Shown here: in pieces, positions 1-64,000 of the stretch
Position numbering within the stretch: the stretch's first letter is position 1
Layout: each line of letters starts with the position of its first letter
Program-made: the position numbers and the translations under genes
Assembly: GCA_043228905.1 (NCBI GenBank)
Contig: JBHGNT010000009.1
Span: 8,742,001 to 8,806,000, forward strand
Length of the DNA: 64,000 nt
From: Azolla caroliniana
Lineage: Eukaryota > Plantae > Polypodiophyta
Reading direction: 5' to 3'
Notes under the pieces: generated by a model
Database searches by the model: none
Told to the model about the DNA's origin: nothing
The model's input: the letters and a program-made list of their open reading frames with translations, nothing else

Positions 1-90
1 CCCTCTCCCTGACTTTTAACTAGTCCATGATCTCAATGGGTAGTGTTCTTGCCCAAAGCCAACATTGTCCATAAGGTCATTTAGTACTCG

Positions 91-389
91 TTTTTTGATA
101 CTAATATATTGGCCTCTAAGAATGCTAAACAATATCTCCTTCTCTCTCTCTCTCTTAATTGGTTCATGGATATTTTCTAGGTGGAAATGAGCCCTTGATA
201 ATGCCCTTGTGTGGATCCCCAATCCACATACTATTCTTTTGATATTGATATATTAGCCTCTAAGAATGCGCAAAAATATCATCTTCTCTCTCTCTCTCTC
301 TCTCTCTCCCCCCCCCCCCGTTAATAGATTCATGCATATTTCGAGGTAGGAACAAGCCCTTGATAGTGCCTTTTGTGTGGATCCCCAAC
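91..389. repeat. Degenerate direct duplication (~140 bp x2) with (CT)n
   Basis: ATATT(G/A)GCCTCTAAGAATGC...(CT)n...GCCCTTGATA...GTGTGGATCCCCAA occurs at ~91-222 and ~235-389. Confidence 0.6.
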
Positions 390-2836
390 ACATCCTTGTT
401 CCATATGGTTCTCTATAATGTCAAAGATATGTTCAAGCAAATGAACCTCCCAACATCTGATTGGATAATATTAAAGGCATGAACCCTCTATGACTTAATT
501 GGGTGTAAATTAAAATTTCTTTACATGTCCACTGTACACGAGCATTCAAAGGATAAATACATCTAACCGAAAATTGCACCAAATATCTCATTGGAATTAG
601 CAACAAAAGACATTGTTGATAGTTTAATGGGTCCCATTATAAGATGCTATGATAACATTCTTGAGATTATTGTGGAAGGATGAATGTATACATTGAGCCA
701 TAACCACCCAACACTTCATTGGACATGGGTCTGTCGTTAACATTCACGCAATAATGAAGTTGATTATAGTTTATTCCATTGATATTCATTATATTATAAG
801 AAGGTTGAATGTATGCAAGGGGAACTACCCAAAATACCACTACATATGCTTATAAAAGTCATCATCACAACTTAGTCATTTAATGATTGAAATGTGTTAT
901 ATTTCCATGCCTTGCCATGTCTTATCTATAGTTCATACATTAATGTTCTTTTATGGTCATTTGATCTAAAGAATATGATTGTCAAGCTATCTTTTCATGA
1001 TGTGGTCTTATGAAAAAATTCCAAGCTATTTATGTTTCTTGGTTTGTACATGTTTTTAAATGTTCAACCCAATTTTTGCTATTAAAATTTTGACATCTCA
1101 TCCTCAAATTTGTTCCTTGTGAGGCGTTTTAATTAAATTTGATACCCTCTTGAAAAAACTTTCATAACATAACATTATTTAAGTCTTTTGAAATGAATAA
1201 GAACATTGGTGTTCAAACAAGAAAGGGCCTCCCATTATTAAATATTAATGATAGAGTAAGAAATTTGTGTGCCACCCCATATAAAAACTAGTGGTTACAA
1301 ACCCAAAATTCCTTCATTGGATTATCTCTCTTTGTGAAAAGCCCTAAAGGAAAATAAGTTAGGGGCCATTTGCCAAACAAAGACACATGTACTCTTTTCA
1401 TAATTACTCCCTTCCTTGGTTTCCTATTTGTGTCAATCTAATTTGTGTCTCTCATCACTTGGGATAAGCTTTGAGTGGTGATAAAGTACATCTCATGTTT
1501 ACTCATAAAATAACTATGAAAAAGGAAACGAGATCAACCCATATTCTTATCAATTGGTGCTTCTCGGCTCAAATCGCACTACTTACCGTTATGTATTGGA
1601 TGACATCTTCAAAATTTAGGGATTCAATGCATCGCCTTTGGTCTTCACCAATCAATGTTATTCGTTAAAAAAGTGTTTTCCAATGAAGTTTTCTTAACAT
1701 TCATGGAAGCTTTTATTTTTGATGTTGGATCGCTTCCCATTGAGCTCATGAATATGGAAGGATTGTCAAGTACACATTTTAGGTTAAAAAAACCTTATGT
1801 TAACATCCTAAAATAGCATAGAAAGCAAGTAAAAAACTTCAGAAGACACACAAATGCAAACATTTTCTAGCTCTCAATGTATGTATGCCATTAAGAGTGG
1901 TTTGAAAGATGAATCCATTACCTTGCTTCATTATGTATCAACAAATTCCTAAGTGAATGAGGCATTGTCACAAAAACAAGCGTGCATGTTAGAGATTATT
2001 CCTAATGTAAGCATGAAATAAGGAAATAAATGATAGGTGGATAAGAGAAAGAGAGAGAAAGAAGGGTGTCGATCCACCCAACCACCCTCAAGCGAAGGCA
2101 TTGAGACAGACTCGAGCCTTGATCGGTGTCCCATACCACCGCCATGCATCGAGTTGTACCCAGTATTGCCGCGCTCGCTACAAGAGTTTTTCACCACAAG
2201 ATCATAGTCTCGACATAGTCGAATAAGGTGACTATTGAAGTTAGTTAGGCCTCATTTTTATAGGCAGACCTAAGGGCCCTAAGCAAGTTCCCACTTGTCC
2301 CTTATGGGTTGTCTCAATTCATAGGATTAAAAGTAATCGTCCCTTGTTTACACTCTTGATTAACCCTCACACTTTATCACTTTATCCTTGTGTGTAGAAT
2401 ACTACGATACAACTTACCTTGGGATAAATTATGGTCATACCCGTAACAATGCGTCGGCTACTTGAATAGTACCAGGGGGGAACCTAAACTAGGGAGGATG
2501 TAATGCCATGTAATATGACCCTCAAAGCCCCATTTGTGGTTTTTCCTCATATAATTCTCCCTTTAATATAAATTGTGTCAGTACACGGAGTCAAGAATGC
2601 CTTGGAGCCATGGGATCGTTGGGGCTCGTGGGCTCACTGGGCTCACTGGGCTCATGGGCTCGCTAAGGTCGAAGGCTTTCTTGAGTCGAGGTTAACTCAT
2701 AATCGAGGATAGCTTAGAATTGTGGTTAACAAGAACTTCAGAATAGCTTAGACTCGAGGGTAGCTTGGAATCAAGGTTAGCATAGAATTGAGGTTAGCCT
2801 AGAACCAAAGCCTTGTCTCATCGACACTGTGCTTTG

Positions 2837-2879
<43 letters not shown>

Positions 2880-3067
2880 ACTCTTTCTCACTCTTTCTCA
2901 CTCTCTCTCTCCCCACAACACAATGGATTTTGAGGTGATTACCTCAAAATTAGGCTAAGTACACTTTTTAACATATGATGCAAGATTACGACTCAAAACA
3001 TACAAGTTTTGCTAGAATATCCCTTCATGCATTAGGTTCACAACAACAATACCAAATGGTTACAATG

Positions 3068-3428
3068 TGTCAAAACAGAGATAAGATAGCAGTAGAAAGA
3101 GTGAGAGAAAGAGTGATGGATGATAGAGATAGACGAGATTGTGATGGATAGAATGAGTGAGAGAGAGTGTGTGAGAGAGCGTAAAGATAAAGAGGTACAA
3201 GAGAGACCTTACTTGGAGGACTAGAGACTAGTGTTGAACCCAAATGGTTCAACAAGAGTGAGGAAGCTTCATTATATAGTGGGCCATGGAGCATTCTAGG
3301 GTTTTCTAGAATGTTCCAAGAAGTTCTAGAATGTCCTCAGATGTTCTAGGAAGGTCTAGGAAGATCTAGAATGTTCTAGGAAGTTCTCGAATGTTGTAGG
3401 ATTCTATTAGTTATGAGATTATATTACA
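3068..3428 (-). mobile_element. Solo LTR-like sequence with dense heat-shock-element-like motifs, chromovirus-type
   Basis: TG...CA ends (TGTCAAAA at 3068, ATTACA ending at 3428); repeated TTCTAGAA at 3294-3405; shares GGGTTCAACAC with the LTRs at 13670/15516; TSD not confirmed. Confidence 0.5.
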
Positions 3429-4769
3429 ATGTAAAAAATATGTGTATTGGGTAACTTAATTGTTGAGTGAGCAAGCTCAACTAGGGCTGAATCAATTGAA
3501 GAAGCTGAGAGTCGGATCGGTTGGAGACCGATCAGGTAGGCCCGAATCAGTTGGATAAACCGAAAACCAAATCGGCTGTTAGGCCGTATCGGATGGCCAA
3601 GTCTCATGGAATCTGATAGGACTTTAGGGGCCTATATTCCTATTTTAGTATATTATAGGTAGAGTTAGTGTCAGGCTCAGTTAGTGAGCATTCAAGTACT
3701 TGTCAGTACTTGTGTCAGCCCACTCATCAGGGCTTGTATATAAAGTGCTCTCTGAGCACATTCATTGTATTGAGTACTGAGTTTTTGAAACTTTTAGTTG
3801 TTTGCTCCACTCAGTTTGTCTCTCTTTCTCTCTTACTCTGTGTTTACCTAACTATTGTGTTGTCGAATAACCGACTATGTACTCCGCGTCTATTGCATAC
3901 ACTTCCGCACACATTCTTTTACATGGTATCAGAGCACGAGGGTTGAGAATCCTCTGCAACCGACAAAGATAACATGATAGAGACAAGGTTTTTCGTCTTC
4001 CAGAAAAGAAAATATAGGAACATGGATAGAGGTACGGGAAGCTCGCTTCCGACATAAAAGCTCGACAAGAGCAACTATGCCTCTTGGACATACAAGATGC
4101 ACCAGTATCTACTCGGTCATGGATACTGGAGTTACGTGGAAAGAGTAAATGATGTAGCACTAGAGCCGTCGCACAAAGACTTCCCAGCTTGGGAGCAAGT
4201 AGCAAGCTGAGTCTTGTATTGCTTTGCATCCTGTGTGGGTGACCAAATGCTCAACTACATAAAAGATGCGAAGTCGCCAAAGGATGCTTGGGGAACCTGA
4301 AGAGGGTGTTCCCCGCTACCACCATAACCCGTAAGTTGCAGCTCAGACAGAAGCTCATGAATGTCCGACAAGGGGGTATGTCGATAACTAACTACACCAC
4401 AAAGATCTAGGAGATCTATGATGCACCTGGGTCCATTAGTGTTAGGTCAAAAATATGGGTCGATTCAGACAACTATTTGCATGAGAGAGAAGCCTCTGTC
4501 ATTTTTCGACTTACATTCGATTGCTCCTTGTAGAGGACAACCACACGGGTGCGTTGACGAGCATGCACGTCGACAACAAGATGATGTACACGGAGGCGGA
4601 TCGGCCCCGTGGTTGTGGTGGACGAGGTGGGTTGGCATGCAATGGAGTAGAACTCGATACATAATCGAAATGCCAATAGCAGTTCTGGACCCTCCACGAG
4701 TAGGGGGAGTCAGCTGAAAACCGGAAAGGAAAGACCGCGACGGACTATTGGTATTGTGGCCGGAAGCGC

Positions 4770-5841
4770 TGTCGTGAAGATCCGTCACTACGCGCGGATC
4801 GTGAGGCGGAACCGCCGGGGTTCTGGACCGGAAGGATTTAGAGTCGATACAAGCTTTGGCGAGAAAGTACTTAAGATAGATTGGGAAAGAGAGAAGTTTA
4901 GATTAAACGATTGAGAAAGATCGATTGAACTTTTTATTTTTGGATTTAAGAAACAAGTTACACCATCAATTTGATAACAAATTTCTTCTTAATTTCGTAA
5001 TAAAAAAAAACCGTCTTTTTTCTCCTCCCCCTTCCCTCTTTTATAGATGCTCTCATGCATATGATGCATGTGAGGGTACAAGACATGCATAAATTGCATG
5101 TTTGCCATTTGGCGCTTATGTATTACTTGTGGTGCATGATAACCATGTCACTCATTTTAGTTCTCATGTATGAGAATTTACATGTAAAAGTACAATGATA
5201 GGAATATAATTTCAACTAAATAACATGGCTTAATGGTAAGCCAATTGACTCCTAACTTGGAGGTGCAAGGTTTGAATCCTTACTTGCCCTCTTTGTATAT
5301 GTAAATATGTATATATATTTATATATTTATTTATCTAGTCGCCGGACGCCGGTTCGCCGGATGCCGTCGGTTACCGTTGCCGTCGGTTACCGGTGCGTCG
5401 GCGGATACCGGCGCGTCGCCGGATGCCGTCGGATCACCGGCTCCATCGCCGGTCCGGTTTTGGTTGGTCAAAACCCTTTACGAGTAGCTAGCCCACCTCC
5501 ACTCTTAGTTCAAGTTACCTTCAACTCTCTATGCTCCACACATAGACACAAAGATAATATCTTTTGCTCCACCTTATATATGATGAGAGCTGTATTTGTC
5601 GTGCCTATGTGGGATATCTCACAATTTTCTCTTTTCCTTTCACAAACTTTATACCCTCATATCTTGACATTTAGTTGTCCGTTTCTCGTGTAATAAAGTG
5701 TATTCGAAACCTCCATCATTTTGTACTTAGATATTAAATCTATTTAAAATGTTATCTTCACAATTATTGTACTATGTGATTCATACTCGATTTCGTACGT
5801 TTTATGGGATTTTCACACTATTGCCGAAAATCTTCACGGCA
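4770..5841 (-). mobile_element. Solo LTR of the tRNA-Trp-primed gypsy group, inserted in the copia gag zinc knuckle
   Basis: TGTCGTG...CACGGCA termini; 4-bp TSD GCGC/GCAC; removal restores YCGRKRHW; shares U5 motif CCCCGGCGGTTCCGC with related LTRs. Confidence 0.8.
5222..5290 (+). ncRNA. tRNA-derived module (A box, B box) inside the LTR, antisense to the LTR
   Basis: TGGCTTAATGGTAAGCC (D-arm hairpin, A box) ... CTCCTAA ... AGGTG CAAGG TTTGAAT CCTTA (T arm, B box); acceptor stem not intact. Confidence 0.55.
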
Positions 5842-8800
5842 GCACCACTGAGAGTTAGTGCTGGAAGAAGCACGCCGATTCGGATCGAGCCAGATCGAGC
5901 CGAGGTGACACAGATAGGCGTCAAAGATCGCACTACACCGAAGGCTCAGGGAGAGCCGGAACGGACCCTGCCTTCATTATGAAGCACAAAGCCAACTCGA
6001 TGGCGGTGAGCACCTCGAAGGAAAACAAGGTGTGGTATGTGAATTCTGGTGCATCAAACCATATGAAGAATCACAAGGAGTGGTTCTCAAATATAGAGAA
6101 GTTGAAACAACAGGGGGTCATCGAAACTGGCGATAACACCCCGCACCCCATCAAACATAACAAGAGATGTCCCTCTCAAGCATGTCGGTCAGAGAGGAAT
6201 CAAGAGAAATGTGTTGCATGTGCGGACAATCACCAAAAACTTGGTGTCGGTCGGATAAATTGTCGACCAGGGTATGCAAGTTCGATTTACTCACCTCAGG
6301 TGCTTCATAGAGGAAGAAGTTGGATTATTGCACAAGGGCGCCGAGAAGGGAGGATGTTTATCCTTGAGACGAATGACGTTGGCACCGCTATGTTTGCCAA
6401 AGGGCAAAAGGTCGAATCGGACATTGACTTGTGACACAAGCGATTTGGCCATGTCAACTTCCTACAACTTTAAGAGATGCAAACGAAAAACATCATTTTC
6501 GGCTTGCCGAAATTCAGTGGCCGAAAGGGCCAAATCTGCGAAGCCTGTCATTTAGTGAAGCAACACCGATTTCCATTTCCCAACGAGCATAATTGGAGCT
6601 ATAACAACATCGATTTAATCCATTCGGATGTGTGGGGGGGGGCATAGAATGTGAGTATTGGTGGGAGTCCTTACTTTGTAACCGTCATCGATGATTACAC
6701 TCGGCACACCTGGGCATGCTTGATCGAGAAGAAAAGACATGTCTTCTCCTGTTTCTTGAAGGTGAAGAGCCATGCCGAACGGGAGACATGCCGGAAAATC
6801 AAGTGTCTCAGGACTGATGGCGGAAAAAAGTACTCTTCCAACCAGTTCTCAAGCTATCTGTAGAAGGAGGGAGGGAATCCAATGAGAATTCTCTTGCAGA
6901 TACACACTGGAGCAGAATGGTGTGACCGAGCAGAAGAATCGGATTATAGAGGAAGCGGCGTGGGCAATCCTTGAGGAGAAGCATGTGTTGAAGTTCTACT
7001 AGGCCGAAGCAGTCAAGACACCCATTCAATTGCAAAATTGGACATTTGCAAATGGAGGGAAAGTGTTGCCACACGAACTATACTTTGGGAATAAGCCGAA
7101 CCTAGGACACTTGAGAATGTTCGGTAGCATCGCATATGTGCATGTGCCGAAAGAGAAGAGAAGGAAGTTGCACGCGAGTGCTGAGAAGTGCATTTTGGTC
7201 GGCTACTCGGACGAGCAGAAGGGTTATAAGCGTTATAACCCACGAACGAAACATGTTTGAGTCAGTCAAGATGTCGTATTCAACGAGTCAACTTCATGAT
7301 ACTTGCCTCCACCTTCAACCCCTATTAACTCCATTCTGAATTTTGATGATGAGGCTAGTGAGACTGAGATGCCCCTAGATGAAGAGGAAATCGGAACTCT
7401 AGAAGAGAGTCCAATCTCATTCCGGCTAAGTGAACCGAATGAGAGACTGAGTTGGAACGACTAGTTGGATGATGAGTCTGCGAGTAGTGGAGACTCGGTT
7501 GTGCAGTCCCCGCGTCAGAAGCCGAGGAGAGGGCTACGCAGAAGCATCGATAGATGTGAATTAGCGTGTCGCTATGGAGGAAGAGATGTGCGCATTGGCG
7601 GAGAATGAGACATGGGACCTGGTTGATGCCCCCAAGGGTGTGAAGCTAATCAGATGCAGGTGGGTGTACAAGGTAAAGTACAATGTTGATGGCTCCGTCA
7701 ACCGATACAAGGACAGATTGGTGGCAAGGAGTTGTGCGCAACAACACGACATCGATTACGATGAGACATTTGTGCCGGCCACAAAGATGAGGACCGTTTG
7801 TGTCTTGTTAGCGGTAGCCGCAGCAAAGGGTTGGCATCTACATCAATGGATGTAAATAAGGCATTCCTGCAAGGTGGGCTTGAGGAATAGGTGTACATGG
7901 TACAACCCCTTGGTAGTTTTCTGACTGAAGAAGTCCCTCTACAGACTTAACCAAGCCCCACTGGAATAGGTTGCATAGGATGGGGTTTGCTCTGCTGAAA
8001 TTGGACTCTTCATTGTTCATTCAGCAAAGTTGGACCGGACCGATAAACATTTTGCAATATGTCGATGATTTAGTCATCGCCAGTGCTGACCTAGAAGAAA
8101 TCGATCGCGTAAAGTCTCAACTAGCCGCATCATTCGATATGAAGGATATGGAGGACGTTCATTACTTCCTCAAGATCAATGTGATCCGCACCCCCGAAGG
8201 TATACTGATCAGCCAACAATATTATGTGTTTAGTATGCTCTTCAAGTTCGGTATGACGGATTGAAGTCAGTCGCAACTCCTCTGGATCGAAACGTGAAGC
8301 TTCCCCAAAGATCGGGAAAGGCATGCGACCCAACACGGTTCTGACAAATAGTAAGATTCAGCCTTATATATCTAACCATCACCCTTCCGGAACTTAGCTA
8401 TCCAATCAGCTTGATTAGTCAGTTCATGTCACAACCGACCATGGAACACCTTCAGTGCATGCAGAGGATATTGCGGTATGTCAAAGGATAGGGCATTGTT
8501 GTATCGGGTTAGGGTAGCCAAACAGTTAGTCGGCTACACGGATGTTGATTGGGCCGGAAATGTTGGCAATTGCAGGTCAACATGAGGTTTTGCATTCTCA
8601 TTGGGAGGTGCACTATCATTTTTTCTGTAAGCGAGTCGTCTCCCGTGAAGTGGACTTCTATATGTTCCGATGGATCAGCAAGTTTTCGATATCTTCACCA
8701 AACCTTTTGGCCTAGACAAGTTGCGGCAATTCTCGGGCATGCTTGGCATACAACACATTGACATGCCGAACTTGAGGGGGAGGAGAGAGATGAAGTCTGA

Positions 8801-9745
8801 ATAACTGAATCGCATGAAGACTTCGATTTCGGAATGTCTGGATCGGCTAGAGAAGTCAAGGACATGTGGATAAATGGAAGAAAATTGACGAAATGGAGAC
8901 TAGCCAGTTGCAGGGGGAGTAATCGAAAGAACGGGTCAAAGCCACAGTCATCTGAATAAGGGGGAGGCGGAGCCGAGAAAGGCAAGACAAAAGGTAGGGC
9001 CAAGAAGGGCAGAGCCGACTTGAAGATAAAGGTCAAGACCAGGACATGGTCAAACCCCATGTTCCTGTTTGAACCCTTTCGCAACAAGCCGAGCTTTGTA
9101 TTTGGGATTTTCTAAGTTAGATACATATGAGTATCTGAAAACCCATTTGCAGGGCATTGGCTTTCTTCCAGTTGGCAGTTTGACCAGCTCCCATTTATTG
9201 TTCTAATGGATCGAATCCATCTCGGATCTCATGGCTGCATCTCATGGCTTGCAGTCATGTATCTACGTCTGGTGCATCTATAGCTTCTTCGCATGTGCTT
9301 GGTTCACCTGCATCAGTGTAGTTGACGTAGTCAAGGCCCGATTCATAGAACTCTATTGGCCTTTGAGCTAGTTCGGATCTCCTGGGTGCTGAAGTGATTG
9401 GTTTGGATCCTTCGATCGGCAATTGTTGAACCACTTATATTAGGAGTCCTATTGGATGGCTCGACCCTGTGATCGGATTTCGGTGATGTCTCATCACCCT
9501 CCCCTTCTTCGGGATTGATTGACTTAGTGCTAGGATATTTAGTCGACTTGGGTATGTTTTTCTCTTTGGCCTTGGGTGGTTCGGTCAGGTCGACTCTGTC
9601 GATTCTGACTCGGACCTTGTTGACTTTGCTTTTTTCAACTCTAGTCGATTCAGCTTTGTCTTCGAGTTCGACTAGTTATCGAATCTCCGATTCGGCCTGG
9701 TGGGACGGTGTTTCTATGACATCTCTGTCGATTTCAAAGGATACC

Positions 9746-10753
9746 TTTTTAGCATTAGTGCCTTACGGCCAACAAGGAGTGCAGGTCAGTACACCGCTCG
9801 AATACAGAGCATGTCCACTCTCGATACCAATGCCCCCCCCCCCCCCCCCGAAACCATTACTATCATGGATGTAACCAGGACTTCCCGGGAGGTCACTCAT
9901 CCTAGTATTGTTCTGGCTCAAGCACGCTTAACTAGCAATGCTTGAAGCATCTAAACAACCACAAAACTCATGGCATGTGAGTTGCCAAGGTAGGTAGGAA
10001 TGTGCTACACATTGATCCCCGACAAGTGGTTGGCGGTCACCCACAAGTGGGTGGTATACTGAATGAAGACGTCACACCTAGGTTTGTAGCGTGCTCAACG
10101 GTGCCACCCGAGTTCAGGTGGTTAGCTCGTAACGCCCTGGGTCCGTCTGCAACGCTTAGGTGCGAACCTCCGTAGAATATTAGGGTTCTTTTCAGCATTA
10201 GTGCCTTACGGCCAACAAGGAGTGTGGGTCAGTACACCGCTCGAATACGGAGCATGTCCACTCTCAATAGCAATGCCCCACCCGAAACCATTACTATCAT
10301 GGATGTAACCAAGACTTCCCGGGAGGTCACTCATCCTAGTACTGTTCTGGCTCAAGCACGCTTAACTAGCAATGCTTGAAGCATCCAAACAACCACAAAA
10401 CTCATGGCATGTGAGTTGCCAAGGTAGGTAGGAATGTGCTACACATTGATACCCGACAAGTGGTTGGCGGTCACCTGCAAGGGGGTGGTATACTAACTGC
10501 AGACGTCACACCTAGGTCTATAGCATGCTCAACGGTGCCACCCGAGTTCAGGTGGTTAGCCCGTAACGACCTGGGTCCGGCTGCAACGCTTAGGTGCGAA
10601 CCTCTGTAGAATATTAGGGTTCTTTTTAGTATTAGTGTTTTACGGCCAACAAGGAGTGCGGGTCAGTACATCGCTCGAATACAGAGCATGTTCACTCTCA
10701 ATACCAATGCCCCCCCCCCCCCCGAAACCATTACTATCATGGATGTAACCAGG
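9746..10753 (-). mobile_element. Tandem array (~2.3 units of ~435 bp) with 5S rRNA internal-promoter cores; Cassandra-like TRIM
   Basis: Minus-strand AGTTAAGCGTGCTTGAGCCAGAACA(A/G)TACTAGGATGAGTGACCTCCCGGGAAGTC at 9877-9933 and 10312-10367 matches plant 5S A box-IE-C box; downstream GGGGCA-TTGGTATC is LTR-end/PBS-like; units start ~9746, ~10189, ~10623. Confidence 0.7.
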
Positions 10754-10760
10754 TACCCGT

Positions 10761-11387
10761 TGTCGTGAAGAAAACCGTCCACAAGCGGAATCGGTGCACC
10801 GGAGCGTAGGAACCGGCTCTTCATGCACGTACGCCTTATGTTGTACATAGAAGATCCTAGGTAGGTAGATTCGGTAGGTAGGAAGTTAATGGGAAACGGC
10901 TCCTTCCTTGCCTATAAAAGGAGGGAGACGAGGAGGGGGAAAGGGATCGCGAAGTAAGAGAGGACGAAGTGCTGTCGGATTGTGGGCCGAAGGCTTCTCT
11001 CTCTTCCATACTCCGTAGCTTCTTTCTGTGCAGGTTTCGTGAGGCTCACACTGCTCTAAGGAATGCCCGAGTGCTTCCGGCAGCACCTCCAACCTACTCC
11101 TTTCTTTCTGAGCGTTTGCGAACAGGCATCGGCATCTGTTCGCCGGCTTGTTCGGTTGTAACCGACTTCGTGCTTCTCGTTGTTTGTCTCTGTTAATATA
11201 TACATACATACCTTCGTGTCTCTCTGTGTTGGTTTCCTGCTCGCGTCTTCGTGTCGAAGGGCCGTGTCCCTGTGGATCTACGCTCGCACCTAGTGGGTCT
11301 CTTCCCTTCTCCTTTCTCTCTTGCTCTTCGGTACAAGACCCCCGAGGTCCCGCCTCATTCCACACATCCGCGAGGAATACCTCGACA
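10761..11387 (+). mobile_element. Solo LTR (627 bp) of the tRNA-Trp-primed gypsy group
   Basis: TGTCG...CTCGACA; 4-bp TSD CCGT/CCGT; TATA CCTATAAAAG ~10911; U5 motif CAAGACCCCCGAGGTCCCGC. Confidence 0.85.
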
Positions 11388-11391
11388 CCGT

Positions 11392-12920
11392 CTTCATCTA
11401 ACATGCCGATGGAGACAAAACTTCTTTGCTAGACTTGGTGCAAGATAATTGTGTTGCCATTCAACAATTGAATGGGTACTTCGCCTACTCCAGCTATTTT
11501 GTATTCCTACCTGTTGCCTAGTCGGACTGTGCCACTAGCGCCAACTTAATAGTTCGAAAACCATTCAATGTTTGGGGTCACGTGGAATGTGGCGTCGGAA
11601 TCCAGCAACCATGTATGTGCATCTTGTGCAATGTAGAGGACTTCCCCAATCACCGAGTCCTCTAGGGAGAGGATATCTCCTGATCGGGTGTCATCAACGT
11701 TGACTTGGTTGCTGACTAGAGAGTGGTTCGAGTCGGATTGTCCTCGATTATGCTTGGATTGCCAACCACTCTCTTTCCTCTTCATCGACCAACAGTTGGA
11801 AACATTGTGACCGGTTTTCTGCAATGAGTGCAAAATTCGCCTAATTGACTCATTCTCAACTTTGACTGTTGTCGATCTACCCTCATTCTCGATCGACTAT
11901 GATTTAGACTGGTTCTGTCGGCTTGTTCTCCCGATTGACTCAATCAGTCAATCGACTCGTTCAAGTGGTGGACTTCTACCGGCTCGACGATGGTGAGTCC
12001 CATCGATGATTTTCGCCTGATATCCTCAGTGAGGACTTAGCCAACTGTTTCCTCTAGATTTAGATTTGGTCGGCTATTGGTAAATGTCGTGCAGAATACC
12101 TCCCAACTCGTCGGCAAGCTCGATAGGAGGGTGGGAGCTTTACCTTCTTGTTCGAAGTTAATCCCTTGGGATGAGAGTTCATACAACACCCGGTTGAAGG
12201 TGTGGATGTGGGAGGTGGCTGGATCGGTCTCTCTCATCTTCATGTCGAATAGTTGTTTGATCAATATCAGTTTTGATGATGAGGCCTTCTTCTCGTATAC
12301 AGCTTGTAGCTTCTCCCACAGTGAGAATGTTGTTGTCTCCTTCGCCATGCTGAAGTAGACATTTTCGGCCAGATGCATTCGAATGGTGGAGCGCGTGATT
12401 GCATCTATTGATCTCCACTCTTCAACAATCACTGTGTCGAATGGCTTCGACCTGTCTTCTGATGATCAACACTTCCTACATCATCTCCTTCCACAAGGCA
12501 AAGTTTTTATCATCGAATTTTTGGATCTCAACTCTTGGATCGGATGTTCACGCCATGTTCTGTAGGAAGTACGATTTAACTAACCTGGTCTTTTCTTTCA
12601 ATCAGTTAACTTCTCCTCTTAGCTTTTTTGCTATTCCTTTCCGCTGAACAACAAGTCACTCTGATACTAGTTGAAGGTAGATATGCACGAAAGAACGGGC
12701 GTGGACCTATCGGTTTGTGAACAACAAACAACACATATGGAGCTTCAATGGAGATTCTCGTTATTCTATAACTCTCTCTCTACCAGACTCAGGATACAAG
12801 ATGCAAGAAGAGCCTAAGTTACAACGTTAGGTTATTGCTTATATACTAAGCCCTAACTATTTGGACGTGTTCACACTAGTAAATATACAAAGTGGAAGGA
12901 GTCGGCCTTTTATGCCAACA
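11392..12920 (-). mobile_element. Degenerate Ty1/copia 5' part (LTR ~12669-12920, gag, protease)
   Basis: Degenerate PBS TAGTATCAGAG (~12659-12669); gag TIRMHLAENVYFSM...LLSSLPTSW; PR WLLDSDATFHVT. Confidence 0.85.
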
Positions 12921-13669
12921 TTTTGAATATATACATATAAGTTACAGGTTTGAGCCTTGCCATCACATGGTGGCTATCACACTACCCCCCTCCTAAAATG
13001 ACGAGTCGTTGGAGTTGTCATGGTTGTAGTAGGATTAGGTTTGTTGGGGTATTGACGATGAAATTCTTTGACCAGAGTTGTTCAACATGGGATAAATTCT
13101 TAGGTTCCCATGTTTGATCATTTGCATCATAACCCAACCAATCCACCAAATAATTTCTTGTGTAGGATATTGGAATCGAGAACTTCTGCAACTTCATATT
13201 CATGACCATTGGCAAGTTACAGAGGCAGTGGTAGTGGTATCACGTGATTTAAAATAGTACTTGTAGAACAAGGTTTGAGAAGGGAACAACAAAACACTGG
13301 GTGAAGTTTGCATATGGGATGAGACATCAAGACGGAAAGTAACCTCATTAATCTTTGATGAGATTGTAAATGGTCTCAATCGCTGACAATCACATTTATC
13401 ACAAGGATGTGTCATTGTCATGTATCGACACAATAACCATACACGATCGCCAATGTGAATTGTATGTTGAAGGCAACGATGATCTGCAATGCTTCTGTAG
13501 GATGCTACTACTTGTTTTGAATGACTGGACACCTTTGCTTGAACCTATCACATTTGAGATCACCAATCTTTTGCACATGGATTCGTTGCGATAACCATAC
13601 ACGGTTGCCAATGCGAAACATATGTTGAAGATACCGACGATTTGCAATGCTTTTGTGGGATGCTAATGC
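12921..13669 (-). mobile_element. Chromovirus (Ty3/gypsy) remnant: integrase C-terminus, chromodomain, PPT, start of 3' LTR; continues at 15968-16172
   Basis: IGDRVWLL...RPFTISSKINEVTFRLD (GPY/F region); YLVDWLGYDANDQTWEP (chromodomain); PPT AGGAGGGGGGTAG then TGTGATAG at ~12981; internal ~158-bp tandem duplication. Confidence 0.85.
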
Positions 13670-15962
13670 TATCACAGGACATGACCAAAATAATGTCAAG
13701 ATTCAAACTCTTCACCCCTTGTATATAGTCAAGTGTTATGTTCTAACCAACACATTCAAATACATAGTCATGTTATGTGTATCATTAGTATATTATTACT
13801 AGATTATCTATTTCAAGTTGCAGGAGTTTTTTGAAAGTTCTAGAACTAGAAGGTTCTAGAGGGTTCTCAAATATTCTCCAAAATATTCTAATGCATGTAC
13901 TTCAACTCATAGTATAAATACTTGTAGCTTCCTTGGTCCCTTTCAAGGGGTTCAACACCAGTCATTGACACATCAATCTAGTATTCTCGTTTCGCCTCAT
14001 CCTTGTCTCATTGATCTTCATTTCTATCTTCATACTCTTGTGTCACATCTAGCTCCAAGTTCATCCGTCACTCGTAGCCCTATCATCTGTGCTCCTTCCT
14101 AGTCCGCGCTTGGTGTGTCCATGACAGTTTGAATCCCTACCAACTAGAAGCATCACCCTTCTTCATCATCGTCCTTGCTTCTACAGTTACCATCGTCACC
14201 GTCCTTACTTCCAGAGCTACCGTCATCAGAATCCCTTCGTTTCCTATCTTCCTTGCCATCTCTATCTCCTAGTTTATTCTCATCGTTGTCTCAATCTTTT
14301 AGTTTCTTATCATCTTCTACATCCCTATCTTTGTGTGTCTTATCATATCTTCCATCATCCCTATCTTTGTGTTTCTTTTCATCCTCCACATATCTATCTC
14401 CGTGTTTCTTATCATCATCATCCCTGTCATTGTGTATTCTATCATCCTCTATATCTTTGTCTTTATGTTTCTTTTTATCCCTAACGTCTTGATCTATGTG
14501 TTTCTAATCCTCTTCATCAATTTCTCTGTTTCCATCATTGCCATAATCACAATCATTGCTTCCAGAGACACATCCTCAACATCATTGTCTTCATTGCTTC
14601 TTCTTCAACATCATCATCTTCAACACCTCTTGTTGTCTTCAACAACACTACTTTGCCTAGCCTTCATCGACATCAAGTTTTCTAGCTCCTGGTGAGGACC
14701 GCACAGGGTCGCACATGCACATTGGTGTTCCTACTCAAGTGAGGACCGCACATGGTCGCTCACGCACGTTGGTGTTCACGTCTTCGGTGAGGACTGTACA
14801 CGGTCTCTCATGCTCCTTGGTGGTCATGTTCCCAGTGAGGACTGTACACGGTCACTCAAGTCCATTGGTGTTCCAGTTCTTGGTGAGGACCACACATTGT
14901 CACTCACTTCCGTTGGTGTTCCAGTTCCTGGTGAGGACCACACATGGTCACTCATTTCCGTTGGTGTTCATGTCTCCGGTGGGGACCGCACATGGTCGCT
15001 CACGCATGTTGGTGTTCGTGTCTGCAGTGAGGACCGGACATGGTCGCTCACATTCGTTGGTGTTCCAGTCTCTGGTGAGGACCGCACATGGTCGCTCACG
15101 TCTGTTGGTGTTTGTGTCTCCGGTGAGGATGGCACATGGTCGCTCATGCCCATTCGTGTTCTAGTTCTCGGTGAGGACCATATATGGTCGCTCAAGTCCG
15201 TTGATGTTCTGGTTCCCGGTGAGGACCTCACATGGTCGCTCACACTTGTTGGTGTTCGTGTCTCCAGTGAGGACCTCACGTGGTCACTCACGCCCGTTCG
15301 TGTTCGTGTCTCCGGTGAGGATCATACATGGTCACTCTCACCCATTGTTGCTTCAATTCCTAATGAGGACCACACATGGTCGCTCATGTTCACTCGTGTT
15401 CCATTCTCCGGTGAGGACCACACATGGTCAACCACACCTCAACCTACTCTGGTTTTCTCTTTCAGCTCACCCCTACACCACGCTTCCGAAAAGGCGGTCG
15501 TGAAGGGGAGGATGATGTCACGGACATGACAACAGTCATGTCAAGATTCGAACTCTTCACCTCTTGTATATAGTCAAGTGTTATGTTCTAACCAACACAT
15601 CCAAATATATAGTCATGTTATGTGTATATTATTACTAGATTATCTATTTCAAGTTGCAGGAGTTTGTAGAAAGTTCTAGAACTATAAGGTTCTAGAGGGT
15701 TCTCGAATATTCTCTAGACTATTCTAATGCATGTACTTCAACTCGTAGTATAAATACTTGTAGCCACCTTGGTCCCTTTCAAGGGGTTCAACACCATTCA
15801 TTGACACATCAATCTCGTATTCTTGTTTTGCCTCATCCTTGTCTCATTGATCTTCATTTCTATCTTCATACTCTTGTGTCACATCTAGCTCCAAGTTCAT
15901 CCATCGCTCGTAGCCCTATCATCTATGCTCCGTCCTAGTCCGCACTTGGTGCGTCCGTGACA
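13670..15962 (+). mobile_element. Non-autonomous LTR element without coding domains; LTRs 13670-14126 and 15516-15962
   Basis: Homologous LTRs T(A/G)TCAC...TGACA; TSD AATGC/AATGC; PPT GTGAAGGGGAGGATGA 15500-15515; interior is CT-rich low complexity plus the 48-bp array. Confidence 0.92.
14691..15430 (+). repeat. 48-bp tandem array, ~15.5 units, each with a conserved palindromic core
   Basis: Consensus GGTGAGGACCRCACATGGTCRCTCACNYNYGTTGGTGTTCNNGTNYCY; first unit 14691, last 15410. Confidence 0.95.
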
Positions 15963-18900
15963 AATGCTTGTTGGGGAATGACTAGACACCTCTGCTTGAA
16001 CCTGTCACAGTCGAGATAACCAATCTTTTGCACTTGGATTCATTGAAACTCTAGGATGCTCCAAAAAAGGCCATCGAGGATGATAACCATTACATGCGAA
16101 GAATGACGTGACGTTACTAGAGGAATGCATTGAATTATTGTATGAAAACTTAGGGAAATGTAAAATATCCATTGTCGTGAAGAATTCTGGCTATGACAGA
16201 AAACAGAGCTGGATGCTCGTGAACGGGGATGTGTAAGAATGCATACGAACAAGGCTTTATGTATATAAATTCGATGTGTATATAAATATATATTTAACGT
16301 TGCGAAAAACAAGAATAATAAAGTACGAGACAGAGATAGTATATCGGTGCTTTAAATGGGTCGAATGTTGATGACAACACATTGGGGAGAGGATCATGGA
16401 ATAGATCTCTAACCAAACGGCTCCATTTAACATTGATGCAACTGTCCTCCCCTGGTGTTATAAAAGGGGAAGAACATATCTGTTCTGGGGGGGATCATTT
16501 AGGAGGCAGAAGCAATGTCAGATTGCCGAGTCGACTACTCATTTCTTGCTTTCAGGCCGTCTATCGTTGTACAGTGAGTGTTATGTTCGTGTTGGAAGCC
16601 CATGTGCTCCCGACTAGAGGCTTACTAGGGTTCATGTGTGTGTGTGTGGACAGCTTGAAGCTCTGTTGTTGGCCAAGTCCGGTTGTATTTTCTATTATTT
16701 TAAGTTAATCGATTATTTTGTGGCTCTCGGATCCCTTGGGTCTTTCTGTCTCTGTTCGTATCCTCATCTCTATTCCCTTCCTCTTGCACACATAACTGAG
16801 CATCCGAGCCAATGTGCTCATCGTCTGGTATCTGGTGACGGGTCTGAAACATCATATGTGCCTGAGCCCATGTGCTCATAATTTGGCATCCGCTGACTAG
16901 CCCGGATCGTTTACGTGTTGACCTGTGTGTCGGCAAAGTTATCCGAAAATCAATCCAGATAATCATTTCACACTCTCTCTATCTCTACCGGCTCCTTCAT
17001 TCAAGACCTCGGCGGTCCCGCCCCGTTCCGACACACGCGCGTAGAAAAACCGTGACATCTTTGGTGAACCCGACGTGAAAGGAGGCGACAAAGGAGTCGA
17101 GATGAGGGGAACTGAGCTCATGGAAGCAATGGCGGCGGTTGTCGACAAGGCCATAGAGACAATAGTTGGCACAATAGGCCGATTTAATGGAAAGGACATG
17201 ACAAGCTACATGGAGGCTTGTAGGGCCGAAATGATAATGAGGGTCATCCTGGAAGACAAACGACTGTTTGGATTCCCATGGGTCGTAACACCGAGCATCC
17301 ACATGGAAGTGCTCGAGCCACTTGATCGGGAAAAGGTAGGTCTCCTATTGGAGACGGATGAAGGGCTCAGGGCCAATTGGGCCGTGGTCAAAACGCTTTG
17401 TAGCCGTTTCGACAAATGGCATGAATGGAATGACGCGGGGTCATCGATAGCCGGCCCAATTTCCGGGAAGAGGTTGGAGGAGATTATGACTCAGTTGGGC
17501 AAGACAAGAAGGTGGCTCGAGTCGGGCCCGGTTCCGACCAATGTAGTCGAGGGACCATCTGGTGGTGTAGTTCTGGAAGAGATGACGAAGATTGAACTCG
17601 ATCGGCAGATCACATAGGCTCCAAGAGATGGTGGGGGTCAGTCGCATGACCGGGGCCCACCGAATGACCTCAAGTGCATGTGGTGCGATGGCGTCAGCAT
17701 ATCCAGAGGGACTGTGCCGACTTCGTTGAGGTGCTTAAGAATAACGCAGTGTACCTTTGGAATAGCCGGGTACATGTGAGCGAGACGCGGAGGCTATTGG
17801 AAATAAACACCAATCGGGGCAGAATGAAAAGGCTGATGGAGGAGGTTGCGACACGGCACGCAGAGACCATCCATTACTTGGTGTCAGGTGGTATTCAAGT
17901 CAACGAAGACAAGGGCACCAGCTCTAGAACCGACACCGGATTTTGGCTGGTGAATCTTGTAGGCTTCTCCGAGAAGAAGCTAAGGAAGGAAGAGGCAGGT
18001 CTATGAGGTCACCGGATGGGGTGATCTGGTAAAAGAAAGCATCGGCTTCGTGGAGGCCGCATGCTAGAACTACGAAGTTCTAGTGGAGAACAAACAGGTC
18101 GGAAAGGCCTTCGAATCGGTATGGCACCCCGAGCAGCCCAAGGAAGACTAATGTCGGTTCGGCTGACTGACAAGAGAAAGAGAAGATGAAGTTCTCGGGC
18201 TTCCGGCTAAGCTCGGAGATTGAGAAGACAACAAACCTGCATAAGGTCTTAGAGGAACGAATCCTCGACAATTGGGTGGAGCTCTCATTACAAAAAGTAC
18301 TGGAAATTCCGAAGAAAGAGTTCCACGACTCAATCATGGACCTAGTGAAGAGGAAGCGCCTCTCGACGGAGCCTGAAAACATGAAGCCGGTTGAGGTAAA
18401 AGCCGCACATATTGATGAAGTGGTGGTAGAAGATGACTATGTTGATAGCCACTACCTGAAGCCACATTGGACGAGAGTGACAACGAAGACACCGATCCGG
18501 ATCAGTGATGTGCAGAAGCCGGTGGCGGCACTAATCAACCACGGATCTGAGATCAACCTGATGTCAATGGAATTTTAGAAGAAGGGTAAGTGGCCGATTA
18601 ACACGAAACATGATCGCGATTGTCTAGACAGACACCGGAAACCCCACACTTGTATAATAGGTAGAAAATTTTGTCTTTGTGAAAACAGAGGATGTAGAGT
18701 AGTCGGCGTTGTCAGCCGAGAAAAGCAACAAGTCGAAAGGCATTTGAAGGAGTGCAGAGCCTTGGACCCCGATGACTTGATAAGAGGCGTCGTGGAGGCA
18801 GTCTCTTTCGTCGACACTCTCGAGGACATCGAGAAGGTGGTCGAGGAAGGCTTGAGCAAAGACCGGACGATACCGGTTGGTTCAATGGAAATGTATGAGG

Positions 18901-20329
18901 AGATAGAGAAGTTCGGACTACCCGAGTCAATATGAAGTACAAGACTGTGGATCGGAAAGTGAGGCCAGTCGTGGCACCCTTACCAGAGGACAACTGGGAG
19001 TGAATGAATGGGGTCACGATCGACCCAAGCCTACGAGATCCGGTCGGTATAGGGCACCAGTTCATCGACGAGACACTACGGAAGTTGAAGATCAGTGGGG
19101 GTGGCTTTCTATTGCTGGCGGAGGAAGACCGATTCCAAAGAATGTTCGAATGGCACGAGAAAGCCTTTGCATTCTCGCTGGGGAAGATTGGGTGCATCAA
19201 CTGAACCATCGTCAAACCGATGGTGATATTCACGGTACCGCATGTATCGCGGAACATGAAGCCGATTCTGGTGCTGAGAGCTCACATCCCAAAGCTGATG
19301 GAGCTACTCAAGGAGAAGATTGACATGGGGATCCTTGAACCGTCGAGTGCCCCTTATTCAAATCAGTGGTTCACTTTGTTGAAAAAGAACGACACATTGC
19401 ACTTCATTCAGGACCTGCAACCGATCAACAAGGTGACCATTTGAAATGCAAGAGTTGATCCGATGATCGATGAGTTCACGAAGGCCTTAGTCAAAAGATC
19501 TATCTACTCAGTTGGAGACTTGTATTCCAGGTACAACCAATTCCAACTAGTCGTCGAAAGCAGGGACATAATGACGATGCAGACCCCTCTCGGCTTAGTT
19601 CGGATGTGTACCCTGCCTCAAGGAGGCATGAATTCAATGGCAAACATGGTGAATGCAATAAATAAGGTGTTGAAGGACTACATTCCGGGCATCCGGAGGA
19701 AATGAAAGATGAATCAGTCGAGAGGGATGGATGTTGAAAGTTCGTGGCCGACCACATCGCCGACTACGAGAAGATACCCGGCTAACCTTTTTTGGAGAGA
19801 AGTCAGCTTTCGGGCAGTCAAAGATCGTGGTGGTCAGCTTTCGGACAATATGGTCAGAAACCGTCTCCGACAAAGATCGGGGCCATCTCAGCCATGAAGG
19901 AGGAATGTCGGTTGACCACTGAGGTTCGGTTGTTCTTAGGGGTATGTGCCTTCTACCACATCTGGATCCCACATTATGCACATATTACTGAGTGACTGTA
20001 TGGCTTGTTGAAGAAGAGGTGGAAGTTCAAGTGGACAGAACAACACTCTGAGGCGGTTCGAAGATTGAAGGGGATGTTGACGGCAACACCAGCTCTCTAA
20101 AAAGTGGTATACTGGAAGGACACTCTAATCTATGTGACGGTCGACGTGAGTCCAACCGAAATCAGATGGATAATCAACCAGGAGGATGAAGGCGGAACGA
20201 GATTCGCCATCCGGTTCGGAGTAAAGGTCCTAAGCGAGAAGCAACAAGGATGTGTTGGGATTTCGGTCCCTCCGGATGGGATGTCCCCGGAGATAAATGA
20301 CGGCAAGCCCGGTTGCGGTTACGGAACCG

Positions 20330-20450
20330 GACGATGAAGAGTACCCGGCATGAAGCCGGATGAAGTGTACCCGGATGCGGATCCGGATGATGAAGAGTAT
20401 CCGGATACGGATCCGGATGATGAAGAGTACCCGGATACGGATCCGGATGC
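20330..20450 (+). repeat. ~30-bp tandem repeat in U3 of the copia LTR (also ~25102-25222)
   Basis: GGATGATGAAGAGTAYCCGGATACGGATCC in 3-4 copies. Confidence 0.8.
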
Positions 20451-20940
20451 GGGGACATATTTGTGAATATGTTTGCCAAGGGCCCTTGAGGCTATATTTG
20501 TAAATAGCCCGAAAGTCATATGTGTATAAATATGACTTAGGGCAAACAGTTTATGTTGCTACTCATTTTTTTGTTTTTCCACTCAAGAGGAGTGAAGAGG
20601 AAGCAGCCGAGAGAGAGAGAGAGATAGAGCGAGAGAGAGACGAAGAGGTAGACGCCTCTGTGTATTTCCGCCGCCTGTGGCGAGGACAGCGAGTTCAAGG
20701 TCGTTGCCTTGCAGCTCGCCATTGTATATTTCTCTGTGCATAGTTTGGTTTGGAGTCACGCACTCCCGTGGTTTTTCCCGTATAGGGTTTTCCACGTTAA
20801 TCCCTGTGTATCGCGTCTTTCTCTGTATTTCCTATTTTCTGCTGCATTGATCCGCGATTACTCGGTTGTGGCCGAGCGGAGAAGGTGAATCGAGGACGGT
20901 GATTCCTTACAAACTGGTATCAGAGCGACTGTTGCAGAAA

Positions 20941-23900
20941 ATGGAAGGCGGCGGCAGCGCACAGCCGATGATGATGGTGCTGAATGCACAGAATTACGCC
21001 GACTGGAAGATCAAGATGGAGGATCTTCTGATTGTTCGGGACCTGTACGAACCGATTGACAGGTCGGAAATACCGAAAGGGGTACTTGAGTCAGAGTGGA
21101 AGCTCCTGAACCGGAAAGCCGTAGCGACGATCCGACAATATGTCGATGTAAGCGTCCTACAACACGTGGCGAACGACACCAACGCATACGAGATGTGGAA
21201 GAAGCTGTCGGGCCTCTACGAGAGGAAGAATGCGTTGAATCGGACCTCCCTGATGAGGAAGATAGTGAATCTCAAGTACCGGGACGGCGAGAGTATGGTG
21301 GAACACGTAAGCACGTTCATGGGATTCGTGAATCAGCTTGCGGCGATCAAGTTCCCGTTGGAGGATGCAATGCAAGCCATCATCCTGATGTGTACATTGC
21401 CGGAAAGCTGGGAGAACTTGGTGGTGACTCTCAGCACCTCGTGCACCGAAGATAACTTGTCCTTACAAACTGTAAAGACAAGTATTCTGAATGAAGAAGC
21501 GCGTCGGAGAGATAAGGAACCGGCCTCCGACCCGAAGATGCTGTTTACCGAATCGGATCGGGGAAGACAATGGAACCGGAGTCCGCAAAGACGGGAGAAG
21601 TCGGGGACCCGGTCGCAGTCAAGAGGAAGGCCCACATGCTTCCACTGTGGGAAGCCGGGGCACTTCCGGAAGAATTGTCGGCATTACCGAAAAGACAACG
21701 GAGCCGACGACACCGATTCGAAGAAGTCACCAGAGAGAAACGGTGCATACCGGGGAGCCACGGACCGGAGAGGTTCGGATCGGCAAGGGCAGGACCGGAA
21801 AGGAACAACGGCACTCGCGGCAAGTGAGGAAGAAATCATGCTCATCACCGAAGAAGGTGAGCTAAACGTTGCCGGCGATGAGACGACCTGGGTGGTCGAT
21901 TCCGGAGCATCGTTCCACCTGACCCCGGAGAGAAGATACTTCTCATCCTACACAGCCGGTGAGCATGGCTGTGTTCGGATGGGAAATGAAGGTACGTGCC
22001 GGATTGCCGGCGTAGGAGACGTGTGGTTGACAACCCCGACCGGATGCAAAATGCTGCTGAAGGATGTCCGACACGTTCCGGAGGTTCGACTGAACCTGAT
22101 TTCGGCCGGGAGGCTAGACGATGAAGGCTACACAGGTAGCATCCGGAACGGCGTAATGAAGTTCAGCAAAGGGAGCCTGATAGTGGCTCGGGCCCGGAAG
22201 ATCAACACACTGTACCTGATGAATGCCCGGTTGTGTCCGGAAGAGTTGAACGTGGCAGCCGACACTGCCGGTGAGCTGTGGCACAAGAGACTGTGCCACA
22301 TGAGTGAGAAAGGGATGAAGAGGCTTGCAGAAGACAACCTTATTCCAGTGAAGCATGTGCACCTGGAGAAGTGCACCGATTGCCTGGCCGGTAAGCAGAA
22401 CCGAACCTCTTTCCACTCAAGGCCACCGACGAGACGTGGCGCACCATTGGAGTTGGTGCACACTGATGTGTGTCAGGTAGAAACGAAGTCACATGGCGGA
22501 GCCCAGTACTTCGTAACCTTCATAGATGATCACAGCCGAAGACTGTGGACGGCACCGTTGAAGACAAAGGACCAAGTGTTGTCCGTCTTCAAAGAACTCC
22601 ATGCAAGAGTGGAAAGAGAATCCGGCAAGAAGCTGAAAGCGATACGAGCGGATAACGGAGGGGAATACCGGGGGCAGTTCCAGGAGTACTGTCGCTCGAA
22701 GGGAATCCGACTCGAGTTTACTGTGCCGAAGACGCCGGAACTGAACGGGCTGGCCGAGAGGATGAACCGGACCATAATGGAGAGGGTCCGGAGTATGCTG
22801 GCGCATGCGAAATTACCCAAGGGATTTTGGGCTGAGGCAATGTCGACGGCGACATATGTGATAAATAGATCACCCTCAGTACCTTTGGACGGAGACACGC
22901 CGCAGAGAGTGTGGACCGGTAGGGAAGTATCCTACCGGCATCTGAAGGTGTTCGGGTGTCTCGCATATGTGCATGTGGCAAAGGACCGGAGAGGAAAGCT
23001 AGATCCAAAGACCCGTCCATGCATATTCCTCGGTTACGGCGACGACGAGTTCGGCTACCGAGTGTGGGACCCGGTCGACAAGAAGATATTCAGGAGTCGT
23101 GATATCATCTTCATGGAGGACAAGACACTCGCCGACTGGGAGTCGGAGAAGAAGATGAAGAGCTCCAAGTCGACCGGTGAGAATCAACTCTACGAGGAGC
23201 AGTCCCGACCGGCAAGGGACCGGTTAGCACTCGAGGATCCGGCCGAAGACGGTGAAGAAACAGAACCGGCCGAAGAAGATGAAAATGATACCGGAACCGG
23301 CCCCGATCCCGAAACGGATTCGGATGAAGAAGAATCGGAAGAACCGGTTACCGAAGCTCCGGAACGGAGATATCCTCTAAGAGAGAGAAGGGCCCCCCGG
23401 AGATTTCCGGAACCAGAGCACGTGCTGCTAACCGACGAGGGGGAGCCGGAGAGCTTTGAAGAAGCAAAGCATGACACCAAGAGCCGCAGGTGGTTGAGTG
23501 CCATGCAGGACGAGATGGATTCCCTGCATGAGAACCACACATATGAACTTGTGGAGTTGCCGAAAGGAAAGCGGGCACTTCGAAACAAGTGGGTGTTCAA
23601 GCTGAAACCGGGAGATGCCGGAAACCCCTCGAGATACAAAGCCAGGATCGTGGTGAAGGGGTTTCAGCAGAAGAAGGGCGTCGACTTCGACGAGATATTC
23701 GCCCCGGTAGTGAAGATGACCTCCATTCGGACGGTGCTGAGCATAGCGGCAAGCATGGACCTCGAGGTAGAACAGATGGACGTGAAGACGACATTCCTTC
23801 ACGGTGACCTCGAAGAAGAGATATACATGCAGCAACCGGAAGGATTTGAGAAGAAAGGGAAGGAGCACCTGGTATGCCGGTTGAAGAAGAGCCTTTACGG

Positions 23901-25014
23901 ACTGAAGCAGGCTCCCCGGCAATGGTACCGGAAGTTTGACTCCTTCATGACCGACGAAGGGTACCTCAAAACGCAGTCCGACCACTGCGTGTTTGTGAAG
24001 AAGTTCGAAGGAGGAGACTTTCTAATACTCCTCCTGTACGTGGACGACATGTTGATCGTCGGACGGGACCAGGTCAAGATACGGATGCTGAAGAAGGCTC
24101 TTCACCGAACCTTCTCAATGAAGGACCTGGGTCAGGCGAGGCAAATATTAGGGATGCACATCATCCGGGACCGGAAGAAGAAGCAGTTGTGGCTGTCACA
24201 GGAGAAGTACGTGACGAAGGTGCTTCACCGGTTCAACATGTCGGAGGCAAGACCGGTCGGATCGACCCTCCCGGCAAACTGCAAGCTGTCCAGCAAGCAA
24301 AGCCCCAAGACAAAGGCTGAAAAGGAGGATATGATGAAAGTGCCGTATGCCTCAGCCGTCGGGAGCTTGATGTACGCCATGGTGTGTACGAGACCGGACA
24401 TCGGATATGCAGTCGGAGTGGTGAGCCGGTACATGAGCAATCCCGGCAAAGAGCATTGGAACGCGATCAAGTGGATACTCCGATACCTGAAGGGCACAGC
24501 GAATGTGTGCCTCCGATTCGGCTCCGGTAAACCCGAACTCGACGGTTTCACCGATTCGGATATGTCGGCTGATGTAGATACCAGCCGGTCCACGTCAGGG
24601 TATGTGATGACGTATGCAGGGGGAGCCGTTTCGTGGCAGTCGAGGCTGCAGAAGACGGTTGCGTTGTCAACCACGGAGGCGGAGTACATGGCAGCTGTTG
24701 AAGCCGGCAAGGAAGTAATATGGATGAAGGACTTCATTAGAGAGCTCGGTATCCGGCAGGAGGAGTACCGACTCTACTGCGACAGTCAAAGTGCAATCCA
24801 CCTTGCGAAGAACGCGGCCTATCACTCCCGGACGAAGCACATCCAGCGAAGATATCACTGGATCCGGGAAAGGATAGAAGACAAGGAGTTCGTGCTGACA
24901 AAGATCCACACGGACGAGAACGGGTCGGATATGCTGACCAAGGTGCTCAAACCCGACAAGCTGGAAGCATGCCGGAAGAGGATCGGATTGGAGAGACATC
25001 CCATGCCGAAGTGA
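20941..25014 (+). CDS. gag-pol: Copia Gag-Pol polyprotein (gag, CCHC knuckle, PR, INT, RT, RNase H), uninterrupted
   Basis: First ATG after the PBS; CFHCGKPGHFRKNC; WVVDSGASFH; WHKRLCH..CTDC; VHTDV, IRADNGGEY, GLAERMNRT; YVDDML; FTDSD, TEAEY, YCDSQSAI. Confidence 0.97.
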   Translation: MEGGGSAQPMMMVLNAQNYADWKIKMEDLLIVRDLYEPIDRSEIPKGVLESEWKLLNRKAVATIRQYVDVSVLQHVANDTNAYEMWKKLSGLYERKNALNRTSLMRKIVNLKYRDGESMVEHVSTFMGFVNQLAAIKFPLEDAMQAIILMCTLPESWENLVVTLSTSCTEDNLSLQTVKTSILNEEARRRDKEPASDPKMLFTESDRGRQWNRSPQRREKSGTRSQSRGRPTCFHCGKPGHFRKNCRHYRKDNGADDTDSKKSPERNGAYRGATDRRGSDRQGQDRKGTTALAASEEEIMLITEEGELNVAGDETTWVVDSGASFHLTPERRYFSSYTAGEHGCVRMGNEGTCRIAGVGDVWLTTPTGCKMLLKDVRHVPEVRLNLISAGRLDDEGYTGSIRNGVMKFSKGSLIVARARKINTLYLMNARLCPEELNVAADTAGELWHKRLCHMSEKGMKRLAEDNLIPVKHVHLEKCTDCLAGKQNRTSFHSRPPTRRGAPLELVHTDVCQVETKSHGGAQYFVTFIDDHSRRLWTAPLKTKDQVLSVFKELHARVERESGKKLKAIRADNGGEYRGQFQEYCRSKGIRLEFTVPKTPELNGLAERMNRTIMERVRSMLAHAKLPKGFWAEAMSTATYVINRSPSVPLDGDTPQRVWTGREVSYRHLKVFGCLAYVHVAKDRRGKLDPKTRPCIFLGYGDDEFGYRVWDPVDKKIFRSRDIIFMEDKTLADWESEKKMKSSKSTGENQLYEEQSRPARDRLALEDPAEDGEETEPAEEDENDTGTGPDPETDSDEEESEEPVTEAPERRYPLRERRAPRRFPEPEHVLLTDEGEPESFEEAKHDTKSRRWLSAMQDEMDSLHENHTYELVELPKGKRALRNKWVFKLKPGDAGNPSRYKARIVVKGFQQKKGVDFDEIFAPVVKMTSIRTVLSIAASMDLEVEQMDVKTTFLHGDLEEEIYMQQPEGFEKKGKEHLVCRLKKSLYGLKQAPRQWYRKFDSFMTDEGYLKTQSDHCVFVKKFEGGDFLILLLYVDDMLIVGRDQVKIRMLKKALHRTFSMKDLGQARQILGMHIIRDRKKKQLWLSQEKYVTKVLHRFNMSEARPVGSTLPANCKLSSKQSPKTKAEKEDMMKVPYASAVGSLMYAMVCTRPDIGYAVGVVSRYMSNPGKEHWNAIKWILRYLKGTANVCLRFGSGKPELDGFTDSDMSADVDTSRSTSGYVMTYAGGAVSWQSRLQKTVALSTTEAEYMAAVEAGKEVIWMKDFIRELGIRQEEYRLYCDSQSAIHLAKNAAYHSRTKHIQRRYHWIRERIEDKEFVLTKIHTDENGSDMLTKVLKPDKLEACRKRIGLERHPMPK

Positions 25015-26784
25015 AGGGGGAGTTTGTTGGGATTTCGGTCCCTCCGGATGGGATGTCCCCGGAGATAAATGACGGCAAGCCCGGTTGCGGTTACGGAACC
25101 GGACGATGAAGAGTACCCGGCATGAAGCCGGATGAAGTGTACCCGGATGCGGATCCGGATGATGAAGAGTATCCGGATACGGATCCGGATGATGAAGAGT
25201 ACCCGGATACGGATCCGGATGCGGGGACATATTTGTGAATATGTTTGCCAAGGGCCCTTGAGGCTATATTTGTAAATAGCCCGAAAGTCATATGTGTATA
25301 AATATGACTTAGGGCAAACAGTTTATGTTGCTACTCATTTTTCTGTTTTTCCACTCAAGAGGAGTGAAGAGGAAGCAGCCGAGAGAGAGAGAGAGATAGA
25401 GCGAGAGAGAGACGAAGAGGTAGACGCCTCTGTGTATTTCCGCCGCCTGTGGCGAGGACAGCGAGTTCAAGGTCGTTGCCTTGCAGCTCGCCATTGTATA
25501 TTTCTCTGTGCATAGTTTGGTTTGGAGTCACGCACTCCCGTGGTTTTTCCCGTATAGGGTTTTCCACGTTAATCCCTGTGTATCGCGTCTTTCTCTGTAT
25601 TTCCTATTTTCTGCTGCATTGATCCGCGATTACTCGGTTGTGGCCGAGCGGAGAAGGTGAATCGAGGACGGTGATTCCTTACAGGATGCGCCTAAGTTAA
25701 GCGCGAATTGTGGGGTATCGTTTCGGCAGTTAAGGCCAACAAAGATTACCTAATCGACAAAGAAGTAATCATCGAGACAATCTGCCTGTCGATTCTCGAT
25801 ATGGTTTCCAGATGCATGACTCCAGAATTGGCGATGCTCAGGTGGATCGCGTACATTAAGTCCCTCACCCTAAAGATATCGTACATCTCCAGGAAAGACA
25901 ACTCCATTGCCGACATGCTATCAAGAGCACGGTACAACAACGAAGACGCCATGGTATTGGAAGATGAAGAAGTCGGTGTGGACTTCTTCAAGTCGACTCG
26001 GTTGTCGGCAAATGGGCACAACACTCCGACCCTGCACAAGTTCAACGAGGAAGATTACAACAGGGAGAGGCTTCGGATAGGACGGTTCCTGAGCTCGATG
26101 ACAACGAATGCATCGGAGACCAAGGAAGAGGTGAGTCAGATCTGAAAGAAGGCATACAAGTTCTTCCTGAGGGATGGTAAGATATGGCATCATCCAAAGA
26201 AGCTAAATGGCAGACCACTCCGGGTGGTGATGCGAGCGAAAGACTAGTCAATGCTGATATCAAAGTTTCGTGAGAGTCCCTGGTCCGGACATCGGCGAAC
26301 ATGGGCGACGTTTGAGAAGCTGAAGGGAAAGTACTGGTGACCAGAAATGTACGGGGATGTCACCACTTCGTGTTGACATGCGAGAGCTGCCAAATGCACT
26401 CGGTAGTTTGGCACCGCGACAAGCTGCACTTACCCATCGACCATTCAATTCAAATGGATGGTCAATTTAGTAGACGATGCAGATGGGGGTGGGGTAGATG
26501 CGGTACTTGGTGCTAGCAAGAGAAGATCTGACGAACCAGGTAGAGGGCCGAGCCTTGCCAAACAAGAGTACCGCAACCATGTGTTGATTCCTGATCGAGG
26601 ACGTGATATGCCAATACGGGTGCGTCAGGAAAATCATAGCCAACCAAGGGCTGTTGGATGCGCAAGACGCCGAGGAGTTGTTCAACCGACTAGGGGTCAA
26701 GCTTTCCCTCACAACGGTGTACAATACGGAGGCGAATGGGAATGTCGAGCGCGAACATGGGCACTCGTGAAGAGGATTGTAAGG

Positions 26785-27167
26785 TGTGAAAGTTATGTGC
26801 GAAAGCTATACGTACAAAAGAATAACGAACAGAAGGTTTATTGGAAAGCTTAGAACAAAAGAAAACACAAAGTAAGCGGGAGAGATAGAGAGAGAAAAAA
26901 ACACAGAAACTTTATTCAAACAATACAATACACTCTATACATAGGATGTGCTCAGAGAGCACTTTTATACAAGTCCATACGGACTAACAAAAGTATTGAG
27001 TCGTACTTCAATGCTCATTAATGAGCCCCTACACTAACTCCCAAAATATATTCCTCCACGGAATATCTATCCAACGGCCTCCCGGTTTACGCACCTATAT
27101 AGCCTTTAGTTACGCACCCAGTCTACGCACCTGTTTACGCACCCAATGTTGAGCTTGTATCTCAACA
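26785..27167 (-). mobile_element. Solo LTR (383 bp) related to the copia LTR at 3430, inserted in gypsy integrase
   Basis: TGT...ACA; TSD TAAGG/TAAGG; removal restores LVKRIVRACEGRVRNWP; GTGCTCAGAGAGCACTTTTATACAAG is near reverse complement of 3733-3760. Confidence 0.85.
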
Positions 27168-27284
27168 TAAGGGCATGCGAAGGACGAGTCAGAAATTGGC
27201 CATGCGTTGTGAGCCGACCGAACTACACACATTTCAGTAACCGGATACATGTCAACCAAACTCATGTTCAAACAAAAGCCGATT

Positions 27285-27465
27285 ATGTTGCCATCTCTTC
27301 GAGAATGTGCAATCCGCAGATCGCGTACCATCTTCGTCAACTCTTCCAAAGTTGCGTCGTCGGATGGTCCCTCAACCACATTGGTCGAAACTGGGCCCAA
27401 CTCGAGCCGCGTTCTTGTCTCATCCGACTAAGTCAGAATCTCCTCCGGCCTCTTCCGGTAGTCAG
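27285..27465 (-). mobile_element. Inverted gypsy gag fragment homologous to ~17460-17620
   Basis: GPVSTNVVEGPSDDATLEELTKMVRDL matches GPVPTNVVEGPSGGVVLEEMTK. Confidence 0.75.
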
Positions 27466-27965
27466 GCCTACTCAAAAAGTGATGTCAACAATTTAGGTAT
27501 TATGAAGCAAAAGTGAAGGCATTATACATATTCCAATTGAACAATAACCTCCAATACCTAAAGAACTCAAAAATGATTTCAAAATGAGGCATCACTTTAT
27601 TGCTCTCCATATGTGCCAAAACCTAATTGAATGAAGATAATTTACTTCAATCAAAGACATCTCGAGGTTGAAGCATGCTACGGTGTACAAACTTTTGCCC
27701 AAATTTTAGTACTAATTCTACAAGGAGAAAAAACATACAAATTCAAAATAACACAATTTTTGGCCAAAAAGGTGGATCATTACATGTTATAAAATTATAA
27801 GTCACATTGAATGAGTTTTGGATTCAAATAATAATAACAATAACAATCAAAATGTCCCTCGTGTAATAAATTACACTTGAAGTTTCATGGTTCACACTCC
27901 TAGGTAAAGTTGTACGGAGTACAAAGCTTTAGAAGATCTCAAACGTGTCAATAGGTCAGTCAGTT

Positions 27966-28008
<43 letters not shown>

Positions 28009-28639
28009 CCACCTTCTACTTGTTGCTTCCCCTCATTCTCTAGTTATTGTTCTCACTGTTTCCCCGCGTTCGTTGCATGTTGTTCTCGTTGTGATCCCTA
28101 TGCAAAATCCAAGAATTCTCTGCTTGTCGTGGCTACATCGTGAATTGCTCGTTGCATTCCATTAGGTCGTTGTGTTCCCGTTGTTGTCTCCTCTGCTCAT
28201 TGAGTTCCCTGTGCAACGACCTCTGCTTGTTGTTTTCCCTCTACTCGGTGTGCTCCCTTTGTAAAGATCTCTGCTCGGTATGTTCCCTTTGCCTCGACCT
28301 TTGCTCATTGTGTTCCCTCTACAACAGGTACGACATCTTGGTCTCCTCCTTTTGGTTCCATGTTCTATAGTTCTTGTTCTTATTTTGTCCATGTGTTGTT
28401 CGTGATTTTCTACTTTATACTCTTAAAAGAGTATATAGATACATTACAAAGGTCAAGAATTTGTTGAATCATCGATTACCACATCTTGCTTGGAATGTTG
28501 GATATAAGATACAAAAGAATCATAAGAGAAATTCTCTCATCCGGTTGGGTTGTTGACATAAGAAAATAGTTTAGAAGATAGGGTGTGGATTATCTTTTAG
28601 AGCTTTCGAGTGATACTATGCAGTATATAATGATTGAGG

Positions 28640-29203
28640 AAAGGTTGGTGAATCATTAAGGATGAAGTGGGAAGATGCTAAGAGGACAAAGCTAGATTAC
28701 TACATTGCAAATGTCAACCCTGAATGTTGGTCCCAATATAAACCAAGAATGCCTATTGATCATATCTAACCTTATATCATTACCAATATGAGAGTAATGC
28801 TCATAGAGCCCTTACACTACTTCACACTCGATCTCACAAGTTAGGTGTTGAAGTTGCATCATAGTATCAAAATGTAACAAATTTGAAGACATGTAAAGTA
28901 TGCACTGAAGGCATGGTAGAGGATGAATGTCACTTGCTCTTCACATGCTTAGCATATAGTGCAATTCGTTCAAGATATGTTGACATACTAAGAGGACGGG
29001 ATACCATAAGTGCCATCCTTAAGACACCCCATAGAAGGTTGAGCTCGTATGTGTATATGCATAGAGACTTTTTACTTCAATGTATGAATACCCCTTTTTA
29101 GGAAGGAGACACATATCAAGAACACATGTATACTTTGGTCCCATAGGTCAAAATTGGCCTCTTTTTGGACGATAAAAATTCTAATTCTAATTCTAATTCT
29201 AAT
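28640..29203 (+). mobile_element. 3' end of a LINE with C-terminal zinc finger and microsatellite tail
   Basis: CKVCTEGMVEDECHLLFTCLAYSAIRSRY (CCHC finger of LINE ORF2); tail (AATTCT)n at ~29177-29203. Confidence 0.75.
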
Positions 29204-30357
29204 ATTTCTATTATTACTTCAAACAAAGTAAACTCCCATTAACCATGTGCAGCAAAACAATTTTGTTATTGTTAAGAAGCTCATTTATTATAAATTTTTG
29301 GGGATTCAATGTATCCATGACTATAATTCTCAAATAGAACCATCTAGAAATTCTCAATCTCATTTATCATGATTCACTCAAATAGCTACAAAATCGAATT
29401 CACCTTTTCCTATCTTGGCTTTAGACACACTCATAAGTCAACCTATTGTCAAGCACCTTTGTTTCCATTAGGTTCATTAACCTAACTGGAACAATCAACC
29501 AAGCTTCAAATGAAAATGATAGCAACGGAAGGATGAAAACGATAGGTGGAAGAAAAGTTGATGCCATGGACGTGCAATAAAAAGCACCATGAAACGAGGT
29601 GAGACAAAAATGGGCATGAAAAAAGAAGGGCACTTCCCCATCTTGCCAAGCCATTATCAACATATCACCCAAACTAAAGAGGCAATTGAGCACATATGGG
29701 CATGCCCAAACAATGGTTTCTCCCCTATAAAACACACTTACAATAGACTTGAGCACCTCCGTGAGGGCATTTCAAGATTCATTGCCAAATAGTCATCTCA
29801 CTTAGAAAAACTAAGAAAACACAAGTGATGGTGAGCACTAATGACCAAACACAGCATGGACTTCAATATCATCTCAAACATACATGGAGCAAGTCTGTTA
29901 AATACATACTCACACAAATCTCTACAATAATATTTATGAACAATTTAATTTCATTACAAAAACTCATAAATTTCAATGGCAATTCTTCGTAAGTAATAAA
30001 GTTATGCTATGTGACACACTCAAACACCAACTAGAGGAATTTGAAATAGAAAAGAAATGTACTCAAGCGAAACTCCGATGTGATCACTCAATTTGAGGAA
30101 GAGAAGGAGATCAAACAAGACCTTCACGGCCTCATGGAAGAATTGAGAAACACGATTTGACATAGAACTTACTAACTTTTTCAAGCACAATACACTTTCA
30201 AGAGGCCTTAGGAGTGGCAAATGGTATGCTTCAAAACTTAATTGAGGCATTGTACAAGCTTTAAGCGAGGATATCCAAAAGCTCTGCACAACAAGATATA
30301 TTTGGGGTAGGCTTAAGATGGCATAGTAAGAAAGGCCTAAGCAGAATGAATTCAAAG

Positions 30358-30539
30358 CAAAGAGGAAACATAAATTTACCAATCTCTATGATAGATGAAC
30401 ACAAATTTATCTAATCAAAGAGGAAAAACAAAATTACCAATCTCTACGCGCAACTAGATGAACACAAAGTCATCTAATCAAAGAGGCAAAACAAAATTAC
30501 CAATCTCTATGCACAACTTGATGAACACAAAGTCATCTT
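30358..30539. repeat. ~60-bp tandem repeat, ~3 copies
   Basis: AAAGAGG..AACAAAATTACCAATCTCTA..GATGAACACAAA..CATCT repeated. Confidence 0.75.
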
Positions 30540-31914
30540 AGCTTACCTTGGAGTTAGCTTTAGAAGCAACACCATGGACCGTGGTTTGGCTCTACTAGCA
30601 ACACCGGCATAACTACAAAATATGGTGAAATATTCTGATGAAACAGCAAAATAAACATGCTTGGAAACTACACGACTACTTGAGATGAACTAGGGAGAGA
30701 ATTCACCTTTTAGACATTATAGGTATACAATCCTTGAAGTAAAGGAGATACAATACACGACTTCCCATGCCACCTCTCATGAGGATATGAAATTAGCTCT
30801 CAACGAGCGTTTTGCTAATCACTATTAGAAAGTTTTTCTTTGTCCTAAATTGTCAAATCAGGAACTTAATTTGCTAAGCAAAAAATTCCAATTAGATAAG
30901 TAAGAGTGCAATTTGCGACTCTATACCTATGTTTGCAAGAGTATAAACTTCTTCGGAGGTCACTTCAAACCAAGAGTTCTGATTTCACTCGCACAATTCA
31001 TGTGGCATCCATTGTAAGTGACCATTGCCTCATTTCTCCAGAGCAAGGGCGTATCAAGATGCAACTCCAAAGGTTCCAATCCGAAAACAAACACACAGAA
31101 ACACACAATATGTTGAAAGAATGAGCACAAATCTTGTTGGCATGGTGCGGTAAAACCGACCTGGAAAAGAAATCACGATGGAGAAGAGCCAAAAGCCTGC
31201 AATGTGTTTGATCATTCCCACTCTTTGAAGTGTTTTGCTTACCCTCTAGATGTGAGAGGATCCAATTATATTATTCATTCGATGTCGAAACATTAGTTTG
31301 TACTGTGAAGATCTGATACTAAAATAATCGATTGCATGGTGGCTCAATATGGCTGGATGCCGAAACATGGCTTACAGAGTGTGAAGTTCTGACACCAAAA
31401 CAATCCATCACGTTAAAAAAATGAATGGTTTACATTTCCGAGCTTTGCGAAACAATGACATGACCATAGCAAAGATTTGAGAATCTGATAGTGCTTTCCA
31501 ACCTCCCCCTTAAATATCATTCACAAACAGCTCTGATCAAAACACAGCAAACAAAACAAGGAAATCCTTCGATTCTGTAAGGGAACTTTAAGAGGATCTC
31601 TGGTACGACGAAGGGGTTCTGATTTTCCAGAGATTTCCTTCCCTGCATAAACAACGTTTAGGGCAAAATATTTGAAGACCCTGTTTGAGTAGTTTCCTTT
31701 ATTTCTCCAAATACCCCTAAATATGTTCATCTCTTTCTATTCCACTAATAAAAGTTCACTAAATTCTTACAATGATGATTTAAATTTTTTTATGTTTTGT
31801 TTTGGGGGGGGGGGGAGGGGGCCATTATCATCAAATTAGGATCATTCACATGCAATTGTCTTCCAATATCATCACATATATTTTTCCATTGATTCGGTTC
31901 TTGTGTGTGTGAGT

Positions 31915-32385
31915 CATGACTAGCAATGGGCCCGGTTCGGTTTCGATTTGGTTCGGTTTCAGTGCCTTCAAACCAAACCAAACCTTTTATGAACATTCGA
32001 ACATTTAAACCAAACCATTTAAAAAAAAGGTAAACTAAACCATTTAAACCAAAACCGTTTAGGGAAAAGTTAAAACCAAACCGAACCATTTAATAAAAAG
32101 TTTAAACCTAACCACATTTAAAGCCAAGGTAATTAACAAATTACTTAAATAAAAATACACAAAATTAAAAAACCATTTTTGTTTAAATAAATAATTAAGA
32201 TTAATTGAGCCATTAGATTAAATAAACAATTAAGTTACGTGAATTAAACCAATGAAAAACATTAATTAAACCATTAAATTACATAAACATTTAATGGATA
32301 AAAAAAAGATAGCCCAAAAACCTATAAACCCTGTTACCCTTGTTTCAAAACGAAACCAAACTGAAACTAAACCGTTTATTATTAA
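31915..32385. mobile_element. Probable hAT-like non-autonomous DNA transposon remnant
   Basis: Clusters of GGTTCGGTTT and AAACCGAACC subterminal-type motifs in both orientations in AT-rich DNA; TIR and TSD not resolved. Confidence 0.45.
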
Positions 32386-32390
32386 TTAAA

Positions 32391-32560
32391 GGGAAAAGTA
32401 CTAGGATACCCCTAGAAGTTCGCCTATTTACCAGAATACCCTTGCGAGTTCCAAATTTACCAAACTACCCTTATGTCCAAAAAAATACACTTTATAAAGT
32501 AATTATACACTCAAAGCTACAAGCCCTATTTACTAGAATACCCTTCAAACACAAATTTCT
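32391..32560 (+). mobile_element. Possible Mutator-like terminal repeat remnant
   Basis: GGGAAAAGTAC start with repeated TATTTAC(C/T)AGAATACCCT motifs; partner end not found. Confidence 0.3.
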
Positions 32561-33010
32561 TTACATAAGCGATTCTTTATATCTAATTCCATTCAATTAA
32601 TCACTAATCATTCATCATTCATCACTAATCATTAATCATCATAAATCTTAATCTCTTCAAATTACAGAGGGAATTTGGAATTTGCATTGAAAAGGAAATT
32701 GAGTGGGGTCTCTGTTTAATTAATTCCATTACCACATTTTTTGCTCTTTTTTCTTAATCCCATCCATGTCTTCTTCTTCTTCTTCTCTGTATTTCTTTCC
32801 CTCTTTAAAACCTGTTCTGTAATTACTTTAGTTCCTCCATAATTATTTTGTCGTCTCTTCTTTTCTGTCTGATTGTCTGACTGTCTTTTGTTAATTCCTC
32901 GTTTCCTTTTTCTTTATCAAACCTAAATCTCTACAGATCGATCTATCCATCCATATCCATATCCATATATGTATGTATGTATGTATGTATGTATAATGTA
33001 TCTCAATCGT

Positions 33011-33732
33011 TGTCGTAGTGTATTTCGTACACTACGTGAAAAAGTAAAAATAATATAACCGATTTAATTACATATAAATAAATAAAATAAGAATATCAAG
33101 ATATTTATCACGTGCATAGGGCAAGATTCGAACCTTGTACCTCCATGTAGCCAAACCTCAACTTTACCATTATGCTACCTTATCTTTAGTGCTCTATGAA
33201 TAGATTAATAACTATAAGTTCTTTATTTGCGCCTACCTTTATTAAAAGGTAAATCATGCATTTTTAGAGTGCGTGAATATTTTATAGAAAAACGCAAGCA
33301 ACTAAAAAGTGACTCATGCACATCTAGCGTGCATGAGCACTATATTTAGCAAATAAAAGCAAGGATTAGAAAAGCATCACATGCACATTTAGTGTGCATG
33401 AACATATTAGAAAAAAGCATGTAGCTATGCTTAGTCTCTCCCATCACTATATAAGGATGGGGAGCACATTGTAGTTTTTGTTGATTATTTTTCTATAATG
33501 ATCAATCAATCTAAAATATTCGTGGGATTCACGAATTTGCTAAAATAATTCTCTCTTACTACCTAAATATTGACTAAATATACTAAACTCGTGGGATTCA
33601 CGAGATTCTTATCTTATAACTCTTTATACCTATTCTTTACTAGCCTTATTTGTATTTTTCTTTCTCCTAGTCCAAAACCCCGGTGGTTCCCACCCGACTC
33701 ACGCAAACGATCCGGAGCCGAAAGGCACGACA
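33011..33732 (+). mobile_element. Solo LTR (722 bp), close relative of the LTRs at 57085/62807
   Basis: TGTCGTAGTGTATT...GGCACGACA; 4-bp TSD TCGT/TCGT; colinear homology to 57085-57791. Confidence 0.93.
33111..33185 (-). ncRNA. tRNA-derived module antisense in LTR U3
   Basis: Minus strand GGTAGCATAATGGTAAAG...GGAGGTACAAGGTTCGAATCTTG (A box, B box). Confidence 0.55.
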
Positions 33733-33912
33733 TCGTTGTCTCCATCACCATCGCCATATCTAAGTTCTCTCTCTCTTCTCTCGCTTTCATCTCTTTAATT
33801 TGTCTTCCCATTTTCTGCTCCTTTTTGTTTTAAATCCTCCAGTCTTCTCTGTCTAAATTCCCTCACCCTAAACCCTAATTAGCTAGCTAGCTTCTTGTTT
33901 CTTTCCATTTCT

Positions 33913-33951
<39 letters not shown>

Positions 33952-34187
33952 CTCCATCTCTGTGGTAACCTAAATGTCTGTCATACTGTGTTGCCCGGTT
34001 CAGTAGGCTGTATCTATCCCTAAGCTTTCGCATCTTATTCTTTACATGGTATCAGAGCGCGAGGGTTAGAAGAATCCTCTACAGCCGACAAAGCTTCTAA
34101 CACAGACCAAGGAAACCAGAAGAAGACAAGAACATGGACAGAGGAATGGGTGGTGCTCTTCCAATAGAGAAGTTGGACTGAAGCAAC

Positions 34188-34735
34188 TTACAAGGATTAG
34201 CACGGAATATTGCTCGGCGAACAACCGAGTCTTGAAAACTTCGACGAGAATGGAGAACACAGAAATGAGAGCTAAAGAGTGATCACAAGATGTTTATGTG
34301 GAAAACCCTAATAGGGAAAAACCACGGGAGCCTGCAGACTTCGAACTATCACTATGAAGAGAAGGGGGTACAATCAGAGACTCGTAGGCAACGACCTCAA
34401 GCTCAGTTTCTTCACCAACCGGCGGTTACAACAAAGTATCGCTCTATATCTCTCTCTCCCTCTCTTTAGCTCTCTTCTGTACAACGGTTACAACAATTAT
34501 ATTTCACACACCACACTCTATACCAAAGTGATTGCCCTAAGGCATATTTATACTTATATGAACTTAGGGCTATTTACAAATATAGCCTCAATAGGCTTAC
34601 TCAAAACATATTTACAAATATGTCTTCTCTTCCGGTTCTCACCGGCTCTCTTTCGGTTTCCGGATGTCTTCTAGTTCTCACCGAGTTCTCTTTATTCATC
34701 ACCGGATCCCATCTAGAGAGATCGATTTCCCAACA
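34188..34735 (-). mobile_element. Copia solo LTR related to the 36838 and 20253 families
   Basis: TSD GCAAC/GCAAC; removal restores gag EKLD*SNYASWEYKM; shares GTGGAAAACCCT..GGGAAAAACCACGGGAG and GGGCTATTTACAAATATAGCCTC. Confidence 0.82.
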
Positions 34736-37700
34736 GCAACTACGCATCTTGGGAATACAAGATGCACTAGTACCTACTCGGGCACGGCTACTGGAGTTAC
34801 ATCCATGGAGAAAACAAAGTAGCACTAGAATTGACACACAAGGATTTTTCGGTCTGGGAGCACACAACAAGTAGAATCTTGTATTGTCTTGCATCCTATG
34901 TGCACGACCAGATGTTGGGCTACATTCGAAATGCAAAGACACCAAATGAGGCCTGGCAAAGTACCACAACCCGCAAGTCGCAACTTTGTCATGAGCTCAA
35001 GAATATCCAACAAAGGGATATGACGATGATCGACTACACCACAAAATTCAAGGAGATCTATGATGCCTTGGGTTCCATCAATGTGACAATGGGCAAGGAC
35101 GACATGGTACAAATCTGTCTTGGTGTTCTAGCGCAACGGTATGAGTTGATTAGAACGGCAATCTACACAAGGGAGAAGCTGCTGACCTTCTTCGGCCTAC
35201 AATCAATGCTTCTAGTCGAAGAAAACCACATAGATGTGTCAAGCAACACACACTCTAATGGTAGGATGTTGTATACAGAGGCAGATCAATCTTGTGGGCA
35301 TGGGCAGAGAGGCAGTTCAACACACGCGAATGGTGGTCAAAATGAGCAGAGACAAAACAAAAGAGAAGAAAGCAGTCGGGGACCCTCCACAAGTAGGGGG
35401 AATCAAGGTGGTGCCGGAAGCCGGCAAACCAAGTCGACGAACTGCTAGTACTGTGTTAAAAACGGCCACAGGGAAAGCAAGTGTTGGAAGAAGAAGGCTG
35501 ATTCTGCCAGAGCAAAATCAAGTAGAGCCTAATCAAGAAATCAGTAGAGATCGCACTACACGGAGAATTCAGGGCATGCTGGAAAGGACCTTGCATTCGT
35601 GATGAAGCACAAAGCCAATTCGATGGAGGCGAGCACCTCGAAACCCAAGGAAGTGGAGTATGTTGACTCCAGAGCTTCTAACCATATGACGAACCAGAAA
35701 GAATGGTTATCAAGTCTAGAGAAGCCAGAGCATTGTATACGTTGAGACCGGTGACGACACGACTCACACCATCGAATATGTCGGCGATGTTCCCTTTAGC
35801 CACGTTGGCCACAAAGGTTTGATGAGAAACGTCTTGCATGTGCCGACAATCACCGAGAACTTGGTGTTGGTTGGACAAATTGTCAACCAGGGAATGCAAG
35901 TCGGATTCACTCATCACGACTACTTCATCGAAGAGGAAGTCCACATAATCGTGCGTGGGCGCAGTAAAGGGAGGATTTTTATCCTCGACACAAACGACGT
36001 TGGCGCCACTATGTTTGCAAAAGGACAGAAGGTGGAATCCAATATCGTCTTGTGGCTCAAGCGGATCAATCACATCAACTTCCCAATGCTTCATGACATG
36101 TAGACAAAATAGATAGTTTTCGGCTTGCTGAAATTCAGTTGTCGGAAGGCCCAGGTTGATGAAGCGTGCCAACTTGGCAAGCAGCAACAACTTCCTTTCC
36201 CTAAAGAGCGTAATCGGAGCCGTAACAAGCTCGACTTAATCCATTCGAATGTATGGGGACCAACGCAAAATGTGAGCGTCGGTGGGAGCCGATATTTCAT
36301 CTCCTTCATCAATGAATTCACTTGCAAATACATGCCAGAACAGAATGGCGTGGTCGAAAGGAAGAACCAAATGATTGAGGAAGCGGCAAGGGAAATGCTT
36401 GAAGAGAAGCATATGCCTAAGTTTTATTGGATCGAAACCGTCCGAATAGTTGTCTATCTTTAGAATTCGACATCGGCGAGTGAATCACAAGTGTCCCCGT
36501 ATGAGCTTTATTTTTGGGCATAAGCCGAATTTGACGCATTTACGGGTGTTCAGCAACATCGCATCTGTGCATGTGCCAAAAGTGAAGGGGAGGAAGTTGG
36601 GCCCAAAAGTAGAGAAGTGCATGCTTGTTGGATACTCGAATGAGCAAAAGGGTTATAAATGCTATAACCCCTAAACCAAAGAGGTGTGTGTAAGCCAAGA
36701 TGTTTTTGACGAATCGGCTTCTTGGTATCTACCTCCGACCAATTTGATCCATGTGGACTCCATGCCTAATTCCAAAGACGAGGCCAATGAGGCCAATCAA
36801 ATGGATGAGGGAGAAATCAGTACTCTAGAGGAGAGTCTGTTGGGAATTCGGTCCCTCCGGATGGGATCCAGATGAGAATCGAAGGAGTCGGATCAGACGA
36901 ACCGGATCCAGAAGGGTTCCGGATGAGACCCAAAAACCGGATTGAGTGAATCCGGATGGATCCGGTGCAAACTGGATCCAAGGATATATGTGTAAATATG
37001 TTTCATGGTGAGGCCATCGAGGCTATATTTGTAAATAGCCCTAAAGTCATATAAGTATAAATATGACTTAGGGAAATCACTTTAAAGAGTGAGGTGGTTA
37101 TTGTTAGATGTTGTATATTGTTGTATACAGAGAGTGAGTGAGTGAGAGAGAGATATGCAGAACTAGTTTTCTATTTGTAACCGACCATTGGCGAAGACAT
37201 AGAGCTCGAGGTTGTTGCCTCTAAGTCCCACTTTGTATTCCTCCTCTCATAGTGATAGTTGGAGTCTGTGGGCTCCCATGGTTTTTCCCATTTAGGGTTT
37301 TCCACGTAAACATCCTGTGTCATTTGGGTTTTAGTTTGTTCTCTTCTATTCCTTGTTGAAGACTCTGTTGTGGCCGAGCATTATTTCCGCACAAACTGGT
37401 ATCAGATCTTACAAGGGAATGGAAGAATCATTCAGAGTCATGTTCAATCTCACCGACTCCAACTACCCAGTGTGGAAGTCGAGGATGAGGGACATGCTCG
37501 TGGTAAAAGATCTCTGGTTGCCGGTACAGTTCAGGGACAAGAAACCAGACAAGATCGATGCCATGACATGGAAGGTGATGCACATGAAGACAACGACATA
37601 CATGCGGTGCTTCATCCACATGAGCCTATATAACAACTTCAATGAAGAAAGTAAAGCTCATGTGCTCTAGGAGAAAATCGGCACCATGTTGGAGAGTAAA

Positions 37701-39200
37701 AACGCCGTAAATCGGGTTTTGGTATTCCGGAAGTTAGTGAGACTCTGGTACTAGGACGAATCCAACATGGCAGAGCACTTGAACACATTTCAGGGGCTCA
37801 TAAACCAAACAACTTAGCTCGAAGTACCTCTAGCCGACGAGGTACTTGCATTGCTCCTACTCGGTTCCATCCCGGGCAGTTGGGAGACGCTGGTTTTCAC
37901 TTTGGGCAACGCCGGGCCGGAAGGAAAGCAGTTGTCCCTAGCAAGGGTAAAATCAAGCTTGTTAGATGAAGAAGCTTGCCGAAAGGATCGGGAGTCCAGA
38001 ACTTATCCAAAGGGCTTGGTCACGGAAGATGACCATAACTGGGGAAGAGGTCGGTATATGAGTCCCCAAAACTGGGACAAATCAAAGTCAAGGGGAAGGC
38101 CCACTTGCTTTTATTGCAGAAAGTCGGGGCACTTCCAGAAATCCAAAGGGGGAACCGACGGTACGGAACTGAAGAAGATTTCGGAGAGAAAAGGAATGTC
38201 AGCGATTGCGACAAGTGAAGAGGAACTGATGCTCATCACTGAGGAGAGCGAGCTAAACCTTGTCAACGACGAGACAACGTGGGTTGTCGAATGCGGAACG
38301 TCGTTCCATTTGACACCGGACTAGAGATGCTTCTCATCCTACACAGCCGGTGATCACGGTTGTGTTTGGATGGGGAATGAAGGCACATGCCGAATTGTCA
38401 GCATAGGAGATGTGTGGTTGACTACATCAACAGTGTGCAAGTTCCTGCTAAAGGATGTCCGACACGTTCCGGAGGTTCGTTTGAACCTGATATCAGCCGG
38501 TCGGCTAGATGATGAAGGCTACATAGGTAGCATCCGGAACAGGGTCATGAAATTCAGAAGAGCCGAACCGACTGAAGAAGAAGAAGAAGAAGACACTAGA
38601 ACCGGACAAGATCCGGAATCAGAATCGGATGAGGATGAGGAACAAATGGAGGAACCGGAAGTCAGAAACCAAGGATGAAGATACCCTCTCAGAGAGAGAA
38701 GAGTCCCCCGGATATTTCTTGATGCAGAGCACATATTGTTGACCGACGAGGGGGAGCTAGAAAGCTTCGAAGAAGCAAAGAAAGACACCCACAGCTGCAA
38801 GTGGTTAAGTGCCATGCAGGATGAGATGGATTCCTTGCATGAGAACCACACATATGAATTGCTGGAGCTTCCGAAAGGAAAGAGAACACTCCGGAATAAG
38901 TGGGTGGACAAGTTGAAACTGGGAGACGCATGAAATCCACCGAGGTACAAGGCCTGGATCGTGGTGAAGGGTTTCCAGTAGAAGAAAGGTGTGGATTTCG
39001 ATGAGATCTTTGCCTCGGTAGTAAAGATAATATCCATCCAGACGGTATTGAGCATAGCGGCAAGCATGGACCTTGAGGTAGAGCAACTGGACGTCGATGC
39101 GGCATTCCTACATGGCGACCTTGAAGAAGAGATCTACATGCATCAACCAGAAGGATTTGAGAGGAAAGGGAAGGAGCACTTGGTATGCCGGCTAAAGAAG

Positions 39201-42200
39201 TGTTGAAAACTCGACGTTCCTTATGTCCGACCCTCGGCCACAACCGAGATTCTTTAACATACACAGAAAAAACAGGTAATGAAACGCGACACAAAAGAGG
39301 AGAAATGGTACACAGGAGGTATACGTGGAAAACCCCAAAATAGGGGAAAAACCACGGCAGCCCACAAGCTGCAAACTATCACTATGTAGAAATATACAAC
39401 AGTGAGATCACTGAGGCAACGACCTCGTGCTCTCAGATCTTCGCCACAGGCGGCGGTTACAACAGAGGCAACGACCTCGTCTCTCTCTCACTCTCTCTAT
39501 ACAGTTACGCGCTCTGATTTCTTCTTGCACCAACAAGAAAGAATAACCACTCTATCTAAAAGTTTGCCCTAAGTCATATTTATACTAATATGACTTTTCG
39601 GCTATTTACAAATGTAGCCTTGATGGGCTCCATCCGGCTCTCCGCAATCGGGTACTCCTCATCCGGTTCATATCGGGCCTACATAGTCCGACTCTCCGCA
39701 GTCGGGTACTCCTCATCTGGCTTTCCGCAGTCGGGCCTACACCATCTGACTCTCCGCAGTCGGGTTCTCCCCATCCGGTTCATACCGATTCGGCCTCGGC
39801 CTGTCGGCCTCGGCCGAGTTTGTTCGTCGGCACTGTTCTTCTCCCTTCCCATCCGGAGGGACCTATCTACCAACAAACTCCCCCTTCACTCCGGCATGGG
39901 GTGTCTTTCCAGCCCGATCCTCTTCCGGCATGCGTCCAGTTTGTCGGGTGTCAGCACTTTGGTCAGCATATCTGACCCGTTCTCGGCCGTGTGGATCTTC
40001 ATCAGTGCGAACTCCTGGTCATCTACCCTTTCCCGGATCCAGTGATACCTCCGCTGGATATGCTTCGTCCGGGAATGGTAGGCCGCATTCTTAGCAAGGT
40101 GGATGGCACTTTGACTGTCGCAGTAGAGTCGGTATTCCTCTTGCTGGATACCGAACTCCTCGATGAAGTCCTTCATCCATAATATTTCCTTGCCGGCTTC
40201 CACAGCCGCCATGTACTCCGCCTCTGTGGTTGACAATGCAACCGTCTTCTGCAGCCTCGACTGCCACGAGACAGCTCCCCCTGCATATGTCATCACATAC
40301 CCGAATGTAGACCGGCTGGTATCCACATCAGCCGACATGTCCGAATCGGTGAAACCGTCCAGTTGAGGTTTTCCGGTGCCGAATCGGAGACACATATTTG
40401 AAGTGCCCTTCAAATACCGGAGTATCCATTTGACCGCGTTCCAATGCTCCTTGCCGGGATTGCTCATAAACCGGCTCACCACTCCGACTGCGTATCCAAT
40501 GTCCGGTCGGGTACAAACCATTGCGTACATCAAGCTCCCGACGGCAGAGGCATATGGAATCTTCATCATATCTGCCTTCTCTCCTTTTGTCTTCGGGCTT
40601 TGCTTGCCGGACAACTTGCAGTTTACCGGAAGTGTCGATCCGACCGGTTTTGCATCTGACATGTTGAACCGGTGAAGCACCTTTGTCACATACTTCTCCT
40701 GTGACAGCCATAGTTGCTTCACTGACCGGTCCCGAATGATGTGCATCCCCAGCATCTGTCTTGCCGGACCCAGGTCTTTCATTGAGAAGGTCCGGTTGAG
40801 AGCCTTCTTCAGCATCCGTATTTTGCCTTGGTCTCGTCCGACGATCAACATGTCATCCACGTACAGGAGGAGTATCAGGAAGTCCCCTCCTTCGAACTTC
40901 TTCACAAACACGCAGTGATCGGCCTGCGTCTTGTGGTACCCTTGATCGGTCATGAAGGAGTCGAACTTCCGATACCATTGCCGGGGAGCCTGCTTCAGTC
41001 CGTACAGGCTCTTCTTCAACCGGCATACCAGGTGCTCCTTCCCTTTCTCCACAAATCCTTCCGGTTGCTGCATGTAGATTTCCTCTTCGAGGTCGCCGTG
41101 GAGGAATGCCGTCTTCACGTCCAGCTGCTCTACCTCGAGATCCATGCTTTCTGCTATACTCAGCACCGTCCGGATGGAGGTCATCTTTACTACCGGGGCG
41201 AATATTTCGTCGAAGTCCACGCCCTTCATCTGCTGGAACCCCTTCACAACGATCCTGGCTTTGTATCTCGGGGGGTTGCCGGCATCTCCCGGTTTCAACT
41301 TGAACACCCACTTGTTTCGGAGTGCCCGCTTTTCTTTCGGCAGCTCCACCAATTCGTACGTATGGTTCTCATGCAGGGAATCCATCTCATCCTGCATGGC
41401 ACTTAACCATTTTCGACTGTGGGCGTCAACCTTCGCTTCTTCGAAGCTTTCCGGCTCCCCCTCATCGGTTAGCAGGACATGCTCTGCATCCGGAAATCTC
41501 CGGGGCGCCCTTCTCTCTCTGAGGGGATATCTACGACTTCGGGCTTCGGTAATCGGTTCCTCCATTTGCTCTTCATCCGAATCCGATTCGGGATCTTGAC
41601 CGGTTCCGGTCTCAGCTTCCTCTACTTCTTCTTCTGCCGGTTCGGTATCCTCACCGTAACTGGCTGGTTCCTCGAGTGCTAACCGGTCTCTTGCCGGTTG
41701 GGTCTGCTCATTGTAGAGTCTATCCTTACCGGTCGACTCGGAGTTCACTATCTTCTTCTCCGACTCCCAGTCGGCGAGCGTCTTGTCCTCCATGAAGATA
41801 ATATCTCGACTCCGGAATACCTTCTTGTCGACCGGGTCCCACACTCGGTAGCCGAACTCATCGTCACTGTAACCGAGGAATATGCATGGCCGGGTCTTTG
41901 GATCTAGCTTTCCTCTCCGATCCTTTGCTACATGCACGTACGCGAGACACCCGAACACCCTTAGATGCCGGTAGGACACTTCCTTACCGGTCCATACTCT
42001 CTGTGGCGTGTCTCCGTCCAGGGGTACTGAGGGTGATCTGTTTATCACATATGTCACCGTCGACAGTGCCTCAACCCAAAACTTCTTGGGTAGTTTTGCA
42101 TGCGCTAGCATACTCCGGACCCTCTCCATTATGGTCCGGTTCATCCTCTCGGCCAGTCCGTTTAGCTCCGGCGTCTTCGGCACGGTAAATTCGAGCCGGA

Positions 42201-44655
42201 TTCCCTTCGAGCGGCAGTACTCCTCGAACTGCCCCCGGTACTCACCTCCGTTATCTGCTCGAACCGCCTTCAGCTTTCGGCCGGTTTCTCTTTCCACTCT
42301 CGCGTGGAGCTCTTTGAAGACGGATAACACCTGATCCTTCGTCTTCAGCGGTGTGGCCCACAGCTTCCGGCTGTGGTCATCTATGAACGTCACGAAGTAC
42401 TGCGCTCCGGCATGTGACTTCGTGTCTACTTGACAAACATCCGTATGCACCAACTCCAGTGGTGCATTACGTCTCATCGGTGGCCTTGGTCGGAAGGAGG
42501 TCCGGTTCTGCTTACCGGCCAGACAATCAGTGCACTTCTTTAAGTGCACGTTCTTCACTGGAATGAGGTTGTCATCTCCAAGCCTCTTCATCCCCTTCTC
42601 ACTCATGTGACATAGCCTCTTGTGCCACAGCTCACCGGTAGTGTCGGAAGCCACGTTCACTTCTTCCGGACATAACCGGGCATTCATCAGGTACAGAGTG
42701 TTTACTTTCCGGGCCCGAGCCACAACCAGGCTCCCTTTGCTGAACTTCATGACACCGTTCCGGATGCTACCTGTGTAGCCTTCATCATCTAGCCGACCGG
42801 CTGATATCAGGTTCAGACGAACTTCCGGAACGTGTCGGACATCTTTCAACAACAACTTGCATCCGGTTGGTGTTGTCAGCCACACGTCTCCTATGCCGAC
42901 AATTCGGCATGTTCCTTCATTCCCCATCCGGACACAGCCGTGATCACCTGCTGAGTAGGATGAGAAGCATTTCCGGTCCGGGGTAAGGTGGAACGACGCT
43001 CCGGAATCTACCACCCAGGTCATCTCATCGCCGGCATGGTTTATCTCACTCTCCTCGGTGATGAGCATCAACTCCTCTTCACTTGCCGCAATTGCCGTCG
43101 TTCCCTTCTGGTCCGGCCCCCTCCGGTCTTTACCGTTCCGGTCTGTACCGTTTCGGTTCGGGGTTTGCTTCGAATCGGTACCGTCGGTTTCCTTGTCTTT
43201 ACGGAAATGCCGACAGTTCTTTTGGAAGTGTCCCGGCTTGCCGCAATAGAAGCAAGTAGGCCTCCCCCTTGACTTTGATCGTGTCCCCGACTTCTCCCGG
43301 TTCTGGGGACTACGGTTTCTATGTCTTCCGCGTTCCGATTCGGTAAGGAGCGCTTTGGAGTCGGAGCTCGTATCTTTGTCTTTCCGACGAGCCTCCTCAT
43401 CTAGCAAGCTCGACTTTACTCTTGCTAGGGATAGCCGTTTTCCTTCCGGCCCGGCGTTGCCCAAAGTGACAACCAACGTCTCCCAGCTATCCGAGAGGGA
43501 ACCGAGCAGGAGTAGCGCTAGGACCTCATCGGCAAGAGGTACTTCCAATGATGTTGCATGGTGAATCAGCCCCTGGAAGGCATTCATATGCTCCGCCATG
43601 CTGGAGCCATCTTGGTACCGGAGTCTTACAAGCTTCCGGAATACCGACGCCTAATTGACAACATTTTTGTTCTGGAACATCATGCCGATCTTCTCCCAGA
43701 GCTCATGAGCCTTGCTCTCTTCATTGAAGTTGTTGTACAGGCTCATGTCGATGAAGCATCGTATGTACGCCGTTGACTTCATGTGCATCACCTCCCATAT
43801 CGCGACGTCGATTTTGTCCGGTCTCTTGTCCCCGAACTGAACCGGCAGCCAGAGGTCTTTAACCACGAGCATATCCCTCATCTTCGACTTCCACACTGAA
43901 TAGTTGGAGCCGGTGAGCTTGAACATGCCGCCAAACGATTCGTCCATTTTTCTGTGTCGTTTTTCGCTCTGATACCACTTGTTGAAAACTCGACGTTCCT
44001 TATGTCCGAACCCTCGGCCACAACCGAGATTCTTTAACATACACAGAAAAAACAGGTAATGAAACGCGACACAAAAGAGGAGAAATGGTACACAGGAGGT
44101 ATACGTGGAAAACCCCAAAATAGGGGAAAAACCACGGCAGCCCACAAGCTGCAAACTGTCACTATGTAGAAATATACAACAGTGAGATCACTGAGGCAAC
44201 GACCTCGTGCTCTCAGATCTTCGCCACAGGTGGCGGTTACAACAGAGGCGACAACCTCGTCTCTCTCTCACTCTCTCTATACAGTTACGCGCTCTGATTT
44301 CTTCTTGCACCAACAAGAAAGAATAACCACTCTATCTAAAAGTTTGCCCTAAGTCATATTTATACTAATATGACTTTTCGGCTATTTACAAATGTAGCCT
44401 TGATGGGCTCCATCCGGCTCTCCGCAATCGGGTACTCCTCATCCGGTTCATACCAGGCCTACACAGTCCGACTCTCCGCAGTCGGGTACTCCTCATCCGG
44501 CTTTCCGCAGTCGGGCCTACACCATCCGACTCTCCGCAGTCGGGTTCTCCCCATCCGGTTCATACCGATTCGGCCTCGGCCTGTCGGCCTCGGCCGAGTT
44601 TGTTCGTCGGCACTGTTCTTCTCCCTTCCCATCCGGAGGGACCTGTCTACCAACA
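39201..44655 (-). mobile_element. Near-intact Ty1/copia; LTRs 43980-44655 (5') and 39201-39875 (3')
   Basis: TSD AGAAG/AGAAG; PBS at 43966-43977; PPT at 39878-39889; ~10 substitutions and 1 indel between LTRs by eye. Confidence 0.97.
39886..43947 (-). pseudogene. gag-pol: Copia gag-pol with one in-frame TAG in gag (43651-43653), otherwise open
   Basis: ORFs 43651-44154 and 39886-43599 share a frame; motifs CFYCGKPGHFQKNC, DSGASFH, RADNGGEY, YVDDML, TEAEY. Confidence 0.92.
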
Positions 44656-46840
44656 AGAAGAGCTTATATGGATTGAAGCAAGCCCCCCGACAATGGTACC
44701 GAAAGTTCGACTCTTTCATGACCGACCAAGGGTACCACAAGACGCAAGCGAACCACTGCGTCTTTGTGAAGAAATTTGACAAAGCTGACTTCTTGATACT
44801 CTTGTTTTATGTGGACGACATGTTGATCGTCACACGAGACCAAATCAAGATCTGAATGATGAAGAAGGCCCTAAACCGGACCTTCTCAATGAAAGACTTG
44901 GGTCCGGCAAGACAGATTTTGGGGATGCACATCATTCGGGACCGGTCGAAGAAGTTGTTGTGGTTGTCACAGGAGAAGTACATGACAAAGGTGCTTCAAC
45001 GGTTCAACATGTCAGAGGCAAAACCGGTCGGATCGACACTCCCGGCAAACTGCAAGCTATCTAGAAACAAAGCCTGAAGACGAATGCAGAGAAGACGAAT
45101 ATGATGAAGGTACCATATGCTCTACTATCGGAAGTCCAATGTATGCAATGGTGTGCACTAGGCTGGATATCGGATATGCAGTCGGAGTGGTGAGTCGGTT
45201 CATGAACAATCCGGGAAAAGAGCACTGGAATGCGGTCAAGTGGATACTCCAGTATCTAAAAGACACCTCGAGTATATGCCTCTGGCAAACCCCAACTCGA
45301 TAGATTCACGGATTCAGATATGTCGGCTAATGCGGATACCAACCAGTCTACATCTGAATATGTCATGACTTATGTAGGGGAAGCCGTATCGTGGCAGTCA
45401 AGGCTGCAGAAGTCTGTGGCACTATCGACAACGGAAACAGAGTACATGGCAGTTGTGGAAGCCAGCAAGGAAGTAATCTAGATGAAGGACTTCATCGGAG
45501 AGTTAGGGATCCGACAGGAGGAATACCGGCTCTACTCCGACAGTCAAAGTGTCATCCACCTTGCGAAGAATGTGGTCAAAGTGCCATCCATCTAGAAGAT
45601 ATATCATTGGCTCCGAGAGAAGGTAGAAGATCAAGATTTTGTGCTGACGAAGATCCACACGAAGGAGAATGGATCGGATATACTAACCAAGGTGCTTTCA
45701 ACCGGCAAGCTGGACGCGTGCAGAAGACGGATCAGATTAACGAGAAATCCCATGCCGGAGTGAAGGGGGAGCTTGTTGGGAATTCGGTCCCTCCAGATGG
45801 GATCCAAATGAGAACCGGAGGAGTCAGATCGGACGAGCCGGATGAAGGAACTGGATCCAGAATGGTTCCGGATGAGACCCGGAAACCGGATCGAGTGAAT
45901 CCGGATGGATCCGGTGCAAACCGGATCCAAGGACATATGTGTAAATATGTTTCATGGTGAACCCATCGAGGCTTTATTTGTAAATAGCCCTAATGTCATA
46001 TAAGTATAAATATGACTTAGGGCAATCACTTTAAAGAGTGAGGTGGTTATTGTTAGATGTGGTATATTGTTGTATACAGAAAGTAAGTGAGAGAGAAAGA
46101 GAGATATACAAAACTAGTTTTCTGTTTGTAACCGGCCATTGGCGAAGACATAGAGCTCGAGGTCGTTGCCTCTGAGTCTCACTTTGTATTCCTCCTCTCA
46201 TAGTGATAGTTGGACTCCATGGGCTACCGTGGTTTTTCCAATTTAGGGTTTTCCACGTAAACATTCTGTGTCATCTCAATTTTAGTTTGTTCTCTTCTAT
46301 TCCTTGTTGAAGACTCAGTTGTGGCCGAGCGTTATTTCCGCACAAAGTCTGATCTCATTTTGGCTAAGTGGACCAAATGAGGAGCTAGGCCGAGATGGCC
46401 TACTGGCAAGCGACGAGGACTCGGTCGTGCAATCCCTACGGATGTAGTCGGATCGGAGTGAATCTGAAGGAGCCATGACCAGTGATGAAGGTACTCAGGA
46501 GTTGAGGATGGATTCAACTGGAAGGGCCTTGAATACGGCCAACGAGAAGTTGTGTTGATCAACTCGTCACAAGAACCCTGTTATTAGGTATGAATATAAT
46601 GAGTACATGGTGCATCACTATGCGTACATGACCATAGTGGCAGAGATACATGAGCCAAAGAACTACACGGAGGTGGAATAGGATGCCATTTGGAAAACGG
46701 CCATGGAGGAAGAAATGCGGACATTAACCGTCAACGACACATGGGACCTAGTGGATCGTCCTTGACAATGCAAGTCAATCGGATGTAAGTGGGTGTACAA
46801 GGTTGTTGAGAACCAAACTTAACTTCCCGTGTGTTGGAAC

Positions 46841-47097
46841 TATCACAGACATGACAACTGTCAAAGACATGACAACAATCATGTCATGACTCAAACTCTT
46901 GACCTGGTGAGGACCACATGGTCACTCACCCGTTGATGTTCTAGTCTTCAGTGAGGACCTCACATGGTCACTCACATTGGTTCATGTTACTATTTTTGGT
47001 GACGTCTCCCTCAGTGATCAATCCACATTGCTTCCGTACTTCAACTCACCCTTGCACCAGGAAGCTTTCGAAAAGGCGGCCATAAAGGGTAGGATAC
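46841..47097 (+). mobile_element. Deleted derivative of the 13670 non-autonomous family
   Basis: LTR start TATCACAGACATGACAAC; two GTGAGGACC..ACATGGTCACTCAC units; pre-PPT CGAAAAGGCGG..AAGGG as at 15487-15510. Confidence 0.75.
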
Positions 47098-47200
47098 TAT
47101 CATGGACGAGTAGACGAGATTAAATACTAAGAGAGAGCGAGAGTGTAAGAAAGAGGACAAGAAAGGGAAAGAGACTGTCACGGACGAGTAGACGAGGCTC

Positions 47201-47248
<48 letters not shown>

Positions 47249-47441
47249 ATAGACAAGAGAACAAGAACAATATTATGCTTCCGTAACTGGCGTTGTTCAC
47301 CTTGACTAGGGCCAAGGTGAACCCCTATATTTATACATGTTTGTGGGCTCTAAATGTAGTTCCATGTAGAGACTTCTTTTCATGCACAACCTTCTAGAAT
47401 GTTCCAAATCTAGAGCTTTCTAGAAGCTTCTGAGTGTGACG
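47098..47441 (-). mobile_element. LTR-like sequence with heat-shock-element-like motifs and (GA)n, duplicated terminus
   Basis: T(G/A)TCAYGGACGAGTAGACGAG at ~47098 and ~47175; TTCTAGAATGTTC and TTCTAGAAGCTTC at 47392-47430. Confidence 0.5.
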
Positions 47442-47473
47442 TGCAAAGGATACAATGAATGTATCTTCGGTCC

Positions 47474-48700
47474 TCAAGCAAGCAGGAGGTTCCCTCTGTG
47501 GAGCGTCCACCCTCCTAATGAGAAGCCAACACAGATGCCGTCTTCATCCAATTGTCCGACTGAGATCAGTGGTCGTGTGAGCTCAGGTACATGTCGGACA
47601 TTGCATAGTACTAATGTAGAGCCACCCGCAAGGTTGAGCTCTACCATGCTCATTCCAATTATGTCGCAATGTTGTGAATTTCCTACCCGAACTGAGTCGG
47701 AATGTCGGGCTGTGTATTGCCGAAATTGGGATTGATGAGGAGTCACATGAAAGGACGCACCCGAATCTAAGAGCCACGTCCTCGATTCTTCAGTCGTAAG
47801 AAAAACTTCTGATTCGACTGAGTTCTCAATTGATAGTATATTCAAGTCGTTTGTCAATACTTCGGCCGAAGAGCCGATGTAGTTGATCTCCTCGTGTCGG
47901 CCACTCTTCTGCTCAGCTCGTTGAGCCTTATCGTTTTTGGACTTGAGTGCACGGCAATCGGCTTTGATGTGTTCGGGTTTCTTGCAGTAGTTACAGACTC
48001 GATTATCCCGAGACTCGCTCTGACTTTGTTGATTATTTGACTATCGTGAAGAACTTCTTCCACGGCTATTCGATCAATCGGTCGAACCTTGTACTACGTA
48101 AGCGTTGTTGGCTGAATAGTTAGCAAACGATTTTCTCCGAGCTGCTTCAGTCAGAATTGCACTTGTGACTGAGGAGTACTTAACGGAAGTCGTCGATGCA
48201 TTGCACATGATTGTAACAAAAGTTTCCCATGAGGGAGGGAGACTACTCATGAGCAACATTGCTTTTAGTTCATCCTCGATAATTGTCCCCTGGGCCAAAA
48301 TTTGGGAGCTTAAGCTTTCGTACTCGTTTAGGTGTGCCTGGACCGAGTCAGACTCTTTCATTCGAAGGTTATAAAGGCGCCGAATCAAGTATATCTTGGT
48401 GGCGGCGATCTTCTTTTCGTAAGTGTCCAAAAGTGTCTTCCATAGTTGGAAGGCAGTCGAACACGATTGCACCATGAAGTACACAGTTTCCGATAGGTGC
48501 ATCCGAAAGATGGCTTGGATGATTTTGTCGAGCTTTTCCCATTCACGTGACTCGTATCCTTCTGGAGGGTCTTCATTCTCAATGGGGTCAATTTGCCCCT
48601 CGACTATTAAATAGTCCTGCATTTGCTCCTTCCAGAAGTTGAAGTTTGATCCGTTGAACTTCCTTAGACTCATTTATGACGTGCCGGATGTTGAAGCCAT
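47474..48700 (-). mobile_element. Copia gag-protease remnant
   Basis: KFNGSNFNFWKEQMQDYL...LLMSSLPPSWETF; TWLLDSGASFHVT. Confidence 0.88.
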
Positions 48701-51700
48701 CTGTGTTGGTATAATAGACTTTGTCCGGAGTTAGCTACGGACTATGATGGAGTGCAAAAGCTTGACTCACTCGATGTCATTTTAGCCGAAGTTGGACACA
48801 AGTCGTGTTGATTACGAATATCAATGAATCCTGTTCAGAGTGACTATTGTCAATTGACTTAGTCAAGTTGAACCCGGATTTGATGATTCGATTTTTCCGA
48901 AATTTCTCGACACGGATTATATGCAATACTCAAGGCCGATCCTGTTTCAGTTAATTGCAGCGATGAGAGGGACGGATCCGACGGGTCCTCCCGAATTTCG
49001 TTTAGTCGGTGTGGGCTTATCCGATCAAAACCAAAGATCGTGTTTTCTCGATCTTTTCCGATTGGCTCGCCATGGTTGAGAATCAGTCCGGCCGAAAACT
49101 GAAAAGCTTTCGGTCCGATAACAGGGGAGAGTTCAAATCAGAGGAATTCGTCAAATTTTGCCGACAACGTGGCATACAGCATGAATTTATGGCACCTCAT
49201 AGTCTGGAGCAGAATGGAATTGCCGAGCAAAATGAATCGGACAATTCAAGAATAGATAGTTTCCATGCTCCAACACTCCGGACTGTTGGATGGCTTCTAG
49301 GCAGAGGCCCTACTTATAGCAGTACACATAATAATCAATATGTCGCCGAGTACGCCTCTAGGATTCATTGATATTCGTAATCAATTCGGCAATTCGGCAA
49401 TTCGGCAAACAACACCGTCAACCGTTCCCAAAGGAGAGGAACGTAAGCAAAGGGATCCTGGATGTAGTACATTCAGATGTATGGGGACTAGCCCAGAAGG
49501 CAACATTCGGTGGTTGCTAATACTACGTAACGTTCATCGACGACTTCTCTAGACATACCTAGATCTACCCTATGCGGCAAAAGAGCGAAGTGTTCTGACA
49601 CTTCCAAAAGTTAAAAAACGAAGTCAAAAAGGCAATCGGTCGGCATGTCAGATGCCTTCGATCCGACAATGGCAAAAAGTACTTCTCTAACGCCTTTACA
49701 ACATACCTTCGACAAGACGGAATCCAACGGAAGTTTACCTGCCGACACACACCTCAGCAAAACGGAGTAGCCGAACTCAAGAATCGGCACATACTCGAGG
49801 TGACAAGGGCAATGATGAACGAGAAACATCTGCCAAAGTCATATTGGGCTGAAGCGGCGAATACGGTCGTCTATCTAATGAACCGTTGCACAACCTCAAG
49901 AGTGCATGATGTTACCCCCTACGAAAAGTTCTATGGGAAGAAACCGGATCTATCCCACCTCAGGATATTCGGTTCAATTTCATATGTACATATACCCGAT
50001 GAGAAGCGGCAAAAGCTTGATCCCAAGTCAGAGAAATGTATATTCGTAGGGTACTCACTCGAGCAAAAAGGGTATTAGTGCTTCAACCCAAAGGTATGAG
50101 TGAGTAGGGATGTCATCTTTGACGAGTCGGCATCCTGGTAACAGTTGAATCAATCCCATCCAACACAGATAAGAAGGAGGATGATCGATCGAGTCTCACA
50201 TCAGAGGAAAATCCAATCTCAACCAGGTTGAGTGGACTACAAGAGCCTCCAAATGACCAAAGCACATGGCAACCGAGTCTGAAACAAGACAAAGGAAAGG
50301 CCAAAATGCCTGAGTACAAAGTCTCGGATGGAAATGAATTGACTCACTTACCTGATAGTGATTTTGGTAGAATAGATGCGCCCACCATGAGGACACCAGG
50401 AGAACCATGTCGATCCACCTAAGAAAAGAACGTAATCAACTGATTCAGCTCCAACGACTACATGGCATATCATTGTGTGTTCACAATGAAGGTGGTGACA
50501 GTCCGAGAACTGAGAACCTTTTCTGAAGCCGCGAAGGACCCTAGATGGATGGATCAAAGCAATGAATGAGGAGATGCAAGCACTCTCCAAGAACGAGACA
50601 TGGGATTGTGTCCCTTCTTCACACCACCAAAAGGCAATTGGATGTCGATGGATCTTCAAAGTGAAGCACAACGCTGACGGCACTGTCAATCGGTACAAGA
50701 CCTGACTTGTGGCGAAAGGCTACGCATAGATGCACGGTGTCGACTACGAAAAGACCTTTGCCCCAGTGGCAAAGATGTCTACAATTCGAACTGTGATCGC
50801 GCTTGCAACAACAGAAGGGTGGCACTTCCATCAAAATGGACGTAAACAACGCCTTTCTCCAAGGCGAGTTAGAAGAAGAGGTGTACATGATACAACCACC
50901 TGGATTCGGGTCGACTATGCATACGATTGTTGTTTGTAGACTCAAAAAGTCTCTTTACGGTCTCAAGCAGGCACCGAGAGCATGACACTAAAAAATAACG
51001 CAATATCTTCATCAAATCGGCTTCACCATGTCCAAGTTCGACGACTCTCTGTTCATCCGGAACGATTCTAGCGGACAAGTATTTACCATCATTTATGTGG
51101 ATGACTTGGTCATAGGAGGAGAGCATCTAGTAGATATAGAGCACATCAAGAAGCTCCTCTCCAGCCGATTCGAAATGAAAGACATGAAGGAGCTTCATTA
51201 CTTTCTAGGAATAGAAGTAATTCGGACTCCTGACGACATCATGCTTTCTCAAAGGCATTATATCCTCAATCTTCTTTACAAGTTTGGGATGACACCGTAT
51301 AAGCCCGTCACTACACGATCAAAATCTAAAGCTAGATGCCAACTCAGGCAATAGAGAGTACAAGTTGATGCATTATCATCAACTAATCGGAAGCCTCATT
51401 TACCTCACAATTACCTGACCCGACCTGAGTTATACTAGGTCGGCCTCCTTACCCAGTTCATGCAAACTCCACGAGACATCAATCTCAACTGTGCTAAATG
51501 AGTGTTATGTTTTGTGAGTGGGACAATGGATTTTGGCATCCTCTACAGATCGGACACACTAATCCGTCTCAAAGGGTATACCAATGCCAATTGGGTCGGC
51601 TATAGAGCCGATCGACGATCGACGATCGACATCCGGATTTGTCTTCTCCCTCAGCAGCAGAGCCATCTCTTGGAGTAGCAAAAAACAACCCGACGATCAC

Positions 51701-52446
51701 ATTGTCGAGCACTGAAGCCGAATACTAGGGCGCGGTCGTAGTCACATGTGAAGTCGTTTGGCTCAAGAGAATCTTGAAGGATCTAGGCATTCCCATCAAC
51801 TATCCAATTCTCCTCTATTGTGACAACATGAGCAGCATCCACCTCGCTCAGAACCCAGTCTTCCATGCTCGGAATGAGCGTGTTCTGGCCAAGGATGTTG
51901 ACCTGCAACACATCAACACAAACCTGTAGACGATCGACATCTTCACCTAGGATGTTGGCCCTAGGAATTGACAAGTTGCGGCAATTCACGACGAACCTAG
52001 GTCTTTCGACTGTTGACCAGGTGAGCTTGAGGGGGAGTCAAGAGCAAGATTGAACTGGTCATCCGAACCAACCAAAGCCGGAGTCAACTCAAAGCCGACC
52101 CAAAGGTCAGTCCGAACCAACCATTCGACGGCTAGAAGTTGTGTTTGAAGGGGCGTGTTGAGAACCAAACTCAACTTCCCGTGTGTGGGAACACATCTAG
52201 GATACTCAAGGGTGTGAACACCCCACCTCCTTGTATAGTAACTAGTGTGTTATAGAAGTTAATGTTCTATGACACATATTCTTTAAGTAGTTAAGACTCA
52301 ACCTCTTCCCAAGAGGCGACTCTAGTGAGAGAACCTAGAGAGAACCTAGAGAGAACGTGACGACATAAGCACCTTCTCCTTCTCTTTGTATGGTTGGTTA
52401 TTCTTGCTTCCTTGGTAATACAGTTTTCTGATTTTCTGTAATCGTG

Positions 52447-52496
<50 letters not shown>

Positions 52497-52499
52497 CTA

Positions 52500-52717
52500 T
52501 GTGCTACACGCCGCTTAGAAGCGGGTAAGCGAGCATACTATGCATTAGAGAACACATGCAATCTTGGAGATATTAAGTGTTGGAGTCCTCAAGAAATATC
52601 TTTTCGACACTTTGGTGACACTGGTTCTTCTCTATGGGATAGAAGTATGGGGCGGTAGCATCCCTAAATCTATGTGGAAAGAGTTTGAAAATGTCCAAAA
52701 ACATTTTCTTACAAAGT
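52500..52717 (+). mobile_element. LINE ORF2 remnant (region C-terminal to RT)
   Basis: LFDTLVTLVLLYGIEVWG...FENVQKHFL resembles the conserved post-RT segment of LINEs. Confidence 0.6.
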
Positions 52718-53442
52718 TGTTACCCCGTACGAGATGTATGGAGAGTCAAGTGTGATGAGCAAGGGTCGAATGTTAACATGATGTTGTTGTGTATGTGTAG
52801 GGGGCATAAATGTAATTGTGAGTCTATACGTATGTGAACACATGCACACGTGCGTGCATGTGGATGGATACGAGGAGGTGTGAGTGAGTGTCCAGTATGA
52901 ATGCTCGAGGGGGCTTACATCCCTATGTATCTACCCCCTCTTGTACTATTTAACCCCTTATGGGGAATGAATGAAACATGAATGATTTTTTTTCTCTCTC
53001 AATCTCTCTCTCTGTTGTCATCTCTCTTTCTTTCTCTCTCTCTTCCCTCCCCTTAATGTTGAACCCCTTGGGAGGGGGGTGGAGCCATTCTAGGCACCAC
53101 TCCCCACCCAGCAATGCTTCTCAATGATTCTCAACATCTTCATCTCAATATCTCTCACCATCATACTCTCCACCATCTTCACTATTCCACCATTTCTATC
53201 TTCATCATCGATAATCATCATTACCATTAACCCTAGTGTTGTATGTTTTAGGGTTAACATTTATGATGATTGATGATAAGCATTGAGAGATTGATTATGG
53301 CATTGATAGTGATGAAGATGGAAATGGTGATGGCGATAAGAATCATTGTGGGTGATAGCGTGATGTGCATTGAGAAGCATTGCGGGGTGGGGGGTGGTGC
53401 CTAGAATGGCTCCACCCCCCTCCCAAGGGGGTTCAACATAAT

Positions 53443-53489
<47 letters not shown>

Positions 53490-53758
53490 TGATTATATGT
53501 TTCATTCATTCCCCATAAGGGGTTAAATAGTACAAGAGGGGGTAGATACATAAGGGTGTAAGCCCCCTTGAGCATTCATACTGAACACTCACTCACACCT
53601 TCTCGTATCCATCCACATGCACACACGTGTGCATGTGTTCACATACGTATAGACTCACAATTACATTTATGCCCCCTACACATACACAACAACATCATGA
53701 TAACATTCGACCCTCGCTCATCACATTTGACTCTCCGTACATCTCATACGGGGTAACA
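52718..53758. repeat. ~1.04-kb foldback with TGT...ACA ends; probable 5' LTR of a Tat-like gypsy
   Basis: 52718-~53126 is the reverse complement of ~53368-53758, with weaker symmetry to a centre at ~53240 (TTAACCCTA/TAGGGTTAA); PBS-like TAGCACGCCCGTGGGA at 53764. Confidence 0.85.
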
Positions 53759-55653
53759 CAATATAGCACGCCCGTGGGAGAGTGCCTTGCACGTCGATCC
53801 CACATGCCTTGATGATGATATTTCTTCGACCGGAACTTCCATCGGTCCTTTCAACGATCGACTCCCTCGATCGGAGTGCTTGACTCGAACATCTTTGTCG
53901 GTCTGCAAATCTTTCTGCAACACGAACATTCTCGTTCTATCGGCTTACGAACTTCGTCATGGGTCCAAAATCATGTCGTGTATATGTATGTTCTTCCTTT
54001 GTTTTGAGTGTGTGTGAGTAGTCTTGGGGATTTTCAAAATTTTGGTGGTGCCTTTTTTTTTTTTTTTTTTGATATGTACCCTCGAGTTTTGAAAATTTCA
54101 TTCCGTACCCCCAAGTTTCTGAAATTTTAGGCTGCTACCCTCAACATTTTAAAATTTCTTCGCATGCCCCTCCTCTTTTTCCCTCTCATTTTTTTAATTT
54201 TAGTGTTTGTCTTCTTACGTTTTCTCCTGCGTGTTGTCTGCATTTTCTTCCTCCTTCTTGGTGTTAACCATTGCTTCTTCTCCACTTCATGTCTTTCTTT
54301 TCCTCCTCTCTCTTTCTTCTTCTATCTCTGTTTCTTCCACTTCGTGTCTGTCTGTTCATGCCTTTCTCTTCTTCCATGACATCTTCTTTTTCTTCCTTCT
54401 CTGTTCTTCTTCTTCCTTGCATTTCTCTTCTCTCTTCTTCTTATTTTCTATATGTCTGCCTCTTTCTTCTCTGCGTTGTCTTTGTTTTGGTTGTCGTGGT
54501 TGGTCATCTGTCCAGCCCGTTTGGCCATTCCGGCCACTGTTCAGCTATTACGGCTGCTTTGGCCGCTCGTCCATCTCCATCTCCCGCCGTTTCGACCAGT
54601 TTCCGGCCCTTCTGGCCGCTCTTTCCGTTGTTTGGCCCGTTTGGCCATGTCTGTCTGGTCCATCTCCAGATGTCTCTGTCACGGACCTTGTCGGCCCTAT
54701 TCGGCCGTCGGTTTTGGCCGAGGTCCATCACTTTTCGGCATCAATGTCGTTGTTTCGGCCGTCTTTGTCCAGCATGTCTCTGGCCGGTTGTACGGTGACT
54801 CCGTCATCGTTCCGGCCGCCATCGTTTGTTTGGCGATCGATGCGGCTTCATCCGACCCTTGTTTGACCCTCCGGCCGCTCCGGTTGCTACAGCCACTGTC
54901 TGGCTATTCCAACCGTTCCAACTGTTGCCCGGCTGCTCTTCAGCCATTGTTCGGCCATTCCGGCCGCTCTTCAGCCATTATCCGGCCATTCCGACTGATC
55001 TCTGGCCACTCCGCTCCGGCTGTTGTCAGTTAGTGGTGACCATTCCTAACGCCTTTCTCGTCGTCGCCAGCCCTGTCCGGCCGACCTCCAATCGCATGGC
55101 CGCTCTGTTCAGTCGTCACTATCCGAGCGTTCTTCTGGCCTCCGGTTTGGCCACAGTTCGGCTGTGTCTAACCGTTCTATTCTTGGCTGTTGTCCATTAG
55201 TCGGTCGTGCCGGCTGTCCGTCTCTGACGATATCTTTCCAGTCCTTCGTTCATTCTTCCGTCCATCCGTTCGGCCGTTTCCGATCATCAAGTCGTTCTTC
55301 AACGGTCTTTGTCTCTTCGCATATTTGTCGTTGTTGACCTTGTCTGACTGTCTTCGTTCATCCATGCCTGGTCGTTGTTGGTCGTCATAGTCACTATCTT
55401 TGTTGGTTCTGTCTGGCCGGTCTCTTTCCACTGTTCGACCCTCGGTTTGGCCGCCGCTTGCCGGCCTCTCCGGCCTTTTCCGTCTATGCCTCGGCCGCTA
55501 TCAAGCTACCACTCCGTTGCGGACTCCATCACCGTCTCTGTTGGTTTCCATCCATTCGAGTCCACCTCTGTGTCTCTTCTCTGTCTTCTATGGTCCTTCG
55601 GTGTTAACCAACTCTGGTTCTTGTTCCGATTCCGGTTCCGACTCTCTCCGCGT
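53759..55653 (+). mobile_element. Putative long non-coding 5' region of a Tat-like element
   Basis: Follows the PBS-like motif; TTTT(G/C)AAAATTT repeats, CT-rich tract, CGGCC-rich degenerate repeats 54500-55500; no credible ORF. Confidence 0.45.
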
Positions 55654-55780
55654 TGTCGTGATGTGGCATGTCTAGTGCGAGAAAAACTCAAAAATTGAGG
55701 ATCCACACACATTTCACGAATACTTGTAAAAATGAAAATAAATAAACCTAGGTCACAATGGCATTGAGTGCATGTAGAGG

Positions 55781-55850
55781 GTTGCAAGTAGGATTTGAAC
55801 CTTGCACCTCTAAGGAAAGAGGCAATTACCTTACCACTAAAGCTACTACT
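55781..55850 (-). ncRNA. tRNA-derived module antisense in LTR U3
   Basis: Minus strand GTAGCTTTAGTGGTAAGG...AGAGGTGCAAGGTTCAAATCCT. Confidence 0.55.
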
Positions 55851-57185
55851 AAGTGTTGTAGATGTTCTGTATTTCTTTCTCATATTCAGTATTCCGTAGG
55901 AAACAAACGAACAAAACCGTGTACACAAAACCACGGTTTTAAGCTCATGGTTTCCTACATGTCACAAAGCAAAACGGTGTGCACAAAAACCATGGCTCCA
56001 AGCCCATGGTTTTGTGCATGGACAAACCTATAAAACCCCTAGTACGGCTTGTGTAAGGGGGGGCTCAATATGATATGACCATCATCATCACCATCAATAA
56101 TATAAGCTTCTATTTCTTCTTCTTCGCATCTATCTTGTAATTATTTATCTACTTCTCAAAGTGTACAATCTTCAATCTTCTCAAGTGTAATAGGTCTTCC
56201 TCCAATCTTACAGTCACATCGTCCTCTTCTCAATACCTTGACGGACATCCTCCTTGGTCCAAGACCCCGGTGGTCCCGCTCAAGCGAAGCACGCTCGCAC
56301 ACGCATCTTCGCGACATTTCGCGACGTGAACGAGGCGGTAGGAAGGATCAAGTCGAGATTAATACTTGGAGATGGCATCCTCAAGCAACCAAGCGGGAGA
56401 GCTCGAAAGGATGATGCTAATCGTCGAGCAAATGATGAGATCTCGGGACAACGACGCGAGCGTGGAGAAGGTTGTCGATCGTGTCGTAGAGCTCGAGGGC
56501 CAATTCGATGGAAGGAACGTTACGAAGTTCCTTGATGCATATAAGAGGGAGAGGAATCAGAGGGACGTGTCCGAGGCACGTCAAATCGCAAGCTTCAAGA
56601 GAGTTGTCGCCAACAACATCCAAAGACGCGTCATCGAGCTTCAAGAAGGTAAGACAACATGGTCCGAGTTCGAGAAAACGATACTAGCGGAGTTCGTGAC
56701 TGAAGACTCAACGAGGATGACTCGACATGCCCTGATGAAGTGGATAGAGAAGAAGAATAAGAAGATGAGCGTCTCGAGGGTGTACGACGAATTCGACCAG
56801 ATGTTTAGTCGTCTCCCCAATACGGACCAAGTGTTGCTTGAAGAGGACAAGACTTTGTACTTCTTGAAGGCCGTGGACTTAAAGGATAGACGGGAGTTGG
56901 GGACTCTTCTCGAAGATGATACCCAAGCAAATGGGCTCGTAGCGGACTGGATCGCAGTGAAGCGGGCATGCAATAGGCTCGACAAGCGTCGCCAATGGGT
57001 TGATGACACCGACTTGACAGGACCGACTACCACGGAGAAAGCAAGACCGCCGAAAGTAGCTAAGCCGCCGAGACAAAGTAACGTTGTCGTAGTGTATTCC
57101 ACACACTACGTGAAAACCATAAAATAATATATCCGATTTTAGATACATATAACTAGATAAATAATATGTCAAAAAAATTTATCAA

Positions 57186-57258
57186 GTGCATAGGGCAAGA
57201 TTCGAACCATGCACCTCCACATAGATAAACCCCAACTTTACCATTGTAATAACTTATC
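57186..57258 (-). ncRNA. tRNA-derived module antisense in LTR U3 (copy at ~62908-62980)
   Basis: Minus strand TTACAATGGTAAAG...GGAGGTGCATGGTTCGAATCTTG followed by a T7 run (57171-57177). Confidence 0.5.
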
Positions 57259-57831
57259 TTTAGTGTTATAAATATAGATTTAATACATATAAGACCTTTA
57301 TTTACACATACCTTTATTAAAAGGTAAAAATCATGTATTCTTTAGAGTGTGAATATTTTATTTACACGTGACATTAAAAGTGACTCATGCACATCTAGCG
57401 TGCATGAGCCCTATATTTAGGAAATGACAAAGCATCACATGCACATTTAGTGTGCATGGACACTTTAGGTAAAAAAGCATGAAGCCATGCTTAGCCTCTT
57501 CCATCTTTATATAAGGAGGAGAGAAATATGTATATGGTTGTTGATTAATATACAAGGGGATTGATCAATCTAATATATTCGGGGGGATTCACGAATTTTG
57601 CCATCTAATTGCTCTTATAATCTAAATATTGTTTTAATTACACTAAACTCGTGGGATTCACGAGATTGCTATCTTACTTCTCTTTCCACTATTCATAACT
57701 GGCCTTAAGTTGTATTCCTCTTCCTCCTAGTCAAAAACCTCGGCGGTTCCCACCCGACTCACGCAACGATCCGGAGCCGAAGGGCACGACACAGTTGGTG
57801 AACCCGACGTGAAGCACCGGGTGGCAAGGAG

Positions 57832-59874
57832 ATGGAAAATCAACCGGAGGCTAGCAACATGATGATGATGTTCGAGCGCATCCTACAAGAACAACGCGCG
57901 ATGTCAGAGATAGCGGCATCAGTGGAGCGGCTCGTGCAACGAAACGGACAATTCAACGGGAAAGACGTGTCGCGGTATCTTCGGGACTACAAGGCGGAGA
58001 TGCTACGGTGCGGAATATCGGAAGGACTGCAAGTGACGTCCTTCAACCGGGTGGCGACCGACGGGCTTCAAGCAAGCATCCATGGGCTACGACAACAAAA
58101 TCCGACATGGGAGGCGTTTGAAGAAGAGCTAAAGAGGACGTTCGCCATCGAGGATTCCTCCAAGGCGACGCGAAGGGGGTTCAAAGATTGGGTGGAGACG
58201 CCGGACAAGGGATTGAAGGTCGTTGATGTGTTTTCGGCATTCGAAAGCCGGTTCGGGAGGTTGTCCGCGAGAGATCAAGCTATCCTCATACCGGACAAGG
58301 TAATCATGTTCTTGCGAGCCGTGGACGTCCGGGACCGGAAAGATCTCGGAGTGCTCTTGGAGGACACGACCACGGAGAGCGGGCTCACCGAAACATGGGA
58401 AAGCGTGCGGGATATCGTCGCGCGATACACGAAGAGGGGGCAATGGCTTGCCAACGAGGAAAAGAGGGTTTCGGAACCGATTCCGAAACCGAGAACCGGA
58501 TTGGAAGACCATCAACCAAGGGCTCGGGAGACTACAACCGAGAAGGGAATTGATGCATCTACGGTGGAGCAACTATTGAAGGAGATGGAGAATCTGAAGA
58601 TCGCGATGGTGAAGAAGTCGGATGACCGCCCCACAAGCTCCAAGTATACGGATCGACGGTGCATATGGTGCGATAGCGCCGAACACGATCGGAGGGATTG
58701 CGATGAGCATAAGGAGGCGCTACGGCGGGATCTCATCTACTACGAGGGAAACCGGATTCATTCGATGGACTCTCGGAAGCCACTCCGACCGAACTTCCAG
58801 AAAGGCGGCATGAAGAAGGTGCTCGAGGAGGAATTGGCGGCAATAAGCAACTATGCGACAACCGCGGGAATATGTGTCGGGGAGTCATCGAGAGCAAAGA
58901 CGTCTTTTTGGCCGGAAGTTCTAGAAAACACCGAGAAAACCGACTCCAACGAGATCCGAAGCACCGCGGAAGGCGTCCGGGAAGCTACGGGATGGGAGTG
59001 CCCTGTCGACAAGAATAGCGTATATGCCCTGTGTCAATTGCATAAGGTGTATGTGGACGAGAAACGACGACGCACGGAGGATGCGGCCGGGCCATCGAAG
59101 ATACCGGAAAGTTGGAACTCCGGAGGTAAGGGAAAAGAAAAGGCGACTCCGGCATTCAAGCTCGCCTCGGACATAGAACAACAAACCGACTTGAAAAGAG
59201 TGTTCGAGGAAAGAATCTTGGATAGCCGGGTAGATTTCTCGCTTCGGGAGCTACTCGGAATAGCAAAGAAGGAGTTCCACGATCTTCTCGTGGATCTCGT
59301 GAAGCGAAAAAGACAAAGTACGGAGGAAAATGCTCCAAGGGTGAATGCGAACACCGTTTTAATGAACGACACCGAAGCGGAGGACGAAATTCCGAACTCC
59401 CACTATACAAGGCCACATTGGGCACGCGCGACTACGGAGACTCCGGTCCGAATCGGCAACATCAAAGAACCCGTGCTAGCATTGATTGATCACGGATCGG
59501 AGATCAACTTGATGTCCAAGGAGTTCTACCGGAAGGGGAAGTGGCCTATTAACACCAACCATGGATGGAAGATTCGGGCGGCCACCAAAGCAACGGAAGA
59601 TCTATTTGCGGCTTGTCCGGATGTGACGGTGAAGATCGGGGATGTCGAGATCAAACAAAATTTCTTCGTGCAAGATGAGGTTTCACATTCCGTCATCCTC
59701 GGCCAACCCTTTATCACGGCATCACGGATGGAGACGAAGGTGCTTGATAGCGGTGCGGCTTTTGCGCGAATTCGGAGCCAAAACGGTGGGAAATCCGTCC
59801 AATTCCTAACGGTGCCGGCAAATCACGAAAGGAACAAGAGGGAACTCTTGTCCCAAGTGAGAATGGATTTTTAA
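57832..59874 (+). CDS. gag-pro: Gypsy Gag-protease ORF (680 aa)
   Basis: GQFNGKDVSRYL; CIWCDSAEHDRRDC knuckle; ALIDHGSEINL and VILGQPF protease motifs. Confidence 0.93.
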   Translation: MENQPEASNMMMMFERILQEQRAMSEIAASVERLVQRNGQFNGKDVSRYLRDYKAEMLRCGISEGLQVTSFNRVATDGLQASIHGLRQQNPTWEAFEEELKRTFAIEDSSKATRRGFKDWVETPDKGLKVVDVFSAFESRFGRLSARDQAILIPDKVIMFLRAVDVRDRKDLGVLLEDTTTESGLTETWESVRDIVARYTKRGQWLANEEKRVSEPIPKPRTGLEDHQPRARETTTEKGIDASTVEQLLKEMENLKIAMVKKSDDRPTSSKYTDRRCIWCDSAEHDRRDCDEHKEALRRDLIYYEGNRIHSMDSRKPLRPNFQKGGMKKVLEEELAAISNYATTAGICVGESSRAKTSFWPEVLENTEKTDSNEIRSTAEGVREATGWECPVDKNSVYALCQLHKVYVDEKRRRTEDAAGPSKIPESWNSGGKGKEKATPAFKLASDIEQQTDLKRVFEERILDSRVDFSLRELLGIAKKEFHDLLVDLVKRKRQSTEENAPRVNANTVLMNDTEAEDEIPNSHYTRPHWARATTETPVRIGNIKEPVLALIDHGSEINLMSKEFYRKGKWPINTNHGWKIRAATKATEDLFAACPDVTVKIGDVEIKQNFFVQDEVSHSVILGQPFITASRMETKVLDSGAAFARIRSQNGGKSVQFLTVPANHERNKRELLSQVRMDF

Positions 59875-59928
59875 AGCGGACTGTTGCGGAGTGGGGAAGT
59901 GATAGTCCGAGAAGCCCTGATACCCCAC
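59865..59928 (+). promoter_or_regulatory. Predicted -1 ribosomal frameshift signal (slippery heptamer plus H-type pseudoknot)
   Basis: G GAT TTT just before TAA; 5-nt spacer; stem CGGACTGTTGC/GTGATAGTCCG; loop GTGGGG pairs with CCCCAC 59923-59928; -1 frame is open into pol. Confidence 0.75.
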
Positions 59929-62806
59929 ACAGGAAGAAAACTCTCGGAGCAAAACATGTACGAATCGGTCCGGATGGGGCATCTACGTACACGACCGTAA
60001 CCGGAGGATTGAAGAAAGGATACCGACAAGTGGAGGATAAGTTGCGGTCGGCATCAATAATAAAAGAAGATGAAGAAATCGTGGGGATAGTCGAAGAAGT
60101 GTTCTATGAGAGCACGCTACAACGACTTGAAGAGCTTGCGGAAGATAAAAGCCAAGGGAACCGGGTAGTTCCGGTGGAATCGGTCGAGATGTACGAGATC
60201 ATTGCGAAAATGGAGCCGGATACGCTCCGCAAAGAAGAAGCAATGGTAAGTACGAAATACAAGACCGTGGAGAAGAAGGTGAAACCGGCCGCGGGACCAC
60301 TACCCGCCGATAGCGAACAAAAGAGGAAAGAAGTCTCGGGAGATCCGACACTTCGGAAGACCGTGGATATCGGACATGCCTTCACGGATGAGACCCGGAA
60401 GAAACTTCGGATCGGTGGAGGTGGGTTCCTATTACAAAAAGAAGAAGAATGGTTTCGCGAGATGTTGGAGCAACACGGCAAAGCGTTTGCATTTACATCA
60501 AGGGAGATAGGGTGCGTCGATCCGAGAATAGTGGAGCCGATGGTGATCTTCACGATTGACCATGTACCGTGGAACCTGAAGCCGATTCCGGTGCCACGAG
60601 CACATATTCCGAAAGTCATTGACTTGCTCAAGGAGAAGGTGGCGATGGGGATTCTAGAGCCATCAACTGCTCCGTACTCAAATCGATGGTTTACGGTTCC
60701 GAAGAAGAATGGGTCACTCCAATTTATCCAAGACTTGCAACCGGTGAATAAGGTCACGATCCGGAACTCGGGAGTCGGTCCGATAGTGGACGAATTTGCG
60801 GAAGCTTTTGCCAGTCGTGCGATATACTCCATCGGAGACCTATACTCGGGGTATGACCAATTCCAACTAGCCGTGGAGAGCCGAGACATCACAACCATGC
60901 GAACACCGATAGGATTAGTCCGAATGTGCACACTACCACAAGGAGCAACAAACTCGGTTGCTCATATGATGAACGCGATGAACAAGGTGCTTCGAGACTG
61001 CATTCCGGAGATAACGATGCCGTTCCTCGATGACATTCCGATGAAAGGATGCGCGGTAGAAGAAAAAGATGAGACTATGGATGATCAGGGATGCCAAAAG
61101 TTCGTGGTCGACCATATTTATGATTGTGAGAAAGTGTTGCGAAAGCTAGAAGATGTGCACCTAACACTTTCCGGGGAGAAATCGGCATTCGGGCAAGAAG
61201 AAATATTGGTGGTCGGACATCTATATGGGCCCTACGGCCGAAGACCGTCACCAACAAAGATCGATGCGATTCAAGCTATGAAGGAAGTATGCGAGTCAAC
61301 ATCCGAAGTCCGAAGGTTTCTCGGTGCATGTGCATTCTATCACATATGGATTCCGCACTATGCACATATAGCGGACCCGCTCTACCACTTGTTGCGGAAA
61401 GGTAAGAGATTCGAATGGAAACCGGAACACACCAAAGCCATGAAGAAATTGAAGAAGACACTTCGGAGGGCGGAAGCACTTAAGAAGCCGAGCTATGACC
61501 GACCGATTATAGTAACGGTTGATACAAGTCCAACCGGTATCGGGTGGGTCATCAATCAAGCCGACTCGGATGGTTCGCGGTATCCGATCCGATTCGGAGC
61601 AAAGGTTCTCAACGAAAGGCAACGTGGATATGCACAAGTCAAAAGAGAACTGTGGGGAGTCGTGTCGGCGATAAAATCGGATCGGGATTATTTGATCGGA
61701 GCCGAAGTGGTGATCGAGACGGATTGTCTTCCGATACTCGGGATGATGCGGTGTTGTACGATACCGGATGTAGCTATGGTAGGTGGGTTGCATATGTCAA
61801 GTCGCTTAATCCGGAGGTTCGACACATCTCGGGGAAGGACAACGCGGTAGCGGATATGTTATCAAGGGCTCGGTTCGGAGACGACATAACCGAATCGGAT
61901 AATGAAGAAGTTTCCGAAGACTACTTCGCGTCGGAGCACATATGCCGAGTAAACGTAATCCGAGAATTCCGGGAAGAAGAATACGAGGGAGAAAGCTTGA
62001 TGATCGGAAAGATGTTACAAGAGGCCGAGGATTCAACAAACGATAAAGGAAGAAGAGCTGAGATCCGAAGGAAGAAGAGGCAAGTCCAAAAGTTCTTCTT
62101 GGAAAACGGATTAATATGGAGGGCGCCGAAAAGACTGGATGGTATACCACTTCGAGTAGTCGGGACAAAAGAGCAACAAGACCGGATAATGTCCGAGTTT
62201 CACGGATCCGATTGGGCTGGACACCGAGGAACATGGGCAACATTTGTGAAGATCAAGCAAAAAATTGGTGGAAGAAAATGTACAAAGATGTCGCGGAGTT
62301 CACGGAAAGCTGCGAGAAATGTCAAGTCTACTCCGGGGTTCGACATCAAGATGAGTTACATCTGACACAAAGCACCGACTACGACCGAGGAGGATTGAAG
62401 AAGGAGACTGGGTGATCGTCTATGACAGTAGTTTGGACCATCAACATACAACGATGCGGAAATTTGCGAAAAGGTGGTTCAGGCCATACGAGGTTCGGAA
62501 AGTCTTCGACAACGGAACGTACCGACTGTCCGAGTTGGATGGAACAATACTACAAGTGCCTATAGCCGGGAAGCGGGTGAAGATTTTCAAGAAGCGGACC
62601 AACGACAAACCCTATGTGATCCAAGCCAAGGCCGACAACGAGGAGCAATCGGACGAAGACCACGGTGATGCGGGAAGCGAAGAAAGTGAATTACAACTCA
62701 TAGTCGACATAAGGGGAGAATCGGAGGAAGCTTTGGGTGAAGACGGATATGGGGAATCGAGAACTTCGGCACATACCGGAGGATGTGCGGGTTCGGAGGG
62801 GGCGAG
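59865..62806 (+). pseudogene. pol: Gypsy pol (RT-RNase H-partial integrase) with frameshifts at ~61780 and ~62265 and no DDE core
   Basis: YSIGDLYSGYDQF, LPQGATNSV, PFLDDI (RT); VTVDTSPTGIG, KRELWG, IETDC (RH); H..H..CEKC finger joined directly to GDWVIVYDS..RWFRPY. Confidence 0.9.
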
Positions 62807-64000
62807 TGTCGTAGTGTATTCCACACACTACGTGAAAACCATAAAATAATATATCCGATTTTAGATACATATAACTAGATAAATAATATGTCAAAAGAAT
62901 TTATCACGTGCATAGGGCAAGATTCGAACCATGCACCTCCACATAGATAAACCCCAACTTTACCATTGTAATAACTTATCTTTAGTGTTATAAATATAGA
63001 TTTAATACATATAAGACCTTTATTTACACATACCTTTATTAAAAGGTAAAAATCATGTATTCTTTAGAGTGTGAATATTTTATTTACACGTGACATTAAA
63101 AGTGACTCATGCACATCTAGCGTGCATGAGCCCTATATTTAGGAAATGACAAAGCATCACATGCACATTTAGTGTGCATGGACACTTTAGGTAAAAAAGC
63201 ATGAAGCCATGCTTAGCCTCTTCCATCTTTATATAAGGAGGAGAGAAATATGTATATGGTTGTTGATTAATATACAAGGGGATTGATCAATCTAATATAT
63301 TCGGGGGGATTCACGAATTTTGCCATCTAATTGCTCTTAGAATCTAAATATTGTTTTAATTACACTAAACTCGTGGGATTCACGAGATTGCTATCTTACT
63401 TCTCTTTCCACTATTCATAACTGGCCTTAAGTTGTATTCCTCTTCCTCCTAGTCAAAAACCTCGGCGGTTCCCACCCGACTCACGCAACGATCCGGAGCC
63501 GAAGGGCACGACAACGTGGAAGAGAAGAAGATTGATGACGACATCATTGAAGAGCTAGCGAAGAAGTTCGAGAAGGTCACGCTAGCCAACATGAATCGTC
63601 GGGGCCCTAAGGGAAAAGAACCCTTTAGATGCGTGTGGTGCGATAGCATGGACCACATGAGAAGGGATTGTGCGAGCCTTCGAGAGGCGATTCGACAAAA
63701 TATTGTATACATAGAGGACAACATTATCTGCTCAAGCGAGACTAGAAGACCCCTACGGGTGAATTTCGGAAGAGGAGGAATGAAGAAATCTATGGAGGAT
63801 GTCGATGCGACTCATGTGGATGCGATGCACTATGCTGCGTCGGTCGGAATAAGAGTCGGGAAAGACAAGACTGAAGCTGCTAGAGCGGGAGCAAAGTTTT
63901 GGACTTCCGTTCTCGAATATGAGAAGAAGGGAAAAATCACATCGAACGAGGTAGAGCTTGCGGACCGAAGCGTGCAAAGCATAACTGGGTGGTCGGATCC

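What the first reader, a model, noticed from the sequence alone, without database searches (positions are those of the whole stretch)
4766..63517. Gypsy lineage with 4-bp target duplications centred on CG
Seen: TSDs are GCGC/GCAC (4770), CCGT/CCGT (10761), TCGT/TCGT (33011) and ACGT/ACGT (57085). The two elements with only a left junction have GCGT (55654) and CCAT (16173, a possible deaminated CCGT). Copia and chromovirus-type insertions in the same window have 5-bp TSDs without CG (GGATG, AGAAG, GAGTC, GCAAC, TAAGG, AATGC). Established: most plant LTR elements make 5-bp TSDs with weak sequence preference. Inference: this integrase reads N-CG-Y, possibly methyl-CpG, steering insertions into other CG-rich transposons. 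Only six sites are available.
Basis: partly seen in the sequence, partly recalled or inferred. Interest (0 to 1): 0.78.

Follow-up and report, generated by a model that had tools for sequence, protein, structure and literature searches.

The report
Known CG-targeting Phygy-type plant retrotransposons
Six copies of one plant jumping-gene lineage sit at four-base target duplications centred on CG or its decay product, a real and strong preference that is already published for the moss lineage Phygy, to which they very likely belong; whether the integrase senses methylation is untested.

Summary
All six junctions are as described, all six LTRs share one 3' motif, and the duplication is 4 bp. It generalises: of 43 distinct genomic flanks of this LTR family in metagenome contigs, 36 have CG at positions 2-3 (background 4.2%) and the other 7 have TG or CA, the deamination products. 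The consensus is a palindrome, V-CG-B, best ACGT, not N-CG-Y (G at position 4 in 8 of 43). The trait is already in print: REXdb (PMC6317226) lists non-chromovirus Phygy as 4-bp TSD (100%), NCGN, tRNA-Trp primer, no extra domain. The window's elements meet each of these features; no Phygy reference sequence was available for a tree. The methyl-CpG idea is untested and unsupported: no methyl-reader domain in intact relatives, and CG-centred targeting is known from Ginger1 and Drosophila ZAM. What is added: a sharper logo, and protein relatives in ferns, liverworts and fungi. The scan noted NCGN targeting before in a fungus (e1-10582392).

The parts
4766..5845 (-). Solo LTR 4770-5841 (1072 bp, minus strand) with TSD GCGC/GCAC, inserted in a copia gag-pol region
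   Evidence: U5 motif on minus strand; paralogous copia runs on across the site
10757..11391 (+). Solo LTR 10761-11387 (627 bp) with TSD CCGT/CCGT
16169..27290 (+). Old decayed element: left flank CCAT, 5' LTR 16173-17057, PBS 17062-17079, decayed gag-pol including an integrase core; interrupted by a copia (20253-25683) and a solo LTR (26785-27167); no 3' LTR found
33007..33736 (+). Solo LTR 33011-33732 (722 bp, 80% identical to the 57085 LTR) with TSD TCGT/TCGT
55650..64000 (+). Host element of the same lineage: left flank GCGT, 5' LTR 55654-56316, partly deleted PBS, gag split by the 57085 insertion and running off the window
57085..57791 (+). 5' LTR (707 bp) of the young element, preceded by TSD ACGT (57081-57084)
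   Evidence: 3 differences from the 3' LTR
57796..57813 (+). Primer binding site, complementary to the 3' end of tRNA-Trp
57802..59874 (+). gag-protease ORF (DUF4100)
59751..62816 (+). pol: RT and RNase H, then integrase remnants in shifted frames; the catalytic core (about residues 790-1004 of the intact relative P0193) is missing
62807..63517 (+). 3' LTR 62807-63513, preceded by a purine tract and followed by TSD ACGT (63514-63517)

Best explanation
These six insertions are copies of one non-chromovirus Ty3/Gypsy lineage, very likely REXdb's Phygy, whose integrase makes a 4-base staggered cut centred on a CG step, likely by reading the DNA sequence or shape itself rather than methylation. 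Shown: 4-bp duplications, central CG, a two-fold symmetric preference (A>C,G>>T before the CG; T>C,G>>A after it), a tRNA-Trp primer site, and an HHCC/DDE/GPY integrase with no chromodomain in intact relatives. Inferred: the symmetric intasome contacts both halves of the target, which gives the palindromic logo; after insertion the flanking CG is methylated with the element and decays to TG or CA, which explains GCAC, CCAT and the 7 non-CG outside flanks. The young 57085 copy lacks its integrase core, so it was likely moved by an intact relative or lost the core after insertion.
For: REXdb features match: 4 bp (100%), NCGN, tRNA-Trp 81%, no extra domain. Outside test: 36 of 43 flanks CG, 4 TG, 3 CA; position 1 A27 C8 G8 T0, position 4 T24 C10 G8 A1, against 32% T and 35% A at background CG sites. 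L003 is a 72-bp mini-element with ACGT on both sides. Left junctions in four sequencing runs: 102 of the 121 contigs in the listed 'before' rows run on into the window's CGT or ACGT before diverging; 14 of the other 19 carry the element's own purine tract; 23 rows were not shown. PBS is the complement of a CCA-ended plant small RNA and matches human tRNA-Trp at 16 of 18. Intact relatives show only RT, RNase H, zinc finger and integrase core in Pfam. One-sided decay at 4770 (GCGC/GCAC) shows change after insertion; CG decay is 7 of 43 in flanks and 47 of 162 in LTR ends. Precedents for CG-centred 4-bp targets: Ginger1 CCGG, CCGT/ACGG; ZAM CGCG in Drosophila, whose lack of CpG methylation I recall, not from a call.
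Against: No Phygy reference sequence could be obtained (REXdb additional files 1 and 3 too large; no Physcomitrium-named hit), so membership rests on features, not on a tree. Length is about 7.1 kb with the missing core counted, below the 7.7-10.0 kb of Physcomitrella Phygy. Sixty of the 61 outside loci have contig names with one prefix, so they may come from few hosts. Sequence alone cannot separate CG from methyl-CG reading. Both ends were seen for only two outside loci, and one disagrees at position 1 (L034 ACAC/CCAC).
Confidence: 0.78

Rival explanations
1. The integrase needs or strongly favours methylated CpG, and so aims new copies at silenced transposon DNA without a chromodomain.
For: Flank CGs decay to TG/CA, so they are methylated at some time. 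At least 21 of 43 flanks are transposon-derived and none of 92 scanned flank ORFs hit a host-gene family. The lineage has no chromodomain. [quoted passage not shown]
Against: No MBD, SRA, CXXC or chromo hit in 13 aligned members or 9 scanned proteins. Decay after insertion explains TG/CA. CG-centred targeting exists in ZAM and Ginger1. CpG is not depleted next to the sites (observed/expected 0.96 near, 0.88 far, 44 flanks including L001). No genome background for transposon content.
Confidence: 0.13
2. A sister lineage of Phygy (or TatI/Selgy) that shares the NCGN habit by descent from an older plant-fungal clade, not Phygy proper.
For: Quick tree: window RT-RH sits with fern (Adiantum) and liverwort (Riccia) proteins, next to a clade with Colletotrichum proteins. 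REXdb defined Phygy from Physcomitrella only. TatI also has 4-bp TSDs and tRNA-Trp.
Against: TatI needs an archaeal RNase H (100%), absent here; Selgy uses tRNA-Ala and is about 5 kb. NCGN is reported only for Phygy. Phygy is already called in a liverwort.
Confidence: 0.12
3. Chance or mis-set boundaries: six hand-picked sites with 5-bp duplications read one base short.
For: The six sites were chosen after the fact; two have only one junction.
Against: 36 of 43 outside flanks CG, p about 1e-42, and no enrichment at other offsets; LTR-to-LTR comparison fixes the ends; frame test gives 4 bp.
Confidence: 0.01

Closest known systems
Phygy (non-chromovirus Ty3/Gypsy, REXdb; Neumann et al. 2019, PMC6317226: passages, section 9, additional file 5 read)
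   Same: 4-bp TSD, NCGN preference, tRNA-Trp PBS, no chromodomain, no archaeal RNase H, coding region fills the interior.
   Different: Defined from Physcomitrella only; 7.7-10.0 kb there, about 7.1 kb here. The motif is resolved here to V-CG-B, best ACGT. No direct sequence comparison was possible.
TatI and Selgy (REXdb, same paper)
   Same: 4-bp TSDs; TatI also uses tRNA-Trp.
   Different: TatI carries an archaeal RNase H; Selgy uses tRNA-Ala; neither is reported to prefer a sequence.
Ginger1 DNA transposons (Bao et al. 2010, PMC2836005: passages read)
   Same: Gypsy-like HHCC/DDE/GPY integrase, TGT termini, 4-bp TSD centred on CG (CCGG 75%, CCGT/ACGG 24%).
   Different: Animal cut-and-paste elements with inverted repeats and no RT; preferred site CCGG rather than ACGT.
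ZAM/Tirant errantiviruses of Drosophila (review PMC5408687: passages read)
   Same: Gypsy integrase with a palindromic CG-containing target (CGCG).
   Different: Insect elements with env and AGT termini; a distant lineage.

Membership tests
Phygy | 4-bp target site duplication | tested here: met
   4 of 4 two-sided window sites (one with a single mismatch), frame test, L003
Phygy | NCGN target motif | tested here: met
   5 of 6 window left flanks; 36 of 43 outside flanks, the other 7 TG/CA
Phygy | tRNA-Trp primer binding site | tested here: met
   Same PBS at 17062 and 57796; 16 of 18 match to human tRNA-Trp 3' end, full complement of a CCA-ended plant small RNA. No plant tRNA-Trp gene was retrieved.
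Phygy | Gypsy domain order; no chromodomain, no archaeal RNase H | tested here: met
   Pfam on the window ORFs and on intact relatives 89-96% identical per stretch
Phygy | Polyprotein spans nearly the whole interior, no extra ORF | tested here: met
   gag starts beside the PBS and pol runs to the purine tract
Phygy | Length 7.7-10.0 kb (Physcomitrella range; descriptive) | tested here: inconclusive
   6429 bp with about 645 bp of integrase missing, so about 7.1 kb
Phygy | RT/RH/INT cluster with REXdb Phygy references | not testable with these tools
   Reference files unreadable; tree without a Phygy reference places it with fern and liverwort proteins, far from the one chromodomain-bearing row
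TatI | Archaeal RNase H domain | tested here: not met
   No RVT_3 or second RNase H hit in P0193, P0187, P0210, P0287, P0225, P0001
Selgy | tRNA-Ala primer binding site | tested here: not met
   PBS matches tRNA-Trp
Chromovirus (Galadriel, Tcn1) | Chromodomain at the integrase C-terminus | tested here: not met
   No Chromo hit in intact relatives
Ginger1 | DNA transposon with terminal inverted repeats and no RT | tested here: not met
   Direct LTRs, PBS and RT present

The most novel reading that the evidence does not exclude
The Phygy-type integrase core reads 5-methyl-CpG directly, so a lineage without a chromodomain finds silenced DNA by its methyl mark; the habit is old, shared by non-seed-plant elements, their fungal sister clade and Ginger1.
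Probability: 0.12. Interest if true: 0.7.

Novelty: new member of a known kind. Interest (0 to 1): 0.2.

Why it matters
As it stands, little: it confirms a published trait of Phygy in another non-seed plant and sharpens the motif to a palindromic V-CG-B. The lineage is still one of few plant LTR groups with a near-strict sequence preference, and intact integrases are at hand (P0193 family), so how it reads CG, and whether methylation matters, can be tested directly. If methyl-CpG were required, it would be a way for a retrotransposon to aim at silenced DNA without a chromodomain.

Tried and rejected
No whole genome is held for the window, so no genome-wide logo or background. No related loci in viral contigs. 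No Physcomitrium-named protein in three homolog searches and one cluster look-up; the PBS motif was not found in the supplements of PMC7466625, so RLG2/RLG3 could not be tied to this family. tRNA gene searches found nothing. The first read lay showed a highly repeated family but no flank letters. ESM Atlas returned generic Gypsy integrase clusters, including GIN1-named ones, a lead only. The careful tree did not finish; the quick tree is cited, with long-branch warnings (54 of 55 chosen rows, P0176 too short). Ylt1 as fungal counterpart: the passages read give no target motif; not established. Rows dropped from the 61 loci before counting: 13 PBS junctions, 3 duplicates, L025 (decayed PBS followed by gag), L001 (15 of 40 upstream matches, bacterial transposase). 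Pfam was run on 92 of 113 flank ORFs. Rejected: 5-bp TSD, chance, N-CG-Y, TatI, Selgy, chromovirus.

Full report
Observation. The window is a stack of nested plant LTR retrotransposons. All six LTRs start TG(T/C)CGT and share a 3' motif ending in GACA; this shows that the 4770 element is a solo LTR on the minus strand. Comparing the two LTRs of the 57085 element (3 differences in 707 bp) fixes its ends, and taking it out with one 4-base copy leaves the host gag frame open, so the duplication is 4 bp. CG at 5 of 6 left flanks against 4.6% in the window gives p about 1e-6, post hoc. Of the six controls, three are exact 5-bp duplications, one has a mismatch and two have a decayed left end; none holds CG.

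Outside test. No genome is held, so I searched metagenome contigs for the LTR's last 21 bases and got 61 loci. Dropped: 13 primer-site junctions, 3 duplicates, L025 (decayed primer site followed by gag) and L001 (chance bacterial match). Of the 43 left, 36 have CG at positions 2-3, 4 have TG and 3 have CA; the flank background is 4.2% CG (p about 1e-42; 7 of 7 exceptions being TG/CA, p about 1e-6). Other offsets show no enrichment. Position 1 is A27 C8 G8 T0 and position 4 is T24 C10 G8 A1, where background CG sites have T first in 32% and A last in 35%. The logo is thus a palindrome, V-CG-B, best ACGT (14 of 43), not N-CG-Y; the window's TCGT site shows T is disfavoured, not barred. Left flanks in these loci are ACGT, CCGC, ACAC, ATGC, ACGT and ACGT (L003, with ACGT on both sides of a 72-bp mini-element); L034 has ACAC/CCAC, which disagree. 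Laying four sequencing runs on the left junction, 102 of 121 contigs in the listed rows run on into CGT or ACGT before diverging; 23 rows were hidden and local alignment can pass a mismatch, so this is supporting only. Sixty of the 61 loci share a contig-name prefix and may stand for few hosts.

What the elements are. The young element has a DUF4100 gag-protease ORF, an overlapping RT-RNase H frame, and integrase remnants lacking about residues 790-1004 of the intact relative P0193. P0193 has HHCC, D799-D858-E893 and GPY motifs and no chromodomain, archaeal RNase H or methyl-reader hit in Pfam. The primer site at 57796 and 17062 is the complement of a CCA-ended plant small RNA listed as miR894 (PMC5846777, passages) and matches human tRNA-Trp at 16 of 18 (10.1101/400127, one passage). 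Named relatives are from Riccia, Adiantum and Calypogeia, then Colletotrichum and Chara. A quick tree puts the window's RT-RH with fern and liverwort proteins (99), next to a clade with the fungal proteins (85), far from the single chromodomain-bearing row. The host is likely a non-seed land plant; I did not resolve which group.

What is known. Neumann et al. [quoted passage not shown] Jedlicka et al. 2019 (PMC6911290; passages, section 8) report GC-rich centres in 4-bp TSDs, 4-bp dominance in Phygy, and Phygy nested in Tcn1. Phygy is also called in a liverwort (PMC12885004, passages). Every defining feature I could test is met; the tree against REXdb references could not be run (additional files 1 and 3 too large). 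TatI, Selgy and chromoviruses each fail a defining feature. CG-centred 4-bp targets are also described for Ginger1 (PMC2836005, passages; lead from scan note e1-10582392) and ZAM (PMC5408687, passages). That scan note says the habit was not found for retrotransposons; the REXdb paper shows it is. I also read passages of PMC7466625, PMC6839031, PMC10886601 and PMC5014426; they do not bear on the target motif of this lineage.

Mechanism. Shown: 4-bp stagger, central CG, symmetric flanking preference. Inferred: the two-fold symmetric intasome reads both halves of the target by sequence or shape; flanks are then methylated and decay. One-sided decay at 4770 dates the change to after insertion, and CG decay in flanks (7 of 43) is of the same order as in LTR ends (47 of 162). 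For the methyl reading: at least 21 of 43 flanks are transposon-derived (20, L043) and none of 92 scanned ORFs (of 113) hit a host-gene family, but there is no genome background. Against it: no reader domain, precedents in other lineages, no CpG depletion beside the sites, and one window copy beside 28% GC DNA. Paper searches listed no test of methylation dependence for Phygy; the library lacks most subscription journals.

Verdict. Real, strong and already documented for this lineage; a likely new member of Phygy. Interest 0.2. The open question, methyl-CpG reading, has about 0.12 probability and would deserve 0.7.

Noticed in passing
window:9745-10751: A 434-bp unit repeated 2.3 times, with a 5S rRNA-like stretch on the minus strand (Rfam E 0.0003, below the gathering score) and a tRNA-Met-like primer site seen by eye: likely a tandem Cassandra-type TRIM. 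Cassandra is described from ferns and seed plants (PMC10886601, passages), which leans the host towards a fern.
   Followed up: partly
L003:10-81: A 72-bp mini-element made of the LTR's first and last bases only, flanked by ACGT on both sides.
   Followed up: partly
window:57085-63513: Very young copy (LTRs 99.6% identical) lacking the integrase core and inserted in the gag of another member of its own lineage; whether the deletion defines a non-autonomous subfamily was not checked.
   Followed up: partly
window:57796-57813: The primer site is the exact complement of the plant small RNA catalogued as miR894, which by this match looks like a tRNA-Trp 3' fragment able to pair with these elements.
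   Followed up: partly
window:13670-15962: A non-coding LTR element (LTRs about 450 bp, TSD AATGC) holding a 48-bp tandem array of 15.5 copies at 14686-15429.
   Followed up: no
window:20253-25683 and 39201-44655: Two young copia elements with long open ORFs (1387 and 1254 aa) and LTRs 98-99.8% identical; the second sits inside an older relative (36838-46344).
   Followed up: no
P0041, P0044 (Colletotrichum), P0109, P0128 (Adiantum): The lineage's proteins occur in ferns and liverworts and have a fungal sister clade, wider than REXdb's Physcomitrella-only definition.
   Followed up: partly

What the first reader, a model, noticed from the sequence alone, without database searches (positions are those of the whole stretch)
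57085..63513. Candidate under-described retrotransposon system: Trp-primed, CG-targeting, CWG-depleted gypsy with a Pol III module
Seen together in one young element: tRNA-Trp PBS, 4-bp CG-centred TSD, antisense tRNA-like U3 module, near absence of CAG/CTG with abundant CG, frameshift signal between protease and RT, RT motif PFLDD, no chromodomain, and insertion into the gag of a relative. Inference: a strategy built around host DNA methylation, inserting at CG in other elements, avoiding CHG silencing and insulating its promoter. It may correspond to a named non-seed-plant lineage (Selgy/Phygy-type), which I cannot verify.
Basis: inference. Interest (0 to 1): 0.78.

Follow-up and report, generated by a model that had tools for sequence, protein, structure and literature searches.

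The report
Phygy retrotransposon with hidden frameshift switch
This is a broken copy of a known jumping-gene lineage of seedless plants (Phygy), but it and its relatives carry three features I did not find described for that lineage: a conserved signal that likely shifts the ribosome's reading frame between protease and reverse transcriptase, a tRNA-promoter-like box pair in the terminal repeats, and a loss of CAG/CTG triplets that likely reflects selection against host DNA methylation at those sites.

Summary
The element (57085-63513) is real and young (LTRs 704/707 identical) but defective: two 1-nt deletions and a 655-nt deletion remove the integrase core. It is a REXdb Phygy element. The RT core is about 77% identical to Phygy-1 without gaps (by eye). 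Phygy is already described as 4-bp NCGN target, tRNA-Trp primer and no extra domain, and its references carry MPFLDD.

Not found in my searches:
(1) GGATTTT plus a covarying pseudoknot between protease and RT; pol lies in the -1 frame in 49 of 52 related junctions.
(2) An A-box/B-box pair at tRNA spacing (32-33 nt in 21 of 21 hits), with no cloverleaf, in the LTRs of about half the families and in either orientation.
(3) CWG loss even where deamination cannot remove it silently (6/104 vs 89/185; sister families show none), with CCG/CGG in its place. Total CHG is only about 26% down.

The traits do not travel as one system. Coding CWG avoidance does not track the module (4/11 vs 4/10). LTR CWG poverty does track it, but not significantly once kinship is counted. 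Insulation and silencing escape are untested.

The parts
57081..57084 (.). 5' target-site duplication ACGT (NCGN type)
57085..57791 (+). 5' LTR, 707 nt, TG...CA; 704/707 identical to the 3' LTR; 1 CWG vs 13 expected
57198..57251 (-). A-box (57251-57241) and B-box (57208-57198), 32 nt apart, antisense, about 260 nt upstream of the TATA-like box; no cloverleaf; copy in the 3' LTR at about 62920-62973
57508..57514 (+). TATA-like box (inferred Pol II promoter)
57796..57813 (+). Primer-binding site, 18 nt; tRNA-Trp by recall and by the Phygy table; same site in 33 of 80 related loci
57832..59874 (+). gag-protease ORF, 680 aa, intact: zinc-knuckle-like CxxC at 58660, DUF4100, aspartyl protease motif at 59488
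59865..59874 (+). Slippery heptamer G_GAT_TTT followed by the gag-PR stop codon
59878..59928 (+). Predicted H-type pseudoknot: stem 1 59878-59885/59901-59908, stem 2 59891-59896/59923-59928
59871..61780 (+). pol in the -1 frame: linker, RT (core from 60696, MPFLDD at 61017) and RNase H; no archaeal-type RNase H hit; ends at a 1-nt deletion near 61780
61781..62793 (+). Broken integrase: zinc-binding part, 1-nt deletion near 62263, 655-nt deletion after about 62362 relative to L001 (catalytic core absent), SH3-like tail, no chromodomain
62794..62806 (+). Polypurine tract
62807..63513 (+). 3' LTR
63514..63517 (.). 3' target-site duplication ACGT
55654..57080 (+). Host element of the same lineage: 5' flank GCGT, LTR 55654-56316 with its own antisense A/B boxes (55844-55791), degenerate PBS, gag interrupted by the insertion and continuing at 63518-64000
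33011..33732 (+). Solo LTR of a close family, TSD TCGT/TCGT, antisense A/B boxes, 0 CWG vs 13 expected
4770..5841 (-). Solo LTR of a related family inside a copia-like gag region (assignment by eye), TSD GCGC/GCAC, antisense A/B boxes
10761..11387 (+). Solo LTR of a related family, TSD CCGT/CCGT, no A/B boxes, 12 CWG vs 20 expected
16173..26780 (+). Old decayed element of the same lineage (5' flank CCAT, same PBS near 17062, no A/B boxes), split by a copia insertion at about 20253-25683; 3' end lost

Best explanation
This is a recently inserted, defective copy of a Phygy-lineage Ty3/gypsy retrotransposon whose intact relatives likely make Gag-protease by normal translation and RT-RNaseH-integrase by a pseudoknot-stimulated -1 frameshift, while this family has likely been selected to swap CAG/CTG for CCG/CGG under host CHG methylation and to keep an A/B-box pair predicted to bind TFIIIC. 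Shown from sequence: the lineage, the anatomy, the NCGN target and the defects. Also shown: conservation and covariation of the frameshift signal, conserved boxes at fixed spacing without tRNA fold, and CWG loss by non-deamination changes. Inferred, with my odds: (a) ribosomes shift -1 at G_GAU_UUU, so protease is made at Gag level and RT/integrase at a few per cent to tens of per cent (0.85). (b) CWG loss in the coding region is selected rather than only mutational (0.75); the pressure is escape from CMT-type silencing (0.5) or avoidance of hypermutable sites (0.4). (c) The boxes act as a DNA element that binds TFIIIC and helps keep the U3 promoter open (0.45), rather than as an RNA gene or a relic. 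(d) The integrase reads the CG bases directly, with no need for methylation (0.6). (e) This copy was mobilised in trans or broke on or after insertion. These are separate, patchily distributed traits laid on a known lineage, not one fixed system.
For: Lineage: the 175-aa RT core differs from REXdb Phygy-1 at 40 positions without gaps (by-eye count against PMC11963269 supplement 2; length); Selgy and Ogre references look unrelated by comparison. The Phygy table gives 4 bp NCGN, Trp 81%, no extra domain, ORF layout ND. Target: 5 of 6 lineage insertions in the window have NCGN (p about 1e-6 at CG frequency 0.0465); so do 5 of 5 flanks in loci and 1 RNA flank. Frameshift: 49 of 52 junctions are in -1 register and 47 of 52 have GGATTTT. 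In 26 sequences, 89% of cells pair and 11 of 14 pairs change on both sides (1/500 shuffles; slid controls 39-48%). G_GAU_UUU is a known shift site of pea enation mosaic virus (PMC5009743 passages). CWG: Ser/Pro/Thr/Ala codons end in A/T before G in 6/104 vs 89/185 elsewhere (OR 0.07), Gly/Val control OR 1.03, sister families OR 1.07-1.91. At such sites L001 has CCG/CGG in 18/23, 16/20 and 16/21 cases where sisters have CWG. TAG is not avoided. In P. patens CHG silences more strongly than CG, and CCG methylation depends on MET while CWG is controlled by CMT alone. Boxes: 21 hits in 471,079 bases, 0 in reversed sequence, all 32-33 nt apart (28-37 allowed), spacer divergent. LTR CWG O/E median 0.15 with boxes (n=15) vs 0.53 without (n=13).
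Against: No function was measured. The pseudoknot was derived from these same sequences, lies in a coding frame, and stem 2 is modest row by row (22/25 own vs 310/600 cross pairings with 5 or more pairs); the single-sequence fold has z -1.66. Two copia ORFs in the window also show OR 0.40-0.48 without other CWG loss, so part of the signal is a general bias. CWG sites change C-to-T more often than CG (9/68 vs 77/1944, sites reused across branches), and AT-rich stretches are CWG-poor, which fits hypermutability as well as silencing. Total CHG is still 0.74 of expected. The module-LTR link has only 4 independent pairs (about 3 the same way, 0 the other way, p 0.25), and GC content differs too (p 0.007). 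The module is missing from many families and is sense-oriented in 4 hits. The host lineage is unresolved, so moss methylation data are an analogy. The lineage call is by eye, not by a tree that holds REXdb sequences.
Confidence: 0.6

Rival explanations
1. CWG loss is about mutation, not silencing. Methylated CWG is the most mutable context in this host, so copies with CWG at non-silent positions die faster and the family drifts to CCG/CGG. Expression is unaffected.
For: C-to-T at CWG 9/68 vs CG 77/1944. AT-rich stretches have CWG O/E 0.19-0.42, below CG 0.42-0.58. Most families show the deamination-type loss (few CAG Gln and CTG Leu codons). Domb et al. attribute loss of symmetric sites in moss TEs to deamination.
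Against: Sister families in the same sample set keep CWG at protected sites (OR 1.07-1.91). Non-coding LTRs of several families are almost CWG-free at normal CG (L018 1/44 with CG 1.1; L021 0/34), where protein damage cannot be the pressure.
Confidence: 0.35
2. The A/B boxes are a relic of tRNA-derived SINE insertions, or a U3 cassette passed between LTRs by recombination, with no present role.
For: Patchy presence (5 changes on a 23-row RT tree), both orientations, sometimes two or more copies per LTR. In L043 the stretch is replaced by a short tandem array relative to its sister L040.
Against: Boxes and 32-33 nt spacing are kept while the spacer and the tRNA stems are not. 20 of 21 hits lie in LTR stretches, and none elsewhere in the window reach the threshold. 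I noticed no SINE tail or own TSD in the alignments, though I did not search for them formally.
Confidence: 0.3
3. The boxes drive a short Pol III transcript (as in Cassandra or Helenus) that regulates the element, or that attracts small-RNA methylation and so speeds CWG loss in those LTRs.
For: Pol III boxes in LTRs are proposed or shown to drive transcription in Helenus and Cassandra (PMC10886601 passages and section 15). T-runs follow the B-box in the window copy. CG O/E is slightly lower in module LTRs (p 0.056).
Against: The usual orientation is antisense, so it cannot make the genomic RNA; the orientation varies, which suits a DNA element better than an RNA product. The U3 is AT-rich, so T-runs arise easily.
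Confidence: 0.2
4. One reading: one co-adapted system in which CG targeting, CWG depletion, the Pol III module, Trp priming and the frameshift evolved together around host methylation.
For: All traits co-occur in this family (window, L001, L002, L007). In the window, the four LTR types with boxes are CWG-poor and the two without are not. Module LTRs are CWG-poorer across families.
Against: Target, primer and frameshift are lineage-wide, while CWG avoidance and the module are patchy and independent in the coding region (4/11 vs 4/10; Spearman 0.03 between LTR and coding measures). Insertion into other elements is expected in a window made mostly of TEs.
Confidence: 0.12
5. pol is reached by splicing or re-initiation (as shown for Ogre) rather than by frameshifting.
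For: A GAG-PROT / RT-RH-INT split is known in Ogre (intron) and Retand (stop codon). Riccia gene models join the two ORFs into one protein.
Against: The ORFs overlap with no spacer; heptamer, 5-6 nt spacer and pseudoknot are conserved out to a relative at 54% RT identity (L065).
Confidence: 0.07

Closest known systems
Ty3/gypsy non-chromovirus|Phygy (REXdb; Neumann et al. 2019, PMC6317226: passages, section 13 and supplementary file 3 read; reference RTs seen in PMC11963269 supplementary file 2)
   Same: RT core about 77% identical without gaps, including MPFLDD; 4-bp NCGN TSD; tRNA-Trp PBS; no chromodomain or aRH; short internal region filled by coding sequence.
   Different: REXdb lists the ORF layout as not determined and mentions no frameshift signal, LTR boxes or CWG bias. 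An intact version of this family would be about 7.1 kb, below the listed 7.7-10 kb (relatives L009, L018, L026 fall inside). On by-eye comparison the P. patens references look closer to the Riccia proteins than to this family.
TatI (REXdb)
   Same: 4-bp TSD and tRNA-Trp PBS.
   Different: TatI has an archaeal-type RNase H between protease and RT; none was detected here.
Selgy (REXdb)
   Same: Non-chromovirus of a seedless plant, 4-bp TSD.
   Different: tRNA-Ala PBS, overlap between GAG and PROT rather than after PROT, about 5 kb, and a very different RT.
Ogre and Retand
   Same: GAG-PROT in one ORF and RT-RH-INT in another.
   Different: Separated by an intron-bearing spacer (Ogre) or a single stop codon (Retand), not by a -1 overlap; no plant lineage in the table lists a PROT/RT overlap as its prevailing layout.
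-1 programmed frameshift at G_GAU_UUU (pea enation mosaic virus; PMC5009743 passages) and retroviral pro-pol shifts (HTLV-1 in the same review; MMTV recalled)
   Same: Same heptamer, nearby stop codon, 3' structure; shift placed between protease and RT.
   Different: Here in a plant retrotransposon. [quoted passage not shown]
Helenus and Cassandra TRIMs (Kojima 2024, PMC10886601: passages and section 15 read)
   Same: Small-RNA-derived Pol III promoter boxes in LTRs, conserved at the boxes without a working tRNA fold.
   Different: Those are tiny non-autonomous elements thought to be transcribed from the boxes. Here the boxes sit in U3 of full-length coding elements, mostly antisense, upstream of a TATA-like box.
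CG-rich, CHG-poor moss LTRs (Gypsy-11, Copia-2; Domb et al., 10.1101/2020.03.04.971267: abstract start and passages read)
   Same: CG enriched and CHG depleted near the promoter; loss of methylatable sites proposed as a way to escape silencing.
   Different: Explained there by deamination. Here the coding-region loss includes A-to-G and T-to-C type replacements that deamination cannot make, and it is specific to CWG.

Membership tests
Phygy | RT sequence groups with REXdb Phygy | tested here: met
   By-eye count: 135 of 175 positions identical to Phygy-1, no gaps; Selgy and Ogre references clearly unlike.
Phygy | Formal RT-RH-INT phylogeny with REXdb references (DANTE/TEsorter) | not testable with these tools
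   No REXdb sequence was available to the tools; no Physcomitrium-named protein was among the 120 listed hits of each of three searches. Trees hold only loci and database proteins.
Phygy | 4-bp TSD, NCGN | tested here: met
   ACGT/ACGT; 5 of 6 window insertions and 5 of 5 locus flanks NCGN.
Phygy | tRNA-Trp PBS | tested here: inconclusive
   An 18-nt PBS is present and shared by 33 of 80 loci. The Trp identity is recalled; no tRNA gene was found in 151 prokaryotic/viral loci with the motif.
Phygy | No extra domain (chromodomain, aRH) and no extra ORF | tested here: met
   Pfam on 7 window pieces and 7 related proteins: none.
Phygy | Size 7.7-10 kb (descriptive) | tested here: inconclusive
   6429 nt here, about 7.1 kb with the deleted part; relatives about 7.7-8.8 kb by LTR coordinates.
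Selgy | tRNA-Ala PBS; GAG overlapping PROT-RT-RH-INT; Selgy-type RT | tested here: not met
TatI | aRH between PROT and RT | tested here: not met
   No RNase H hit in the about 130-aa linker.
Chromovirus Tcn1 | Chromodomain, 5-bp TSD, self-priming | tested here: not met
Helenus/TRIMp3 | Non-coding miniature element with a tRNA-derived promoter in the LTR | tested here: not met
   Full gag-pol present; boxes mostly antisense.
tRNA gene | Cloverleaf fold | tested here: not met
   ARAGORN 0 genes; no Rfam tRNA hit; anticodon stem 1 of 5 pairs in the window copy, anticodon position variable among 18 copies.
-1 programmed frameshift signal | Slippery heptamer, 5-9 nt spacer, 3' pseudoknot, -1 overlap | tested here: met
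-1 programmed frameshift signal | Measured frameshift product | not testable with these tools
   Needs a reporter assay or ribosome profiling.

The most novel reading that the evidence does not exclude
Autonomous Phygy retrotransposons have repeatedly evolved a purely cis-encoded defence against the plant CMT/CHG pathway: a swappable TFIIIC-binding cassette in U3 that goes with CWG-free promoters, and in some families selective recoding of the whole coding region from CWG to CCG/CGG. All of it sits on a lineage-wide pseudoknot-driven protease/RT frameshift that one subclade may have retuned to -2.
Probability: 0.25. Interest if true: 0.75.

Novelty: new variant of a known kind. Interest (0 to 1): 0.5.

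Why it matters
It fills a stated gap: the reference classification leaves Phygy's ORF layout undetermined, and these data point to a conserved -1 frameshift between protease and RT, a layout not listed for any plant lineage in that table. It also gives a clean natural test of whether transposons are selected to shed methylation targets. Sister families at about 82% RT identity differ about tenfold in CWG at positions where deamination cannot act silently, and P. patens cmt/met/dnmt3 mutants exist to test recoded reporters. If the A/B boxes bind TFIIIC, they would be a Pol III-factor element used by a coding, Pol II-type plant retrotransposon. The target preference, primer and RT motif are already known and add nothing new.

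Tried and rejected
Sources that gave nothing: no whole genome is held for this window, so there are no copy-level counts. ARAGORN and Rfam found no tRNA or other RNA family in the module. The search for a tRNA ending in the PBS complement in bacterial and viral collections gave only matches without a tRNA gene. The ESM Atlas gave only generic RT clusters. Three homologue searches named Riccia, Adiantum, Ceratopteris, Calypogeia and a Smittium protein, but no Physcomitrium protein among the listed hits; cluster look-up gave no useful names. I looked for a host gene in 27400-33000 by ORF listing only and recognised none, so the host lineage is open.

Reads: no RNA holder was listed. PolyA reads of a same-label species gave about 10x sense cover of gag from a 90-95% alike copy, almost none over pol and under 1x over the module; polyA data cannot show a Pol III RNA. 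Contigs laid on the LTR start mostly extend into the CG of the flank, but matching flanks are favoured by the method, so I do not count this.

Trees: the careful tree did not finish; the quick tree was used. RNAalifold on the first frameshift alignment recovered only stem 1.

Rejected ideas: splice-acceptor avoidance as the cause of CAG loss, because TAG is not avoided and CTG is; a plain CG-dinucleotide preference, because the Gly/Val control OR is 1.03; a host-wide effect alone, because copia ORFs and an old copy in the same window have CWG O/E 0.67-0.83.

Rows dropped: for the LTR comparison I used 28 LTR stretches and left out near-duplicates and stretches with unknown start or short cover (L003, L006, L010, L012, L016, L020, L022, L024, L029, L031, L037, L039, L044, L062); some kept stretches are partial.

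Literature: ten searches found no description of the frameshift, the boxes or CWG-specific avoidance in Phygy. The library lacks most subscription papers, REXdb per-element files were not held, and bioRxiv supplements (Domb et al.) were closed and may bear on which moss families are CHG-poor.

Full report
Observation. The element spans 57085-63513 with 707-nt LTRs that differ at 3 positions, a TSD ACGT, an 18-nt PBS and a polypurine tract. gag-protease is one intact 680-aa ORF. pol starts in the -1 frame at GGATTTT just before the gag-protease stop. Against its nearest intact relative L001 (93% DNA identity) this copy lacks one base near 61780, one near 62263 and 655 bases after about 62362. 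Window-specific changes are mostly silent (70 silent, 15 not), so its lineage was under purifying selection until recently. It sits in the gag of a related element whose two flanks read in one frame.

Lineage. The reference classification (PMC6317226; passages, section 13 and supplementary file 3 read) defines Phygy as 4-bp TSD, 100% NCGN, tRNA-Trp in 81%, no extra domain, ORF layout not determined. REXdb Phygy RT references are printed in a supplement of PMC11963269. By eye, the window's 175-aa RT core differs from Phygy-1 at 40 positions without gaps, about 77% identity, and shares MPFLDD; Selgy and Ogre references are unlike it. TatI also has a 4-bp TSD and Trp primer but needs an aRH domain, which is absent. 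Named homologues are from the liverworts Riccia and Calypogeia and the ferns Adiantum and Ceratopteris; the closest are unnamed metagenome contigs at 76-97%. Phygy is reported in a liverwort genome (passages) and as a nested element (passages). The host is probably a seedless land plant; I could not tell which group.

Target site. Six insertions of this lineage lie in the window; their flanks are ACGT, TCGT, CCGT, GCGC/GCAC, GCGT and CCAT. Five of six are NCGN (p about 1e-6) and the sixth is one transition away. Five of five flanks in related loci and one RNA flank are NCGN too. This confirms the known preference. Whether the CG must be methylated, and whether other elements are preferred, cannot be told: the window is mostly transposon DNA.

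Frameshift. Of 80 related loci (many are near-duplicates from one set of samples), 52 cover the protease-RT junction. pol is in the -1 register in 49 of them, and GGATTTT is present in 47 (41 by script; five more, one). Six bases downstream lies a stem whose loop pairs with a later stretch. On 26 aligned sequences, 89% of cells pair, 11 of 14 pairs change on both sides (1 of 500 shuffles as high), and slid controls give 39-48%. The signal persists in L065 at 54% RT identity. Caveats: the structure was read from these sequences, the stretch also codes, stem 2 is modest row by row, and the single-sequence fold has z -1.66. G_GAU_UUU is a known viral shift site, and the same review notes that by 2003 only +1 layouts were known in plant elements (passages). 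The REXdb table lists GAG-PROT/RT splits only by a stop (Retand, Ogre) or a spacer (Ogre). Distant proteins at 40-42% identity, one fungal, hold protease and RT in one annotated protein. I infer a programmed -1 shift that makes protease at Gag level and RT-RH-INT at a lower level. L014 and L015 have AG_GTT_TTT, a 5-base spacer and the +1/-2 register, a possible switch to a -2 shift (resemblance to arterivirus sites recalled, untested).

A/B boxes. The module is not a tRNA. A scan of 471,079 bases (window and 80 loci) for an A-box and B-box 28-37 nt apart gave 21 hits and none in reversed sequence. All are 32 or 33 nt apart, the spacing of a tRNA gene, with the boxes conserved and the spacer not. 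Twenty lie in LTR stretches: 16 antisense, 4 sense; one (L063) is unplaced. Many families lack it, and it changes state 5 times on a 23-row RT tree. In L043 a tandem array takes its place relative to sister L040. This looks like a promoter-box DNA element under constraint. The nearest precedent is Helenus/Cassandra, which are non-coding miniatures. TFIIIC binding and barrier activity are inferences; barrier activity of TFIIIC sites in other organisms is recalled, not read here.

CWG. Internal CWG O/E is 0.22 and CG 1.27, but CCG/CGG are 1.4-fold enriched and total CHG is 0.74. The whole window is CWG-poor (0.6; AT-rich stretches 0.19-0.42), yet two copia ORFs are at 0.82-0.83. Among relatives, RT-region CWG O/E runs from 0.04 to about 1.0. 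To separate mutation from selection I counted Ser/Pro/Thr/Ala codons followed by G, where a CWG cannot be removed silently by C-to-T change. They end in A/T in 6 of 104 cases, against 89 of 185 before other bases (OR 0.07); the Gly/Val control is 1.03. L001 and L002 give 0.10, sisters L003-L006 and L016 give 1.07-1.91, and a separate clade (L019, L026) gives 0.19-0.27 (tree). Where sisters have such a CWG, L001 mostly has CCG or CGG (18/23, 16/20, 16/21). Copia ORFs give 0.40-0.48, so a weaker general bias exists. CWG also mutates faster than CG here (9/68 vs 77/1944), so the selected benefit may be less silencing or less mutation. In P. patens CHG silences more strongly than CG, CWG methylation is controlled by CMT alone and CCG depends on MET (passages), which makes a shift from CWG to CCG a plausible escape. 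CG-rich, CHG-poor LTRs and loss of sites as an escape route are already in print, explained by deamination.

Co-occurrence. Coding CWG avoidance does not track the module (4 of 11 with, 4 of 10 without) or LTR CWG content (Spearman 0.03). LTR CWG content does track the module: median O/E 0.15 in 15 LTRs with it, 0.53 in 13 without (p 6e-5, kinship ignored). On 4 independent pairs about 3 go the same way and none the other way (p 0.25), and GC content also differs.

Verdict. A defective member of a known lineage, with three features that ten literature searches did not show described for it. The frameshift is the best supported; selected CWG recoding is the most useful for an open question; the boxes are the least understood. 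Earlier notes of this scan held nothing on this element; those on the same genome concern other families and disagree on moss or fern. Novelty: new variant of a known kind; interest 0.5.

Noticed in passing
L014:2836-2905 and L015:2498-2567: Subclade with AG_GTT_TTT, a 5-base spacer and the same pseudoknot, but pol in the +1/-2 register: a possible natural switch from -1 to -2 frameshifting.
   Followed up: partly
L014:6340-7400, L048:3015-4047: These LTRs hold A/B-box pairs on both strands, and more than one antisense copy.
   Followed up: partly
L043:6861-7579 vs L040:6617-7277: Sister families with near-identical LTR ends, in which the box module is replaced by a short tandem array; U3 looks like a swappable cassette.
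   Followed up: partly
window 4770-5841: Solo LTR that looks mosaic: its module region matches L009 and its end matches L026/L019.
   Followed up: partly
window about 13672-15962: Non-coding LTR-bounded element with a 48-nt tandem array (14690-15505) and a partial antisense B-box near each LTR start; no tRNA PBS seen.
   Followed up: no
window 9745-10760: Three tandem copies of a unit of about 434-443 nt, ending where the solo LTR at 10761 is inserted.
   Followed up: no
window 20253-25683, about 39230-44590 (minus), about 36900-46360: Young copia elements with near-identical LTRs; one is nested in an older copia, one in the old Phygy copy. Their ORFs keep CAG/CTG codons.
   Followed up: partly
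window 56317-56335: The host element's primer site is degenerate: only the inner part matches the family PBS.
   Followed up: no
window 52454-53758: Long inverted repeat (arms of 262 nt at 96% plus shorter arms) around a 241-nt centre; possibly a MITE or hairpin locus.
   Followed up: no
window 57800-59250 (runs X21, X22): PolyA reads of a related copy cover gag in sense at about 10x and stop before protease; may be a truncated copy or a short gag transcript.
   Followed up: no
L011, L032, L034, L038, L042, L048, L059: Contigs with an LTR shared between the end of one element and the start of the next: tandem elements or assembly loops.
   Followed up: no
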